In this document: positions 1 to 64,000 of the stretch, piece after piece
How the letters are laid out: each line of letters starts with the position of its first letter
Position numbering within the stretch: the first letter of the stretch is position 1
Virus record (IMG/VR): IMGVR_UViG_3300025120_014919
Location: 41,614-105,613 of that record
Reading direction: 5' to 3' (one strand)
From: a virus
Length of the DNA stretch: 64,000 bases
Made by a program: the position numbers and the translations under genes
The notes under the pieces: generated by a model
The model's input: only the letters and a program-made list of their open reading frames with translations
Databases searched by the model: none
What the model was told of the DNA's origin: nothing

Positions 1-1158
1 CCTACTATTACTGAATTAAAGTCATACTTAATTAATGATGAACTTAAGGAAAGTTTTAGATCTGTTGTAAAGAATTTTCCTAATATTGATAAGAACTTTA
101 ATGATGAAGAGTTAACTTCTAATACTGAACGGTTCTTAAAAGAAAGAGCAATATATAATACAATGTTATCTGTTGCCGAGGACGTTAGTAAAGGTGAAGT
201 TAATACAAGTTTTATTTTAGATAGTTTCGAAAAAAGCTGTAACGTTAATTTAAAGGAAGAGATAGGTTTAGATTTATTTGAAAATATTGATAAGGTTGTA
301 GATGATCTAAACGTAGACCAACCTACAATATCTTCTGGTTGGAAATGGTTAGATGATAAGATAGAGGGAGGCTTCTTACAAAATGGTAGATCGTTGTACG
401 TATTTGCTGGTGAAGCTAATGTTGGTAAATCTATATTTTTAGGTAATATAGCTTGTAATATAGCTTCTAAAGGCAAGACGGTTTTAGTTATAAGCCTTGA
501 AATGTCAGAGATGATATACGCAAGAAGGTTATCATCTAATATAACTAGAATACCAATGAGAGAATTAAAAGGTGCTGGTCAATCTTTATCATCTCAAATA
601 AAGAGTTATAATAATGGTAAACCTAATAGTAAGATTTTAATTAAAGAGTTTCCACCTAGTACTGTTACGCCGCAGAATATACAAGGCTATATTACAGAAT
701 TAAAAAATAGAGGTATTAAAGTTGATGCAGTGGTACTTGATTATTTAAATTTGTTAAAAAGTCCTCTTGGTGATAACTCTTATGAAAGGGTTAAGCATGT
801 TGCAGAAGGTATTCGTGCTTTAAGTTATGTTTTTGAATGCCCGTTTATTTCTGCTACTCAGTTAAATAGATCTGGTTACGATGAAGCAAACCCTGGTTTA
901 GATACGATATCAGAATCGATTGGAATGGCTGCTACTGCTGACTGTATTTTCAGTATATTCCAAGACGATGAAGATAAAGAATTAGGTATAGTTAAAATGG
1001 GTATGATGAAAAATAGATATGGTGCTAATTATGGTCATACAGCATTACGGTTAGATTATGATACCTTAACTATTTCTGAAGATGAGACACTAAACGTTGA
1101 TGATGAAGGTAGTGAGATGTCTGATTTAACTAATACTCTTAACATGTTGAGTAATTAA
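1..1158 (+). CDS. gp41: DnaB-like replicative helicase (T4 gp41-like), 5' end outside window
   Basis: Frame is open from base 1. Walker A AGEANVGKS, ISLEMSE, Walker B VVLDYLNL, ATQLNR and KNRYG are SF4 helicase motifs. Confidence 0.93.
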   Translation, partial: PTITELKSYLINDELKESFRSVVKNFPNIDKNFNDEELTSNTERFLKERAIYNTMLSVAEDVSKGEVNTSFILDSFEKSCNVNLKEEIGLDLFENIDKVVDDLNVDQPTISSGWKWLDDKIEGGFLQNGRSLYVFAGEANVGKSIFLGNIACNIASKGKTVLVISLEMSEMIYARRLSSNITRIPMRELKGAGQSLSSQIKSYNNGKPNSKILIKEFPPSTVTPQNIQGYITELKNRGIKVDAVVLDYLNLLKSPLGDNSYERVKHVAEGIRALSYVFECPFISATQLNRSGYDEANPGLDTISESIGMAATADCIFSIFQDDEDKELGIVKMGMMKNRYGANYGHTALRLDYDTLTISEDETLNVDDEGSEMSDLTNTLNMLSN

Positions 1159-1180
1159 AAAGAGGAACTAAATAAAATAA

Positions 1181-2056
1181 ATGCCTAAGATCCATATAAT
1201 TACAGATGCAGATCTCGATGGAGCTGGTTCGTATCTTTGTTTAAAGCAAGCATATAAAGATACTACATTAACATACTCCGTTACAACTGAAAAAAAGTTT
1301 ATTAATGATATAGCCTATTTTAAATTTGAAGATTATGATTTAGTAATTATTAGTGATTTAAATCTAAAAGAAAGTGAAATTAGACTTTGTGATTTAAAAA
1401 ACGTCATTGTAATTGATCATCACGCTGAGCATATAGAACTAATTCATAATTATAAAAATGCTAAACCAATAATAAAGGATTATCCTTCATGTACTAAGTT
1501 AATATATGATACTTTTAAGTTAGAAGATAAGCTTAATAAAAATCAAAAATTATTGGTTAAACTAATAGATGATTATGATAGTTATACATTAAAATTACCG
1601 TTTAGTAAACCATTGAATCAAGTATTTTGGTCTTATACAGGTGACAGAGTTAATAAATTTGAAAATGATTTTAAAGATGGTTTCTTCGGTTTTAATCAGT
1701 TTCAAAAAAATGCTTTAAAAATTATTGAAAATAAAATTGAAAGATTTTTTAAAGAAGAAACAATTCATAGGGGTAATTTAAAAATAGGCGATAAAAATTA
1801 TAATGTTGCAGGTGTTGTGGTGACTTTTAGCCCTAATGAAATAGCAGAACGTATAATTAGTACATATGGAGTAGATTTTGTAATAATGATTAATCTAATC
1901 GGTAAGAGTGTTTATATGAGACGTAGTACAGATTGTACGTTAAATATGGGTAAAATAGCTGCAAAACTAATGAACGGTGGTGGTCATGAAGATGCCGCTG
2001 GTGGAACTTTAAACGATTCAGTCATTAATATTACTAAATTACTAAAACCCCTATAA
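1181..2056 (+). CDS. DHH/DHHA1-family phosphoesterase
   Basis: Motifs TDADLDG, ISDL, IDHH and C-terminal GGGHEDAAG. Confidence 0.88.
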   Translation: MPKIHIITDADLDGAGSYLCLKQAYKDTTLTYSVTTEKKFINDIAYFKFEDYDLVIISDLNLKESEIRLCDLKNVIVIDHHAEHIELIHNYKNAKPIIKDYPSCTKLIYDTFKLEDKLNKNQKLLVKLIDDYDSYTLKLPFSKPLNQVFWSYTGDRVNKFENDFKDGFFGFNQFQKNALKIIENKIERFFKEETIHRGNLKIGDKNYNVAGVVVTFSPNEIAERIISTYGVDFVIMINLIGKSVYMRRSTDCTLNMGKIAAKLMNGGGHEDAAGGTLNDSVINITKLLKPL

Positions 2057-2057
2057 T

Positions 2058-2348
2058 ATGTCAAAAAATATACCATACGAATCTCTATTAGAAGAAGAAT
2101 TTAATAAAATCTTTTATTCATTCTGTACATTTGTGGCTTTAAATTGTGATAAAAAAATGAATTTCGCAACAGTTTTTTTAAAGATACTAGAAAATAAAGC
2201 ATTCCGAGATATTTTTATTAGTGTTTTAGAAGAGGAAAACGAATTTACAGCAATTAAAAAATTTATACAGACTGAACCTTCAGTTACAAAAAGTAAATAC
2301 GTTACGAAGTTTTTAAACAAGTTTGGTGGTCTAGATGAACAATTTTGA
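2058..2348 (+). CDS. Hypothetical protein (96 aa); occupies the position of late-transcription coactivator gp33 in T4 33-59-32 order
   Basis: Coupled ORF in the replication operon. The gp33 suggestion rests on position and size only. Confidence 0.5.
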   Translation: MSKNIPYESLLEEEFNKIFYSFCTFVALNCDKKMNFATVFLKILENKAFRDIFISVLEEENEFTAIKKFIQTEPSVTKSKYVTKFLNKFGGLDEQF

Positions 2349-2967
2349 AAAAATAATTTATAACAATTTTTTAGAAGTAAGTAAAAAAATAAATAACAAG
2401 CCAGTCAAGTATAGAAAGAATTTTGAAAACTTTCCGGATACTAATTATATTATAATAAACAAATTAAGTAACTTCTTTAAAAAATTTAACCATTTAAAAG
2501 TAAAAGACTTTTTTGAAGCCCCATATTTTGTTTATAATGAGAACTATTTTGATTTAAAATTTTACTTAAGTCCTAAAGCTATTAAAGCTTATACACTTTA
2601 TAATGATAAGTTTTTACTTAATAATCCTGATGATGGTAAAACGTTATTAAAAATGCAGGATTCGATAAAATTTATTTATAATTACTGTAAAGATAAAGGT
2701 ATCAATATAAATGAATACTTAAACATAAACGAAGGTGAATATAATGTTTTTCTGAAACATATTAAAAATAGAGATGTTATAATTTTTGTTTTGTTTGCTT
2801 TCAATAATTTCGAAAAAACTTTATCATTAATTGACGGTGATATTAAAAATATGTATAGTTCTAATTTTTCAAAACTTAACTATATTAGGACCAAATATTA
2901 TTCGAGTTCGAAGGCAAAAAAAATAATTAATAATTTTAAAATATTCGTTGAAAACCAAAAAGTATAG
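2335..2967 (+). CDS. Probable helicase loader (gp59-like)
   Basis: 210 aa, basic and aromatic, directly upstream of gp32. The segment KMQDSIKFIYNYC...VFLKHIKNRDVIIFVLFAFNNF resembles the gp59 C-terminal half. Confidence 0.5.
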   Translation: MNNFEKIIYNNFLEVSKKINNKPVKYRKNFENFPDTNYIIINKLSNFFKKFNHLKVKDFFEAPYFVYNENYFDLKFYLSPKAIKAYTLYNDKFLLNNPDDGKTLLKMQDSIKFIYNYCKDKGININEYLNINEGEYNVFLKHIKNRDVIIFVLFAFNNFEKTLSLIDGDIKNMYSSNFSKLNYIRTKYYSSSKAKKIINNFKIFVENQKV

Positions 2968-2975
2968 TCTATAAT
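2948..2975 (+). promoter_or_regulatory. Sigma70-type promoter of gp32
   Basis: TTGAAA-N16-TATAAT-N6-ATG. Confidence 0.75.
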
Positions 2976-2981
2976 AAGAGT

Positions 2982-3839
2982 ATGAGTAATATAACGAGTT
3001 CAATGTTTGATAGTATTAAGTCTGCATTAGCAGCAGATAACGATAATAATAAGAGTGCAATAGGTGATATCTTAAAGACACCTCCTGGTAATACCTTTAC
3101 TGTAAGGTTGTTACCTTATGCTAAAGATCCTTCTAAGACGTTCTTTCATTATTATCAGCATGGTTGGAATAGTTTTGCTACTGGTCAATATACTAGTGCA
3201 ATCTCTCTTCAAACCTTTGGTGAGAGAGATCCTATTGCTGAAGAGCGATATAAGATCCTTCGTACTGGTAATGAAGAAGAAAAGGAGAAGGCTAAGGCGA
3301 TCGTACGTTCTGAGAAATGGTTAGTTAATGTATATGTTGTTAATGATCCTGTTAATCCTGAAAATAATGGTAAGGTTAAAATGCTTCGTTATGGTAAGCA
3401 AATTCATAATATTATTACTGATGCAATTGAAGGTGATGATGCAGCTGAATTAGGTCCTCGTATATTTGATCTAGGTCCTGATGGTGTTAACTTTAGAGTT
3501 AAAGTTGAGAAGCAAGGAGATTTTCCGACTTATGTATCATCTAAGTTTGGTATGCCTAGTGCAATCGATAATCTGGATGAAGATCGTCATAATGCAATTT
3601 ATGAAAATGTATTTGAACTATCTAGTGTATTTAGCGTTAAGAGTGTAAATGAACTTAAAACGATGATGGATGAACATTATTACGTAAGAGATACGTCAGC
3701 TAATAATAGCGTTGTTGAGAATGTAATTGTAGATACGCCTATTGAGGAAGCAACCCCTGTTGTTGCTCCGGTAACTGAAACTAAAAAAGATGATGAAGAT
3801 GAAGTTCTAAAAGAACTACTTGAAGGTTTGGATGTATAA
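2982..3839 (+). CDS. gp32: Single-stranded DNA-binding protein (gp32-like)
   Basis: VRLLP, YYQHGW, VNVYVVNDPVNPENNGKV, RYGKQI, GVNFRVKV, YVSSKF and an acidic C-terminal tail. Confidence 0.9.
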   Translation: MSNITSSMFDSIKSALAADNDNNKSAIGDILKTPPGNTFTVRLLPYAKDPSKTFFHYYQHGWNSFATGQYTSAISLQTFGERDPIAEERYKILRTGNEEEKEKAKAIVRSEKWLVNVYVVNDPVNPENNGKVKMLRYGKQIHNIITDAIEGDDAAELGPRIFDLGPDGVNFRVKVEKQGDFPTYVSSKFGMPSAIDNLDEDRHNAIYENVFELSSVFSVKSVNELKTMMDEHYYVRDTSANNSVVENVIVDTPIEEATPVVAPVTETKKDDEDEVLKELLEGLDV

Positions 3840-3843
3840 TTAA

Positions 3844-4410
3844 ATGAGTGATCAATTACCACCAATGATTCCTATGCCAGAATCTGGTCAACCAGGACAA
3901 CCAGGTCCTACACCTGATCAGATTACTAGGCAATTAACTCCTAAGGAAGAGCAAGATGTATTGGTTAATTTTATGGGTAATATGTATGGTGAGTCTAAAA
4001 AAATGGATAACCATATTATTGCACCTTCTAGTACTTTACAAAGAGGTAAAAGCGAAGAGATAAAGAAACATATTGAACAAGTTATCGCTCAACCTCAGCA
4101 GTCTGTACCTCAACAGGTGCAGGCTGCTCCTCTTCAACCAGAGCCTCAGCAGCCTCAAGTACAAGCACCGGTACAGGTGCCGATTACACCTATTGAACAT
4201 CAATCAGTAGACAATAGTCAATTATCATTTAATTTTAATACTACTGAAAAAGATGAATTATTCATACTAATTGAAAAGGTGTCGACACGTTTAGATCGTT
4301 TACATAAGAAGGTTGATGATTTAACTGAAATAGTAAAGAATTCTAAAGTGACTTCTTTACCTATAAAGAAGGCAAAAAAAAAATCAGTTGATAAAAAAGA
4401 GGAAGTTTAA
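3844..4410 (+). CDS. Hypothetical Pro/Gln-rich protein with C-terminal coiled coil
   Basis: 188-aa ORF, low-complexity P/Q segments, QLSFNF motif. Confidence 0.7.
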   Translation: MSDQLPPMIPMPESGQPGQPGPTPDQITRQLTPKEEQDVLVNFMGNMYGESKKMDNHIIAPSSTLQRGKSEEIKKHIEQVIAQPQQSVPQQVQAAPLQPEPQQPQVQAPVQVPITPIEHQSVDNSQLSFNFNTTEKDELFILIEKVSTRLDRLHKKVDDLTEIVKNSKVTSLPIKKAKKKSVDKKEEV

Positions 4411-4416
4411 TATAAT
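4388..4416 (+). promoter_or_regulatory. Sigma70-type promoter of gp45
   Basis: TTGATA-N17-TATAAT-N11-ATG. Confidence 0.7.
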
Positions 4417-4427
4417 AAACATAGTTT

Positions 4428-5159
4428 ATGAGTTATTTAAAAATAAAAAATAAAAAAGATTTTGTATCTAATTTTTTAGGACCTGTATCTAATTTAAATG
4501 ATGCTTGTATTTTATCTATAGAAGGTAATATTATAAGTTGTACTTTGGCATCCGCGGATGCTACTATTGTATGTAAATCGAAAATGGAAATAGATTCTGA
4601 TATCGATAATGTAAAATTAAATTTACCAGATATTAAAAAATTAGTTCGAGTGTTAGATATTATACCTAGTACTGAAATTGAATTAAAAATTAATGAAAAT
4701 AATATTTCGTATAATAAAGATGGCTATAAATTTAAATACCATTTATTAGATGATGGTATTATTAAGCAACCAGCATTAAATGTTGATAAAATAAATAAAC
4801 TTAATTTTAATACAAAGTTTACAGTCAAGGAAAATGATTTAAATACGTTGTTTAAAGGTAGTTCTTTTGCTACTGAAACTTCTAAAGTTTACTTATATGA
4901 AGAAGATGGTAAAATTTGCAGTGAATTAGGAGATCGTTCAAGACATAACTCAGACAATTTTGTATGCAGTCTAAGTGATAGTTTTGAAGGTAATATCGAT
5001 AAACCATTACCGGTTAATTTTGATTCTTTTAGACTAGTTAGTTTTAATGGTAGTAGAGAAGTAAATTTCAATATTAATACTGAGATGGGTGTGATTACTT
5101 GTTTGTTTAAAAAGGGTGATGCAGAATTGATTTATATTATTTCAGCATTAATTAATTGA
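4428..5159 (+). CDS. gp45: Sliding clamp (gp45-like)
   Basis: 243 aa with a two-domain alpha/beta pattern (LNLPDIKKLVRVL, KFKYHL, terminal YIISAL), in the replication cluster. Confidence 0.7.
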   Translation: MSYLKIKNKKDFVSNFLGPVSNLNDACILSIEGNIISCTLASADATIVCKSKMEIDSDIDNVKLNLPDIKKLVRVLDIIPSTEIELKINENNISYNKDGYKFKYHLLDDGIIKQPALNVDKINKLNFNTKFTVKENDLNTLFKGSSFATETSKVYLYEEDGKICSELGDRSRHNSDNFVCSLSDSFEGNIDKPLPVNFDSFRLVSFNGSREVNFNINTEMGVITCLFKKGDAELIYIISALIN

Positions 5160-5160
5160 T

Positions 5161-5511
5161 ATGGTAGATTGGTCAGAACATAAAGTAAAAAATAAAATTA
5201 AAACCCCTGGTTATTTCATTAAGAGATTAAAGGATAACGGGTTTGTTGTATTAAAAATGTTTAATGCATATTCTAATGTAGATCCAAGAAGATGGACAGT
5301 TTTAGTCGACCCAGGTTACCATAGTGTATATATAACCTGTTATACAAATAAAGGTGAAAAAGGCGAGGTAATGTTTGAATTTGATGACGGTGGTAATAAT
5401 TTTAATAAAGGGTTTTATATTCAAACTAATAGTATTGAAAGCATAGTTAATAATCTAATTGAAAGGGGTGTTAATAATGACCCAAAACAAAACCCTTTTG
5501 CAAAAGCTTAA
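5161..5511 (+). CDS. Hypothetical protein
   Basis: 116-aa ORF coupled to the clamp gene. Confidence 0.7.
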   Translation: MVDWSEHKVKNKIKTPGYFIKRLKDNGFVVLKMFNAYSNVDPRRWTVLVDPGYHSVYITCYTNKGEKGEVMFEFDDGGNNFNKGFYIQTNSIESIVNNLIERGVNNDPKQNPFAKA

Positions 5512-5519
5512 ATAATTAT

Positions 5520-5825
5520 ATGGATGAAAAGGATAAAGGTAATGAAGTAGAAAAGAAATCTACTAGCAAAGCTGATATCCGGGCCGAAGAAGTTATTAGA
5601 GAAGCTTTAAAGAAATTTGTAACAGAAAATATTTCTGAACGAAATACTGATAACGATATTAATGCTATGGTTTCCACTTGTAGTGAATTTATGAAATCTT
5701 TTATAATTATGGGATATGATTTTCAGGGTAATGCAATCAAACCTGTTTTTTATGCTAAAACTGATATAGAAGCTGATGCATTAGCACAACATATGCAGAA
5801 GTTTTTTATATCACAAATGAATTGA
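5520..5825 (+). CDS. Hypothetical protein (late-promoter class)
   Basis: 101-aa ORF preceded by TAAATA-N5-ATG. Confidence 0.7.
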   Translation: MDEKDKGNEVEKKSTSKADIRAEEVIREALKKFVTENISERNTDNDINAMVSTCSEFMKSFIIMGYDFQGNAIKPVFYAKTDIEADALAQHMQKFFISQMN

Positions 5826-5849
5826 TTTACTAAAAATAGTTCATAAAAT
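5822..5849 (+). promoter_or_regulatory. Sigma70-type promoter of the NDP-sugar operon
   Basis: TTGATT-N16-TAAAAT-N6-ATG. Confidence 0.65.
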
Positions 5850-5855
5850 ATATAT

Positions 5856-6728
5856 ATGAATATTTTAATTCTTGGCAAAGGTTATGTAGGTAACCATCTC
5901 CAAAAATACCTATCTGAGCAACAGGTACCGTATAATGATATATTTTTTAAATCAAAAAAAGATTTAGACTATACAAATTCAGAAGTGTTATATAACTTTT
6001 GCCTTTCAGAAGATATTGACACTGTAATTAATACATCTGGTTATACAGGTGCACCTAATGTAGATGGTTGTGAAGATAATAAAGAAGATTGTTTTTATTA
6101 TAATGTCAATGTACCTGTAATTATTGAAGGTATTTGCAAATCTTTAGATATGGATTTTATTCATATTGGGTCTGGTTGTATATATGGGGGTTATGATAAA
6201 GAGTATACAGAAGATGATACACCTAACTTTGGTGTATTTGAAAAGCAATCAAGTTTTTATAGTAAAACTAAACATATATCTGAACTAATGCTTGATACTA
6301 ATTTTACTAATATTATTCGAATTAGAATGCCTATCGAAAGTAAATTAACTAAGAAAAATCTATTAACTAAACTTATCAATTACCCTAATTTAATCGATTT
6401 CGTTAATAGTAAAACAGATATGGTAGTTCTATGCGAATTTATTGAAACTGTAATGAAAAACTTTAAAGCTGGTATATATAATGCAGTTCATCATAGATCA
6501 TTAGGTACTGAAGAAGTTATTGACATTTTAAAAGAATATGGTATTAAAAATGATAATTGGAAGTTTATACCTTATGATGAATTAGAAATAAAATGTAATA
6601 GAAGTAATTGCGTATTATCTAATCAAAAAGCAAAAGATGATTTTAACTTTGATTTCGGTACCGAAGAACATTATCTAAGATTGAACGCTTCACTTATAGG
6701 AAAGGAACTAAAATGGGAAAAGAAATAG
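5856..6728 (+). CDS. NDP-4-keto-6-deoxyglucose 3,5-epimerase/4-reductase (RmlD-like SDR, UER1/NRS-ER type)
   Basis: GKGYVG, GYTGAPNVDGCE, SGCIY, EDDTPNF, SFYSKTK, IRIRMPI and KNLLTKL match the bifunctional rhamnose-synthase subfamily pattern. Confidence 0.8.
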   Translation: MNILILGKGYVGNHLQKYLSEQQVPYNDIFFKSKKDLDYTNSEVLYNFCLSEDIDTVINTSGYTGAPNVDGCEDNKEDCFYYNVNVPVIIEGICKSLDMDFIHIGSGCIYGGYDKEYTEDDTPNFGVFEKQSSFYSKTKHISELMLDTNFTNIIRIRMPIESKLTKKNLLTKLINYPNLIDFVNSKTDMVVLCEFIETVMKNFKAGIYNAVHHRSLGTEEVIDILKEYGIKNDNWKFIPYDELEIKCNRSNCVLSNQKAKDDFNFDFGTEEHYLRLNASLIGKELKWEKK

Positions 6729-7165
6729 TAGGTTTTACTGCAGGTAATTTTGACTTGTTACACCCAGGGTATATATATACTTTTGAAGAGGCTAAAAGAC
6801 ATTGTGATAGATTTTTAGTATTTTTACAAAAAGATCCATCTGCCACGAGGTATACAAAATATAAACCTGTAATACCTTATTATGAACGGTATAAAACTTT
6901 AATGGCAATACAATATATTGACGATGTTTATTTGTATCAAACAGAAGAAGAACTGATAGAGTTAATTAAATTTTTTAAACCTGATATTAGAATATTAGGT
7001 GAAGACTATATTGGTAAATCATTTACAGGTGATGATCTTTCTCCTGAAGTTATATACACAACCCGTTCACATGAATGGTCGACGACAAAAATTAAAGATT
7101 TAATCACGGTACAGACAATAACACAAAACCCTGATATAGTAAAAAATATACGTACAAAAAAATGA
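6713..7165 (+). CDS. Cytidylyltransferase-family nucleotidyltransferase (TagD-like)
   Basis: GFTAGNFDLLHPGY (HxGH variant), LGEDY and RSHEWSTT motifs. Confidence 0.85.
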   Translation: MGKEIVGFTAGNFDLLHPGYIYTFEEAKRHCDRFLVFLQKDPSATRYTKYKPVIPYYERYKTLMAIQYIDDVYLYQTEEELIELIKFFKPDIRILGEDYIGKSFTGDDLSPEVIYTTRSHEWSTTKIKDLITVQTITQNPDIVKNIRTKK

Positions 7166-8019
7166 AAAATAAAAAAATATTAGTAACTGGAGGAGCGGGA
7201 TTTGTCGGTACAAATCTTATTAAAAAATTATTAAATGAAGGTCATACGGTAATATCAATTGATAATTATTCAACCGGATATGAAACAAATCATATAGATG
7301 GTTGTACTTATATTTCTGGAGATATTACAAATAATAAAGTTATAAATTTATTACCGACGGACGTCGATGTAATGTTTCATTTAGCAGCTCTTGCAAGAAT
7401 CCAACCTTCATTAGTTAACCCTAAAAATACAATAGAGAATAATTTCAACGGTACTCTAAACGTACTAGAATATGCTAAAGTAAATAATATTCAGGTCATA
7501 TATGCTGGTTCAAGTTCAATGCATCATGGATTATATGGTAGCCCATATGCATGGTCAAAGTTTGGTGGGGAGGAATTATGTAAATTGTACAGTTCAGTAT
7601 TCGACTTAAATACCACTATTTGCCGCTTTTATAATGTATATGGCCCACATCAATTAAAGACAGGTACATACGCTACCGTCATAGGTATATTTTTAGATCA
7701 ATTTAATAATAAACAACCTTTAACTATTACAGGGGACGGAGAACAACGAAGAGATTTTACACATGTTTTTGATATAGTAGATGCATTATATCTTTGTATA
7801 GGTAAAGATTTTAGAGGTGAATTTTTTGAATTGGGTCGTGGGGTAAATTATTCAATTAATGAATTAGCTAATATGTGGGGAGAGTATCCAAATGTACATA
7901 TACCAGCTAGACCTGGTGAGTATCCATTTACTCTATGTGAAGATAAAAATGCATATAACAAGCTTGGGTGGCAACCTAAAATAGATTTAGAATATTATAT
8001 TAAAAAGGAGATATTATAA
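7162..8019 (+). CDS. NAD-dependent nucleotide-sugar epimerase/dehydratase
   Basis: TGGAGFVG, HLAA, YAWSK (YxxxK), RFYNVYGP, GDGEQRRDF. Confidence 0.9.
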   Translation: MKNKKILVTGGAGFVGTNLIKKLLNEGHTVISIDNYSTGYETNHIDGCTYISGDITNNKVINLLPTDVDVMFHLAALARIQPSLVNPKNTIENNFNGTLNVLEYAKVNNIQVIYAGSSSMHHGLYGSPYAWSKFGGEELCKLYSSVFDLNTTICRFYNVYGPHQLKTGTYATVIGIFLDQFNNKQPLTITGDGEQRRDFTHVFDIVDALYLCIGKDFRGEFFELGRGVNYSINELANMWGEYPNVHIPARPGEYPFTLCEDKNAYNKLGWQPKIDLEYYIKKEIL

Positions 8020-8021
8020 TA

Positions 8022-8951
8022 ATGGAAAATAAAAATATATTAGTTACCGGTGGCTGCGGGTTTATAGGTGGTAATTTTATAAGGTTTTTAAGAGATAACT
8101 TTCCTAAAAATACTATAACATGTTTAGATAAATGCGGATATGCATCAAATTTTGAATACATAAAAGACTATATCGATGTGATGATTACTAAAGATATTTC
8201 TGAGGATATATCATCTGTATTTGCTATAAAATATGACTATATTTTTCATTTTGCAGCTGAAAGTCATGTCGATAATAGTATAGCGGATCCTACTATTTTT
8301 GTTAAATCTAACGTATTAGGTACACAAAATTTACTTGAAGGTTTTCGTGAAGCTAATTACGGAAAATTTATACATATTAGTACCGATGAGGTTTACGGAC
8401 ACTTAGGGTTCGATGATCCCTCATTTACTGAGTTAACCCCTATTGCACCTCGTTCTCCATATGCTGCAAGTAAAGCAGCAAGCGATCTCTTATGTTTATC
8501 ATATATTAATACTTTTAATTGTAATATTAGTATTACTCGCTGTTGTAATAATTATGGTCCTAATCAACACGATGAAAAATTTATACCTACTATAATTAAA
8601 TCATTGAAAAATGGTAAAAAAGTTCCAGTATATGGGGAAGGTATGAATATAAGAGAGTGGATTCATGTACATGATCATAATTTAGCAGTTTGGGCAGTTG
8701 CAAGGGAAGGTAAACAAGGGGTTTATAATATTGGATCTGGTTTAGAATTAACAAATATCGAACTTGTAGATAAAATATGTTGTGTATTAGGTAAAGACCT
8801 AGATGAAAGTGTTATTTTTGTAAAAGATAGATTAGGTCATGATTTCAGATATAGTATTGATAGTACAAAAATAAAAGATGAACTATGTTTTGAACCGGTA
8901 TATAATGATTTTGATAATCAATTAGAAGAATTGGTAAAAAATTATGGCTAA
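8022..8951 (+). CDS. rmlB: dTDP/NDP-glucose 4,6-dehydratase
   Basis: TGGCGFIG, HFAAESHVD, ISTDEVYG, YAASK, NNYGP, REWIHV, DRLGHDFRY. Confidence 0.92.
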   Translation: MENKNILVTGGCGFIGGNFIRFLRDNFPKNTITCLDKCGYASNFEYIKDYIDVMITKDISEDISSVFAIKYDYIFHFAAESHVDNSIADPTIFVKSNVLGTQNLLEGFREANYGKFIHISTDEVYGHLGFDDPSFTELTPIAPRSPYAASKAASDLLCLSYINTFNCNISITRCCNNYGPNQHDEKFIPTIIKSLKNGKKVPVYGEGMNIREWIHVHDHNLAVWAVAREGKQGVYNIGSGLELTNIELVDKICCVLGKDLDESVIFVKDRLGHDFRYSIDSTKIKDELCFEPVYNDFDNQLEELVKNYG

Positions 8952-9222
8952 GATAAAAATTAAAGCTGGTAACATGTATGCATGTCACCATGGTGAATAT
9001 GCTGGTCAGTTATTTGCATTTATTTGCCGAGATAAAAAGGAACAGACGTATAATTTTCTTAGAATGCCAGATATGATAATAACCAAAATGTCTCAAACCG
9101 ATTTTGATAATGGTTTAGATAAAGAAATTATTAAATTTGTAGAAAAATGTCCAAAATACGTGTTTAAAGTTATCCAATCACAATATAAGAAAAATGAAAA
9201 TACTGACAATAGACGGAAATAA
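8944..9222 (+). CDS. Hypothetical protein
   Basis: 92-aa overlapping, coupled ORF. Confidence 0.65.
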   Translation: MAKIKIKAGNMYACHHGEYAGQLFAFICRDKKEQTYNFLRMPDMIITKMSQTDFDNGLDKEIIKFVEKCPKYVFKVIQSQYKKNENTDNRRK

Positions 9223-10078
9223 TTTAGTACATCGGGTATATTGGGTTGCTAACAATATAAAAAACGTATCTGAAAACTATCACGTTTATATGTTTTTAAA
9301 TAGCGTTAAAAGTTATGTAGAAATGTACCAACCTGATAAAGTTATATGTGTATGGGATGAAAAACCTGACTATAGACCTAATAAACGTAAGGAACTTCTA
9401 GATGATTATAAAGGTAATCGAGATCCAGAGTATGGTAAAGAAGTTCATAATAAAAATGAAATGATTAAAGAAATGCTTAATACACTAGGAATACCGTCAA
9501 TTTTTCCTAGATCATATGAAGCAGATGACGTTATTAAGATAATTAACGATGCATACGATAAATTAAGTCAGACTAAATTTTATTTAACAAAAAAATTGTT
9601 CAAACATATTATTATTACCGTAGATAAAGACCTATGCCAGTTAATATCACATAAAGTCTCTGTATATGACCCAATAAAAAAGGTTGAAATTAATAAAGAA
9701 AATTTTGAAGAGGTGTTAAACTACAGTATAAAGGATTTTATCAAAGTAAAGGCATTAACAGGTGATAAAAGTGACAATATACCCGGTTTAAAAGGTTTTG
9801 GTAAAGTTAAAGTAAAAAAGTTTCTAGCTGGAGATGTTGTTTTAACTGAAAAGGAAAATGATACATATAAAAGAAATTTAGAATTAGTTACATTGACTGA
9901 TGATAAAGATGAAAAAGAATATGTGATTAATCAGTTATCTGAAATTAAAGATGAGACGGACTATGAACAGTTTAAAAAATTAAGTAAAGATTATAATTTA
10001 AGTCAAATTCTTAAAAATGATACAAAATGGTATACTACATTTTTCCAGAAAAATAGATTAATAGAATTACTATCTTAA
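9194..10078 (+). CDS. rnh: RNase H / 5'-3' flap exonuclease (T4 rnh-like)
   Basis: IDGNNL, YKGNR, YEADD, DKDLCQL, GDKSDNIPG. Confidence 0.92.
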   Translation: MKILTIDGNNLVHRVYWVANNIKNVSENYHVYMFLNSVKSYVEMYQPDKVICVWDEKPDYRPNKRKELLDDYKGNRDPEYGKEVHNKNEMIKEMLNTLGIPSIFPRSYEADDVIKIINDAYDKLSQTKFYLTKKLFKHIIITVDKDLCQLISHKVSVYDPIKKVEINKENFEEVLNYSIKDFIKVKALTGDKSDNIPGLKGFGKVKVKKFLAGDVVLTEKENDTYKRNLELVTLTDDKDEKEYVINQLSEIKDETDYEQFKKLSKDYNLSQILKNDTKWYTTFFQKNRLIELLS

Positions 10079-10086
10079 ATATTAAT

Positions 10087-10332
10087 ATGCAAGATCAATT
10101 TATTAACCCTCAGCAAATCCGTTCACCATATACCGGTGAAACAGTTAGACCTACATATAACACATATGATGCCAATGGCAAAACCTATGAACAAGCAGTT
10201 ATGTCTGACCCAGTTACAGGTCATATAATTAAAAAAGGTCTTGTTTCTATTAAAGATACAAAGACCGGGGAAGTAATACAAGATTACCATTCAGCTTTAT
10301 CTCAAAGTAATACAACACAAAGCAGAGGTTAG
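10087..10332 (+). CDS. Hypothetical protein (late-promoter class)
   Basis: 81 aa; repeated SPYTGE/DPVTGH/DTKTGE turns; TAAATA-N5-ATG upstream. Confidence 0.7.
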   Translation: MQDQFINPQQIRSPYTGETVRPTYNTYDANGKTYEQAVMSDPVTGHIIKKGLVSIKDTKTGEVIQDYHSALSQSNTTQSRG

Positions 10333-10334
10333 AC

Positions 10335-10362
10335 TTGAAATATAGTATATTGCATTTATAAT
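10335..10362 (+). promoter_or_regulatory. Sigma70-type promoter of primase
   Basis: TTGAAA-N16-TATAAT-N6-GTG. Confidence 0.7.
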
Positions 10363-10368
10363 TATAAT

Positions 10369-11400
10369 GTGATAGTTATACCAGAGCAATACGTTGTAAA
10401 CGTTTTATATGAGAATATCTATAAGATCTCATATAATAAATACAATAAATCGTATAACGGTTGTTGCCCTATTTGTAAAGAAGGTAACTCGTGGGGTAAG
10501 AAAAAACGATTCTATTATATACCTGATAAAGAGTTAGCATATTGTCATAACTGCGGATATAGTAAAAAGGCTCTTACATTTATAACTGAAGTAACTAATA
10601 AATCTTTACATCAAATTATAAATGAAGTTAAAGAGTTTGATGTAGAGATTTTACCTATAGAAGAACCAATAGAAGTAAAAAAGGTAATAGATAAAAGTCT
10701 TCCGGAAGATTGTATTAACTTATCTGATATAAGTCAAATAGAGTACTATAAAGATAATGCAGTTGTAAAAACAGCTTTACAATTAATTAAAGATAGAAAA
10801 CTTGATAAAGGTATTAATAAACCTAAAACGTTTTATATATCACTAAAAGATGTAGTGCATAAAAATAGATTAATATTACCGTTTTACGATGAAAATGATG
10901 ATATAATATTTTATCAATCTAGAGGATTAACTAAAAAGGATCTATTTGAAAGACCGAAATACCTTAGTAAGGTAGGAGCAGAGAGAAGCTTATACGGTAT
11001 GCAAAATATAAATTCTAATTTAGATAACGTGTTTATATTTGAAGGTCCGATTGATAGTTATTTTGTTGAAAACGGTTTAGCTACTTGTGGTATTACCGAA
11101 AGAAGTGATAAGATGTTTACTTCTCTACAGAAGGAGCAGATCAATAAACTAAACTTATATGAAAAAATTTATGTGTTAGATAATCAGTACTGCGATAAAG
11201 CAGCTTTAAGTAAAAGTATTATATTGGCTGATAATAATGAAAAGGTTTTTATATGGCCTAAAGAATTAAAACGCTTTAAAGACTTTAATGATATATGCGT
11301 GGCTGGTAATAAAGACAAAATAAAACCTGAATTTATATTAAAAAATACTCATTCAGGTCTTAAAGCTAAATTATTATTAACTGAGATTAAAAATAGTTAG
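10369..11400 (+). CDS. gp61: DNA primase (gp61-like), GTG start
   Basis: Zn finger CPIC...CHNC, TOPRIM FEGPID and VLDN, KDFND. Confidence 0.92.
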   Translation: MIVIPEQYVVNVLYENIYKISYNKYNKSYNGCCPICKEGNSWGKKKRFYYIPDKELAYCHNCGYSKKALTFITEVTNKSLHQIINEVKEFDVEILPIEEPIEVKKVIDKSLPEDCINLSDISQIEYYKDNAVVKTALQLIKDRKLDKGINKPKTFYISLKDVVHKNRLILPFYDENDDIIFYQSRGLTKKDLFERPKYLSKVGAERSLYGMQNINSNLDNVFIFEGPIDSYFVENGLATCGITERSDKMFTSLQKEQINKLNLYEKIYVLDNQYCDKAALSKSIILADNNEKVFIWPKELKRFKDFNDICVAGNKDKIKPEFILKNTHSGLKAKLLLTEIKNS

Positions 11401-11945
11401 TTACGTTTATATTGACCAAGATCACGGTAACCCATTTGATCTTGCAAAAATCCTTTTAATATCTCAAATTCTTCTCCACTTAGATTAACTAAGTATTCTA
11501 ACTCAATATCTCCAATAGAATCAGCGAACTTTTCAGCCTTATCTTCAAAATTAGAAGAATCGCCTACTGATTCATCTTCTTCATTACTTTTTCTAACGTA
11601 TTCATCTTCATCATCATCATAATCCCAATCATTGGCATCAAAATTTTTAAAGTTTTGTACCATTTCATACTCTTCAGGAGATAAAATAGACAATTCTTCA
11701 AGAGATGTATTATCTAAGTTATCTTCTTCCATTTCACCGTGAGTCTTATTAGATTGAGCACTTGGAGGTCGAGTTTTTCTATATCTACCACCTGAACCAT
11801 CTCTTGCAGCGTCCACATTACTTGGAGCACCACCACGTGACATATCATATGATTTACCTTTTGGAGCTTTAGAAGTGCCAGCTTCCCAATCTTCAGTTAA
11901 AGTTTGTGTATAAGCTTCGAAAATTAAATTTTGATCTGTATTCAT
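11397..11945 (-). CDS. Acidic hypothetical protein, candidate head-internal protein
   Basis: 182 aa; N-terminus MNTDQNLIFEAY; TAAATA upstream. Confidence 0.65.
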   Translation of the reverse strand: MNTDQNLIFEAYTQTLTEDWEAGTSKAPKGKSYDMSRGGAPSNVDAARDGSGGRYRKTRPPSAQSNKTHGEMEEDNLDNTSLEELSILSPEEYEMVQNFKNFDANDWDYDDDEDEYVRKSNEEDESVGDSSNFEDKAEKFADSIGDIELEYLVNLSGEEFEILKGFLQDQMGYRDLGQYKRN

Positions 11946-11960
11946 TATTATTTAAATAAG

Positions 11961-12377
11961 TTAGTTAAACTTATATTTAGGATCATTAGCACCTGCTAAA
12001 TAACCTTTTAAGATTTCACTAAGTGAAGAAACTTCCATCGCAACTCTAGCAATCTTCTTTGTTTCGGCATTTGAAATACTATCAAAAATTGTATCTCCTT
12101 CAGCTGAATTAAGCGAAGTTTGGATACTATCTGAAGTACCATTCAAGTAATCAGAAAATTCATCCATTTTTTGGATCCAACTATTTAACTCCTCGAACAT
12201 TTGTTTTGATTGAGAGCTTATTGGGCTATCTCCTTCAGGTACATCGACATCAAACTCATCAATCGATGTGTCGGGATCTAATGTAGAAGCCATTGCTTCT
12301 TGATCAGTTAATTCATCAGTATTTTCATCATCTTGCTCTCTTAAAAACTTAGAGAATCTTTTTTGGTATAAGCTCAT
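11961..12377 (-). CDS. Acidic hypothetical protein, candidate head-internal protein (start revised from 12422 to 12377)
   Basis: TATAAATA-N5-ATG at 12390-12377 gives MSLYQKRFSKFLREQ. Confidence 0.7.
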   Translation of the reverse strand: MSLYQKRFSKFLREQDDENTDELTDQEAMASTLDPDTSIDEFDVDVPEGDSPISSQSKQMFEELNSWIQKMDEFSDYLNGTSDSIQTSLNSAEGDTIFDSISNAETKKIARVAMEVSSLSEILKGYLAGANDPKYKFN

Positions 12378-12382
12378 ACAAT

Positions 12383-12394
12383 TATTTATAAATA
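12383..12394. promoter_or_regulatory. Palindromic bidirectional late promoter TATTTATAAATA
   Basis: Perfect palindrome containing TATAAATA on both strands, each 5 nt from an ATG (12377 on -, 12400 on +). Confidence 0.8.
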
Positions 12395-12399
12395 TTAAT

Positions 12400-12771
12400 A
12401 TGAGATATACAGGAAAATTCAATGATTTTGTAAGATTACTTGAAGAACAAGATATGATACCAGATTCTAACAGGCAGGTATCCGGGATGGCAACTGAAAA
12501 TGAGCCATTAGCAACTAATGTTAATGACTTTTTTTCAAGTATTCAGAGGAAAGATGTATCACCAGAAAACATACCATATCCGTTGAATGAATTTGATAGC
12601 GTAGCTAGTGACGCATACATAGCAATACAAAATTTAGAAAATATATTAAAAATAGCTGAAACTAATGCAGTTATAAAAAATAAAAATTCTATAAGACCGA
12701 TAATGGGTGAACTTATGGATTTAAAAAAAGAAATAGTTGATATTACGAATAAAGTCGGTAAAATAAAATAA
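12400..12771 (+). CDS. Hypothetical protein, candidate head-internal protein
   Basis: 123 aa; MRYTGKFNDFVRLLEEQ; late promoter. Confidence 0.7.
   Translation: MRYTGKFNDFVRLLEEQDMIPDSNRQVSGMATENEPLATNVNDFFSSIQRKDVSPENIPYPLNEFDSVASDAYIAIQNLENILKIAETNAVIKNKNSIRPIMGELMDLKKEIVDITNKVGKIK
12737..12764 (+). promoter_or_regulatory. Sigma70-type promoter
   Basis: TTGATA-N16-TAAAAT-N6-ATG (12771). Confidence 0.65.
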
Positions 12772-13133
12772 TGAAGAAGATACTAACCTCTTTAACTCTT
12801 ACCATTTTAGTAGGTTGTCTATTTGGTATATTATTTAAAAGTTTTTCAGTATTTGCAATTGCAATTATTTTACAATTTTTGTTTTTCTATTTCTTCAATT
12901 CAGCATATGAAAATCTACTCGTACAAAGAGTAGTAACTGCAAATATTGAGTTAGAAAAATCAAAAATAATAAATACCCTTGAAGTAAAATGCCCTTGCGG
13001 TGGTAAACAGGATGTTTTACTTTCATTTAGTGAAGATACTATATACAGGTGTAATGAATGTAAAAATGAGGTAAGAGTAGCAGTTAATATCGGTACAGCT
13101 TTAGTAACTAACCCTATATTTACGGAAAAATGA
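12771..13133 (+). CDS. Small membrane protein with Zn-ribbon
   Basis: Two N-terminal hydrophobic helices, then CPCGG...CNEC. Confidence 0.7.
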   Translation: MKKILTSLTLTILVGCLFGILFKSFSVFAIAIILQFLFFYFFNSAYENLLVQRVVTANIELEKSKIINTLEVKCPCGGKQDVLLSFSEDTIYRCNECKNEVRVAVNIGTALVTNPIFTEK

Positions 13134-13528
13134 ACGAATTAGAAAAACTTACCAAAGAAGTTAATCAAGACGGGTTTATTAAAAATAAAGAGGTTAACAA
13201 AATTGATATAGACGATATCGTTAATTTTTTTACAGATGACAATTTTGATAATAAAAGTAGGGTCATTGCCGGTAGAGTGTTTCAAAAAAATAAAAAAAAC
13301 GATACCATCGAAACGTTTTTTAAATTAATTGAAGGGGAAATTAAAAAAATAGAATCTAAAAATAATAAAGATCCTGACAATTCATTTTTTAATCTTAATA
13401 AAAAGATTTTATCTAATAATATATACAACCTTAAAGAGATTATAAGAACATACGATATTGATAACGAAAAAATATTATATTTTTTAATAGGAACTTTGAT
13501 ACAATATGTATATGAGTCAAAACGTTGA
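13130..13528 (+). CDS. Hypothetical protein
   Basis: 132-aa ORF, ATGA overlap with the previous gene. Confidence 0.65.
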   Translation: MNELEKLTKEVNQDGFIKNKEVNKIDIDDIVNFFTDDNFDNKSRVIAGRVFQKNKKNDTIETFFKLIEGEIKKIESKNNKDPDNSFFNLNKKILSNNIYNLKEIIRTYDIDNEKILYFLIGTLIQYVYESKR

Positions 13529-13769
13529 TATAATAGAAGAATATGGTATAGATTTTGTAGCTAGATTTGCATGCCTCTATGAGGGTGTAAATACAGCATG
13601 TGATAGAGCTGAAAGGCTAGGTTACGATACCCAGACGAGTAATGTTTGGTGTAAACCTACTGCTTTACAAAAATATGTAAGTGAAAGGTATTTAGATATG
13701 AAACATGAAATACAATTACACCAGAAAGGTATTAATACAGATGAAATTTATCCCTGGAGCAAAGTTTAG
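13512..13769 (+). CDS. Hypothetical protein
   Basis: Overlapping ORF; start 13506 or 13512. Confidence 0.6.
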   Translation: MSQNVDIIEEYGIDFVARFACLYEGVNTACDRAERLGYDTQTSNVWCKPTALQKYVSERYLDMKHEIQLHQKGINTDEIYPWSKV

Positions 13770-13947
13770 TAATAGTACAATGAAAAATACAAAACTCTTT
13801 AAACCAGGAGTTTTGTATATACTAAAAAACATTAATAAAACTGAAGAAGGCTATACATATACCTTTACAGTTAATGGTGAGTCTAAAGACATTAAGTTCA
13901 ATAGTGTACAGCAAGCTGATGAGTGGTTGAATACTATTATTTTTTAA
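13741..13947 (+). CDS. Hypothetical protein
   Basis: Likely start MKFIPG at 13741; overlaps both neighbours. Confidence 0.55.
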   Translation: MKFIPGAKFSNSTMKNTKLFKPGVLYILKNINKTEEGYTYTFTVNGESKDIKFNSVQQADEWLNTIIF

Positions 13948-14747
13948 TAATAATCACCATATACATCAGTATTGTTCTGAGACATATCAAATATATCATT
14001 TTTACTAACGTTATCTACATTGTAATCGTCGTACCCTGGCTTCTTAGTTTGTGATTCTGGGTTTGTACCTCCGCTTAATCTACCACTAAATGAATCTTCA
14101 AATACTTGATTATTACCTGAAATACCTTCAAACCTATTACTTGCGTTTTTATTATTGAAAGGTATATTAGGTTCGAAACTATAATCTAGACGTTTAGCTT
14201 TTAATAAAAATACGTAATGACCTCCTAATTGATTCATTGCTAATATATCTTGATCTAATTTTTGTGTAATTTCAAAATATTTACCTTGTCTATCATTCGG
14301 TCTATCGTTACCATATTCACTTAATTGGAATATATCACCTGCTTTAGGCTCAACTATACTGTATTGATTTTCAAAGGCACCACTTAAAGTAAAAAAGGTA
14401 TCGAAAAAACTAGATATATGAATATATGCAGTAATTTCATCATCACTTTCAAAACCATATTGTGAAAGAGTAATTGCATTTTCATTTAAGGTTGCTGCTA
14501 AAATTAATTTTCTAGGCTCAGCAAATACTTTATTAGGGTCTTCACCGTAAAAATTATCTGCACTTAATACGTTATATGTATTGACGAAATAATCTACCTT
14601 TGTACCATATAAATTAATTTGTTCTCTCCACCAATTACTAAACAAAGTTCTTTCATTTTCCTGAATAGATTTATCAGAAAATCTGAAACAAGTTTCATCG
14701 GTTTGTACTAAACCTGGGAAATCACAATTATAATCTGGTTGGCTCAT
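13944..14747 (-). CDS. gp14: Neck/head-completion protein (gp14-like)
   Basis: EQINLYGTKVDY, FYGEDP, LSQYGFESDDEIT, EPKAGDI, FEIT. Confidence 0.75.
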   Translation of the reverse strand: MSQPDYNCDFPGLVQTDETCFRFSDKSIQENERTLFSNWWREQINLYGTKVDYFVNTYNVLSADNFYGEDPNKVFAEPRKLILAATLNENAITLSQYGFESDDEITAYIHISSFFDTFFTLSGAFENQYSIVEPKAGDIFQLSEYGNDRPNDRQGKYFEITQKLDQDILAMNQLGGHYVFLLKAKRLDYSFEPNIPFNNKNASNRFEGISGNNQVFEDSFSGRLSGGTNPESQTKKPGYDDYNVDNVSKNDIFDMSQNNTDVYGDYY

Positions 14748-15073
14748 CTTTCAATTACAAATTTATTTAAGTTAGAATCAAAATACAATTTAATACCAGT
14801 ACTACCTAATTTTTTAACTTCACCTTTATAGGGTATTACCTTATACTGGCTTTTTATATAATCTAAATCAACAGGAAAGCATACTTTCTTACCATGACCG
14901 TCTCTTAATTGTTCAATTTTTTGATTTTTAGATGGATCAGTTTTTAAGTAATCAGCCATTATGTTACCTTTTTTACGACTATTACTATTTGGTATAACTT
15001 TTCTATGCCAGTGTTCAACCCCTGGTTTAGGCTTCTGATATTTATTCTCAAAAAACTTATCAAATCTTAACAT
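14744..15073 (-). CDS. Basic hypothetical protein, candidate head-internal protein
   Basis: 109 aa; MLRFDKFFEN; TAAATA-N5-ATG. Confidence 0.7.
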   Translation of the reverse strand: MLRFDKFFENKYQKPKPGVEHWHRKVIPNSNSRKKGNIMADYLKTDPSKNQKIEQLRDGHGKKVCFPVDLDYIKSQYKVIPYKGEVKKLGSTGIKLYFDSNLNKFVIER

Positions 15074-15087
15074 ATTTATATTTATGG

Positions 15088-15116
15088 AAAAAAAAGCACA
15101 ACCAAATGGTTGTGCT
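15088..15116 (-). terminator. Rho-independent terminator
   Basis: Stem AGCACAACC/GGTTGTGCT with a 4-nt loop and a T-run on the minus strand, downstream of gene 16010-15138. Confidence 0.8.
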
Positions 15117-15137
15117 CTCTTTAATTATGTATTTTTT

Positions 15138-16010
15138 TTATTCGAAGAAATCTTGTCCGGTATGTAACCCAACTTTATTATTTTTACCTTGTAAATGAGC
15201 TTTCTTATCTCCTAATTCCTTAGGTTCTGCTTCAACATACTTTTTAGTTGAATCAGATGCTTTATTACCTTTTGCTTTAATTGAACCTACTTTATTATTC
15301 TTTGACATTAATGATTGACCTGCAGAACTTGGAACTTCTTTCATCTCAACTGCTTCTTGATGAGTATCGTCTTCCTCTTCTTCTGTATCTTCTTCTGCCT
15401 CTTCCATTTCCATTGAATAATCTTCATCAGCATCTGCTTCTTCACTATCATCATCTTCATCTCCCATTGCTGCTTGCAACATGTCGCAAAGTGACTTAGC
15501 CATATCACGATCAATCGTGATTGTAACTTCGTCTGATTCGGTTTCACCCACTTCGGTATCGATACCGAGTGCGTCCAATTCTTGTTCTTGGTCTGAGTGA
15601 CCCATTTCTTCACCCATCACATTTTCAAATAATTTATCAAAAGTAGATTTCATAAAAATATTTATACTCTCTTTTACTTTTTTCTCGATTTTTTTATCTT
15701 TTTTATCCTTTTTATTATAATTTTCTGCAGAATACTTATCACTATCATATAATTCGTCTTCCTTCTTGCTATGTTTAGGATCTATAGGTTTATTTAAACC
15801 ATCAATTTCATAAACCGGTTCCGTGGTTCTTGGTCCTTTAGAATGCTGTTTATTTTTAGATTTATTAGAGTTTAAATCAACAGCACCGGGTCCTGGTTTC
15901 ATTCCCATATTTTTAGTACCACCTTCAATAGGTCTACCTGCTTTACCTTCGCTGATAATATTATTATTATATGTATCCCATATTTCGGTTAGAGTATTTG
16001 CTCTTGTCAT
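15138..16010 (-). CDS. Charged low-complexity late protein, candidate prohead core/internal protein, with nested in-frame start at 15653
   Basis: 290 aa with basic and very acidic blocks; TATAAATA-N5-ATG at both 16010 and 15653. Confidence 0.7.
   Translation of the reverse strand: MTRANTLTEIWDTYNNNIISEGKAGRPIEGGTKNMGMKPGPGAVDLNSNKSKNKQHSKGPRTTEPVYEIDGLNKPIDPKHSKKEDELYDSDKYSAENYNKKDKKDKKIEKKVKESINIFMKSTFDKLFENVMGEEMGHSDQEQELDALGIDTEVGETESDEVTITIDRDMAKSLCDMLQAAMGDEDDDSEEADADEDYSMEMEEAEEDTEEEEDDTHQEAVEMKEVPSSAGQSLMSKNNKVGSIKAKGNKASDSTKKYVEAEPKELGDKKAHLQGKNNKVGLHTGQDFFE
15659..15666 (-). promoter_or_regulatory. Intragenic late promoter TATAAATA with in-frame ATG at 15653
   Basis: Minus strand reads TATAAATA-TTTTT-ATG AAA TCT, in frame with gene 16010-15138. 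Confidence 0.7.
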
Positions 16011-16028
16011 TTAAATATTTATACGTCA

Positions 16029-17714
16029 ATGGTAAAAAATAAACAAAACTATATGAATAACCCTAATTTACCTGTGGTTGGGGCCGAATTCGAGTATACT
16101 CCTGAAATGGTAACAGATTTAAAGAAATGTCAAAAAAATATTTTATATTTTGCAGAAAGATTTTTTTATATAATATCTCTAGATGAAGGTAAACAAACTA
16201 TAGACTTACATTACTGTCAAAAAAGAGCTTTACGTAAAATGAGAGATAATCGTTTTTTTATATTATTAGCGAGTAGACAGATTGGTAAAACTACTATGAT
16301 GACAATTTATGCTTTATGGGTTGCTTGTTTTAACTCAGATCAAAGAATATTAATTGTAGCAAATAAAGAAGGAACTGCTTTAGAAATAATGAGCAGAATA
16401 AGAATGGCATATGAAGAATTGCCTAATTGGTTAAAACCTGGAGTTAAAGAATATGGTAAAACCGCTATAACGTTAGCCAACGGTACACGAATAGGTATAT
16501 CAACAACCACTGGCACTGCTGCTCGTGGTCAATCAGTTAATTGTCTTATATTAGATGAGCTTGCCTTTATTGAACCACATTTGGTTGACGATTTTTGGAA
16601 ATCAGTATATCCTATTGTTTCTGCATCTAAAAAATCTAAAATCTTTATAGCTTCGACTGCTAACGGTACAGATAACCTCTTTTATAAACTCTATTCAACT
16701 GCTGATAATGGGGAATCTAATTGGGCTAGTGATAGAATATTGTGGGATGAAATACCAGGTAGAGACGAACGTTGGAAAAACGATACTATATCATCGATTG
16801 GTTCGATGGAAGCATTTAATCAAGAATTTAACTGTGAATTTATATCTAGCGGTGAAAGTTCAGTTAACGATGAATTATTCCAAAAACTTGCTACAAAAAC
16901 GTCTGAACCGTTATTCGTATTTGATGATGGTAAGTATTTACTGTGGGATGAACCTAAAGAAGATAGAATATATGTTGCTAGCGTCGATACAGGGGAAGGA
17001 TTAGGTAAAGATTCATCTGTAGTGCAAGTTTTAGATTATACAGACTTAACTAATATTAACCAAGTAGCTGTTTATAGTAATAATGAAATCGGTCCATATA
17101 ATTTCTGCGAAAAAGTATTTGAAATATTACAGCATTGGGGTAACCCTTTAGTCTGTGTTGAAAGAAACAATAGTGGGGGTCAAATAGTCGATATATTAAA
17201 AAATACCCATAATTACGATAATATAGTATCATGGGGTAGTAAAGTAGCTGGTAGAAATAAAAGTCAATTAGGTATAGTTTCTCATACTAATACAAAATAT
17301 AAAGCAGTTACTAATATGAGATATTGGGTTAACGAATTAGAGTCAGTTAATATAAATGATTTAAGAACTATAAAGGAATTGAAAAACTATGTAAAAGCAG
17401 CTAACGGTACATGGAATGCGAAGAAGGGATATCACGATGATTTAGTCACCTCACTAATGTGGAATCTTATTATATTAGCTGATGAGTTAGTTGAAACGTA
17501 TTTTGAGGTGGTAAAAAGAGACTCAAATAATAAACCTTTACAACTACAGCAAATGGAGTTTGGTATTAAATACTTTTTAGACCCAACTTCATTATATACT
17601 AATGAAAAACATGGTCAAGTAAATGCTTTACCAATTGTTATAGGGAATACAACTAAAACTGATAATGACATACAACAATTAGAAGCACAAGGATATAAAA
17701 TATGGCAACAATAA
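16029..17714 (+). CDS. gp17: Terminase large subunit
   Basis: ASRQIGKTT Walker A, LILDELAF Walker B, ASTANG, nuclease VDTGEG and HDDLV. Confidence 0.96.
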   Translation: MVKNKQNYMNNPNLPVVGAEFEYTPEMVTDLKKCQKNILYFAERFFYIISLDEGKQTIDLHYCQKRALRKMRDNRFFILLASRQIGKTTMMTIYALWVACFNSDQRILIVANKEGTALEIMSRIRMAYEELPNWLKPGVKEYGKTAITLANGTRIGISTTTGTAARGQSVNCLILDELAFIEPHLVDDFWKSVYPIVSASKKSKIFIASTANGTDNLFYKLYSTADNGESNWASDRILWDEIPGRDERWKNDTISSIGSMEAFNQEFNCEFISSGESSVNDELFQKLATKTSEPLFVFDDGKYLLWDEPKEDRIYVASVDTGEGLGKDSSVVQVLDYTDLTNINQVAVYSNNEIGPYNFCEKVFEILQHWGNPLVCVERNNSGGQIVDILKNTHNYDNIVSWGSKVAGRNKSQLGIVSHTNTKYKAVTNMRYWVNELESVNINDLRTIKELKNYVKAANGTWNAKKGYHDDLVTSLMWNLIILADELVETYFEVVKRDSNNKPLQLQQMEFGIKYFLDPTSLYTNEKHGQVNALPIVIGNTTKTDNDIQQLEAQGYKIWQQ

Positions 17715-18286
17715 ATCAATCACAGTTAAATAAAGGAAGGTTAGATAAGTTTTTACTTGTTTTAAATTTACCAACCGCTATGCGAGCTGATACAAAAAAG
17801 ACTTTAACTGGTAGAAGTAATAAAAATACAATACAAGATAGTTTACAATTTTCAGTATACGGTTCTATAGTGCCAAAAGTCGTAGTCCCGGAAGAAACAT
17901 TAGGATATGCAGGTCAATCATTTAAAAAATCGACACATACAAGACCTCCATATGAAAATATTACTGTTAACTTTACAATTGATAGTGAATTTAATAATTA
18001 TTGGGTAATTTATAAATGGCTAGATTTAATGAATGATGAAAAGACGTCACATTTTAATTCTAAAAAAGCCGCCGGTACAAATAAATCATTTAAATCTCCT
18101 GACTTATACCAAACAAATTTTTCTATTTTTGCTAAAGATGAATTTGAAAAAAATAAAGTAAAGTTTACTTATACTAATGCTTTCCCAGTAAGTTTAGGTC
18201 AAATAAGTTATAATTATAGGCAATCGGGTGAAATTGAAACTACCTTTGAATTCGCCTTTTCTCAAATGATAGTCGAATTATTGTAA
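17702..18286 (+). CDS. Tail tube-fold protein (tail completion gp3-like)
   Basis: YENITVNFTIDSEFNNYWVIYKW and FTYTNAFPVSLG are tube-family patterns. Confidence 0.65.
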   Translation: MATINQSQLNKGRLDKFLLVLNLPTAMRADTKKTLTGRSNKNTIQDSLQFSVYGSIVPKVVVPEETLGYAGQSFKKSTHTRPPYENITVNFTIDSEFNNYWVIYKWLDLMNDEKTSHFNSKKAAGTNKSFKSPDLYQTNFSIFAKDEFEKNKVKFTYTNAFPVSLGQISYNYRQSGEIETTFEFAFSQMIVELL

Positions 18287-18306
18287 ATTTTTAACTCGGG
18301 AAGCCA

Positions 18307-18312
18307 TAAATA
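18307..18312 (+). promoter_or_regulatory. T4-type late promoter core TAAATA (sheath); representative of about 25 sites
   Basis: TAAATA-N5-ATG; the same geometry recurs before most structural genes on both strands. Confidence 0.8.
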
Positions 18313-18317
18313 ATTTT

Positions 18318-21300
18318 ATGGCACGTACAATACAATCTCCCGGAGTAGAAATAAAAGAAATTGATTTAAGTTTGAGAGCAAACTTACCAATAGGTACTAA
18401 TATTTTAGTACCAGGGTTTGCTGATGAAGGACCAACAGATCAAATTATTCAAGTTACATCAAGAAGTGAGTTTGAAACTATTTTTGGTCTACCTAAGACA
18501 CCAGCTGAAAGATATTTTTACCATACAGTTACACCATTATTTGATTCACCAGCAAAGGTAAGCGTATATAGATTACCTTATGGTTCTAATAAAGGTGAAG
18601 GCTTTTCTTCAAACTATAGTGCATTAGCATATCCTGCTAAAGGTATTAGTATTAGTACAGAAGGAGCTGGTGCATCAGCAAAAGCTTCAGTTCATGAAGT
18701 TGCATTACAGACAAGAACATCTGATAATACATATTTTGGAGCTGCATCAGCTAGTTTAAGTGCATTCCAAGTTACGACACCTGATGGTACAGTTGCAGAA
18801 GCACCAGCATTAACACTTAACGATCCGTCAAACAAATTTGTATTTAGACAATATGATGGTTCAAATGCAGGTATAACAGTTACTGGTGGTTCTAATGCAA
18901 TACCATTTGGTTTTACAACAGCCCTTTCAGGTGGTACTGATTTTACAACCAATGTAAAGTATTTCTCAGGTGGGTTTGATAAAGCATCAGGATTTCCTCT
19001 AGATACAGCTGAGGAAGTGACCTTAGACTTTTATAGAAACACAGTATTACCTACAGTTTCAGGTGCAGTAGTAGCATTTACAGCATCAGGATCAGTATCA
19101 GGTAGTAATAAAGCACCATTCGTACAAGTTACTGCAGCAGATGGTGATAATTTAAGTCTTTTCTATACCGCTGCATCTTCGGTTAAGACTAAAGTATTAG
19201 GAGGAGTTACCCAAACAGTAACTCGTACAAATGGTTACCCTGACGGAGGCGCTGGTTTCTTTGGTAATACAGTTAATCTTGATTTTAATGAAAATAGCGA
19301 AATACAAGGTTCAAATTATGGTCAAGGTTTAACCACATATAATGAGCAAGCTTCAGGTAACTTGTTTGTTCTAGGTAAGCCAATACATTTCCAACTTACT
19401 GAAGACCAATACAACAATATCCTACAAAAGAAGACATTTGATTGGGAAAATAGTATTGCAACATCTGCTACTTTAAGTAGTTTTGGTGAATTAGGTAAAT
19501 CAGCAATGATTGTTCTAAATAAAGGTCAAACATCAATTGATGATAAGTTCCAAGGTTTTTATGTTGGTGCTCTTGATAATACAAATCTTAACCCAGCGAC
19601 TAATTTTGATGGATTATTAACTGTTGAATCAGTAGCTCAATCAGCTAATATAACATCCACATATACCACACTACCAGTACAAAGACTTGATTTCTCATTA
19701 TCTTCGATATCTGATAATAATACCGATACATTCGGTCAAGTTACTGATAGTCTTTCAGAAATAATGGAGAATGTGCAGTCATTTGATATATCTGATAAAG
19801 AATTCGATGATACGATTTCAGTAGGATTGTTTAGATTAAATCGTTCTAATTACTCACCAGACACCATTAAGTTAGCAGCTGGTTTAGGTGAAAAATATGT
19901 AGGTACATTCGATTATCATCGTCAAGTTAATAATCCTAATGGAGGTACACCAGAAAGCTTCTCATTGGAAACAAAAGAAGATGGTTCACCTAATGTTCAA
20001 ATTATTGTTAATGAGTTCTTAAGTCATAAAGATGGTAGTTCATATTTAGATATTAACGGTAATCCGACAACTAAGATAAGATTAGGTTCATCTAAGATTG
20101 ATAGTAATGCATCTTCATTTGCAGATAGAATAACTTATTTCCAACAATTATCTACAGAATATGGAGCTACGACTCGTACGCAAGCAACAATTCTATCAGG
20201 AGCGGTTGAATCAGCAGTTACAAGTGATATATTCCCAGCAGATTCGTTGTTTCCTTTAGGTAGCTACCAAAATAGTAGTAATGCTAAAGTTAAGAATTTA
20301 GGGTCTATACCTAAGAAGTTGAATAGATTAACTGATCTAGCAGAAGATCGCGATTTATTTGATATCGATCTTACAGTAGATGGTGGTTTAACTACTATTA
20401 ATGCAGTTTCTGAATACTTAGAACGAGGTGGTAAAGGTAAATACTTTGATGATACGGTATCGGTTTCAGCTATTGAAGGTTTTTATGAATCAAATATATT
20501 AGATATATCACCTGAAGCAGTAGCATTTAGAAGCGACTGGAAGACAGTATTTGATGTATTTGCTAATTTTGCAGAATTCCGCAGAAAAGATCATATGTTT
20601 ATTGCTGACTTACCGAGACATATATTCGTTCAAGGTAAAAACTTTAAGACATTAAATGATGATACTAAGAGCTTTTCATTTAACTTGATGAACCCACTAC
20701 GAGCAATGGTATCAGTAGTCAATACAAGTTACGCAGCAACGTATGCTAATTGGGCTCAAGTTTATGACCCAGTTTTAGATGACCAAGTTTGGGCACCAAT
20801 CTCAGGCAATATAGCGAAAACGATGGCTAATTCGGATAGTAATTTCCAACCATGGTTTGCACCAGCTGGATTCACTAGAGGTATTATTACCGGGGTTAAT
20901 GACTTGGCACTATATCCAAAGCAGTCACAGAGAGATCAATTATACAATCGTTCAATTAATCCTATAGCATTCTTTCCGAATGAAGGTTTTGTAACATTTG
21001 GTCAAAAGACATTGCTTAAGAAGCCAAGTGCTTTCGATAGAATTAATGTAAGAAGACTATTCTTAAATCTAGAAAAAGCAACTAGACGTACAGTTAAGTT
21101 CTTCGTATTTGATCCGAATACGTTAGTTACCAGAACAAGGTTAACAAATGTAATTCAACCTATATTTGAGAATGCTAAAAATACTGAAGGCTTATATGAT
21201 TTCTTAATTGTATGTGATGAAAGAAATAATACACCAGAAGTAATCGATCAAAATGAGTTAAAGGTAGATATATACCTGAAACCAGTAAGAGCAGCAGAAT

Positions 21301-21359
21301 TTATATTAGTTAATTTCTTTGCTACCAGAACTGGTGTTGATTTCAACGAACTTATTTAA
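18318..21359 (+). CDS. gp18: Contractile tail sheath protein, enlarged (1013 aa)
   Basis: SPGVEIKEID, PWFAPAGFTRG, GQKTL, FDRINVRRLF, CDERNNT, KPVRAAEFI. Confidence 0.95.
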   Translation: MARTIQSPGVEIKEIDLSLRANLPIGTNILVPGFADEGPTDQIIQVTSRSEFETIFGLPKTPAERYFYHTVTPLFDSPAKVSVYRLPYGSNKGEGFSSNYSALAYPAKGISISTEGAGASAKASVHEVALQTRTSDNTYFGAASASLSAFQVTTPDGTVAEAPALTLNDPSNKFVFRQYDGSNAGITVTGGSNAIPFGFTTALSGGTDFTTNVKYFSGGFDKASGFPLDTAEEVTLDFYRNTVLPTVSGAVVAFTASGSVSGSNKAPFVQVTAADGDNLSLFYTAASSVKTKVLGGVTQTVTRTNGYPDGGAGFFGNTVNLDFNENSEIQGSNYGQGLTTYNEQASGNLFVLGKPIHFQLTEDQYNNILQKKTFDWENSIATSATLSSFGELGKSAMIVLNKGQTSIDDKFQGFYVGALDNTNLNPATNFDGLLTVESVAQSANITSTYTTLPVQRLDFSLSSISDNNTDTFGQVTDSLSEIMENVQSFDISDKEFDDTISVGLFRLNRSNYSPDTIKLAAGLGEKYVGTFDYHRQVNNPNGGTPESFSLETKEDGSPNVQIIVNEFLSHKDGSSYLDINGNPTTKIRLGSSKIDSNASSFADRITYFQQLSTEYGATTRTQATILSGAVESAVTSDIFPADSLFPLGSYQNSSNAKVKNLGSIPKKLNRLTDLAEDRDLFDIDLTVDGGLTTINAVSEYLERGGKGKYFDDTVSVSAIEGFYESNILDISPEAVAFRSDWKTVFDVFANFAEFRRKDHMFIADLPRHIFVQGKNFKTLNDDTKSFSFNLMNPLRAMVSVVNTSYAATYANWAQVYDPVLDDQVWAPISGNIAKTMANSDSNFQPWFAPAGFTRGIITGVNDLALYPKQSQRDQLYNRSINPIAFFPNEGFVTFGQKTLLKKPSAFDRINVRRLFLNLEKATRRTVKFFVFDPNTLVTRTRLTNVIQPIFENAKNTEGLYDFLIVCDERNNTPEVIDQNELKVDIYLKPVRAAEFILVNFFATRTGVDFNELI

Positions 21360-21383
21360 AAAAATAATTATCAATAATAAAAA

Positions 21384-21420
21384 AAAGACCGGACTAATTA
21401 ATTTTAGTTCGGTCTTTCTT
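21384..21420 (+). terminator. Rho-independent terminator after the sheath gene
   Basis: Stem AAAGACCGGACTAA/TTAGTTCGGTCTTT followed by a T-rich tract. Confidence 0.75.
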
Positions 21421-21451
21421 TATATTTTACTTTTTGTAAATAAATATTAAT

Positions 21452-22516
21452 ATGGCTGACAGTAGACTTACAGATTTACCAAACTTTACAGAAATAGACA
21501 ATAATGATATTTTATATATTGTTGATGTGTCACAGGATACATCCAATAAAATAACTTATGGTAATTTAATAGGTAATAGAATAGACACAATAAGTAATAC
21601 AATAGACAGTTTAGGTATACCTAATATTGCATCTCTAACCACTAAGGTTGCAACTCTTTCGGTCATACAAAGAGACAAAGCAGACCAAAGTTCTCTTAAT
21701 GCTACTGATGTAAGGGTAGAAGACTTAGAAATCGATAATACAGCAAATAAAAATAACATTGCCCAACTTCAAATAGATACAGGGTCATTATCAGGTACAG
21801 GTATTGCTGGTAAAGCACCTTTATCCGCTATACAATTAATTAATAGTACTACTAGTTTCTTATCTACTCAAATTGATACAAAAGCAACTCTTGTAGAAGA
21901 TAGTTTAAAAGTTAATCAAACACAATTTGATAGTTTATCAAGTATAACATTTAATTTATCATCAGGTATTACCTTTAACGAGCAAGATATAGATTTATTG
22001 CAAGCAGCTAATAATACACTTGATTCTGAATTTCAGGTGTTGAGTACTAATGTAACAACTTTATCTACAATAATACCGAATTTAGTATCTAACACAGTAG
22101 CATTTGAATTAACTGCAGGTGTGCTAGACTTAGAAGACGCTGTCGATGATATAGAAACTGGTCTTAGTTTATCAGCTACAGTTATAAAGGTACCATTTGA
22201 TATTAACATTCAAAGTAATACTAATGTATTATGTACATATACAGGGTTAACAGGTGCTCAAGGGTTATCATCAATTCCAATCGAACCTAATATATTAGGT
22301 ACTGTAGTAACTGCATATATTAGTTCAGGTAATATGAACAGATATTTAAGTATGGAAGGTTTAATAACGCAGACGGTAGTAGTTAGTAGTGGTGCTATTG
22401 AATTTAATGCTTTTAACCCTACAGGTAGTACTATAACCTTTGATGATGAAACTTTAATCTTTTATGTAGACAACGCTCTCAAGTATACAAGATATATTGA
22501 AAGAGGTAGTGAATAA
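21452..22516 (+). CDS. Putative virion coiled-coil fibre/decoration protein
   Basis: N-terminal MADSRLTDLP...YIVDVS..SNKIT attachment-like motif, heptad-like core, own late promoter, between sheath and tube. Confidence 0.6.
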   Translation: MADSRLTDLPNFTEIDNNDILYIVDVSQDTSNKITYGNLIGNRIDTISNTIDSLGIPNIASLTTKVATLSVIQRDKADQSSLNATDVRVEDLEIDNTANKNNIAQLQIDTGSLSGTGIAGKAPLSAIQLINSTTSFLSTQIDTKATLVEDSLKVNQTQFDSLSSITFNLSSGITFNEQDIDLLQAANNTLDSEFQVLSTNVTTLSTIIPNLVSNTVAFELTAGVLDLEDAVDDIETGLSLSATVIKVPFDINIQSNTNVLCTYTGLTGAQGLSSIPIEPNILGTVVTAYISSGNMNRYLSMEGLITQTVVVSSGAIEFNAFNPTGSTITFDDETLIFYVDNALKYTRYIERGSE

Positions 22517-22567
22517 TAAAGTAATAGATTAGTACATAAATCTTTAACAAATTTAATAAATAATTAT

Positions 22568-23110
22568 ATGGCAGACACAACACAAACAATTCAAGGTTTT
22601 TATACCCAAGCACAAGCTAAAGACTTTGCAAGAACCAATTTATTCAGGGTGTTAAATATCCAAATAGGTAACACAGATGTAAATTTTGGTGAAGAAGATT
22701 TAGTATATGCGACAACAGCTACATTACCTGGTAAAACAATAGGTAACATAGCAGTACCATACATGGGATTAAACTTCAATGTACCTGGTAATGTAACGTA
22801 TCCTAATAGTGAAAATTACCAAATTACATTTAGATCAGATGAAAGTTATGACCTAAGAAATAAATTTTTACAAGCTTTAGATGATACATTTGACGATGCA
22901 GATTCAACAGGTAATTATTTTACACCTACTGCTGATTCGGTAATCGATTTAGTTTTACTTGATAAAGAATTAAACAAGACTGATCAATATCAATTAGTAG
23001 GTTGCGCAGTTAAAGATGTACAACCTATTACATATAATATTTCAAATGCTGGTACACAGGTTGATTTTCAGGTAGGTATTTCATATCATTACTTTAGAAG
23101 AACAACTTAA
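22568..23110 (+). CDS. gp19: Tail tube protein (gp19-like)
   Basis: ARTNLFRV, TATLPG, VPYMGLNFNVPG, ITFRSDE; late promoter and strong terminator. Confidence 0.85.
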   Translation: MADTTQTIQGFYTQAQAKDFARTNLFRVLNIQIGNTDVNFGEEDLVYATTATLPGKTIGNIAVPYMGLNFNVPGNVTYPNSENYQITFRSDESYDLRNKFLQALDDTFDDADSTGNYFTPTADSVIDLVLLDKELNKTDQYQLVGCAVKDVQPITYNISNAGTQVDFQVGISYHYFRRTT

Positions 23111-23135
23111 TAGATTTACAAAAGAATTTCTAATT

Positions 23136-23164
23136 AGCTCTCATATATATGAGAGCTTTTTTTT
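23136..23164 (+). terminator. Rho-independent terminator after the tube gene
   Basis: Stem AGCTCTCAT/ATGAGAGCT followed by a T8 run. Confidence 0.85.
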
Positions 23165-23181
23165 GCATAAATATAATTATA

Positions 23182-24030
23182 GTGAGTATTCTAAATTCAA
23201 TTAATAACGCTGTTCAAGGTATATCTAACTCTGCAAATAGTTTATTTGGTGGGTCAGTTGCTATGCCTGGTTTATCTCTTTTAGGTACAAATTTACCATT
23301 TAAACCTTTAATTAGTTTAAGAGATAATTTTTTAGATAATCTTTCTCAGTGGACTAATAGTATACCTAACGATACTCAATTTATTATTATATTTGATAGA
23401 TTTCCATCCGGTGTTTCTACGAATGTAATACAAAATTTGGAACCCATTGTACATAATACAGGTTTTGATATAACATTACCTAAAGAAATAACAACTAATT
23501 TTAAAAATCAAGGTATTGTTGGTTGTATATTTGCGACAGGCTTTGATATAGGTGGAGAAGAATTAGATTACGGTAGTGCGGAAATAGAAAATAATAGAGG
23601 ATTTATATCTGGTACAATTTTAAAGGATAGAAAAGCATTTTCAAGTAATGAGTTAACTATGGAGTTTAGAGAAACTAATACATCATTTACAGATTTCGTA
23701 TTAAGACCCTGGCTTGTAGCTGCAGCTCATTTCGGTTATGTAGCAAGGGATCTAAGTGACCCAGTTGAAAATTTAAAAAATGTTAAAACTAATGTTTCTA
23801 TAATACAGTATTCAAGATCCGATAAAAACTTATCTCAAATACCGAGAAAGATTTTTAGATTTTATAATTGTGTACCTGTAAGAATTAATAATAGAGATGG
23901 TAATTTTAGTAATACCGATGTATCAAAAACTATTGACACTACATGGGTTTACGATAAATATGAAATACAGTCTAATTTATATTTAGATATACCTGGCCTC
24001 TTAAAATCTTTAAACCCTTTTTCTTTTTAA
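23182..24030 (+). CDS. Tube-fold baseplate/tail-tube initiator (gp54-like); start revised to GTG 23182
   Basis: LTMEFRETN, RPW, FRFYNCVPV. The ATG at 23149 lies inside the terminator; TAAATA sits at 23168. Confidence 0.6.
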   Translation: MSILNSINNAVQGISNSANSLFGGSVAMPGLSLLGTNLPFKPLISLRDNFLDNLSQWTNSIPNDTQFIIIFDRFPSGVSTNVIQNLEPIVHNTGFDITLPKEITTNFKNQGIVGCIFATGFDIGGEELDYGSAEIENNRGFISGTILKDRKAFSSNELTMEFRETNTSFTDFVLRPWLVAAAHFGYVARDLSDPVENLKNVKTNVSIIQYSRSDKNLSQIPRKIFRFYNCVPVRINNRDGNFSNTDVSKTIDTTWVYDKYEIQSNLYLDIPGLLKSLNPFSF

Positions 24031-24033
24031 ACT

Positions 24034-26019
24034 ATGAATATCGCTGACGAAGGTTTCAATTTATTTACCAGAATATCATCTTCTACATTAAGTAGAATGA
24101 AAAAGTTAGAAAGTGGTTTGTCTACGTCCACTCCATCTAATGGTCGTAACGGTGTGACAGGTCAAGTGGCAAATAAAGCTCGTAATGTCAATTTAAAAGC
24201 CATACAACCAGCTCTCAAATCTAATGAAGTAAAAACTACTTTAGAGAAACCAAAACCAGTAAGTTTAGTAAATGTTTCTAAAGAAGCTTTAAACGATCTT
24301 AAAAGTATAATTTCTAAACAAGCAGTTGATAGCGCTGTAGCAATTTCACCTAAAGGTAAAAAACCTATTTCTACAGTTGCAAAATATTTAGCAGCTGCAG
24401 CAGCAACTTATGGTATTCTTTCAAACTTTAAATTAGAAAATATCCCCGGGTTAATACAAGGGTTACAAGGTGCTAGAAGACAAGTATTAAAATTAAAAAG
24501 AAGGATGCGACGCGTATTTAATGGATTAAAAAATGCAGCAAAAAGATTAATACCAAAAAATTTAAGAGCTACTTTAAGAGCTAATATTAGCAAATTTAGA
24601 AAATCTGCAATCGATGCAGTAAAATCTGCAAAAAAAAGTATAGTTAATGGAGTTAAAAATATGGGTACTAGAATAGTTACCATGTCTAAAGATTTAGGTA
24701 AAATAGCTTTAGAAAAATTAACGAAAAATTTTAATTCATTTAGAACTGCAGCGATGGGTGCATTAAGATCTGCAAAGGGTTTGCTAACTAGTACGATTGA
24801 TAATATGGCCACATCTGTAACACGCATGCGGTCTTCGATACCTAGGGCTAATCCAGCTTCGGCGACGCGACCACAGATGTCAATGCCGAGGTCTAGTCCA
24901 AGCGTGAGTGGATCATCAGCATCGGGCGGCTTTTTAAGCTCCATGACCCCGAATTGGATGAAAAATGCCTACAAAACTAGCGCTAATTTTGTATCTACAC
25001 AAGCTGATAATTTGACTACAGGTGCTAGAAATCTAGGTAATAGTGCACTGGAGGTGGTTGGTGATGCTGGTAAAGCTCTCAAAAATAAAGGTGGTCAAGT
25101 GCTCGACGCCACGGTTGATGCTGGTAAATACGTCGGTGGTAAAGTACGACAGGGGGCAGCTGTTGTTGCTGATACCACAGTAGACGCTGCCAAATATACT
25201 TTTAAGCAAGGAGTGAGGGCTCTAGGAGGTGTAAAATACGTTGCAAAAGCAATATTAAAATCACCACTTTTAGCTCCATTAGTTGAAAGTATATTTACAT
25301 ATATAGACATTAATAAAGCTATTAAGGAATATAATAAAGGAGAATTAAAAAGAGAAGAATTAGATAAAAGAGTAGGTAAAAGAGCTATTCAAGGGGTAGG
25401 GGGTTTAGCAGGTGGTCTACTAGGAGCTGGTTTAGGTGTTGCTACTCTTGGTAGTTTATCATTTGGATTAGCTGCTCCGTTAGGAGCAATAATAGGTGGT
25501 GTTGGTGGGGATATGGCTGGCAGATTCTTAGGAGGGGTAGTTGCTGATGTTATGGGGGATAAAACAGGTGGTTTAGGTAGTGGTATAATAGACTCTAAAT
25601 TCTTTAAGAATAAATTACTAGAAAATCAATCAAAAGAAAACGCATCAGGAGAAAGTAAGGCTAAAAAAGAAAAACCAGTAGAAATAGAAGATGGTATTAT
25701 TACCAAGACTGGTCAATTAATAAAACCTCATGCACAAGATTTTATTTATGCTATGAAAGAAGGGGGACCTTTAACAAATGCAATGGATAATGACAATATA
25801 ATTGCTAAGAAAACGCATGTTTTATTAGATGAAGCCAATAAAGCCAGCCAAAACATAATGAATAGTCAAACAAAAATACTTAACGAAAATACAAAATTAT
25901 TAAAACAGTTTTTAGATAAGGAAGCATCTAATAACAATATTGTATCATCAAATAGTAATACTACAAATATAAATTATAAAAGTTCAGGATTACGTGAACT
26001 TCAATTAAAGTATGTGTAA
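24034..26019 (+). CDS. Tape-measure-like protein
   Basis: 661 aa, helical and Ala/Gly/Lys-rich, with about 11-aa repeats (DATVDAGKY/DTTVDAAKY) and a Gly-rich hydrophobic segment; follows the tube genes. Confidence 0.6.
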   Translation: MNIADEGFNLFTRISSSTLSRMKKLESGLSTSTPSNGRNGVTGQVANKARNVNLKAIQPALKSNEVKTTLEKPKPVSLVNVSKEALNDLKSIISKQAVDSAVAISPKGKKPISTVAKYLAAAAATYGILSNFKLENIPGLIQGLQGARRQVLKLKRRMRRVFNGLKNAAKRLIPKNLRATLRANISKFRKSAIDAVKSAKKSIVNGVKNMGTRIVTMSKDLGKIALEKLTKNFNSFRTAAMGALRSAKGLLTSTIDNMATSVTRMRSSIPRANPASATRPQMSMPRSSPSVSGSSASGGFLSSMTPNWMKNAYKTSANFVSTQADNLTTGARNLGNSALEVVGDAGKALKNKGGQVLDATVDAGKYVGGKVRQGAAVVADTTVDAAKYTFKQGVRALGGVKYVAKAILKSPLLAPLVESIFTYIDINKAIKEYNKGELKREELDKRVGKRAIQGVGGLAGGLLGAGLGVATLGSLSFGLAAPLGAIIGGVGGDMAGRFLGGVVADVMGDKTGGLGSGIIDSKFFKNKLLENQSKENASGESKAKKEKPVEIEDGIITKTGQLIKPHAQDFIYAMKEGGPLTNAMDNDNIIAKKTHVLLDEANKASQNIMNSQTKILNENTKLLKQFLDKEASNNNIVSSNSNTTNINYKSSGLRELQLKYV

Positions 26020-26764
26020 TTTAGATTATTATAAATATAGTTTTTTTAATAAAGATTTTTTAGTTAAGGAGGTTTCATTTTATGAAACGAGATTATTATT
26101 AAAAAAAATTAACTCTCCGGATTTAGAACAAGTGTTTGATAATTTACTATCTATTTGTGTTAAAAATAAAAATTTAAATGTATTAGAAAAAATTATTTTA
26201 CTTTTTTATGTAAGAGGTTTTATTTTCGGTAATGAGATTACCTTCATGAAGGATGGTAAAGAAGTTACAGTTGATTTAAACGATATAGTTGGTGAATTTA
26301 CCAAAGAACAATCAACTTTAACTATTAAAATAGGTGGTTTAAATTATGATTTTAGTTATGTTAATAATTTTGATAATTTTGATGATAAGCTTTCACTTAT
26401 TGAAAGTAGTCTTGTAAGTGTTAATGGTTTAAATATACAAAATATTGAAGATAAATTAGGATATTTACCCGCTGTAAATATTAATGATATTTATACTCAA
26501 ATATTTGAGCATTTTTATTCTTTTAATTATGAGTTAAAAATATTAGATTATGATTTAAATATTAATAATATTCTTATTTTTATGAAAACTATCTTTACTT
26601 GTGAATTAATGGATTTATATGAAATAGAATATAAACTAAGAAGATTGTTAAATTTTACTACTGAAGATTTAAAAAATAACTCTTTACCTGAATGTAGAAT
26701 ACTTATGAATTTATATGTTAAGGAAAATAAGGAAAGTGAAGTTGAACAACAGATGAACCAATAA
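26012..26764 (+). CDS. Baseplate hub assembly protein (gp26/gp51-like, tentative)
   Basis: LNVLEKIILLFYVRG pattern and position. Confidence 0.45.
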   Translation: MCNLDYYKYSFFNKDFLVKEVSFYETRLLLKKINSPDLEQVFDNLLSICVKNKNLNVLEKIILLFYVRGFIFGNEITFMKDGKEVTVDLNDIVGEFTKEQSTLTIKIGGLNYDFSYVNNFDNFDDKLSLIESSLVSVNGLNIQNIEDKLGYLPAVNINDIYTQIFEHFYSFNYELKILDYDLNINNILIFMKTIFTCELMDLYEIEYKLRRLLNFTTEDLKNNSLPECRILMNLYVKENKESEVEQQMNQ

Positions 26765-26775
26765 TAAATAATGTA

Positions 26776-27489
26776 ATGGCCGAAAGTTTAAATGATATTT
26801 TAGAAAACCTTAATTCGTTAAAAAAGAATAGTAATATTTTTATACCATCGTTAAAAAAGAACGTTGATTTTAAAGGTATTACTTTAAAACAACAAAAAGA
26901 AATAATTGATAGTGTCCTTTCGGGGGATTCAGTTGAAATATTAAACTTTTTCGATGTTTGTTTTAATATATTAAAGGAAAATATACAAGGTAATAGTATA
27001 GAACAAATTAATATAGTAGATAGACCAAATTTATTATTAAATTTAAGATTTAATATTGATTCAAAATATGAAGGAATTAATATCGAAGAGCTTATTGAAA
27101 CAAATAAAAAAATTAAATTACCTGAATTGCAAACTACTATTGAAACTGATGATTTTATTTTTACAGTTGAGTCACCGAATATAAAGAAAGATGCAAATGT
27201 AAATAATTATATAGTAAAAACTTTTTTAGATCGAGAAAAAATATTAGGTAATTTATATGCTGGCGAGCTAATAAAATTTATCACTACTGTAAAGTTTAAA
27301 GAGAGTGAAAATGTAATCAATTTTGACGATCAATCTAACAAAAATAAATTTACAATTATTCAAAGCATAGATACAAAACATTTTAAAGAAATTTTTGCTT
27401 TTATCAATAGTATAAGAGATATTGAAACTGAATTCCTAACCGTACAAGATAAACAAATTGATATAACGCCTGATTTTTTCATATTTTAG
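26776..27489 (+). CDS. Baseplate hub assembly protein (gp26-like)
   Basis: IPSLKKNVDFKGITLKQQKEI and INIVDRPNLLLNLR resemble the gp26 family. Confidence 0.55.
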   Translation: MAESLNDILENLNSLKKNSNIFIPSLKKNVDFKGITLKQQKEIIDSVLSGDSVEILNFFDVCFNILKENIQGNSIEQINIVDRPNLLLNLRFNIDSKYEGINIEELIETNKKIKLPELQTTIETDDFIFTVESPNIKKDANVNNYIVKTFLDREKILGNLYAGELIKFITTVKFKESENVINFDDQSNKNKFTIIQSIDTKHFKEIFAFINSIRDIETEFLTVQDKQIDITPDFFIF

Positions 27490-27510
27490 TATTGCCATTA
27501 AATATAATTA

Positions 27511-28674
27511 ATGGCAAGTAATTTGTGGAGCTTAGTTTTTGGACAAGATGGTACCCTACCAGTTTTGGTTAGGGAAGGTTCTGACGTCGATGTCAATAAT
27601 ATCAACTATATAACCAATACAGTTTATGGTAATTTAGATACTTATGGTGATGATATTGACGTGATTAATGATTTTCAATGGACGAAGAGTCCTAAAACTA
27701 GTAGATCTGATGTACCTAGACTAATATTAAAAGAGAAGAGGTTAAAAACTAATAGCACAGTTTCGAACGCAGCATATTCTTTAAATACTTTACTAGATGT
27801 GGCGCCTGCTGCAGAGGCTGCAGCTACTAGTTTTAGTAAAAAAATAACCGGTAATAGTATAATAACTAAATCTGTTGAATCTGTAGGTAAAGGTGTTTCC
27901 AAAGTTACCGAAACATTAGCTAGTGTTTCTAAAGAAATAATAGAAAATGTAGTTGGTGAGTATGAAACGTTTGGTGAAGATAGCGTTTTAACCCCTTATA
28001 ATGGTTTATATAGGCTAGAAAAAACAGGTTTTAAATATGTTTTACCTTATTTACAAGATGGTTACAATTCATTAGAAAATACAATGGATACAAGTGTAGG
28101 TTCTTCAATAATATCTAAACTTACTGAAGGAGTGGGTGAAATAGCTTCCCAGGCAGCAGGGTTAGCTTTTGCATTAAGACCAGGGGTTTATATAGAAGAA
28201 AGTCAGCAATATAATATGCCTCAAGAAGGTAGAAAGGTTAATATATCTTTCCCATTACTAAATACAGGTAACTATGCAGATATATTACAAAATTGGCAAT
28301 TATTATTTGGTTTAATTTACCAAAATAGACCTGGTAGGATAACTAAAACGTTAGTTGATATACCAGTCTTATATGAATCTATAGTTGAAGGGCAATTATA
28401 TATGCCATATTCTTATATAACTAATTTAGAAATAAAACATGCAGGTAATAGGAGATCGATGAAAATTAATGTACCTAAAGTTGAAAATAATAAAGATACA
28501 AATCCAAGTAATTTAGAAATAACCGCTGTAATTCCAGATGCGTATATGGTTGATATAACTTTAACTAGTTTAAATGAAGAAACGAGAAATTTCTTATTTG
28601 AAAGTATTAAACCTGGTTTAGTTACATCAAGAAAAGTTAATACACCAGAATCAATTACCACTGAAATAGCGTAG
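27511..28674 (+). CDS. Baseplate tail-tube cap (gp48-like, tentative)
   Basis: RKVNISFPL and YMPYSYITNLEI tube-fold pattern; directly precedes gp53. Confidence 0.5.
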   Translation: MASNLWSLVFGQDGTLPVLVREGSDVDVNNINYITNTVYGNLDTYGDDIDVINDFQWTKSPKTSRSDVPRLILKEKRLKTNSTVSNAAYSLNTLLDVAPAAEAAATSFSKKITGNSIITKSVESVGKGVSKVTETLASVSKEIIENVVGEYETFGEDSVLTPYNGLYRLEKTGFKYVLPYLQDGYNSLENTMDTSVGSSIISKLTEGVGEIASQAAGLAFALRPGVYIEESQQYNMPQEGRKVNISFPLLNTGNYADILQNWQLLFGLIYQNRPGRITKTLVDIPVLYESIVEGQLYMPYSYITNLEIKHAGNRRSMKINVPKVENNKDTNPSNLEITAVIPDAYMVDITLTSLNEETRNFLFESIKPGLVTSRKVNTPESITTEIA

Positions 28675-28684
28675 AAAGGATTAT

Positions 28685-29050
28685 ATGGAAGGTAAATATC
28701 AAAATCAAATTAACGAACTACCAGGTTTAGAATCCTTTAGATATGAAAACATATTTAAAGTCTATAATACTGGCGATAAAGACTTTTTTTACTATAATAT
28801 ATTAAAAAAAGTATCCTTACCTGATAATATTAACGGAGCGTTATTAGATACGGTAATTATGAACAACCAAACACCATTAACTACTTTATCTTACCAACTT
28901 TACGGTACGATGCATTTATGGTGGTTAATATGCGTGGTAAATAATATACAAAATCCTGTGACTCAATTACCTGTAGGAGAGGAAATAAAATATGTAAAAA
29001 AAATATTTTTGAAAGAAGTTATTAACAGTATAATGGACCAGTTACAATGA
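28685..29050 (+). CDS. gp53: Baseplate wedge protein (gp53-like, LysM-type)
   Basis: LSYQLYGTMHLWWLICVVNNIQNP. Confidence 0.8.
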   Translation: MEGKYQNQINELPGLESFRYENIFKVYNTGDKDFFYYNILKKVSLPDNINGALLDTVIMNNQTPLTTLSYQLYGTMHLWWLICVVNNIQNPVTQLPVGEEIKYVKKIFLKEVINSIMDQLQ

Positions 29051-30594
29051 GATATCGTAAAACTATAGAAAAGGTATTTCCAAAAAATGAAGATTTTTTA
29101 AATAGGGTTGACCAACAAAATTACATAATTAGAAATGTAATTTTCAATCCTGATAAAAATATAGTTTCAATACCCCAACAAAGTATTATATCTTTACAAA
29201 TAGAAGATAGTTTATTCGACCCTTTTGATAAAGGTCAAATTATATTTAAAGACAATCAATTTGCTTTAGAAAGAAATAGTACCCAAGAAAATGCTTTCAA
29301 CGGTATTAATTTTAGAGGGGATGGTAAAGATCTATATCATTTAGATATGTTACCGGTAGAAAAGGAAGAAGAATTATTGGACGATGATTTCTATAACGTA
29401 TTTGGATACAGTAAAACTTTTAGTGTTTACGATGTTGAAAACTTATTAGATGATCCGAATAATATTATAAAAAAGTTAAGTTTTTACGATTATGATAAAC
29501 AATTGCTTTTAGATAAAACTATTTTCTTTTCTACATCAAAAATAGGTAAAGTAGAAGAATTAAAAAATTTAATTTTTTTAAATAATCAAGAAAGAGGATC
29601 GTTAACCGGTATTGCTTTAAGAGATATTTTAAAAAATGGTATGAACGTTGATGATGATACTTTAATTTTCGATAAAGATGACGAGGGTAATTATGTAGAT
29701 TTTGAAGATGGTAAATCATTTATGTTCTATACATCGCCTCCAAACAATAAAGCTTATGAGGATTTATTGTATTTTTGCGATAATCATGTAAGTGATTCAA
29801 CTGGTGGAGATTTTTCATTTTTAAAGAAAAACAATTATAACGGTAAATATGGTCTTCAAAGTTTAAGTGAAATTTATAAACAAAACTATCGAGAAGGTCA
29901 AGACGAACCTGGAAGCTTATTCTTTGAAAAAATAATTATTTCAAATTCTGGAGAGTTTAATGATGATCCGATCGGAAGTGATTTAAAAACACCAAAAAAT
30001 TCACCATCTTTTGGTGAAAAAAGCTCTGCAATAAATTATAATTTCTTTAATATTAATACCGTACTAAATGTAGAAAATGTTAATTCAAAAATTGTACATT
30101 CTTATAATCACGATAACAAATCATTCCAGTTTGATGTTGAAAAGGGTAATATCGAGAATGCAAAGGATTCTTTTAATTTTTTATACGTAGCCGGTAAAGT
30201 AAAAGGAAAAGATAAAAGTCCATTTTCGTCTTTTTTAATTAATAATACGAAAAAATTAAATTTAAATTATGAAAATGTTTATTCTTTATATGGTCAAAAT
30301 GAAAATGTAAGATTGAATAAAGGTTTAAACAAATTATTAAAAAATAATTTTTTAACCAATATAGGTGTTGAAATTTATATAAAGGGCCAGGTTTTTAGAA
30401 AATCAGGTACTTTTTTTGCTTTAGAAAGAGCAGAAAATTACGTTGAAAATGATTTTGATAATAAATTACTCGGATCTTATTTAATTTTAAAGGTAGAGCA
30501 TATTTTGGATGATAAAAATAAGTATTATAATAAACTAGTTGGGGTAAAAACACACTTTTACCGAGACCCTATAATAAACGAAGATATATTATGA
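29047..30594 (+). CDS. Baseplate hub protein (gp27-like)
   Basis: LQIEDSLFDPF at the N-terminus, GSYLILKVEH at the C-terminus; follows gp53. Confidence 0.6.
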   Translation: MRYRKTIEKVFPKNEDFLNRVDQQNYIIRNVIFNPDKNIVSIPQQSIISLQIEDSLFDPFDKGQIIFKDNQFALERNSTQENAFNGINFRGDGKDLYHLDMLPVEKEEELLDDDFYNVFGYSKTFSVYDVENLLDDPNNIIKKLSFYDYDKQLLLDKTIFFSTSKIGKVEELKNLIFLNNQERGSLTGIALRDILKNGMNVDDDTLIFDKDDEGNYVDFEDGKSFMFYTSPPNNKAYEDLLYFCDNHVSDSTGGDFSFLKKNNYNGKYGLQSLSEIYKQNYREGQDEPGSLFFEKIIISNSGEFNDDPIGSDLKTPKNSPSFGEKSSAINYNFFNINTVLNVENVNSKIVHSYNHDNKSFQFDVEKGNIENAKDSFNFLYVAGKVKGKDKSPFSSFLINNTKKLNLNYENVYSLYGQNENVRLNKGLNKLLKNNFLTNIGVEIYIKGQVFRKSGTFFALERAENYVENDFDNKLLGSYLILKVEHILDDKNKYYNKLVGVKTHFYRDPIINEDIL

Positions 30595-31451
30595 GTTTTA
30601 AAATTACAGCTTTACCAGACTATCTAGACACTATAGTTTTTCAATCTACTGATTTCTATGAGCAAAATAGTAATTTATTAGATATTTTTAGTGATTATTT
30701 AACTGAATTAAATTTAAATATAGGCTATGAAAAAGGAAAATCTTCAGGTGATATTTTAAAAAATAATAATGATTTTTTTAAAAAATTAAATGACGAAAAT
30801 TTTATTATAGATGGTGTTCAAATCGATGAAATTAATAAAAACTATTATATCGAAAAATATAATAGTTTGTTTTCAACTATTAAAGATTCTGTAAGTACAG
30901 TTATAAGTGATAGCAATATATATTTTAAAAATTATTCAGACGATGTCGGTACATTAACTGATTCCTCTTGTATATTAGATGATAGTATTATACCATGGTA
31001 TGATATTTTTAATGAAGATATAGAAATGCCTAATAATTTAAATAGTACCATTTTCAATAAAACGTCAAATAATAATAAAACATTACAATTAAAATTTACT
31101 AAATTTAATAATGCAATACTTAAAAATAATATGAAAGGTATAGTTGATTACACAAATGTAGAAATTAGTAAGTCTAAAAAAGCACATGGTAGTAATTTAG
31201 TTACCGACTATTATTACTATAAGAGATTATTCTTATATAAAGAATTAATTGCACAAAGTATTGGTCAATTGTTAAAAGGTTTAGGGGACTATATTTTTTA
31301 TATTAAAAATTTAAATATGAGGCAAAATTCATATAAAGCTACTCTTTTTAAGTATACTGCTAAAATAGAAAATGTAGAACAACAAATAGATATACTTAAA
31401 AATAGAATATCTAGCACAGCATATCTTACTGACGCAATTATTAAAAATTAA
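30591..31451 (+). CDS. Hypothetical protein
   Basis: 286-aa ORF with ATGA coupling. Confidence 0.7.
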   Translation: MSFKITALPDYLDTIVFQSTDFYEQNSNLLDIFSDYLTELNLNIGYEKGKSSGDILKNNNDFFKKLNDENFIIDGVQIDEINKNYYIEKYNSLFSTIKDSVSTVISDSNIYFKNYSDDVGTLTDSSCILDDSIIPWYDIFNEDIEMPNNLNSTIFNKTSNNNKTLQLKFTKFNNAILKNNMKGIVDYTNVEISKSKKAHGSNLVTDYYYYKRLFLYKELIAQSIGQLLKGLGDYIFYIKNLNMRQNSYKATLFKYTAKIENVEQQIDILKNRISSTAYLTDAIIKN

Positions 31452-31900
31452 TCACTTTGAACGTTTATAAGTTTAGCATCATCAATTAACTTATTCAATA
31501 ATTCTTCTCTATTAATTGTAATGCCAATACGTTCGTTATTTTTTTCTTGCAATTCTTTCTTACTCTCAATATCCATTTGTTTTACCTGAATTTTAGCTTC
31601 ATTGGCTTTATCTTGCAAAAGTATTTTATTTAAACTTTCAATCGCTGAAGCAGATGCCCCTACTAATTTACTTAGAGCATCAACATCTCTTGAATCAGGA
31701 GCAGATGTAATAAATTGTTTTACTTCTTCTACATAATCTACAGTACCTTTAATCAATTTACCGGAATAGTTTAATAAAAAATTTTCTAATTCTTCTTTAT
31801 CTAGATTAAATTCATCTTTTTGTAGTTCTCTTGAAACTTTTGCAGACCCCTTTAATTGAGAAAGCAAATCATCAACAACTATATCTACATCATGGTCCAT
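31448..31900 (-). CDS. Probable terminase small subunit (gp16-like)
   Basis: 150 aa with a helical hairpin (KLIKGTVDYVEEV...APDSRDVDALSKLV) and C-terminal ITINREELL, as in T4-like gp16; late promoter. Confidence 0.55.
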   Translation of the reverse strand: MDHDVDIVVDDLLSQLKGSAKVSRELQKDEFNLDKEELENFLLNYSGKLIKGTVDYVEEVKQFITSAPDSRDVDALSKLVGASASAIESLNKILLQDKANEAKIQVKQMDIESKKELQEKNNERIGITINREELLNKLIDDAKLINVQSD

Positions 31901-31922
31901 ATAAAAATATTTAATAATAAAG

Positions 31923-31950
31923 TTGAATAATTAAACATATACGTTATAAT
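31923..31950 (+). promoter_or_regulatory. Sigma70-type promoter of the dut-gp44 operon
   Basis: TTGAAT-N16-TATAAT-N6-ATG. Confidence 0.75.
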
Positions 31951-31956
31951 AGGTTA

Positions 31957-32418
31957 ATGAGTAAAGTTAAAATTAAATTTATAAGAACGCATGACGATGC
32001 TATTCTACCTACTAAAGCTCACGACGGTGATAATTGTTTTGACCTATATGCAGTTGAAGATACTGTTATACCCTGTAGTAGTTCTTGGATTGGCGATGTA
32101 ACTGTTGGTAACGCTGTAATACCTATAGGTATTACTGTTGCTGATATTACTAAAGGTTATGGGTTTGTATTGAGACCTAAGTCTGGTTTAGGTTTCAAGG
32201 CCGGCTTACAACCGCATCTAGGGGAAATTGATAATGGTTATAGAGGTGATTGCGCAGTTAAAATGTATAACTTTAGCAGTAAGAATTATACTTTTAAGAA
32301 AGGTGATAAAGTCGCCCAGATTAAAATTGAAAAAATTTACGATACAAGTGTTGAGTGGGCTAAAAAGACATCTAAAGCAAAACGTGGAGATGCAGGGTTT
32401 GGGTCCTCAGGTAAGTAA
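31957..32418 (+). CDS. dut: Trimeric dUTPase
   Basis: FDLY, RPKSGL, GEIDNGYRG, VAQ and RGDAGFGSSG (motifs I-V). Confidence 0.95.
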   Translation: MSKVKIKFIRTHDDAILPTKAHDGDNCFDLYAVEDTVIPCSSSWIGDVTVGNAVIPIGITVADITKGYGFVLRPKSGLGFKAGLQPHLGEIDNGYRGDCAVKMYNFSSKNYTFKKGDKVAQIKIEKIYDTSVEWAKKTSKAKRGDAGFGSSGK

Positions 32419-32420
32419 TT

Positions 32421-32615
32421 ATGGGAACTAAAGGATGTAAAGAGCGGGAAGGTGTAAATCATGCAAAATATAGAGATAATTATGACTCTATATTTGGTAA
32501 AAAAACTAATGGGAACTCAGATATAATTAGTAGTAAGGAAAGTTCTAAACAAATTATTAGAAAAGGTAAATGTTCTACGAATAGAACAACTAGTCGATAT
32601 TATACAGATATTTAA
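32421..32615 (+). CDS. Small basic hypothetical protein
   Basis: 64-aa ORF directly after dut; YRDNYDSIFGKK. Confidence 0.5.
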   Translation: MGTKGCKEREGVNHAKYRDNYDSIFGKKTNGNSDIISSKESSKQIIRKGKCSTNRTTSRYYTDI

Positions 32616-32617
32616 TT

Positions 32618-32725
32618 ATGGGAAAAGTAACAAGACAAAAGATAACCGAAAGAAAAGTCGGTAATGCGAAGGTGAGAAAGACGGTAACAGTAACTGTTAC
32701 AAAGCCATCAAAAAGAAAAAAATAA
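32618..32725 (+). CDS. 35-aa very basic peptide absent from the ORF track (MGKVTRQKITERKVGNAKVRKTVTVTVTKPSKRKK)
   Basis: Fills the gap exactly; its TAA overlaps the gp44 ATG (TAATG). Confidence 0.6.
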   Translation: MGKVTRQKITERKVGNAKVRKTVTVTVTKPSKRKK

Positions 32726-33642
32726 TGTTTAATAACTTATACGTAGAAAAGTATAGACCTAAAACGTTAACAGATTTGGTATTATCTGATAGTAATAGAA
32801 AGTATTTCGAATCTATTACCGAGGAAATACCAAATCTGCTTTTCGTCGGTACACCTGGGTTAGGTAAGACTACATTAGCTAGGATATTGGTAAATGATAT
32901 ATTAGAATGCCAATACCTTTATATTAATGCCTCAGATGAGAATGGTATCGATACAATACGCTCTAAGGTAGTTGGCTTTAGTCAGACTAAGTCTCTCAAT
33001 GGTAAACATAAAGTAGTCATACTTGATGAAGCCGACGGTATCACCATTGACGGGCAACGCGCACTACGTAATACAATGGAGGAATATAGTAGTATGACTC
33101 GTTTTATACTTACAGCTAATTATAAACATAAAATTATACCTGCTATTCAAAGTAGAACTCAATTTTTTGATTTAACTCCTCCGTTTGATGATGTAGTTAA
33201 AAGAGTAGTCGATATTGTAAAGCAAGAAGGTATAAAAATAGAAACTGATCAGAAATCTAATTTTGTTAATGTAATTAAGCAAAGTTACCCGGATATCCGT
33301 AAGGTATTAAATAGTATTCAAAAAGCTACTATAGGTAATATTTTTACAGTAGACCATAGCGTTGATAGTAAAGAGATAGTTAATGTTATCCATAAGCATA
33401 TGACATCTAAAGATTCTCTAAAGCTAAGAAAGTATCTAATTGAAAACGAAAATGAGTTTCAAGGGGATTACCATAATTTAATGAAACAGTACTTAAATTA
33501 TGTATACACTTGTAGTATAGACGATAATAAAAAACGTCAATATATAGTAACTATTTCAGATCATATGTATAAAGACGTATTTGTCTTGGATAAGGAAATT
33601 AATGCTTTTGCCTGCTGGGTTAATTTAGAAAAACTTGATTAA
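32725..33642 (+). CDS. gp44: Clamp loader AAA+ subunit (gp44/RFC-like)
   Basis: VEKYRP, GTPGLGKTT, NASDENG, ILDEAD, IQSR, DKEIN. Confidence 0.93.
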   Translation: MFNNLYVEKYRPKTLTDLVLSDSNRKYFESITEEIPNLLFVGTPGLGKTTLARILVNDILECQYLYINASDENGIDTIRSKVVGFSQTKSLNGKHKVVILDEADGITIDGQRALRNTMEEYSSMTRFILTANYKHKIIPAIQSRTQFFDLTPPFDDVVKRVVDIVKQEGIKIETDQKSNFVNVIKQSYPDIRKVLNSIQKATIGNIFTVDHSVDSKEIVNVIHKHMTSKDSLKLRKYLIENENEFQGDYHNLMKQYLNYVYTCSIDDNKKRQYIVTISDHMYKDVFVLDKEINAFACWVNLEKLD

Positions 33643-33650
33643 ATAGTTAA

Positions 33651-34103
33651 ATGAAAGATGATCTATATCTAATTGCTGAACAATATAATGTAGTTTTAAC
33701 TGAAGAACAGGAAAAAGAAGAAGAAAAAAATAAAGCTATCGATAAACTTCAAATAGCTTTAGATATAGCTGGTTTCGAACCTACATTTGGAAGTATAGCA
33801 GATGCAATAAATGTTGTGATATCTACTTTAAGAACAGGGTTATCTTTAGCGCGACTAGAAGGTGATAAGGCAAAGGAACATGCTATTAATGCTGGTATAT
33901 CTGCTATTTCTTTATTACCATTCGCAGATGTAATTAAAGTATTAAAACTACGTAAATTAGGTAAAGTTAAACGTCCGGCGACAAAGTTAGCTGTAAAAGG
34001 TGGTAGAGCCATCAAAGGGTATGGGAAGAGGCAAAAGCAAAAAAGAATTGATGATTATCGTCAATCTCAGGAATTAGATCAAGATAATATCGAGCTAGCT
34101 TAA
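33651..34103 (+). CDS. Late protein with pre-toxin TG-like helical domain
   Basis: LDIAGFEPTFGSIADAINVVIS...AGISAISLLPFAD; N-terminus MKDDLYLIAEQY. Confidence 0.55.
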   Translation: MKDDLYLIAEQYNVVLTEEQEKEEEKNKAIDKLQIALDIAGFEPTFGSIADAINVVISTLRTGLSLARLEGDKAKEHAINAGISAISLLPFADVIKVLKLRKLGKVKRPATKLAVKGGRAIKGYGKRQKQKRIDDYRQSQELDQDNIELA

Positions 34104-34110
34104 TTTACAA

Positions 34111-34431
34111 CTATGCAATTGGTTTACCAATTATTTTTTCCATGGCTTGTTTTTGACCCATTTCTTCGTCACTAATCTTCATTTTACCAGCTTTTTTCAT
34201 TGCAGCGTCGCCAAGATCTTTAAGCTGTTCAGCTGTAAGGTAATTTAAAGCATCAAATAATTTTTCTAGAGTCATTCCAGTACCTTTTACCACAGCGCCG
34301 GTTGCTGCTAACCCAACTTTACCAGCAGTGCGACCTGTTAATTTAGCAGCTCCTTTGGCAAAGTCACCAAAACTCTCCTCATGTACCTGGGTATATGCTT
34401 CTTCTAATAATTTTGTATCGTTATTTTTCAT
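34111..34431 (-). CDS. Hypothetical protein, candidate head-internal protein
   Basis: 106 aa; MKNNDTKLLEEAY; Gly/Ala-rich helix. Confidence 0.65.
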   Translation of the reverse strand: MKNNDTKLLEEAYTQVHEESFGDFAKGAAKLTGRTAGKVGLAATGAVVKGTGMTLEKLFDALNYLTAEQLKDLGDAAMKKAGKMKISDEEMGQKQAMEKIIGKPIA

Positions 34432-34435
34432 AAAT

Positions 34436-35020
34436 TTAACCGTTTATTGGCATATACTGTGATGTATAGTTTTCATTAACTGCGGGTGATGGTGTTGCTG
34501 GAGATGAAGGAATCTTTGTATTTTTTGTTGCATTAGTAAGATTCGTCTTTTTAAGACTATCTCCTTGTTGGGTCATCCTTGTTATTTCAATTTCATCTTC
34601 TTCGCTAACTTCTCTTGGATCGATCTGAACTTTATTATCACCACGTGTTTTAGGGTCTACTGGGTGTCTATTAATACCTAAATCAATGGTATCCAGCATA
34701 TCACTAGTAAGCTTTACTTGACCCTTTTCATCATGCAAACCCGGTGCTATTTCTCTTGCTACTGTTATATAGAAGAAATTTTGTCTATTATCATCATTAC
34801 CAGGTTGTCTCGATGGGTACTTATTAACTACATTAGTTATAATGTAATTGCTATCCGTATCAAAATAATCATCAATATATTTTTTCTGTTCACTATTTTG
34901 TTCTTTATAGCCATCTTTGGATTTATAATCACTAGCTAATTTAACTAACCCTCCAGGTTGAAACCCGCTATTCATTTTATCTGTAATTTGCTCAATTAAT
35001 TTTAAAAACTTACGCTTCAT
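34436..35020 (-). CDS. Hypothetical late protein, candidate head-internal protein
   Basis: 194 aa; MKRKFLKLIEQ; TAAATA-N5-ATG. Confidence 0.7.
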   Translation of the reverse strand: MKRKFLKLIEQITDKMNSGFQPGGLVKLASDYKSKDGYKEQNSEQKKYIDDYFDTDSNYIITNVVNKYPSRQPGNDDNRQNFFYITVAREIAPGLHDEKGQVKLTSDMLDTIDLGINRHPVDPKTRGDNKVQIDPREVSEEDEIEITRMTQQGDSLKKTNLTNATKNTKIPSSPATPSPAVNENYTSQYMPING

Positions 35021-35066
35021 ATTATTATTTATTTACATCTACACTATTTTAAATTAAATATTAGAA

Positions 35067-35546
35067 ATGGCTAAAATTACTTTAGATATTCTTAAAAAAA
35101 CTGAAGAAAGACAACCTGGTGACCTGTTTAGAGATCTAAATTTAAGTTATCTATTCGGTAAGGATGTTGATGGCGAACTTGAAAAGCAATATCAATTAAT
35201 AGATATATTTACTGATACGAACTTAAATGCTATAGCTAATTCATTTGTATCAATTTTAACCACAAGCCCTGGTAGTAAGATACTAAATCCTAGATTCGGA
35301 GTTAATCTAGGAAATCTTTTATTTTTACCGGTTACAACAGGTAGAGGTCAAAGTATAGGTGAAGGGGTTGTACAAGCTTTACAAAAATATGAACCGAGAA
35401 TTTTAGTTCAAGGTTTGGAAGTCTTAGCAGACCCGGAAAACAATCAATATACATTAAATCTTAGATTTAAGGTACCTACTTTCAATAATGAGGTATTTAC
35501 CATAAAAGGTAGATTTAAAGAAGGAGGATTTTATATAGAAAAATAA
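35067..35546 (+). CDS. gp25: Baseplate wedge protein gp25-like
   Basis: ILTTSPGSKILNPRFG, LLFLP, KYEPRI. Confidence 0.88.
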   Translation: MAKITLDILKKTEERQPGDLFRDLNLSYLFGKDVDGELEKQYQLIDIFTDTNLNAIANSFVSILTTSPGSKILNPRFGVNLGNLLFLPVTTGRGQSIGEGVVQALQKYEPRILVQGLEVLADPENNQYTLNLRFKVPTFNNEVFTIKGRFKEGGFYIEK

Positions 35547-35550
35547 TATT

Positions 35551-37371
35551 ATGGCAATAGAAACAGATTTCAATTTACAAAAAAATGCGTACACATCATT
35601 TGACGCTTCAACGTTAAAAGATTTAATACTAAAAAGATTAACTGATGATGGTAAGTTTACTGACCAATTATTTGAAGGTAGTAATATTAATGCTGTCATT
35701 GATATAATATCGTATTCGTACCACACTCTATTATTTTATCTAAATCAAACTTCTTCTGAGTCTTTATTTTCAGAAGCTACTTTATATGAAAATATGAATA
35801 GAATAGTTAAATTAATTGACTACAAGCCGACTGGTTTTAAAACGTCTCTTTTAGCATTCAAAGCAACTGGTTCAGCTAACCTACCAAATAATTTATATAC
35901 TATACCAAGATATTCATTTTTCATTGTCGATGGTGTTTATTATTCATTCAATCAAGATGTTTCGTTCGCTAAAACTACAAATGGTGTTGAAAAATTAACT
36001 TCCCTTTCAGAAAATAGTTTATTATACCAGGGTAGATATTTTGAATTTCCAGAACAGGTCGCAATAGGAGAAGAATTTGAAACAGTTACTTTATCAATAA
36101 AAGATATAAATTCTAATAAATCTTTTTTAGTTGACCATGACTCAGTAGATGTATATGTTGAAAATATTAATACCGGTGCATTTACAAAATTTAATGAAAC
36201 TAATTCATTATTTGCTGAAACCGCTCTACCGGTATATGAAAAAAGAATTAACGAAAATGGATTTTATGAAATAAAATTTGGGGATGGTATTTTTGGTAAT
36301 AAATTAAACGAAGGTGATAAAATATATATTTTTTATCTAAAAAGTGATGGTCAATCAGGTGAAGTATCTTCAGGAAAATTAGATGGTAATGAAATAAACT
36401 TTTATACATCGGCATTATTTCAAAGAATACAAGAATTTATATATAAAGATGCTAATTTAACCTTTTTAACACCAACACAAGTATCTGAAATTGCCTTTTT
36501 AAATGAGGTACCATCAACTCAGTTTAAAGATAAAGAAAGTGTTGAAGAAATAGAAAAAAATTCACCTAAAATATTTTCTTCGCAAGATAGATTGGTAGTA
36601 AACAATGATTTTACCAATTTTATCGAAAAACGTTATTCAAATATAGTTAGAGGTGTTAACGTTGTTAATAATAGAAACTATATTAATGGTTATATGACAT
36701 ATTTTTATAATTTAGGTTTTAATCGTCCTAACGATGACCCAAGATTTTTACTCAATCAATTAAAATTTTCATCAAGTTCAGAAATCAATAACATTTATAT
36801 ATTTTTAGTACCTAAATTTAACCAATATGACCAAGGTAACATTGAAAATAATTACTTAACAACGTCTCAAAAAAATACAATTATCAATTCAATGGAGGAT
36901 ACGAAGTTAATATCGTTAGATTTAGTACCAGTTGATCCCATATATCAAGCATTTGGTATTGGCTTAGAAATAGATAATTTAGAAAAAATAGATAGCACTT
37001 TGATAGAAGAATCATTTTTAGTAATAGAAAAAAATGAATCTTCACTTATAAATGATCAAAATATTATACAAGAAGTCAATAATATTTTTATAAATTATTT
37101 TAAAGGTTTAACTTTAGGTAAACCTGTTAGTATTTTAACTTTAAAGAGTAGTATATTGTCATTACAAGGTGTAGTAAATTTAAAAACTAGACGGGTTCGG
37201 AATGGTAGTACCGTTTCTGAAGTTGATAACATTTCACTACTAAAATTTAATCCAGTATATCCAGATATTGATATAGAAATAGTTTCAAATGAATTTGCAA
37301 CACAATATTTTCAATTCCCATTCTTGTATAACAATACTATAAAAAATCAAATTATTGTAGAAAATGCCTAG
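35551..37371 (+). CDS. gp6: Baseplate wedge protein gp6-like
   Basis: FTDQLFEGSN, DIISY, SEATL, IKFGDG, KESVEEI, QDRLV. Confidence 0.9.
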   Translation: MAIETDFNLQKNAYTSFDASTLKDLILKRLTDDGKFTDQLFEGSNINAVIDIISYSYHTLLFYLNQTSSESLFSEATLYENMNRIVKLIDYKPTGFKTSLLAFKATGSANLPNNLYTIPRYSFFIVDGVYYSFNQDVSFAKTTNGVEKLTSLSENSLLYQGRYFEFPEQVAIGEEFETVTLSIKDINSNKSFLVDHDSVDVYVENINTGAFTKFNETNSLFAETALPVYEKRINENGFYEIKFGDGIFGNKLNEGDKIYIFYLKSDGQSGEVSSGKLDGNEINFYTSALFQRIQEFIYKDANLTFLTPTQVSEIAFLNEVPSTQFKDKESVEEIEKNSPKIFSSQDRLVVNNDFTNFIEKRYSNIVRGVNVVNNRNYINGYMTYFYNLGFNRPNDDPRFLLNQLKFSSSSEINNIYIFLVPKFNQYDQGNIENNYLTTSQKNTIINSMEDTKLISLDLVPVDPIYQAFGIGLEIDNLEKIDSTLIEESFLVIEKNESSLINDQNIIQEVNNIFINYFKGLTLGKPVSILTLKSSILSLQGVVNLKTRRVRNGSTVSEVDNISLLKFNPVYPDIDIEIVSNEFATQYFQFPFLYNNTIKNQIIVENA

Positions 37372-38605
37372 TTTAGATTATATTTTTAAAAATGATTATA
37401 ATAATTTGCGTACAACTAACGTAGATGTACGGGTAACTGATTATAATGATGTAGAAACATTATCTGCATATTCAGGAGGTATTGGTAAAATAACTGTTAC
37501 ACCGAAATTTATAGATTTCTCAACAGGAGACACGCAGATAGCTAGTAGTAATAATTACATTATAGATCTTGGTGACGGTACAATAACAAAAAGTTTATCA
37601 ACTAAACATTTTTATAAAAATGCTGGAGAATATGAAATAAAAATTATAGTAGTAGATAAATCTGGTGCTTTATTAAGATCACCTATTACTAAAAAAATTA
37701 AAGTAAATGATATAATACCAGATACTCTTTACCTTACATACGGTAATAATTATTATACACCTTTAGGCTATTCAGGTGGTTCTCAACCTATATCAACAAT
37801 GGCTCAAGAATTTTTCGTTACAAGGTATAATACTACAGTTTCATCTAAAATTTTAGAAAATAATGATTATAAAGTAAATTTAAGCGTAGATGGTAATGAA
37901 ACTGAATTTTATGATGTAGAAAAATATAATAATGATAGGGATTTCCAATTGAAAAAAGTATCTTTTTTCTGCGATAGAAAGGACAAATTTAAAATAATAG
38001 ATTCAGTAACCACCACTAACGTTAATATTTACGCAGGTATAAAAATTAATGAAAATGCAGATAATGAAATTATAGTAAAACCTGAAGTATTGGTAACGAG
38101 AGATGAAAAATTATTTACTTCAATAGTAGGTACATCAGGGGTTGGTCAATTCTTTTACTATGAAGACCCAAAAGATGATTTTAAAATTGATATTCCTAAA
38201 ACTTTTTCATGCTTACCACCAATAAATTATTTTTTATACGATAATGATGGGTTCTATTTTAATAATATTACTACATTAGATTTAGGTGCTTCAAATGGTA
38301 ACTATATTTTAAAAAATGTACCTAAAGAATATCCAATAACAATATTAAATGGTGGTAGTACCTATATACAAATTTTAACCGGTCTTAGTGAAACATATTA
38401 TGGTAGTAAAACAGTTATAAATACTGAAAATGATGGTAAATATAACTTTTATTATGGCGATGTAGCTTTTAATATTAATGGTAATTTTGGATTTACTAGT
38501 TTTTATACATTTTTCAATGGTTACTTTGGAGGAAAGAATATATTACAGTATAAACATGAATGTATAATTGATCAATTGGAAAGTAACTTTATAATACAAA
38601 ATTAG
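37364..38605 (+). CDS. Putative baseplate/virion protein with PKD-like domain
   Basis: IDLGDGT...HFYKNAGEYEIKI is a PKD signature; follows gp6. Confidence 0.65.
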   Translation: MPSLDYIFKNDYNNLRTTNVDVRVTDYNDVETLSAYSGGIGKITVTPKFIDFSTGDTQIASSNNYIIDLGDGTITKSLSTKHFYKNAGEYEIKIIVVDKSGALLRSPITKKIKVNDIIPDTLYLTYGNNYYTPLGYSGGSQPISTMAQEFFVTRYNTTVSSKILENNDYKVNLSVDGNETEFYDVEKYNNDRDFQLKKVSFFCDRKDKFKIIDSVTTTNVNIYAGIKINENADNEIIVKPEVLVTRDEKLFTSIVGTSGVGQFFYYEDPKDDFKIDIPKTFSCLPPINYFLYDNDGFYFNNITTLDLGASNGNYILKNVPKEYPITILNGGSTYIQILTGLSETYYGSKTVINTENDGKYNFYYGDVAFNINGNFGFTSFYTFFNGYFGGKNILQYKHECIIDQLESNFIIQN

Positions 38606-38619
38606 TTATAAATATTAGT

Positions 38620-40305
38620 ATGTCTGTACGTACCATTAATGCTAGTTTTGATTTAAGATTTAAGGATGATCCTGAATCAAAATTTTACGAGACACCATTA
38701 CCTGAAATTAATATTTTAAATACTGTTGGAGCGTCTATACCTCTAAGCCTTATAGGTGATCAAACCTTTTTAGAGAAAAAATTAGTAATAACAACTAATG
38801 GAATGGATGGTATTGGTTATGAAGAAAATTTATTCGACTTAAATAAATTCTATTATACCGATCAAAAAATTTATTTTATTTGCAGGGTAAAAACATCTGA
38901 CCTATTTCCAGTTAAAAATTTACCTAATTTTACGTTATCTAATGGTGGTTTCAATTTAAAAATAGATATATTTGATAAAAATAATAATAAATTAGATATC
39001 AACCTAAACACCTTCGAAACTCCTGCATCTTCAATCGATAATTATAGCGGTGGTTATTTTAAAGGTTATTTTACAATTGATGAACCTATAAATGATATAA
39101 AAATAAAATGTGCAGGTAATACTAAAGTCGGGTTATTAACAGGAGAATCTAATCTATTCAGTATATACAATAAAAAAGGAAAAAATCATATTAGAAAAAT
39201 AAACGAAGATTTTGATCAAAAAAATTATTATAAAAGTCTTAGATATCAAGAAGTGCTAAAAAATAAAGATAACTTTTTTGATAATTTCTTAGGTAAAATA
39301 GTTGGGGATAAAAATTCTGACCCAAATACTTTAGGTATTAAAACTTACGAAAAAATAAGTAATTTTGTTAGTAATACAGCTGATATTGATAAAAGTAATA
39401 TACGAAGTTTTTATTCAATGCAGAACCTTATCAATTCTAATATAAGTATTAACAGTGTAGCTTTTCCTGCTAGTATTCAAAGATTAGTTGATATGTTTTC
39501 GATTAACTTAAGTTTATTAAAAGGTAGTATAAATTATTTTAACTTTGACTATGATGATAAAGGTTTATTTATAAGTAAAACTTTAGGTAAAAATAAAGGC
39601 GATTATTTGCCATTTACTGAAACCATATTAAGCACTGGTAGTAATTCAAAAAAAATAGTAGCTTATGAAAAATTTAGTGAAACTTATTCTTTATTAGACA
39701 CAAACATACTAAGTGCGAAAGAATTTAGATATTTAGATAGAAATACCCAAACATACGCTTTATCTGATTATAACAATACGTGGGGATGGAAACTTGTTCT
39801 TCCGAAAGGTTTAGGATCAGTAGATACATTAATTATTGAAAATAGTACAGATAATACACGAAATGATGATTTATTTGGTTTAAATTTAAGTTTACAAGAT
39901 AATTATAGTAGACTATTAAAGCAAACTGTTAATTTCGATAAAAATTATATTGGTAATATTAGTAATTTTTATGATTTTTATGAGTATGTACCTACATATC
40001 AAGGTGACAATATACAAAAATTTATAGATTTCGATAATGGTAATACAGTTTTAAATAATTTATCATCTTATCGAGAATTTTATTCTGACGATGGACCTGT
40101 TGATGAAATAATTTCAAATAATTTATTTAAAAATACCGTATTTTTAGATTCTTATACCGAAGATAATTTTAATGCTCATTACATGTATGATAGTAGTGGT
40201 ATTAGGATTTTGGTAAAAGATTACGATAAACATTTAGAATTATCTAATAAAGGCTATACTCATTATGACCCGTTAAATAATATTAATAACAATAGCACCT
40301 ATTAA
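38620..40305 (+). CDS. Putative virion structural protein (baseplate region)
   Basis: 561 aa; late promoter TATAAATA-N5-ATG. Confidence 0.6.
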   Translation: MSVRTINASFDLRFKDDPESKFYETPLPEINILNTVGASIPLSLIGDQTFLEKKLVITTNGMDGIGYEENLFDLNKFYYTDQKIYFICRVKTSDLFPVKNLPNFTLSNGGFNLKIDIFDKNNNKLDINLNTFETPASSIDNYSGGYFKGYFTIDEPINDIKIKCAGNTKVGLLTGESNLFSIYNKKGKNHIRKINEDFDQKNYYKSLRYQEVLKNKDNFFDNFLGKIVGDKNSDPNTLGIKTYEKISNFVSNTADIDKSNIRSFYSMQNLINSNISINSVAFPASIQRLVDMFSINLSLLKGSINYFNFDYDDKGLFISKTLGKNKGDYLPFTETILSTGSNSKKIVAYEKFSETYSLLDTNILSAKEFRYLDRNTQTYALSDYNNTWGWKLVLPKGLGSVDTLIIENSTDNTRNDDLFGLNLSLQDNYSRLLKQTVNFDKNYIGNISNFYDFYEYVPTYQGDNIQKFIDFDNGNTVLNNLSSYREFYSDDGPVDEIISNNLFKNTVFLDSYTEDNFNAHYMYDSSGIRILVKDYDKHLELSNKGYTHYDPLNNINNNSTY

Positions 40306-40307
40306 AA

Positions 40308-42068
40308 ATGTCTAACACTTTAAATCAACAATTAATTTTATCTGATGAAATTTTAAATACAGCCAGTACTAACCCAATTAGTGCTGATAATTTCCTGAAT
40401 TTAAATCAAGCATTATTAAATTTAATTAATGAAAAAAATATTACTTTAGAAGAACTTGGTGACAACAGCCCTGCAGTAACTTTTGATACTGTAAGTGCTG
40501 ATTTGTTAAATGATTATGATTATATTAATTATGATAAATTAGAACCTAGTGAACTTAATATATTGTTTAATAATCAGTTAATCGAAAATTTAATAGGTAC
40601 AGATGTTTATTACTTATCAGCAAATGAAACTGAAAGATTATCTGGAGTTTTAGTAGACGCGAAACAAAATGTATTTAACTTTTTTAACGTTAATAATGCA
40701 ACTACTAATACGATACCAGTTACATCAAGTACATTTGAAAAGGAAATCGGAGGATTTTTTCTACCTAATAAACAAAGTATACTTAAACTTACCGGTAAAT
40801 ACGATTATTACATAGATGAAAATTTAGAAAAAAATAAAATTTATACGTTTCCGAACCCTGATATACAAGGTAATGTTGCTGGTCTGAGTAAAAACCCTAT
40901 TAAATCACCATTAAAATTTAGTTCTAAAAAATCAGAATTTAAAAATATTTCTTCATCTTACGGTAGACGTAATGTTAAAAGTAGTAATTATAATCAAAAT
41001 TTTTATGCGTATGACTCCTTAGAACAGAAAAGATTAAACAATAGTATTAATTTTTCTAGTAGATTTGATAGAGAAATAAGTAACTTAATTAATTACGGTT
41101 TAATTACTAATATCAATTATGACATATACGGTAACGGTTTTGTTGAATTTTTAAAAGACTCAAGTATCGTTAATAACATTAGAGTAGATTCAACTTTAAA
41201 TTCCGGTGGTTTCAATAATTCAGAAACTGTTTCTGCTAAAGAAAATTTATTATACAGAAATAAAAATTTAAAATTTCCTAAAATTATAGAAAGAGAAGAA
41301 AAAATTAAAAATACTTTTGTTATTAACAAATTTAACAGTACCTTTTTACCACTTAGCACTGAACTTTCAAATGCTTTTAGCGAATATAAAGAATTTCCTA
41401 TCTTATATAATGAATTGCAAGGTAAAATTGAAGATATTAAAATTTATAAAGACATATTTTCTATTAAGACAAAAAGTTATTATATTATTGATAATTTAAA
41501 TTATGAGGATGGTATATATAAAAGAGGTAATACAGGTTCGCTTATTTTAGATAATTCCCAACTTGAAGGTAAACAATTATTATTCGGTTTAAGTAATGAC
41601 TATATAGTTAAAAATGTTATATATAAAGCTAGGGTTAAAAAACTTGAAGATGAAAGTAAAAGAAATGATATTTTTAATTATGAAATTTTCGGATATAACA
41701 CTGCTACTAAAGAAGTTATTGAACTGTTGAATATAAAAAATACACCTACAGACTTTTTTTATGATAATTTCAATTTAAATTTAGATAGAATACCGCAAAG
41801 AATAATAAATGTTTCACTTTCATACAATACAAAATTAAGTATGTTTAATTTAGTTACTCAATATAATGATTTAAATGATAATATTTTTATACATAGTTTA
41901 TCATTTAAAATAATGAAAAATAAAGTTACTTTTGAAGAAAATGATATATACACACCTAGTAATTATTTTAAAACAAGTAATTTTTATAGATCCACTGAAT
42001 TGAAAAATAATTATACATCTACAATTTCTTCATACCAAGACTTTTATCAAGGAGTAATATTACTATAA
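40308..42068 (+). CDS. Putative virion structural protein
   Basis: 586-aa ORF in the late operon. Confidence 0.55.
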   Translation: MSNTLNQQLILSDEILNTASTNPISADNFLNLNQALLNLINEKNITLEELGDNSPAVTFDTVSADLLNDYDYINYDKLEPSELNILFNNQLIENLIGTDVYYLSANETERLSGVLVDAKQNVFNFFNVNNATTNTIPVTSSTFEKEIGGFFLPNKQSILKLTGKYDYYIDENLEKNKIYTFPNPDIQGNVAGLSKNPIKSPLKFSSKKSEFKNISSSYGRRNVKSSNYNQNFYAYDSLEQKRLNNSINFSSRFDREISNLINYGLITNINYDIYGNGFVEFLKDSSIVNNIRVDSTLNSGGFNNSETVSAKENLLYRNKNLKFPKIIEREEKIKNTFVINKFNSTFLPLSTELSNAFSEYKEFPILYNELQGKIEDIKIYKDIFSIKTKSYYIIDNLNYEDGIYKRGNTGSLILDNSQLEGKQLLFGLSNDYIVKNVIYKARVKKLEDESKRNDIFNYEIFGYNTATKEVIELLNIKNTPTDFFYDNFNLNLDRIPQRIINVSLSYNTKLSMFNLVTQYNDLNDNIFIHSLSFKIMKNKVTFEENDIYTPSNYFKTSNFYRSTELKNNYTSTISSYQDFYQGVILL

Positions 42069-42754
42069 TGAACTACGACACTAAGACAATTATTTTAAGT
42101 AATGTGGCTCCTATAATAACTGTTACAGGGGATACATATGTAGAAAATAAATTTACTGTAAAAGGTGAGCAAAAAATTATTTTAGATTTATCTAATATAC
42201 ATACTGAAACATCCGCAGGTGAGGTTTATTATATTTATAAAACAAGAGCCCAATGGGGGGATGGAACCGATGAATACTATGAAAGTATATATAATTCAGA
42301 GACTTTAAAGATTGAACCTCCTAAAACAATTGAACACACCTATTCAATTACTACATCAGCTGATGTATTGCAAGGGTTAGTTTATTTTGAGTTTCAAAAT
42401 GGGTTAACTAGTTTTTGCCAATTATGTGCTTTTTGTAGTAAAGCAAATTTAATTGATTTACAAATGAAGAATTTAGAGAATCAATTATTTGTAGTAGAAG
42501 ATATCAAAAAACTTACAACATATGTAGATAAAGATAACAATTTATATAACTTAGCTTTAACACCTCAGTTATTAACTAGGTATGATTCAAGTCAGCAAGA
42601 TATTATAGAGATACCAGAAGACGAAAGGCTATTCTTACAAAGTTCTGAATTAGGAGATATGGTAAATGTTTTATCTGCTACCGATATACAAGCTAACGAT
42701 TCTTCGGCCGGGGCACCTATTGATTATACAGGATCAAGATTTATCGTTTATTAA
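42068..42754 (+). CDS. Putative virion protein with PKD-like motif
   Basis: AQWGDGT...IEHTY. Confidence 0.55.
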   Translation: MNYDTKTIILSNVAPIITVTGDTYVENKFTVKGEQKIILDLSNIHTETSAGEVYYIYKTRAQWGDGTDEYYESIYNSETLKIEPPKTIEHTYSITTSADVLQGLVYFEFQNGLTSFCQLCAFCSKANLIDLQMKNLENQLFVVEDIKKLTTYVDKDNNLYNLALTPQLLTRYDSSQQDIIEIPEDERLFLQSSELGDMVNVLSATDIQANDSSAGAPIDYTGSRFIVY

Positions 42755-44374
42755 TTTATTAAGCCTTTTTACTTCTTCGATTAAAACCGGTATCAATTGA
42801 ACATAATCTAAAGCTTTAGTACCATCTTCTCTTGTACATACTGCTGTTGGTAAGACCTCTTCAACCTCTTGAGCAATCAAACCTAATTGGCTACCTTCTC
42901 TATCAGATTTTTTATTCCAATCAAAAGAATAACCACTAACTTTATTAATGATATTCTCTGTATCGCATATTTTAATTATATTATCTTTTAAATTCTTATC
43001 GGACGATGAAAATGCTATAATATCCCCAGTTGCACATACTTTTCCGTTGAATATATAATTGCTATCTCCACCGAAACTCATATTAGTACCATCGGTGATA
43101 ATACAAGCTGTAGTAGCACTCCCGGTAGCAGTGTGAAACTCTATTTCACTTCCAATGTGCATTTCACCAGCATCTTCTGTATGCACCACAGCGCCGAATC
43201 TTTTAGTACTACATGTAAGTTGATGACTTTGTAAACAACATGCATTAAGATTAGGTAATCTAGCTGCAGCAATGGTACCTGTTAACCCTGCAGCTTTAAG
43301 TTCAGTAACCTCTATAGTTATATTTGCAGAACCATCGAAAGGTTGAGCAGTAGCAGCTACCTGACCATTTAAGTCTATATTTCTTGGAGTCGCTAATTTA
43401 GTGGCTTCGTCTGCAGAGGCAGAACTAAGTCCAGAAGGATCAATCCATTTAACCTTAGTACCGGTTGAACATAAAATATAGTTCTGAGTGGCACAACCGG
43501 CACAGTCTAGGATACCGTTATTAAATCTAGCATTTGCATTAAAAGTAGTGCCTCCATTTATTTGCGACGCCCCGGTTATCCTTATACCAGCACAAGCTTT
43601 AATTTGATTAGTTGATTGTAATGCACCTCCTACAGTAAGGTCATTATCAGTTGATCGAGCGCCGCATATATTACCGCATAAATTACCTTTGAAACTTGTA
43701 CCTGCAACGTTACCATTAACGTCTAATACTTCACTAGGTGCTTTATCGATACCTATTTTACTTGAAGTTTCTCGTATAATTGAATTTGATATACCACATG
43801 CTCCGTTAAACTTTACAATACAACCATTAGTACCACCATCGTTACTGATAGTATCCCCTACACAACCTTCACCTACAAGAGTGGTCCATTGAAGAGCTGG
43901 TCGATTCGTACCCGGATCAGTGGCACCTAAGGTTTTTAAAACCTGACCATTGGTGCCTATTGTTTGACTACAATCTACTATATGTTTAGCGTACAAACAA
44001 TTAGTTGCTGAAAGATTTCCGATAACTGTTAATTTTGCATTAGCACTAGAATCGCTTAATTCATCTCCACCTACCACTACTCTACAAGTAGCACCTGAAT
44101 GGGCTGCAAATAAATTACCTCCGGTCTCAATACATGTAGTTGCAAGTAATATATCAGCAGCAAACGTTTGATCAACAGTTAAGTTACCTGTAACTTGTGC
44201 AGGTCCACATATTTTAGCACCGCTAGCATCTTTACCTAAACTCAACGATGAAGCAATACCTGACCCATCAGTTATTCTCATTAATGAACCATCAGCTGGT
44301 AAAGCACAATTGTCGCAAGTTTTTAATAAACTTTCATAAGTTGCTGCTATGGTATTATTTTCTAAAGTAGCCAT
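42734..44374 (-). CDS. Cys-rich tail fibre with C-terminal intramolecular chaperone (peptidase S74-like)
   Basis: GDIIAFSSSDKNLKDNI, GYSFDW, GLIAQEVEEVLP, LDYVQLIPVLIE. Confidence 0.88.
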   Translation of the reverse strand: MATLENNTIAATYESLLKTCDNCALPADGSLMRITDGSGIASSLSLGKDASGAKICGPAQVTGNLTVDQTFAADILLATTCIETGGNLFAAHSGATCRVVVGGDELSDSSANAKLTVIGNLSATNCLYAKHIVDCSQTIGTNGQVLKTLGATDPGTNRPALQWTTLVGEGCVGDTISNDGGTNGCIVKFNGACGISNSIIRETSSKIGIDKAPSEVLDVNGNVAGTSFKGNLCGNICGARSTDNDLTVGGALQSTNQIKACAGIRITGASQINGGTTFNANARFNNGILDCAGCATQNYILCSTGTKVKWIDPSGLSSASADEATKLATPRNIDLNGQVAATAQPFDGSANITIEVTELKAAGLTGTIAAARLPNLNACCLQSHQLTCSTKRFGAVVHTEDAGEMHIGSEIEFHTATGSATTACIITDGTNMSFGGDSNYIFNGKVCATGDIIAFSSSDKNLKDNIIKICDTENIINKVSGYSFDWNKKSDREGSQLGLIAQEVEEVLPTAVCTREDGTKALDYVQLIPVLIEEVKRLNKLINDKS

Positions 44375-44382
44375 ACTATTAT

Positions 44383-46383
44383 TTATTGTAAAGGTACGGT
44401 AGATAAAGGTGGTATTCTAGTACCAAATCTTTCCACAGCGTAAGCACTTAAAAGTAATTTTTGATAATCGTATATTTTACCTATTGTTCTATTAAAAACG
44501 TCAATATTAATAGTTTCATTATTACCAATAAAAATTTCATTTTGATCTAATAACTTAGTACTTTCAGCTACAGCAGGTAAGATATTAGAAAAAGAGTTAA
44601 ATAATAGTTCTTGTTTTACATATTTTGTAGTTAAAAATTTATTAATATTTTTTGAAAGTAAATTACAATTATATAATATATTATAAAAACTACGATTTAA
44701 CGAAAAAGCATTAAAATAATCATCATCAATTGTGATTTGATTTCTAGTAAAATATGGGATTGTAGAATTAGTTAAATTTACATAACCAGAATTTTCAGTT
44801 AACTCAAGAAAAACTTTATCAGTAATAAACCATAGTTTTTCGGAATTACCTTCCATACCTAAGTTAACCGCAGCAACCGGTTGAATAGTAGGATTTACCT
44901 GCCATTCGTTAATTTTATTCTCCCAATGGTCTTCTTCACCAGCATCTAATACATATTCTTCCCAGTGTAATACAAAAGCTAAATCAGGTTGTATAACTAA
45001 TCTAGCTATTAAAGATGCTTCACCATCTTTCATCCTACTTACAAATCCTTTATATACACCGTTAGTAGTAAGCATATAATATATGTTACTATCATTTTTC
45101 GAGAAAAAGATTCCTTTTGCAAATAGATTAGTCATTCTACTTGGTTTTACTGTATAATTTGCTATAACTTCAAATGTTATTGAATCTAAAACTAAAATTT
45201 TAAAATTTTCACTTAATATATACAGTTTTCTATTAAACGGGTTAATTTTATATTGAATAACTGGGTTATTTTTAAAATAACTCTCATTTCTATATCTGTT
45301 TTTAAATACAAACTCTTTAGTAAACATTTTAAATTCTTTAAACCCGCTATCGTATGTATATAGATAATTATTAACAAACTCTATGTCGTCTAAATTATTG
45401 AAACTATAGTTATAATCTTTACCAGTTAATGCAGTCCCTCCCATACTGTCCAATAACTTAAATACCTTCTCCCCGGTCCTATCACTACCTACAATACTAC
45501 TAACATCAAATTTATATATAGTATTTTTTACATCATCTGCCACAAATAATATTTTATCACCGTCATCTGTTGTATTGTTAATATGGTCAAAAGTTAATTC
45601 ATTAAAATTACCAAAATTAGTAGCGCTGAATACAAAATTGAAACTAGTATGAGGAGTATTTACTTTATTTCTATCTATGTCATAGGTAAATATAACATTT
45701 GAAACACTAGCAAATAAAGTAGCTGATGCTGAAAGATTATTATAAAATATATTTAGTGATTCATTTTGACCTGTAAATGCATGATTATAATCAGTAAAGG
45801 GTCGTAAATCAGTTGATACATACTTTTCAGTAATGGTATTCTGTAACCATACTACCTGTGAGCTGTCCGTAGCACTTACAGTCGGGTTAGTAGAAGCTGC
45901 AGCATAATAAGTTTGATTTAGAGGTAATTTAGGTAAGGATAATACTGAAAATCTATATAATTCTAAAAAGTTATCGTATAGATGTTCAATCTTCGAATTT
46001 AAAGAATTTCTATTTATTAATTCATTAGGAGCAAATTGTATTTCATTGTCTGTATACGGTAATACGAGATCATCACCCAATGTTCTATCAAAATATAAAT
46101 TATTGTTAAGATAAATTTCACCTCTTACGTTATCATAAGGGGTTAAAATTTCATCTGTATCAAACTTTCCGGTATATACTGAACCATTATCTCTAATATT
46201 AAAATAACCTGTATACTCTACACCGGATAATTTAAAGTCATTTAATGAATAACCCATTTTAGTTATTATATTTGATACTGCAGGACCACTTGATTGGTTA
46301 TTATTTGTATTACTTTCAATCGAAGTACTTGTTGTTGTACCAGGGGTGGTTGGGTTATTATAATTATTTGAATGGTAAGACAT
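44383..46383 (-). CDS. Putative virion protein, possibly beta-propeller
   Basis: 666 aa; LFVADDVKNTIYKFD and YLYTYDSG blade-like motifs; late promoter. Confidence 0.55.
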   Translation of the reverse strand: MSYHSNNYNNPTTPGTTTSTSIESNTNNNQSSGPAVSNIITKMGYSLNDFKLSGVEYTGYFNIRDNGSVYTGKFDTDEILTPYDNVRGEIYLNNNLYFDRTLGDDLVLPYTDNEIQFAPNELINRNSLNSKIEHLYDNFLELYRFSVLSLPKLPLNQTYYAAASTNPTVSATDSSQVVWLQNTITEKYVSTDLRPFTDYNHAFTGQNESLNIFYNNLSASATLFASVSNVIFTYDIDRNKVNTPHTSFNFVFSATNFGNFNELTFDHINNTTDDGDKILFVADDVKNTIYKFDVSSIVGSDRTGEKVFKLLDSMGGTALTGKDYNYSFNNLDDIEFVNNYLYTYDSGFKEFKMFTKEFVFKNRYRNESYFKNNPVIQYKINPFNRKLYILSENFKILVLDSITFEVIANYTVKPSRMTNLFAKGIFFSKNDSNIYYMLTTNGVYKGFVSRMKDGEASLIARLVIQPDLAFVLHWEEYVLDAGEEDHWENKINEWQVNPTIQPVAAVNLGMEGNSEKLWFITDKVFLELTENSGYVNLTNSTIPYFTRNQITIDDDYFNAFSLNRSFYNILYNCNLLSKNINKFLTTKYVKQELLFNSFSNILPAVAESTKLLDQNEIFIGNNETINIDVFNRTIGKIYDYQKLLLSAYAVERFGTRIPPLSTVPLQ

Positions 46384-46384
46384 C

Positions 46385-49300
46385 TTATATATTTATATCA
46401 AAGTTGAAATCTACAAAATCCACGTTTGATGGGAGTTGCGTAGGAAGCGCTTCTTTTAAATATTTTTCAACTGTTTCTCGAGTTAAACTATTCATGTAAG
46501 CATTTTTAATATATACCCTAATAGTATTATTTTTTCTACCAGGAAGTATATAGCTATATAAATTATCTACTTCTTCGATATTATTTCTCGTACCACAAGG
46601 TACGTCTAAGTTTAAAGAGTCAATTTTTTTATCTTTTAAGTATAAGTATTGAGCCAATGGTGAGTTAGCAAGTGTGTTATAAACTTTTAAGTTTGTTATA
46701 CTACCACCTTTACCGTAAAATTGGTTTGATTCTATAAACTTTGATATTGTATCTCTAAATAAGTTAGGTATATTAATAAAAATATTTGGAAATAATATTC
46801 GAGTATTAGGAATTATGTTACTATCAAAAGTAAACTTTTTAACCATTTCACCATTTAAATATAAATTTATTATACCAGCAGGTATATTAAAATCTATACT
46901 AATAGTATTATCTAAATTTATATAAGGTAAAGGAAATATTGTTTCTTCGACACTTTCTGCCTCAACATCTACTATTTGAGAATCCCACGGAGCGTAAATC
47001 GGGTTATTACTACCGGGGTCGTTCCAACTATCCGGATTATTTTCTTGCCATTCAGGGTCTATTAACAAACTTTTTAGAAAATTATCAATACAAAATTGGA
47101 AACATAATTTATTTTGAACGTCTTTATATTTGTTATGTACATATTGAAAATTAACCGGACTTATAAATTTATTATTAGTTAGTGGTGTATCAGCTCCTGA
47201 TATATTTAAAAAATATGTTTCTTTAGAATAATTATCAAGACTTATTTTATCAATAACTAATTTTTTATCATTTTTTCTCGATACAGATAATAGTTTTACT
47301 TCTCTTTCATCTTCAATAAAATCTAAATATTGACCAGATACAGATTCGGCTGATAGACTAAACGATGTAAGTAATTCTCGTTCTGAAGAATATACGCTAA
47401 TTTTACCTTCATTAGTATGAGAAAAACTTTGGATATATAATTTTTTATCATACGCTGCAATAGAATATATTTTACCACTAAAAGCTCTAATAGGATTATA
47501 CGTTTCAGTATTATCATCTATATTCGTGAATATGATAAGATCATTACCGGTATCAGCAAATTGAGTACTGATAGAAGCTACTATACTTCCATCTAATAAA
47601 ACAGGGTTTATACCATTAACCCCGACAAAACCTTTATCTTTCGGTTTTAATATATTTTTAAATGAACTTAAAGCAGGAGCTTTTAACTCAGAATCACCAA
47701 AAGCACTAACAGCCAAGGTATTCATATCCAATATAACAGGTGTATTACCTTTTGCAGGATCAAAATAATTATTAGCACTTAGATTAAAGACTACTTTATT
47801 ATAATCATAAAAATATCTTGACTGATAACCACTTAATATATTACCGACATCAGTTAAAATGTCGGGATCCGTCACTTTATTTTCGTCTAATATTTCACCG
47901 GTGACAGAAGTTTTGACAATACTATCTTCAGTAACCAATACAAAATTACTTTGTTGTTCTAAGTATAGAACGTCTTTAATTCTATTAATAGTAGGGTATA
48001 TATTTTCTTGTATTAAATTAAAATTTGAATCATATGCATAAATTTTATTATCTTCATGCATTATAAAAAACGGAGTAAAGTAAAAATTATTTCTTAATGA
48101 AAACCCGTCTTCGTATTTATTACCAATTATTTGGTAGCTATCCAACGAAGTCGGGCTGTCTAATTTTAAATCAAAAGTTATATTAAAAATATTAGAATCT
48201 AAATTTTCATCTATTTTTATATCATCGTAACAATATTCATCAAATACTAATTTATTTAAACCATCTATTTCTTCACCAGAAAATTTATTAGTTAAAGTTG
48301 ATTTTATCAAATGGTTATCAAAATTATTAATAGTATTTTGTATATAATTATTACCTATTCTTTGATAAAATAAAGTATTTTCAGGAGTAAAAACTAAATT
48401 ACTTTCTACATCAAAAAATGTATTTACTATACCATTTTTTATAAAATAATTATTAGCATCTCTAAGATTATTAAAAATTTCATTTGGAGTACCTAATTTA
48501 TGCTCCGTATACTCATTAGGGGTTGAAAAATAATATCTATCAAACCATCTACCTTTATTACCAATACCACCACTTAACCACGCACATACAAAGGAAGCAT
48601 TATTATTAGGTTTAATAAATGTAGATTGCAATTTCAATAAATTATCATCATTTTGCAATGTAATAGGAAAACTATTTTGATCAACCATTATATCTTCAAG
48701 TTCTAAAGACGAGGTTGTATTCCTATTTGAATCCATTTCCTTATAAATTTTATCACTAAAATATGGTGATAAAGATGCATATGATCCATTGTTAGCTAAG
48801 TTAGTATCTTCAATATTAATTCTATTGTATGGGTATAAAGACCCAGGTAATTTAAACTTAGTAATTTTGTCTGGTGAAAAAAGATATTCCTTAGTATAAA
48901 AATTATAATTAAAAAGTAAATTTTCTTTGCTTTCTGAAGTATTATTTTCGTTTAAAATGGTATTGTAATTTCTTTGTTTAGTAGGTATATCAAAAGGTAA
49001 AGTAGAATTTACATAATTATTATTTGATATATGATTTTTTAAATCGAAATAATTAAGCACGTTAAATAGCTTTCTACCAGTAACCCTACTACCTGAAAGG
49101 GTAGTAGCTTCATACGGGTAATATGTAAGTAAATTGCTCTTAATACCAGATACACTTGTATTACTTATATTGTAATCCCCACTCAATACTTCATAGAAAT
49201 TAAAATTATTTAAATTATTTCTAGAGACCTTATTTAGACCGCTACTTAATTTTATTACACCTTTATCTAAATTATAACGAGTAGGTGGTTGAGCTGTTAA

Positions 49301-49963
49301 CACTGGACCACTAGTTGCTGATAGGCCAGAAATTACGTGAAATTGTCTACCATTTGACATATGTACAAATTGATATAAAGTTAAAAAATTATTTTGGTCA
49401 TCATAGTTATATAAAAATTTATAACCACTAAATGCCTGCGCCGAAGTTCCTGGGGAAATAGTTTCAAAAGATAGTTGTCTATGATTACCACTATTTATAT
49501 CATTTTCAACATTTAAAAGTTTATTATATATACCATCGAAAAAACTAATTTGAACATATGAATCATCTACAAAATCAATATTAAAATTTTGACCAATACC
49601 GCTAGTATAATTACTAAGAGAAGTTGGTGTACCCGCTGCAGAAGAGTTTTGTGTAGTAGTTACAGCTCTTGACGACGGATTAATATTTTTACCGTCCAAA
49701 AACAAATAACTGTTCAAATCTATTTTTGTTAAATTGTTATCAGAATCAAAATTTATTACTTCATTTAAGTTTTTTTCTTCAGTTAAAATATTAACAGTAT
49801 TATTTTTAATTTTTTTATCATTTATATTTTTAAATATACTATAACTTACAAGGTCCATCCCTTGAGCCGTGTTGAATTCGTTATAAACTAACTTATTATC
49901 TTCGTTGGCTAGATCATAAAAAATTGGTTCAACCAAATCAAACGTTTTTTTTGTTGCAGGCAT
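46385..49963 (-). CDS. Large putative virion structural protein (1192 aa)
   Basis: Late promoter TATAAATA-N5-ATG; LamG/ConA-like fragments (INLYLNG, ITNLKVYN). Confidence 0.6.
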   Translation of the reverse strand: MPATKKTFDLVEPIFYDLANEDNKLVYNEFNTAQGMDLVSYSIFKNINDKKIKNNTVNILTEEKNLNEVINFDSDNNLTKIDLNSYLFLDGKNINPSSRAVTTTQNSSAAGTPTSLSNYTSGIGQNFNIDFVDDSYVQISFFDGIYNKLLNVENDINSGNHRQLSFETISPGTSAQAFSGYKFLYNYDDQNNFLTLYQFVHMSNGRQFHVISGLSATSGPVLTAQPPTRYNLDKGVIKLSSGLNKVSRNNLNNFNFYEVLSGDYNISNTSVSGIKSNLLTYYPYEATTLSGSRVTGRKLFNVLNYFDLKNHISNNNYVNSTLPFDIPTKQRNYNTILNENNTSESKENLLFNYNFYTKEYLFSPDKITKFKLPGSLYPYNRINIEDTNLANNGSYASLSPYFSDKIYKEMDSNRNTTSSLELEDIMVDQNSFPITLQNDDNLLKLQSTFIKPNNNASFVCAWLSGGIGNKGRWFDRYYFSTPNEYTEHKLGTPNEIFNNLRDANNYFIKNGIVNTFFDVESNLVFTPENTLFYQRIGNNYIQNTINNFDNHLIKSTLTNKFSGEEIDGLNKLVFDEYCYDDIKIDENLDSNIFNITFDLKLDSPTSLDSYQIIGNKYEDGFSLRNNFYFTPFFIMHEDNKIYAYDSNFNLIQENIYPTINRIKDVLYLEQQSNFVLVTEDSIVKTSVTGEILDENKVTDPDILTDVGNILSGYQSRYFYDYNKVVFNLSANNYFDPAKGNTPVILDMNTLAVSAFGDSELKAPALSSFKNILKPKDKGFVGVNGINPVLLDGSIVASISTQFADTGNDLIIFTNIDDNTETYNPIRAFSGKIYSIAAYDKKLYIQSFSHTNEGKISVYSSERELLTSFSLSAESVSGQYLDFIEDEREVKLLSVSRKNDKKLVIDKISLDNYSKETYFLNISGADTPLTNNKFISPVNFQYVHNKYKDVQNKLCFQFCIDNFLKSLLIDPEWQENNPDSWNDPGSNNPIYAPWDSQIVDVEAESVEETIFPLPYINLDNTISIDFNIPAGIINLYLNGEMVKKFTFDSNIIPNTRILFPNIFINIPNLFRDTISKFIESNQFYGKGGSITNLKVYNTLANSPLAQYLYLKDKKIDSLNLDVPCGTRNNIEEVDNLYSYILPGRKNNTIRVYIKNAYMNSLTRETVEKYLKEALPTQLPSNVDFVDFNFDINI

Positions 49964-50008
49964 ATTATTATTTATAACTAATTTGAGGAGTTAACATAAA
50001 TATTATTA

Positions 50009-52408
50009 ATGGCAACAGGAATTCCAATAGATGATTTAGTTAAACTTCCGTTTAGTTTTGAAAATAATTGCAACGATGCAGTCTTCCCTTTAGTTTATGG
50101 TAATGGAGGAACATATAAGGTATCGGTTGATCAAATATTTTTCAACAATTCAATAGAAAATAGTTCTTTACAGGTTAATAGTGTAACTACGGATAAAATA
50201 ACTGATTTAAGTATAACGACAGACAAAATTGCTGAGCAAGCAATTATACCTGAAAAAATCCAAAATAATAGCATAACTTGTAATCAAATAGCTATATGTG
50301 GTATTGGTAATGAAAACATGACACCGAGAACCATCCAAGGTGTTATATTACGTGAAAAAACTATTACTAATTTAGAGTTAGCAGATAATAGTGTTAATAC
50401 AGATAAAATTCAAAATAATTCTATTATTACAGATAAAATAAACGATGCTGCAGTAACTACAGATAAATTGAATAGTCAATCAGTTACTAATGATAAGATT
50501 GCAAATAACACTATAGCATCAACAAAAATAGAGTTTATTGGTGATGATTTAACTAGAGCCCCGGGTGCAATATTAATACACAACCAGGGTAAATATAATA
50601 GCTCTATTATGAGCGGTGACGGCACTTTAAATAGTACTGGTGTATTTAATTTAAACCCCATACCGACTAATAAATTACTTGACGACGCTGTAACTACACC
50701 TAAAATCTTAGATAAAAATATAACAAAAGGAAAAATTGCAGATAAAACAATTACTAATGAGCAAATAGCTAATGCTACTATTACTAATGAAAATATGATT
50801 CAAAGAAGTATACAAGGTCTTATACTTCAATGCAAAACAATTAACAATGAGGAATTAGCTGATAATTCAGTAGGTACTAGAAATATTCAAGAACAAAGTA
50901 TTAGTCCAGGCAAAATACAAAATGGTACCATTGCTGCAAAACAAATAGCTAGCCAAGGTGTTAGTAATGATAATTTACAAGATAGAAGTATAGAAGGTGG
51001 TAAACTTATAACTAGTACTATTAGTAATGATGAGTTAGCAGATAATTCAGTTAATAATGCAAAAATTGACAATAGTGGGGATTATACATTTAATAGTATT
51101 ACAAATACAACTGAAGATGTAGGTATAAATGGTATTGAATATAAATTTCCAAATACTTTAACTAACGACAGATTTCTTAAGCATTCAGTTGCAGGTAAGT
51201 TAGAGTGGGTAACCCCGACAGAATTTAGTCCAAGAGCACCGACAACGGTATTAGATAAAGTTCTTCCTATAGGTGCAATAATGTCTTACGGTGCAAATAC
51301 TCTACCAGCAGATGGTAAATTTTTACCTTGTGATGGTTCAGAGCAAAATACAGCTGATTACCCAGACTTAAGCAAATTAATAAAAGGGATATATGGAGCA
51401 GCTAGTTCTGCTTCAAAATTTGTATTACCTGATTTAAGAGGTAGAGTACCTGTCGGTTATAGTGCATCAGATAGTAATTTTAACAGTGTAGGAAAAGTAG
51501 GAGGTTCTAATGATCAACGTATATGTACAACAACTGACGGTCATAACCTATTAGAATCAGAATTACCAGCACACTCTCATTGTTATAGAAATGATTATTT
51601 CATGGAAGTTAATCGAAACTGTAAATGTGTAGATTATAAAGAAGATGTAGGTTCAGGTTTACATGGAAGTGGTGATTCAGATAATGATAATACAACTGTA
51701 TTTGGAAGATGCTCCAGAACTGCTAGTACAGGTGGTAGCGCTTCTCATTCCCATACCATATCATTTAATGGGGATAATAAAAATATTCAAAAGTATAATA
51801 CTATTCCATATATTATTAAAGCTTTACCTGATAGAGTAGTTCAATTAGATGTTGAGTTGGGACCAGGATTAGTCGGTCAAAGAAGTAATCCGGTCTCCAC
51901 GACGAGTAATATTACTTTAGATAGTACGTGTCTAAATTTAGTAGTTAAGCCCTCTCAATTATGTTTTAATAATACAAATCAACTGGCCATAAGCGATAAT
52001 TTTATAACAGATTTTGCTAATGATGGAGGTATTACCTCAGCTACAAGTACTGACAATACAATACCCACCACAAAAGCTGTTAAGACATATGTAGATGGTC
52101 GTACAACTACTAAATATTTTACCGGTACAAGTACTAAATACTCTATCTCTCACGGGCAAAGTAGAGCCCCTGATGTATTCCAGATCTTTTTAGATTCCGT
52201 GCTCGGAAGAACAGATATTACTTCACTGCATATCGCAAATGGTACTGATGGGGGTCGAATACATGTAGGTATTCAAGCCGATGCAACAAAAATTGAGGCA
52301 TTTATAGCGACGGCCACAGGTGGTGTAGCGACATCGTCCTCGAGCCTGAACTTGGGCGTCGTGCCTGACGCGGCTACGAAATTGTATACTGCAATATGGT
52401 ACGACTAA
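50009..52408 (+). CDS. Tail fibre with decapeptide repeats and phage tail-collar domain
   Basis: NSVTTDKIxD-type repeats, LPIGAIMSY...FLPCDG...LPDLRGRVPVG collar, ELPAHSH and HSH motifs. Confidence 0.88.
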   Translation: MATGIPIDDLVKLPFSFENNCNDAVFPLVYGNGGTYKVSVDQIFFNNSIENSSLQVNSVTTDKITDLSITTDKIAEQAIIPEKIQNNSITCNQIAICGIGNENMTPRTIQGVILREKTITNLELADNSVNTDKIQNNSIITDKINDAAVTTDKLNSQSVTNDKIANNTIASTKIEFIGDDLTRAPGAILIHNQGKYNSSIMSGDGTLNSTGVFNLNPIPTNKLLDDAVTTPKILDKNITKGKIADKTITNEQIANATITNENMIQRSIQGLILQCKTINNEELADNSVGTRNIQEQSISPGKIQNGTIAAKQIASQGVSNDNLQDRSIEGGKLITSTISNDELADNSVNNAKIDNSGDYTFNSITNTTEDVGINGIEYKFPNTLTNDRFLKHSVAGKLEWVTPTEFSPRAPTTVLDKVLPIGAIMSYGANTLPADGKFLPCDGSEQNTADYPDLSKLIKGIYGAASSASKFVLPDLRGRVPVGYSASDSNFNSVGKVGGSNDQRICTTTDGHNLLESELPAHSHCYRNDYFMEVNRNCKCVDYKEDVGSGLHGSGDSDNDNTTVFGRCSRTASTGGSASHSHTISFNGDNKNIQKYNTIPYIIKALPDRVVQLDVELGPGLVGQRSNPVSTTSNITLDSTCLNLVVKPSQLCFNNTNQLAISDNFITDFANDGGITSATSTDNTIPTTKAVKTYVDGRTTTKYFTGTSTKYSISHGQSRAPDVFQIFLDSVLGRTDITSLHIANGTDGGRIHVGIQADATKIEAFIATATGGVATSSSSLNLGVVPDAATKLYTAIWYD
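50140..51070 (+). repeat. Degenerate 10-aa (30-bp) coding repeat, S/A-V/I-T-x-x-K-I/L-x-D
   Basis: Many copies visible in the translation (NSVTTDKITD, LSITTDKIAE, AAVTTDKLNS, NSVNNAKIDN). Boundaries are approximate. Confidence 0.8.
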
Positions 52409-52788
52409 ACATACACGACATAATAAAATATATAAAATCTTTGAATCGTGTTGGGTGCAGTGCTTTTAAGTTTATATCACAAACAGAGTTAATTAATCAA
52501 TATAGAAATACTGACTTTACACTTGTAGAAGATTTAAGCTATGATTCAAAATTAGTTAATTGGGAAAATATAAAAGATTATTCACCCAATATTACGTTAA
52601 AAATAGATAGGAAAATAAAAGATAAAAAGTTAAATTTATATTATAAGAATGTTGTTTATAATGACGTATTAAAAAATCCGGTAGTTATAGGCCACCAGGG
52701 GTTAGTAATTGATGGTTATCACAGATTAAAAAATATACAAATTAATAAATTAAGTTTTAATGCTTGGATAGCGACTAATTATAAATAA
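52396..52788 (+). CDS. Small protein with ParB/Srx-like motif
   Basis: NPVVI...LVIDGYHRL; start uncertain. Confidence 0.5.
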   Translation: MVRLNIHDIIKYIKSLNRVGCSAFKFISQTELINQYRNTDFTLVEDLSYDSKLVNWENIKDYSPNITLKIDRKIKDKKLNLYYKNVVYNDVLKNPVVIGHQGLVIDGYHRLKNIQINKLSFNAWIATNYK

Positions 52789-52819
52789 CTAATATAGATA
52801 ATATAGACTAAATAATAAT

Positions 52820-54640
52820 ATGGCCGTAGGATTAACAAATAAATGTATAAACGCAACTTACCAAGGTTTAATAAAAACATGCGATAATCTAGTTTTACCC
52901 GCCGATGGGCAAGTACTTTTAACAGATGGACAAGGCACTGAGTCTAGCCTTAGTATTGGTAAAGCCAATAATGGTATTAGCGTACTTGGAGTTTCAACAT
53001 TGTGCGGTAATATCACGCAAGAAGGTTCAAGCACCACAACGTTAAAAGCTACTACTATCACTGGTGCAGGTACAGTATGCGGTGCTACACTTTTATGCAA
53101 TAGTGCTGAAGTTTGCTGCGCGCTTACTACACATGCTAATAATACTTTTTGCGGAGAATGTACATTTGTAGAAAAAAGAGCTGCTATAGGTTCTAATACT
53201 AATGCTGATGACTCTACAATTTTAACTGTAAAATCAACGTGTGAAGATTGTTCAGCTGTTACTTTAATAGGTAACGGTGTTAGCCCCCATATACGATTAT
53301 TTGAGGAAGGGGCAGGAACATGTTTTGCAGTAGGGTTGGATAGTAATGATTCTAATAAATTTAAAATTGTTAATGGCCCGACAATGAGTCAAAATAATGC
53401 AATAGTTATAACAGCAGGTGGTAAAGTAGGTATTAATAACTCACCATTAGCAACTTCAGAAGAATTTAATGTTTGCGGTAATTCTTTATTTTCAGGCAAT
53501 ACCACCATTTGCGATTCAGCTTTAAAATTAACTAGAGATTCATCTATAGAAGTTTCTAACGGTACAGGTAATGTCGGTGAATTTATAGGAAAAACGACAG
53601 CAGGTCGTTTAACATGGCAAAGCCCAGGTGGTGGTGCAAATTGCACTGGTAATATATGTAGCGGTACTACAGTATCTCCAAACATATTACCGAAATTTCA
53701 AGACCCTGGAGGAGGAATCACAACTTCATGTACTTTAACAGATAGTAATATAAGTGATGATGGTACTACAGTCTTAGTACAACAACAATTGAATGTAGGT
53801 GGCAACACTTCGTTTATAGGAAGTGCTCACTTTTTAAGTACTTTAAAAGATGAAACTGCTGGTAACGGGGTAAATGGTCAAGTTTTAACTTCTACTGGAA
53901 GTGGAATAAAATGGACAAATTGCAATACTAGTGCAGGTTCATTAGAAGTTCAAAGTACTTTTAATGTAACAGGTGGTCTTACAGGTGTACCACAAAGTTT
54001 TAACGGTACACAAGACGTTAATATTCCTGTTAATGCAATAAATGCTGCATGTTTAAAATCAGGATTAGTACCACAAGCTAGATTACCTGACATTAATGCA
54101 TGTCAATTACAAAGTCTAAATTTATCATCACCTGGTAATAGATTTAATGTTATCACGCATGTTGAAAATGACGGTTCAATGGAAATAGGAAGATTTATCG
54201 ACTTTCATTTAGATACGACGAGCTCATCTAATTGCAACGCAAGTATACAATTATTCGATAACAATAGAATGCATTTTACCGGAGCGAATGTTTCAGAATT
54301 CCAATTTGATGGTAACGTGTGCTCAACCAAAGATATTATAGCTTTTACAACATCTGATAAAAATCTTAAAAAGGATTTAAGTTGCATAACTAATAGTAAT
54401 AACATTATTAATAATTTAAATTCATATTGCTTTAAATATAATGAAAAATCTGGTAGAAATAATGAATTAGGTATCGGTTTTATTGCTCAAGAAGTTGAAG
54501 AAGTATTACCAAGAGCTGTCCAAACTAGAGAAGATGGTAGTCTTGCAGTTGATTACTTACAATTTATACCAATTCTTTCAGAAGAAATTAAAAGATTAAA
54601 TTCAAAAATAGAAGAATTAGAATCTAAGATAGGCAATTAA
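52820..54640 (+). CDS. Cys-rich tail fibre with S74-like chaperone; paralog of 42734-44374
   Basis: KDIIAFTTSDKNLKK, GFIAQEVEEVLP, VDYLQFIPIL; N-terminus shares KTCDNxxLPADG with the paralog. Confidence 0.88.
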   Translation: MAVGLTNKCINATYQGLIKTCDNLVLPADGQVLLTDGQGTESSLSIGKANNGISVLGVSTLCGNITQEGSSTTTLKATTITGAGTVCGATLLCNSAEVCCALTTHANNTFCGECTFVEKRAAIGSNTNADDSTILTVKSTCEDCSAVTLIGNGVSPHIRLFEEGAGTCFAVGLDSNDSNKFKIVNGPTMSQNNAIVITAGGKVGINNSPLATSEEFNVCGNSLFSGNTTICDSALKLTRDSSIEVSNGTGNVGEFIGKTTAGRLTWQSPGGGANCTGNICSGTTVSPNILPKFQDPGGGITTSCTLTDSNISDDGTTVLVQQQLNVGGNTSFIGSAHFLSTLKDETAGNGVNGQVLTSTGSGIKWTNCNTSAGSLEVQSTFNVTGGLTGVPQSFNGTQDVNIPVNAINAACLKSGLVPQARLPDINACQLQSLNLSSPGNRFNVITHVENDGSMEIGRFIDFHLDTTSSSNCNASIQLFDNNRMHFTGANVSEFQFDGNVCSTKDIIAFTTSDKNLKKDLSCITNSNNIINNLNSYCFKYNEKSGRNNELGIGFIAQEVEEVLPRAVQTREDGSLAVDYLQFIPILSEEIKRLNSKIEELESKIGN

Positions 54641-55449
54641 CCTGAAACGGTACCTGAAAAGGTTATATCTTTAATAGGTAATTTCAATTTACCGCTATAG
54701 GCTATACCAAATTTAACCCTATAAGGTATAATTGAAGGGTCTAATCCTGTATTAAAAGTAAATACATTAGTATACTCATCAAAAATATTGTTTCTAAAAT
54801 CTAACTGATAAGTGGTTAGATTATTGCTAAATCTAATTCTAATATTTTTATTTTTAGTATTAAAATTAAACAACTCACTTTCATCTAATACCTTTGTAGT
54901 TAAATGCTGATAAGTTGTATCACCGCTAACTCTTAATGTAATAGATTTAGGACTTCTTTCTGTAAGGCCAGTAGACACATCTCTAAATTTAGTTGATAAG
55001 CAATAACCACCTGATAAATCTATAGCTAAAGAGGCAATATGCCCGGACATATTAACTGAAGTAGTTTCTAAATGATCTGTTGGTGATAATAAACCTAAAC
55101 CATCTCCTGCTGAACCGTGGGTCATTAATGTATCAATCCCATGCCCGGCTGGATCTGCATCAGAGTCAATAAGAAAAAATACTATACCATCTCTATAAAA
55201 ATTATAACTATCAATATCAACCCCTATATTTCTATTACTTGGAAAAAGACCATCAGGTTCTTCACCTTGTATATATAAGTTTTCCGGGCTTGAACTATCG
55301 ATATTATTTTCACCAAGAATATTAATATCAATCTCAGGTATATTAACCGATACATATATATCATCCTGAGGGTCAAAAGATGAAAGCTCCGGGTTAAACA
55401 CAACTCTATTATGTTTACTTAATGACATTGAATCGTACGATACACTCAT
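54637..55449 (-). CDS. Legume (L-type) lectin-like late protein
   Basis: DGIVFFLID...AGDGLGL...LAID and KFGIAYSG pattern; late promoter. Confidence 0.5.
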   Translation of the reverse strand: MSVSYDSMSLSKHNRVVFNPELSSFDPQDDIYVSVNIPEIDINILGENNIDSSSPENLYIQGEEPDGLFPSNRNIGVDIDSYNFYRDGIVFFLIDSDADPAGHGIDTLMTHGSAGDGLGLLSPTDHLETTSVNMSGHIASLAIDLSGGYCLSTKFRDVSTGLTERSPKSITLRVSGDTTYQHLTTKVLDESELFNFNTKNKNIRIRFSNNLTTYQLDFRNNIFDEYTNVFTFNTGLDPSIIPYRVKFGIAYSGKLKLPIKDITFSGTVSG

Positions 55450-55453
55450 AAAA

Positions 55454-56263
55454 TTATTTAATTAAAAAAAATAGTTTAATATAGTCAATTATTTCTTGCA
55501 TTTTTTCTTTTGATATTACTTTTTCAAACTCATCAATAACGTCATCGTATTTTTCACCTAGTTCTATTCTACCAGCTACATAATTATTAAACCTATCTTC
55601 GTATGTGTTATTAAAAGGTATACCATGCGGTCTACCAAATCTATGTAACCATTTAAAGTTTTTAACACAAATACATCTACCTCCTTTTTTTCTGTACTTA
55701 TTATGTATGTAGTATTCCTCTCCACCAAAACCTTTAAATATTTCATTAAAGCCGATCCATTCATTTTTTTTACATGAAAAAACTCCCATTCCTTGCGCTG
55801 GTATTTCTTGATAAGATTTATTAATTTTTATATTATCCCACTTACCGAAAAAATAAGACCCCCACTCTTGTTTTAAATAATTACTTTCATTTTTTAAATC
55901 ATCTAACAATAGAGGTCCTTGTACCAAATCGAAAGGTTTGTGGTAATTATCGTAAAAATCTTTTAACGCGTCAAAACTTTTCAAAGGAAATAAAACATGA
56001 CAATCACATACAACTACTATATCATTTGAAGCATATTTAAATATTTCACCTTTAACCGCGGTACTAGTTTTCTTATTATATGTGTAGTATTTTATCTTAT
56101 TTGACGTACTAGCTAACTGTTTACAAAGCTCAGAATGTTTAGACGTTGGGTTATTATCTACTATTATAATTTCTGTAACTAACGGATGGTATAATTGTAA
56201 ACTTTGAATAGTAAAATATACCCCATCATAATCATCATAAGTACACATTCCTACGGTAAACAT
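55454..56263 (-). CDS. GT2/GT-A glycosyltransferase (start revised from 56332 to 56263)
   Basis: TVGMCTYDD, IIIVDN, CDCHV (DxH), GFGGEE; TAAATA-N5-ATG at 56274-56263. Confidence 0.85.
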   Translation of the reverse strand: MFTVGMCTYDDYDGVYFTIQSLQLYHPLVTEIIIVDNNPTSKHSELCKQLASTSNKIKYYTYNKKTSTAVKGEIFKYASNDIVVVCDCHVLFPLKSFDALKDFYDNYHKPFDLVQGPLLLDDLKNESNYLKQEWGSYFFGKWDNIKINKSYQEIPAQGMGVFSCKKNEWIGFNEIFKGFGGEEYYIHNKYRKKGGRCICVKNFKWLHRFGRPHGIPFNNTYEDRFNNYVAGRIELGEKYDDVIDEFEKVISKEKMQEIIDYIKLFFLIK

Positions 56264-56282
56264 AATGATATTTAGAAATAAG

Positions 56283-56310
56283 TTGATAATATTCAATATT
56301 AAGTTATAAT
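56283..56310 (+). promoter_or_regulatory. Sigma70-type promoter of the guaC operon
   Basis: TTGATA-N16-TATAAT-N8-ATG. Confidence 0.7.
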
Positions 56311-56318
56311 ATATATAT

Positions 56319-56516
56319 ATGAGTAAGTACAATGCTATACGAGAGCAATTGCGGGTAGAAGTAGATAAAAAACAACAAGGTACAGTCGATACCGTTTTAA
56401 GAGATATAGAACTAAGACATAGCCAAGATGATTTTTGTGAACAGTATGTAAAGTTACAAGATGTAGGCTTCAGTCCATACGATTGTTTAATTGCATATAT
56501 GAAAGGTATAAAATAA
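56319..56516 (+). CDS. Hypothetical protein
   Basis: 65 aa after a sigma70-like promoter; TAATG coupling to guaC. Confidence 0.6.
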   Translation: MSKYNAIREQLRVEVDKKQQGTVDTVLRDIELRHSQDDFCEQYVKLQDVGFSPYDCLIAYMKGIK

Positions 56517-57535
56517 TGAATACAGCTTATAGTTACAAAGATATAGTATTACAACCTGCTTACTCGGAAATTAGATCAAGATCATCTTTAGATGTATCGG
56601 TAAAGTTTTTAGGTAAAACATTTGAAAGTGCTGCTATACCAGCTAATATGAAATGCACTATTGATTTTAATAAAGCAAAAGAGTTAAGTGAAGCTGGTTA
56701 TTTTTATGTACTGCATAGATTCTACGATTACGAAGATATTATAGATTGGATGGTCGAAAACAAAGATATGAGAACTATTTCAATATCTGTTGGAGTAAAT
56801 AAAAAGGATCGAGATTTTATTGATAAGATTGTAGAAAAAGATATAGGTGTAGATTTTATTACTATTGATGTAGCCCATGGTCATCATGTGCTAGTGAAGA
56901 ATATGATTACATACATCAATAATAAATTAAGTGTCAATGTTATTGCAGGTAATGTAGGTACTTACCAGGCAGCTAAAGACTTATATGATTGGGGAGCTGA
57001 TGCAGTTAAAATTGGATTATCGATGGGTAAGAGCTGTACTACGTATAACTGTACAGGTGTAGGTACCCCGATGTTCAGTGCAGTCTCATCTATTGCTAGA
57101 AAGAAATTTAGTAAGTATGTAGTTCATAAGCAAGGCGGTTTAGCTGGTGAATATAAAGAGATATCAATACCTGTTATTGCTGACGGTCAGATTAGAGAAG
57201 TAGGTGACGTATGTAAAGCATTAGTTGCAGGAGCTAATATGGTAATGATTGGTAGTGAGTTTGCAAAGTGTGAAGATAGCCCTGCTGACATTATAGGAGG
57301 ACCTGCAATGGGTAATACTAATAAGAAAGTTTTTTATGGTAGTGCCTCATCAACAAATAAAGGTCATCAGGGTTTTGTAGAAGGTCAGACAGTATATATG
57401 GATATGAGAAACGAGACTTACATACAATATTTTAATAGGTTAAATCAAGGTATTCAAAGTTGTATGAGTTATGCGGGGATTGAAAATATTTTTGAGTTAA
57501 TACATATGGATTTTCAAGTACATACCAATAATTAA
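56516..57535 (+). CDS. guaC: GMP reductase (IMPDH/GMPR family, no CBS domain)
   Basis: PANM, HRF, IDVAHGH, IAGNV, GADAVKIG...SCTT, FYGSAS, VEG; start revised to 56516. Confidence 0.85.
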   Translation: MNTAYSYKDIVLQPAYSEIRSRSSLDVSVKFLGKTFESAAIPANMKCTIDFNKAKELSEAGYFYVLHRFYDYEDIIDWMVENKDMRTISISVGVNKKDRDFIDKIVEKDIGVDFITIDVAHGHHVLVKNMITYINNKLSVNVIAGNVGTYQAAKDLYDWGADAVKIGLSMGKSCTTYNCTGVGTPMFSAVSSIARKKFSKYVVHKQGGLAGEYKEISIPVIADGQIREVGDVCKALVAGANMVMIGSEFAKCEDSPADIIGGPAMGNTNKKVFYGSASSTNKGHQGFVEGQTVYMDMRNETYIQYFNRLNQGIQSCMSYAGIENIFELIHMDFQVHTNN

Positions 57536-57539
57536 TAGT

Positions 57540-58439
57540 ATGAGTAAAACCAATTACGTTATTTTTAACCCTGAAGGAGGGCTTGGTAAAATAATTGCTT
57601 CAACAGCAATAATAAAGTTCATTCAGAAAAAATACCCAGATCATAAAATAGTAGTTATAACGCCTTGGGCTGAAATGTTTTTAAATAACCCTAGAGTTGA
57701 TAGAGTTTTTAAATCAGGTAATCATCCATATTTTTATAAGGACTATATTGAAGGTAGAGAGAGTGTTGTACTAAAAGGTGAACCTTATTTTAACACTGAA
57801 CACTTATATAGTAAACAACATTTAGTTGAATCTTGGTGTGCTCTTCATGATTTACCATTCGATGGAGATATAAAACCAGAGTTATATTTTAATATAGCTG
57901 AAAAAGATTATTATGGAAATAATATTTCAGCTGATAAACCTATTCTTTTATTGCAAACTAATGGAGGACCTTATGATGATGCTAAACAATATTCATGGAC
58001 CAGAGATATACCACAATCTCAGTCGCAAATTTTAGTAAATGAATTACAAAATCAATATAGTATTTTCCACGTATGTAGAAAAAACTCACCTCATTTAAAA
58101 GGGGTAGAAAGAATTGATCAAGTAGATAATAAAAGAACATTTTTATCTTTATTGTTTAAATCACAAAAGCGTTTATTAATTGACAGTTGCATTCAGCATG
58201 CTGCAGCTGCTTTTGAATTACCATCGACTGTTTGTTGGGTAGGTACATCACCAGATGTGTTCGGCTATAAAATTCATAACAATATATTACCTGAATCGAA
58301 AATAGTATCTGAAACTGGTGGTAGAATGATAGATAGTTTATTTTTCGATCATGATTTTAATGGCCCTGAGCATGAATACCCTTTTGAAGATTATGGTATA
58401 TTTAACCTGCAGAAGGTTTATGATAGTATTGTCAAATGA
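57540..58439 (+). CDS. GT-B glycosyltransferase (GT9/heptosyltransferase-like)
   Basis: EGGLGKIIAST at the N-terminus and IDSCIQHAAAAFELPSTVCW. Confidence 0.75.
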   Translation: MSKTNYVIFNPEGGLGKIIASTAIIKFIQKKYPDHKIVVITPWAEMFLNNPRVDRVFKSGNHPYFYKDYIEGRESVVLKGEPYFNTEHLYSKQHLVESWCALHDLPFDGDIKPELYFNIAEKDYYGNNISADKPILLLQTNGGPYDDAKQYSWTRDIPQSQSQILVNELQNQYSIFHVCRKNSPHLKGVERIDQVDNKRTFLSLLFKSQKRLLIDSCIQHAAAAFELPSTVCWVGTSPDVFGYKIHNNILPESKIVSETGGRMIDSLFFDHDFNGPEHEYPFEDYGIFNLQKVYDSIVK

Positions 58440-59260
58440 AAGTAATTTTTAACTCTTCCATGCCTCGAGCATGTAGTACTTTATTACAAAATATATTTGC
58501 TCAAAACCCTGCTTTTTATGCTACACCAACAGATGGGCTTTTAGAGCTTTTAGAAGGAGCAAGACAACGATTTACAGATAGTGTTGAATTTAAAGCAGCA
58601 GTAGATCAAGATTTAGCATTACAATCTTGGCGTAATTTCTGTAAAGGTGGTTTCGAAGGGTATTGTAATACATTAACTGATAAACCATTTATTATTTTAA
58701 AAGGTAGAGGTTGGAAAGGTAATATTAGTTGGGTAGAAAATTTCTTAAGTGAAAAACCTGTAATTTTTTGCATGGTAAGAAATTTAAAAAGTATAGCAGC
58801 ATCATTTGAAAAATTACATAGAAAGAATCCAGATAAAACTTCCCAGTGGTTAATAAATTATGAAAACAGAGGTACTACTGTATATAAAAGAGTTGATATG
58901 TATTTAAATAACATACCTGTAAGTATTAGTCTAGATAGAATACAAGAGATACATGAAATGGGTTCAGAACAAAAAATAATGTTTATACGTGCTGAAGACC
59001 TTGCTTCTAAACCTGATGAAATAATGAATGAAATTTATGATATTTTAGGTTTAGAAAGATATAATCATAACTTTAATAATATCGAGCAAATTACAAAAGA
59101 AAACGACGTAATACATGCCCTAGATAATGACTTACACACTATTAGAAATAAAGTAGAACCTTTAATAGATAACTATCAAGAAATTATTGGTTTAGATGGA
59201 TGTAAGTATATAGATGATAATTATAGATGGTACCAAGAAAAGTTCGGGTATATTGATTAA
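58436..59260 (+). CDS. PAPS-dependent sulfotransferase
   Basis: 5'-PSB-like SMPRACSTLL, 3'-PB-like MVRNLKSIAAS, IRAEDL. Confidence 0.8.
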   Translation: MKVIFNSSMPRACSTLLQNIFAQNPAFYATPTDGLLELLEGARQRFTDSVEFKAAVDQDLALQSWRNFCKGGFEGYCNTLTDKPFIILKGRGWKGNISWVENFLSEKPVIFCMVRNLKSIAASFEKLHRKNPDKTSQWLINYENRGTTVYKRVDMYLNNIPVSISLDRIQEIHEMGSEQKIMFIRAEDLASKPDEIMNEIYDILGLERYNHNFNNIEQITKENDVIHALDNDLHTIRNKVEPLIDNYQEIIGLDGCKYIDDNYRWYQEKFGYID

Positions 59261-62200
59261 ACGCTTATTTTAAGTGTACCGCTATCGTTCCAAACAACAC
59301 CAGCTATGCTTGGATCAGAGGTGGGTAACGTTGAAGCTTTTAAGAATAATCCATTTGCATGTAACAAATTAGATGAGACTGTTGTAATACTTGTACCAGC
59401 AATAACCGAATTAATATCATCTACCCTGACGCAATTACATTGACCACCTAAAACCGCTGAATTACCACCGCATGCCTGGTTACAAAAACCACCAGTAACA
59501 ACTGAACCGCCTCCATATGCTGTATTACGACTACCAGCCCCGATAAACGCTTTACTTCCTACCGCATCGTTCGCGCAACCAGCACCGATAAACGAATAAG
59601 ACGCAGCATTAACAGTTCTATTATTTCTACCACCTCCAACAATTGAACAATCTGCATATACAGTATTGCACATACCACCTACAATAGATGAATGATCGTT
59701 TCCAACGCATATAAGATTTTCAAACCCACCACCGATGAATGTATTATTACTACGGTTACAATTACTACTACCTCCAACTATACTAGCTGATAGACCGGTT
59801 ACTGCATTACTTGTACCACCGCCGATGAATGAATGACTACCAGTAGCTCTACTACTAAACCCGCCAACTATAGTTGAGTGTATTCCTTGAGCTTGATTAC
59901 TTGTACCACCTACTACAGATGACCTAAGAGCGGTGGCTTCATTTTCGCCACCGCTACCTACAAATGACCCGTTACCGGTAGCTTTATTATTAGCACCGTT
60001 ACCTACAAATGAATAGTTCTGGCATGCCAAATTGGTATTACCTTGTACTATAGTACTGTGAGTGCCGCATGCTTTATTCATATAACCACCACCAACAAAT
60101 GAACAAGCACCTATAGCACAACTATAGGTTCCATTAATGTTTGAAGCGCCACTACCGCATGCTTTATTCTGATAACCACTAATACCTACAAATGAGTAAG
60201 CACCGGTTGCGTAACCCCTTCTACCACCTCCAACAAATGAGTAAGCACCGGTTGCGCTATTACCATAACCATTAACTACAGTTGTATTATTACTGGAAGC
60301 TAAATTACTATAACCATTTCCGATAAATGAGGTTGCACCGGTAGCTCGATTACCATTCAAACCTCCTACAATAGCTGAATGTGAACCAGTCGCACAATTA
60401 GCATTACCACCACCAACAAATGAGTTTGAACCGGTAGCTTGATTATTAACACCACCAGTAATTTTACCAACTCTAATATCACCAGCTGATAGAGTATTGG
60501 TAGTTAAATTATTACTTGCCTTAACATTGGTTGCTGATAGCGTCACAGCTGTTAAATTGTTACTAGCTTTAATATTCGTCGCTGATAGCGTCACAGCTGT
60601 TAAATTGTTACTAGCTTTAATATTCGTCGCTGATAGCGTCACAGCTGTTAAATTGTTACTAGCTTTAATATTAGTACCTGATAAAGAAATAGCTGTTAAA
60701 TTATTACTTGCCTTAACATTGGTTGCTGATAGCGTCACAGCTGTTAAATTGTTACTAGCTTTAATATTAGTACCTGATAGAGTAACTGCAGTTATATTAT
60801 CACTAGCCTTTATATTATTAACAAATGTCGTACAAGCTGCATCTGCTGTTATATTACTACCTATAATAAATGAACAAGTATAAGAAGTGTCGATTACATT
60901 AGCCTTACCACCGAATATACCTGAATAATCAGCTTTAGCACAATTATGACAAGATGGGTTACCGTTAGTATAACCGCCACCGACAACAATTGAACAAGCA
61001 CCTGTTGCGGAATTATACCCACCTGAGCCGATGAATGAATTATTACCACAAGCGTTATTATTTTTACCAGCACCAACAAATGATTGACATTTTGTCATAT
61101 TGCAATATCCACCACCAATGGCTGATTCATTACCACAAGCAACATTTAAACACCCACCAGTGACACCTGATTTACTACCACAAGCTTGATTAAAAAAACC
61201 ACCACCCACGAATGAACAACCACCAATAGCTTTATTGAAGGAACCACCACCGATGGATGAATGAACACCGGTAGCACAAATATAATAACCATTTCCGACA
61301 AATGACTTATCACCGGTTGCTTGATTGAGATAACCATTTCCGATAAATGAGGTTGCACCGGTAGCTCGATTACCATACGTACCATTTCCGACAAATGAAC
61401 AATTACCAGTAGCATGATTACAAGTACCACCACCAATAAATGATCTAGCACCGGTATTTGTATTACCAAACCCAGCAGTAATTTTACCAACTCTAATATC
61501 ACCAGCTGATAGAGTATTGGTAGTTAAATTATCGCTAGCTTTAATATCAGTTGCTGATAGTGTAACTGCAGTTAAATTGTTACTAGCTTTAATATTCGTC
61601 GCTGATAGAGTAATAGCCGTTAAATTGTTACTAGCTTTAATATTCGTCGCTGATAGAGTAATAGCCGTTAAATTGTTACTTGCCTTTATATCAGTTGCTG
61701 ATAAAGAAATAGCTGTTAAATTGTCAGTAGCTTTAATATTCGTACCTGATAGAGTAATAGCCGTTAAATTGTTACTGACTTCAACATTACCGCTAGTAGA
61801 AATAGCTAATTTATTTTGAGCAGCATAAGACGATTGATTACCATCAGAAGCATAACCAATATTAAATCCAGTCTGTAAATAGCCTGAACCAATAAACCAT
61901 TCACGATTACTAGCTGCAGCTGCGCTATTTTTGCTATCTTGGATTTTAATACCAGCTCCACGGCCTTCATACCCGTTAATGTCTATTATAGCAGCAACCG
62001 CTGGTGAACCACCACTATCAGGTACATCTAATTTAAATAAGGTATCTGACTTAATTGAGCCACCTGCATCTACGCTACCAACGGCGTTAACATCACCACT
62101 TAAGTTTATAGAACCTGTAATATCGAAACCAGATAATTCAACCGAAGTGATATCAAGATATCTTACATTGGATGAAACAGCTGTTATAACTGTAGCACTT

Positions 62201-64000
62201 AATGATTCCGTAACTATATAACCAGTATTTGCAATATTTGTACTACTTAATGTTGTTGTAGTTAAATTATTACTTGCTGTTAAATTATTACTTGCCTTTA
62301 TATCAGTAGCTGATAGAGTAACTGCTGTAATATTATCATTAGCTTTTATATCAGTAGCTGATAGAGTAATAGCCGTTAAATTGTTACTAGCTTTAATATC
62401 AGTTGCTGATAGAGTATTGATTGTAATATTATCACTAGCTTTAATATCGGTAGCTGATAGAGTAATAGCCGTTAAATTATTACTTGCCTTTATATCACCA
62501 ATAACATCTAATTTAGTAACCGGCTGATTAGTTCCGACACCAACATTACCTGCAAAGTAATTAGGATTAGAACCTGAAGCACTTAAAGAACTATTCGTTT
62601 CAATCTGACCAACAAAGAAATTACGATTAGAACCTAAAGCACTTAAAGAACTTTTCGTTTCAATATAACCATCAACTAATAAATTACTAGTAGCTGATAT
62701 CGTGGCAGAAGCTAAATTGTTTGAAACTAAATTATTTGAAGCTTTTATATTAGTAGCTGATATCGAGGTAGAAGTTAAATTATTATCAGCTTTTATATCA
62801 ATAGCTGATAGAGTAATAGCCGTTAAATTATTACTGATTGTTAAATCAGAAGCTTCAATTTTTGTCTCTAATACTGGTACAGTTAATCTACCTGTCGCTG
62901 ATATATTACCTACAACCGTTAACGTTTCATTAGGGGTGTTAGTACCAATACCTGTACGATTATTTACTGAATCTACAACTAGATTATTATTACCTATATT
63001 AGCTGATGTACCTATTACCAAATCACCGTTTGAACTAATATTACCTGAAACTGTTAATCTTTCTGCTGGGGTATTATCTCCAATACCTATTTTAGCTCCA
63101 TCAGCAAAAACAATACTATCTCCACCTACATCCTCAAATGTTGCTAATGTACCTGGTCCACAGAATTGTTTTAAAACTAAAGCAGGGTCTGAATCATAAC
63201 TAAAAACTGATAATGTACTAGTTGTTATGTTTAATGTAGTATTAAAAACACCTGTTACTAACAAATCTCTTGCTGTAAGAGTATCAGTTTCTATAAAATC
63301 ATTTGCCCATATACCGTTAGTAGATAAAAGATTAACATAAGCTCTATCAGCTGATAATCTTTCAGCAGATAATGAACTAACTTTAATACTATCAGCTGAT
63401 AAAGAATTGCCTGATAAAGACTCTACATTTATAAAATGTGATGAAAGACTATTAGCTGATAAAGTAAACGCATCAATATAATTAGCAGATAAAGATTTAG
63501 CTGATAATGAAATAACACTAATGAAATTTGAAGATAAGGATGCAGTTGATAATGAAACTATTTCTGTTGAACCACTAATAATATTTTTACCAACAAAAGC
63601 ACCTGTACCTGGGTTAAGTATAATATCACCACCAACACCATTAACTGAGTTAGCTCTTCCTCCGCAAATTAATATATCTCCCCCTTGTGAGTTAACTTCT
63701 TCCGAATCACCACCGCTTAGTGTAATACCTCCACCGATACCACCAGGGCATTTATTTCTTAATCCTTTAATTAATATCTGTTTAGCGCATGCATCAGATC
63801 TATTATCATCTATACATACATATAAATCACTACTAAAATCTCCACTTATGGTATTTATCGCTGTTTCAGAACTTAATCCAATTTTGTTAGTGCATACTTG
63901 ACCAACTTTAAAAGTTTTAATTGCATATGGTCCTATGTTAAATACATCAGCTGATATTGAATGAACACTTAAACTTTTTGTTGTACAATTACCTTGACCT
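59257..64000 (-). CDS. Giant repetitive tail fibre/adhesin (at least 1580 aa; true start outside window)
   Basis: By hand translation the frame stays open from 63264 to the window end. It has IGIGTNTP/LTVxGNISA fibre motifs, 16-aa stalk repeats, YadA/Hep-Hag-like 15-aa repeats and the C-terminus LPTSDP...GVVWNDSGTLKISV. Confidence 0.88.
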   Translation of the reverse strand, partial: GQGNCTTKSLSVHSISADVFNIGPYAIKTFKVGQVCTNKIGLSSETAINTISGDFSSDLYVCIDDNRSDACAKQILIKGLRNKCPGGIGGGITLSGGDSEEVNSQGGDILICGGRANSVNGVGGDIILNPGTGAFVGKNIISGSTEIVSLSTASLSSNFISVISLSAKSLSANYIDAFTLSANSLSSHFINVESLSGNSLSADSIKVSSLSAERLSADRAYVNLLSTNGIWANDFIETDTLTARDLLVTGVFNTTLNITTSTLSVFSYDSDPALVLKQFCGPGTLATFEDVGGDSIVFADGAKIGIGDNTPAERLTVSGNISSNGDLVIGTSANIGNNNLVVDSVNNRTGIGTNTPNETLTVVGNISATGRLTVPVLETKIEASDLTISNNLTAITLSAIDIKADNNLTSTSISATNIKASNNLVSNNLASATISATSNLLVDGYIETKSSLSALGSNRNFFVGQIETNSSLSASGSNPNYFAGNVGVGTNQPVTKLDVIGDIKASNNLTAITLSATDIKASDNITINTLSATDIKASNNLTAITLSATDIKANDNITAVTLSATDIKASNNLTASNNLTTTTLSSTNIANTGYIVTESLSATVITAVSSNVRYLDITSVELSGFDITGSINLSGDVNAVGSVDAGGSIKSDTLFKLDVPDSGGSPAVAAIIDINGYEGRGAGIKIQDSKNSAAAASNREWFIGSGYLQTGFNIGYASDGNQSSYAAQNKLAISTSGNVEVSNNLTAITLSGTNIKATDNLTAISLSATDIKASNNLTAITLSATNIKASNNLTAITLSATNIKASNNLTAVTLSATDIKASDNLTTNTLSAGDIRVGKITAGFGNTNTGARSFIGGGTCNHATGNCSFVGNGTYGNRATGATSFIGNGYLNQATGDKSFVGNGYYICATGVHSSIGGGSFNKAIGGCSFVGGGFFNQACGSKSGVTGGCLNVACGNESAIGGGYCNMTKCQSFVGAGKNNNACGNNSFIGSGGYNSATGACSIVVGGGYTNGNPSCHNCAKADYSGIFGGKANVIDTSYTCSFIIGSNITADAACTTFVNNIKASDNITAVTLSGTNIKASNNLTAVTLSATNVKASNNLTAISLSGTNIKASNNLTAVTLSATNIKASNNLTAVTLSATNIKASNNLTAVTLSATNVKASNNLTTNTLSAGDIRVGKITGGVNNQATGSNSFVGGGNANCATGSHSAIVGGLNGNRATGATSFIGNGYSNLASSNNTTVVNGYGNSATGAYSFVGGGRRGYATGAYSFVGISGYQNKACGSGASNINGTYSCAIGACSFVGGGYMNKACGTHSTIVQGNTNLACQNYSFVGNGANNKATGNGSFVGSGGENEATALRSSVVGGTSNQAQGIHSTIVGGFSSRATGSHSFIGGGTSNAVTGLSASIVGGSSNCNRSNNTFIGGGFENLICVGNDHSSIVGGMCNTVYADCSIVGGGRNNRTVNAASYSFIGAGCANDAVGSKAFIGAGSRNTAYGGGSVVTGGFCNQACGGNSAVLGGQCNCVRVDDINSVIAGTSITTVSSNLLHANGLFLKASTLPTSDPSIAGVVWNDSGTLKISV
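60483..60815 (-). repeat. 48-bp tandem coding repeat (NNLTAVTLSATNIKAS), block 3
   Basis: Units start at 60533, 60581 and 60629; the first two are identical 48-mers. Confidence 0.9.
61503..61775 (-). repeat. 48-bp tandem coding repeat (NNLTAITLSATNIKAS), block 2
   Basis: GCTGATAGAGTAATAGCCGTTAAATTGTTACT recurs with a 48-bp period. Confidence 0.9.
62250..62835 (-). repeat. 48-bp coding repeat, block 1 (interrupted, more degenerate)
   Basis: TLSATDIKAS units at about 62290-62495 and 62690-62835. Confidence 0.8.

Follow-up and report, generated by a model that had tools for sequence, protein, structure and literature searches.

Do the serine-centred tripeptides that recur in the late proteins of this phage mark sites at which its virion is glycosylated, and perhaps sulfated, by transferases encoded nearby? 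The first-pass annotation of the window (the whole stretch of 64,000 nucleotides analysed here) had answered yes, taking L/V/I-Ser-small as a selected O-glycosylation sequon and picturing the particle in a possibly rhamnose-containing, possibly sulfated glycan coat. The excess of L-S-small in the outer tail proteins is real and 2- to 3-fold in size; comparisons with relatives do not link it to the neighbouring transferase genes, which go together with a giant adhesin-like fibre gene.

A serine-centred motif in outer tail proteins

The tail genes concerned are listed with observed versus expected numbers of LS[AGST].

13944..14747, minus strand: late protein of 267 aa, function not assigned (3 versus 0.26)
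18318..21359, plus strand: tail sheath, 1013 aa (6 versus 2.4)
21452..22516, plus strand: fibre, 354 aa (9 versus 1.4)
37364..42068, plus strand: three baseplate-periphery module proteins (37364, 38620 and 40308), motif-enriched
42734..44374, minus strand: tail fibre with a recognisable distal-fibre C-terminus (2 versus 1.4, no enrichment)
44383..49963, minus strand: two large fibre-module proteins of 666 and 1192 aa (4 versus 1.1 and 9 versus 2.3)
50009..54640, plus strand: two recognisable tail-fibre proteins (799 and 606 aa) and a 130-aa ORF
54637..55449, minus strand: motif-rich protein of 270 aa, downstream of the GT2 gene on the same strand (3 versus 0.8)
59257..63999, minus strand: giant fibre of at least 1580 aa, its N-terminus lying past the contig end

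The excess survived composition control. In 25 structural proteins, the giant fibre being excluded from the pooled count, L-S-[AGST] was observed 50 times versus 22.5 expected (2.2-fold); the z of about 6 held under 15-residue block shuffles, and none of 1000 shuffles, these included, reached 50. The pattern ranked first among 251 XY[AGST] patterns, while permuted patterns of the same composition gave 26-28 and [AGST]LS gave 41. Even without the 21452 and 46385 proteins, 32 copies were found versus 19.0 expected. Of the three first residues claimed for the motif, leucine was upheld, valine gave only a weak excess (1.67-fold) and isoleucine none; Thr at the motif centre showed no excess in the structural proteins either. 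Both TCN and AGY codons are in use for the motif Ser, and therefore the motif is not a DNA word. The replication enzymes had been described as poor in the motif; its excess is limited to structural proteins, since non-structural proteins carried 4 copies versus 8.0 expected in the window and 20 versus 22.7 genome-wide, which is chance level. A chance or compositional artefact could be suspected, since the motif had been picked by eye and since the giant fibre, with its tandem repeats, makes it look commoner than it is. This reading is effectively refuted by the block shuffles, with z near 6 even without that fibre, by the top rank and the flat permuted orders, and by replication in relatives (z 17.6), and we give it next to no credence.

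The excess is found in the inserts of the sheath, in the coiled-coil fibre 21452 and in the baseplate-periphery and proximal fibre proteins, with receptor-binding-type fibres, the tube and the gp6-like wedge at chance level. The folds that bear the motif are unrelated, ranging from a coiled coil and LRR-like proteins to a PKD-domain protein and the inserts of the sheath. All the motifs quoted by the first-pass annotation were found: VLSA, TLSG and RLSG in the 13944 protein, which had no PHROG or Pfam match and whose "neck" label is unconfirmed; SLSA, ALSG, TVSG and ILSG in the sheath; YLSA, RLSG and TVSA in 40308; and GLSA, VLSG, TLSG, NLSA and SLSA in 46385. The six LS[AGST] copies of the sheath all lie in its variable part (residues 147-626), ahead of the conserved C-terminal sheath domains. 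Fibre 21452, in which a central coiled coil lies between a conserved N-terminal domain and a C-terminal beta domain, does hold nine copies, but with 1.41 expected the excess is 6.4-fold and not tenfold as estimated; L113, S114, S138 and S48 are invariant across 22 homologues, and the Leu spacings of 7, 11 and 28 are compatible with coiled-coil core positions.

The three baseplate-periphery proteins, of which that at 37364 has a PKD domain, showed the excess here and in all homologues (e.g. 4-6 versus 0.5-0.7, 5 versus 1.0 and 7 versus 1.3). Homologues of the 44383..49963 proteins, at about 30% identity, keep 9-17 copies, and those of the 54637 protein are parts of larger motif-rich proteins that adjoin the GT9-like gene in relatives. 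No enrichment was seen in homologues of fibre 42734 (0 versus 0.5 expected), nor in the 799-aa and 606-aa fibres (0 versus 1.6 and 2 versus 1.8).

Three recognisable fibres of the window without motif enrichment count against the sequon reading.

The giant fibre is built of 16-aa and 8-aa LSA-containing repeats together with UspA1-like (trimeric autotransporter head) repeats. The dozens of copies ascribed to it do exist, TLSAT in the 16-aa (48-nt) tandem repeats at 60503-60817, 61480-61776 and 62274-62497 and 8-aa SLSA-type runs near 63320-63550; the 38 copies are, however, mostly tandem-repeat copies and thus not independent.

The same protein families are motif-enriched across 20 related loci, and no tripeptides of the relatives are more over-represented than LSA and LSG (189 versus 56.4, z 17.6). 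T4 (17 versus 16.5 expected) and Pelagibacter phage Mosig (27 versus 21.8) are at chance level. When homologues were compared, motif Ser was retained more than other Ser (38% versus 23% and 62% versus 39%) and motif Leu no more than other Leu. Lost Ser was replaced by T, N, K, D or E and lost Leu by I, A, T, V or F, which suggests an exposed Ser beside a buried Leu; the exposure is read from substitution patterns only, and the sole fold predicted for a motif-rich protein was of low confidence across the motif-bearing region. In the 46385 family the excess lay mostly in homologue-shared sites (34 versus 0-16 for controls), a pattern that structural Ser would also give, with a modest excess at private sites (32 versus 16-28). 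(S/T)-L-S-(A/G/S/T) is a clade-specific, Ser-centred short motif that is over-represented in a subset of outer tail proteins, and it looks to be under selection, since it is specific for order and for Ser, limited to the virion, found in unrelated folds and clade-wide, and since its Ser is kept above other Ser.

Transferase genes and the giant-fibre cassette

The sugar and sulfate genes of the window, together with the gene that opens their operon, are the following.

5856..8951, plus strand: NDP-sugar genes (RmlD-like reductase, RfaE-domain-II/TagD-like nucleotidyltransferase, SDR epimerase/dehydratase, dTDP-glucose-4,6-dehydratase-like enzyme)
55454..56263, minus strand: GT2-family glycosyltransferase (PF00535, 40.7 bits versus a cut-off of 23.3)
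56516..57535, plus strand: GMP reductase, first gene of an operon with the GT9-like and sulfotransferase genes
57540..58439, plus strand: GT-B glycosyltransferase of predicted GT9 (heptosyltransferase) fold, 299 aa
58436..59260, plus strand: PAPS-type sulfotransferase (PF00685, 28.5 bits, cut-off 22; PF13469, 29.6 bits, cut-off 27)

The enzymes first reported here were thus borne out, the GT2 and the sulfotransferase by Pfam matches and the GT9-like protein by fold only; NDP-sugar enzymes are present as well. The late-promoter-like elements were borne out too: the GT2 gene starts with an ATG at 56263 and has a late-promoter-like TAAATA 5 nt upstream, an arrangement (TAAATA-N5-ATG) that also precedes most structural genes, and the element upstream of the GT9-like gene is a one-mismatch copy of that of fibre 42734. 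The GT9-like operon has no exact TAAATA box. Its order (GMP reductase, GT9-like, sulfotransferase) is kept in three relatives. Homologues of the sulfotransferase are annotated as such in Synechococcus phages; its gene shares 4 nt with the GT9-like gene and has a stop that overlaps that of the giant fibre gene.

The GT9-like protein had no Pfam or NCBIfam match, PF01075 included; that family was marginal in a few relatives and reached 22.9 bits (cut-off 22) in one fused relative only. The AF2 model (pLDDT 93, pTM 0.91) found its best Foldseek matches in 3TOV, 1PSW, 6DFE, 2H1H and 2GT1 (E 1e-12 to 3e-9, TM 0.5-0.65), and the matches include WaaF, WaaC and TibC. We call the protein GT9-like by this predicted fold only and assign no donor sugar. 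Compared with the PDB, the family profile gave WaaF at E 0.13 in an alignment limited to the DSG-H-AAA motif. A near-invariant K17 of GGxGK falls opposite D13 of WaaC by register alone (strand 1 plus a 6-residue loop), hhalign having aligned only the C-terminal motif; a Lys in place of the catalytic Asp of WaaC makes the chemistry uncertain. The family is phage-wide (694 cluster representatives), with members fused to GT25 (LPS) and FkbM sugar-methyltransferase domains.

Rhamnose, which had been suggested as a component of the coat, is not specifically indicated by the 4,6-dehydratase and RmlD-like reductases. The RmlB-like gene scored 352.9 bits with TIGR01181, just below the cut-off of 365, the RmlD-like genes were weak, and neither RmlA nor RmlC was found on the contig, which is incomplete, leaving the RmlABCD set partial. 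Further glycosyltransferases, sugar enzymes and an APS-kinase-like gene lie elsewhere on the contig. No polytopic membrane protein was found on it, four or more TM-like segments occurring only in spurious antisense ORFs. The sugar and sulfate enzymes of the phage are all soluble and form a large toolkit.

The cassette of giant UspA1-like fibre, GT9-like gene and sulfotransferase is kept in a second phage lineage (P0158-type). The sulfotransferase lies directly 3' of the GT9-like gene at 7 of 14 and at 18 of 21 loci, where the two have a 59257-like fibre as their neighbour, and in Pelagibacter phage HTVC112P (32 kb) a homologue of the glycosyltransferase directly follows a tail fibre of the same repeat class. 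In several phage lineages, the GT9-like/sulfotransferase pair and the giant UspA1-like fibre are thus linked genetically. The P0158-type lineage, cassette included, showed no enrichment of LS[AGST] (96 versus 89.1), nor did the HTVC112P fibres beside the homologue, and in AG-345-L05 the motif is enriched only 1.6-fold. Motif and cassette are therefore uncoupled, and the motif is not the sequon of the GT9-like/sulfotransferase pair, the one set of transferases that could be compared across relatives known as fragments. The anticipated co-occurrence of motif and transferases thus failed for this pair; the motif looks selected, but its link to the named enzymes is not supported. In no sampled relative does a GT2 gene adjoin the GT9-like gene.

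Possible readings: modified virion, structural element or host envelope

We tentatively propose that virion proteins would be modified soon after synthesis, in the cytoplasm and late in infection, by soluble phage transferases. The GT9-like/sulfotransferase pair would have the giant fibre as its likeliest substrate, and may add a sugar to it and then sulfate that sugar. With less weight, the exposed motif Ser might be a recognition site for post-translational modification by another enzyme of the toolkit, O-glycosylation being the leading candidate. GT9 enzymes are best known for LPS core synthesis, and this counts against the proposal, as do the modest, 2- to 3-fold size of the enrichment, the concentration of the 46385-family excess at shared sites and the core-like Leu spacing in 21452; the proposal as a whole, built from gene content and sequence patterns, is plausible and short of probable. 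Virion glycosylation of some kind is quite possible. That L-S-small is an O-glycosylation sequon as first read is unlikely, and a Ser-specific sequon combined with a partly sulfated, phage-made glycan coat that includes the giant fibre, a phage-only, lysine-type GT9-fold transferase and the phage's own PAPS supply is more unlikely still.

The motif could equally well be imagined as a lineage-specific structural element, inherited by the outer-domain families of the clade, in which Leu is buried, Ser caps or forms a turn and a small residue follows, without any modification. The excess at homologue-conserved sites, the buried behaviour of Leu and exposed behaviour of Ser, the position of the 21452 motifs at helix ends and core spacings of the predicted coiled coil, the tandem structural repeats that hold the motif in the giant fibre and the uncoupling from the cassette all speak for such an element and make it a serious candidate, if not a probable one. 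However, the virion proteins of T4 and Mosig, coiled-coil and fibre proteins included, show no such bias, the motif is found in unrelated folds, private sites are modestly in excess, and Thr is no statistical substitute; in beta strands Thr is at least as good as Ser. Some other modification or recognition of Ser (phosphorylation, direct O-sulfation, acylation or docking of an assembly chaperone) would suit a signal that is Ser-specific, fold-independent, virion-restricted and conserved, in a phage with a sulfotransferase and an APS-kinase-like gene. This we hold to be improbable, since no candidate kinase or acyltransferase was identified and the sulfotransferase is also present where the motif is not enriched; we know of no established protein Ser O-sulfation in bacteria or phages.

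Alternatively, the GT2, GT9-like, sulfotransferase and NDP-sugar enzymes may remodel the LPS or capsule of the host from the cytoplasmic face, relying on host export, for receptor masking, superinfection exclusion or to avoid trapping of progeny on debris, with the motif unrelated; their proximity to fibre genes would reflect co-variation between receptor binding and receptor modification. The closest folds are indeed the LPS heptosyltransferases WaaF and WaaC, the family includes GT25 and FkbM fusions, the cassette is independent of the motif, and the operon has a metabolic gene (GMP reductase) in first place and no exact TAAATA box. Yet the tight adjacency conserved across lineages is to one type of fibre, the giant UspA1-like one, even in a 32-kb Pelagibacter phage, the GT2 gene has a late-type element upstream, and the contig encodes no initiating polyprenyl-phosphate transferase, flippase or ligase, which the host could supply. 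We hold this role for the enzymes to be possible, though less likely than not.

If our proposal of a modified virion is true, the glycan or sulfate coat of marine phage tails would have consequences for adsorption and host range, for stickiness to marine gels and sulfated polysaccharides, and for the reading of virion proteins in metaproteomes. Among phages of Gram-negative marine bacteria, a sequon with a sulfated coat would be the first case of virion glycosylation directed by a sequon and the first that is sulfated. Two separable targets emerge, the L-S-small serines of six protein families and the widely conserved three-gene fibre/GT9-fold/sulfotransferase cassette. The negative result also carries a lesson: motif enrichment beside transferase genes is insufficient to call a sequon.

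Comparison with known systems

Mycobacteriophage virions are reportedly O-glycosylated by phage-encoded glycosyltransferases (Freeman et al. 2023, Cell Host Microbe 31:1216, as cited in PMC12801897). As in the window, those enzymes are soluble, are encoded beside structural genes and are proposed to act on virion proteins within the cytoplasm. Their phages are actinobacterial siphophages whereas ours is an uncultured marine T4-like myophage, the glycosyltransferase families differ, and no L-S-small sequon or sulfation is described for that system. The O-glycosylation sequon of Bacteroidota, D-(S/T)-(A/I/L/V/M/T), serves a periplasmic system in which exported proteins receive a lipid-linked glycan, and Thr is accepted. 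It resembles the window motif in being a three-residue, Ser/Thr-centred signal with a small or hydrophobic neighbour that would mark surface proteins; in contrast, the window motif is Leu-Ser-small, excludes Thr and occurs in proteins that assemble in the cytoplasm.

WaaC and WaaF of GT9 (2GT1, 2H1H, 6DFE, 1PSW), with the Veillonella GT9 protein 3TOV, are the best structural matches of the window protein and have the nucleotide-sugar motif D-S/T-G-x-x-H-x-A-A-A in common with its family. They differ in that WaaC has SSMGD with catalytic Asp13 where, judged by register only, the window family has GGxGK, in that the window family appears phage-borne and sits in fibre modules, and in that the window protein gives no PF01075 match.

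[quoted passage not shown] The model of the 299-aa window protein opens with a Rossmann strand at residue 6 and has no N-terminal beta-barrel, no beta-hairpin long enough for a thumb, and four scattered Cys without CxxC pairs; with barrel, thumb and iron finger missing, BAHT membership was rejected. The target of TibC is Ser, not Thr, in repetitive adhesins of beta structure, which it modifies in the cytoplasm; the genes of enzyme and adhesin substrate are neighbours (PMC4358343). TibC/AAH (PDB 4RAP, 4RB4) and the window protein are alike in their GT-B/GT9-type catalytic core (Foldseek E 7e-8) and in their neighbour, an adhesin in one case and a fibre with trimeric-autotransporter-like head repeats in the other. 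By this analogy we infer that the Ser-specific O-heptosylation of beta-helical adhesins by TibC/AAH would be the closest working precedent.

Leu-Ser-small motifs in the structural proteins

The first-pass annotation read a recurrent Leu-Ser-small residue motif, L-S-[AGST], as an O-glycosylation sequon of the virion, and put its excess in the 354-aa coiled-coil fibre 21452 at about tenfold. After shuffling within each protein, this excess was real and amounted to 6.4-fold (9 copies versus 1.41 expected). The large fibre-module protein 46385 contained 9 copies versus 2.3 expected, the sheath 6 versus 2.4, and protein 13944 3 versus 0.26. In the pooled set of 25 structural proteins, from which the giant fibre was excluded, 50 copies were found versus 22.5 expected, and L-S-[AGST] was the most deviant among 251 X-Y-[AGST] patterns (z 5.8). 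Non-structural proteins of the whole contig remained at chance level (20 versus 22.7), so that both the composition-controlled enrichment and its confinement to structural proteins were borne out. The many copies reported for the giant fibre do exist (38 were counted), but they are mostly copies of a tandem 48-nt repeat and are not to be counted as independent.

Local compositional heterogeneity was rejected as a cause, since with block shuffles of 60, 30 or 15 residues the expectation stayed at 22-23 and none of 1000 shuffles reached 50. Permuted orders of equal composition occurred less often (SLx, xSL, LxS and SxL 26-28 times, xLS 41 times), which indicates that the enriched element is the ordered dipeptide Leu-Ser. 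Ala or Gly was preferred after it (2.3-2.6-fold at +2) and Ser or Thr before it (1.8-fold); these preferences (S/T at -1, A/G at +2), together with that for T at -5, are weak, and an extended repeat behind the motif was rejected. Replacing Ser by Thr gave no excess, and of the proposed extension to Val-Ser and Ile-Ser only the former showed an excess, a weak one. Motif codons are diverse and Ser is encoded by TCN as well as AGY, so no DNA word lies beneath the signal and a codon-pair cause was likewise discarded.

The motif is not a generic trait of T4-like virion or fibre proteins: those of T4, including fibritin, gp12 and gp34-37, contained 17 copies versus 16.5 expected (1.03-fold) and those of Mosig 27 versus 21.8 (1.24-fold), with flat permutation controls. 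The signal recurred strongly in the clade to which the window belongs: across seven related loci (54 proteins), no tripeptide was as over-represented as LSA (53 versus 9.3) and LSG (53 versus 13.9), and the whole class reached 189 versus 56.4. Homologues of 46385, of a second large fibre-module protein (44383), of the baseplate-periphery proteins 40308, 38620 and 37364, and of 54637 were enriched in every relative; those of the 42734 fibre tip, 50009 and the gp6-like wedge were consistently unenriched. The enriched proteins differ in architecture, comprising a coiled-coil fibre, BspA/LRR-like proteins, a PKD-domain protein and the variable part of the sheath. Profile searches of the 46385 family against PDB gave no match, nor did Pfam for the giant fibre or most motif-rich proteins.

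In six lineages of the 46385 family, with identities of 25-39%, 66 motif sites were found versus 18-41 for permuted controls. Thirty-four sites were common to several lineages (controls 0-16) and 32 were private (controls 16-28); the excess thus consists mostly of conserved sites, plus a modest lineage-specific part. Pure positional turnover at constant density was rejected, since the larger alignment puts most of the excess in shared sites. Motif Ser residues were retained more often than other Ser residues (38% versus 23%; in the 21452 family, 62% versus 39%), and motif Leu residues about as often as other Leu residues. At lost sites, Ser was replaced by T, N, K, D or E and Leu by I, A, T, V or F, a pattern which suggests an exposed Ser adjoining a buried Leu. 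L113, S114, S138 and S48 are the same in all 22 sequences of the 21452 family, with identities down to 28%. In 21452, the intervals between Leu residues (7, 11 and 28) match the core positions of a coiled coil; only in the C-terminal beta domain does the AF2 monomer model reach confidence.

The phage and its sugar and sulfate genes

The window is the final 64 kb of one 105,613-bp viral contig (GC 29%), and the giant fibre gene extends past the contig end. Judged from its genes for terminase, two tube-like proteins, sheath, gp25-like and gp6-like wedges and several tail fibres, the phage is a distant T4-like myophage; the ORFs scanned on the contig included no recognisable gene for a portal, a major capsid protein or a prohead protease. 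Its nearest cultured relative is Pelagibacter phage Mosig, with 40% identity confined to the sheath C-terminus. Among cultured phages, neither the terminase-sheath region (DNA) nor 21452 (tblastn) had a match. An IMG/VR search with 21452 returned short contigs only; homologues also occur on long contigs of 125-176 kb. A search with P0209 retrieved no viral contigs. Since CheckV gives the 28-41-kb relatives a completeness of 13-19%, a full genome of around 200 kb is probable, of which the 105.6-kb contig would be about half.

Sugar and sulfate genes of the window
5856-8951, plus strand: NDP-sugar genes, confirmed
55454-56263, minus strand: GT2 glycosyltransferase (PF00535); TAAATA precedes its ATG by exactly 5 nt
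56516-57535, plus strand: GMP reductase, head of an operon in which the GT9-like gene starts 4 nt later
57540-58439, plus strand: GT9-like transferase (fold-based assignment), overlapping the sulfotransferase gene by 4 nt
58436-59260, plus strand: sulfotransferase (PF00685, PF13469), whose stop overlaps that of the convergent giant fibre gene (59257..63999, minus strand)

The sulfotransferase and NDP-sugar enzymes are thus present as first annotated. The late-type element claimed for the GT2 gene is the one found in most structural genes, where TAAATA lies 5-6 nt ahead of the ATG at about 25 starts in the window (for example 18318, 21452, 22568, 42734, 46385, 52820, 54637 and 56263), a gap too short for a ribosome-binding site. 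For the GT9-like gene, the element described as near-identical to that of a fibre gene has a single mismatch against the element of fibre 42734. Window-wide, the complete T4 late box TATAAATA was not over-represented (16 versus 31 expected). GMP reductase, a purine-salvage enzyme, holds the same place in three relatives (L014, L015 and L018; 55-89% identity).

Outside the window, a second sugar cluster (contig 9510-14950, L028) encodes GT32-like (Gly_transf_sug) and Nucleotid_trans proteins, an RmlD-like reductase, a short DegT aminotransferase, a PIG-L deacetylase and an SDR epimerase, and a GT-A lies in a QueC locus elsewhere on the contig. RmlA and RmlC were not found on the contig, so the rhamnose proposed for the glycan is not specifically indicated. 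Also outside the window (contig 33660-34449, L029:13660-14449), the gene after an APS-kinase-like one (PF01583, 38 bits) encodes a small HxGH nucleotidyltransferase whose match to ATP sulfurylase is below threshold; between them, the two could supply the sulfotransferase with PAPS from a phage-encoded source. The contig has no gene for a flippase, polymerase, ligase or oligosaccharyltransferase, and every real ORF on it has at most two hydrophobic segments.

The fibre-enzyme cassette and the motif

In the giant fibre, the Gly-rich repeats (59410-60462, minus strand) match the head of UspA1 (PDB 3PR7, E 4e-21), a trimeric autotransporter adhesin of Moraxella. A search with the window's GT9-like protein gave 14 IMG/VR loci; in all of them the GT9-like gene lies inside the fibre module, and in seven a sulfotransferase follows directly. 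Among 21 loci found with a 38%-identical homologue (P0158), the sulfotransferase is directly downstream in 18, and a fibre like the giant one, of 680-2630 aa, is directly upstream in at least 12. The 32-kb Pelagibacter phage HTVC112P has a homologue (30% identity) that abuts, with no gap, the preceding tail fibre of the same repeat class, and the single-virus genome AG-345-L05 carries the GT and two sulfotransferases amid very large ORFs. This repeated linkage argues that the GT9-like/sulfotransferase pair may act with, or on, the giant adhesin-like fibre, which is the best-supported functional reading of these data.

The HTVC112P fibre (gp48, followed by the GT9-like homologue gp49; L013:6710-9861) is rich in N-T-T/N-T-A repeats and has an S74-type chaperone end. 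At another locus (L070:1996-8562), a 2188-aa fibre adjoining a GT9-like gene without sulfotransferase has 43 L-S-[AGST] copies versus 15.4 expected; xLS and LxS counts are strong there too, and the cause is probably a repeat.

The proposed coupling of the motif to the GT9-like/sulfotransferase pair across related phages was not observed. The P0158-type lineage had 96 copies versus 89.1 expected in the 34 large ORFs that surround its cassette (32.9 kaa in total), with flat permutation controls, and the cassette-adjacent fibres summed to about 37 versus 41. The HTVC112P fibres contained 5 versus 4.1 and the large ORFs of AG-345-L05 18 versus 11.1. Since the cassette occurs elsewhere without enrichment, the motif as sequon of the GT9-like/sulfotransferase pair is not supported. 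Two relatives with the whole tail module on 28-34-kb contigs keep the motif, and genes for the GT9-like enzyme, the sulfotransferase and GT2 are all missing from these contigs; as the contigs are genome fragments, this is suggestive only. A GT2 near the GT9-like gene was seen in no relative examined.

The motif is a genuine sequence signature that runs through the clade and as yet lacks an explanation. A recognition function, for example post-translational modification, is favoured by its specificity for Ser, its independence of fold and its confinement to outer virion proteins. With the bias towards conserved sites, the coiled-coil register in 21452 and the lack of coupling to the neighbouring enzymes weighed in, a purely structural reading is about as probable. 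Each sub-claim was judged separately: that the toolkit glycosylates the virion in some way falls a little short of an even chance, and structural idiosyncrasy is possible though more doubtful; it is rather unlikely that the enzymes serve to remodel the envelope, and improbable that L-S-small is the toolkit's glycan attachment site.

Comparison of the GT9-like protein with known enzymes

The 57540 protein, the GT9-like transferase, has no sequence match in Pfam, NCBIfam or PDB. Its model (pLDDT 93, 39-sequence alignment) matched a Veillonella GT9, WaaF and WaaC in Foldseek (E 1e-12 to 3e-9) and TibC (7e-8), and this predicted fold places it with GT9 enzymes. The family comprises 694 cluster representatives, with 513 close homologues in marine samples, and includes fusions to FkbM-type methyltransferase or GT25 domains (P0156, P0211, P0234, P0174, P0176 and P0178), which points to stepwise glycan building. 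Literature searches turned up neither a description of GT9-like enzymes glycosylating tail fibres nor anything on phage sulfotransferase function.

The BAHT protein-heptosylating family is defined by a beta-barrel, a thumb and an iron finger (PMC4358343), all of which are absent from the 57540 protein. The nucleotide-sugar motif D-S-x-x-Q-H-A-A-A, in contrast, is common to it, WaaF and WaaC. Where WaaC has SSMGD with the catalytic Asp, residues 13-17 of the 57540 protein, after strand 1, form a near-invariant GGxGK, whose Lys stands opposite the Asp in a simple register only. This loop resembles phosphate-binding Gly-rich loops, and both acceptor and mechanism may therefore differ from those of known GT9 enzymes.
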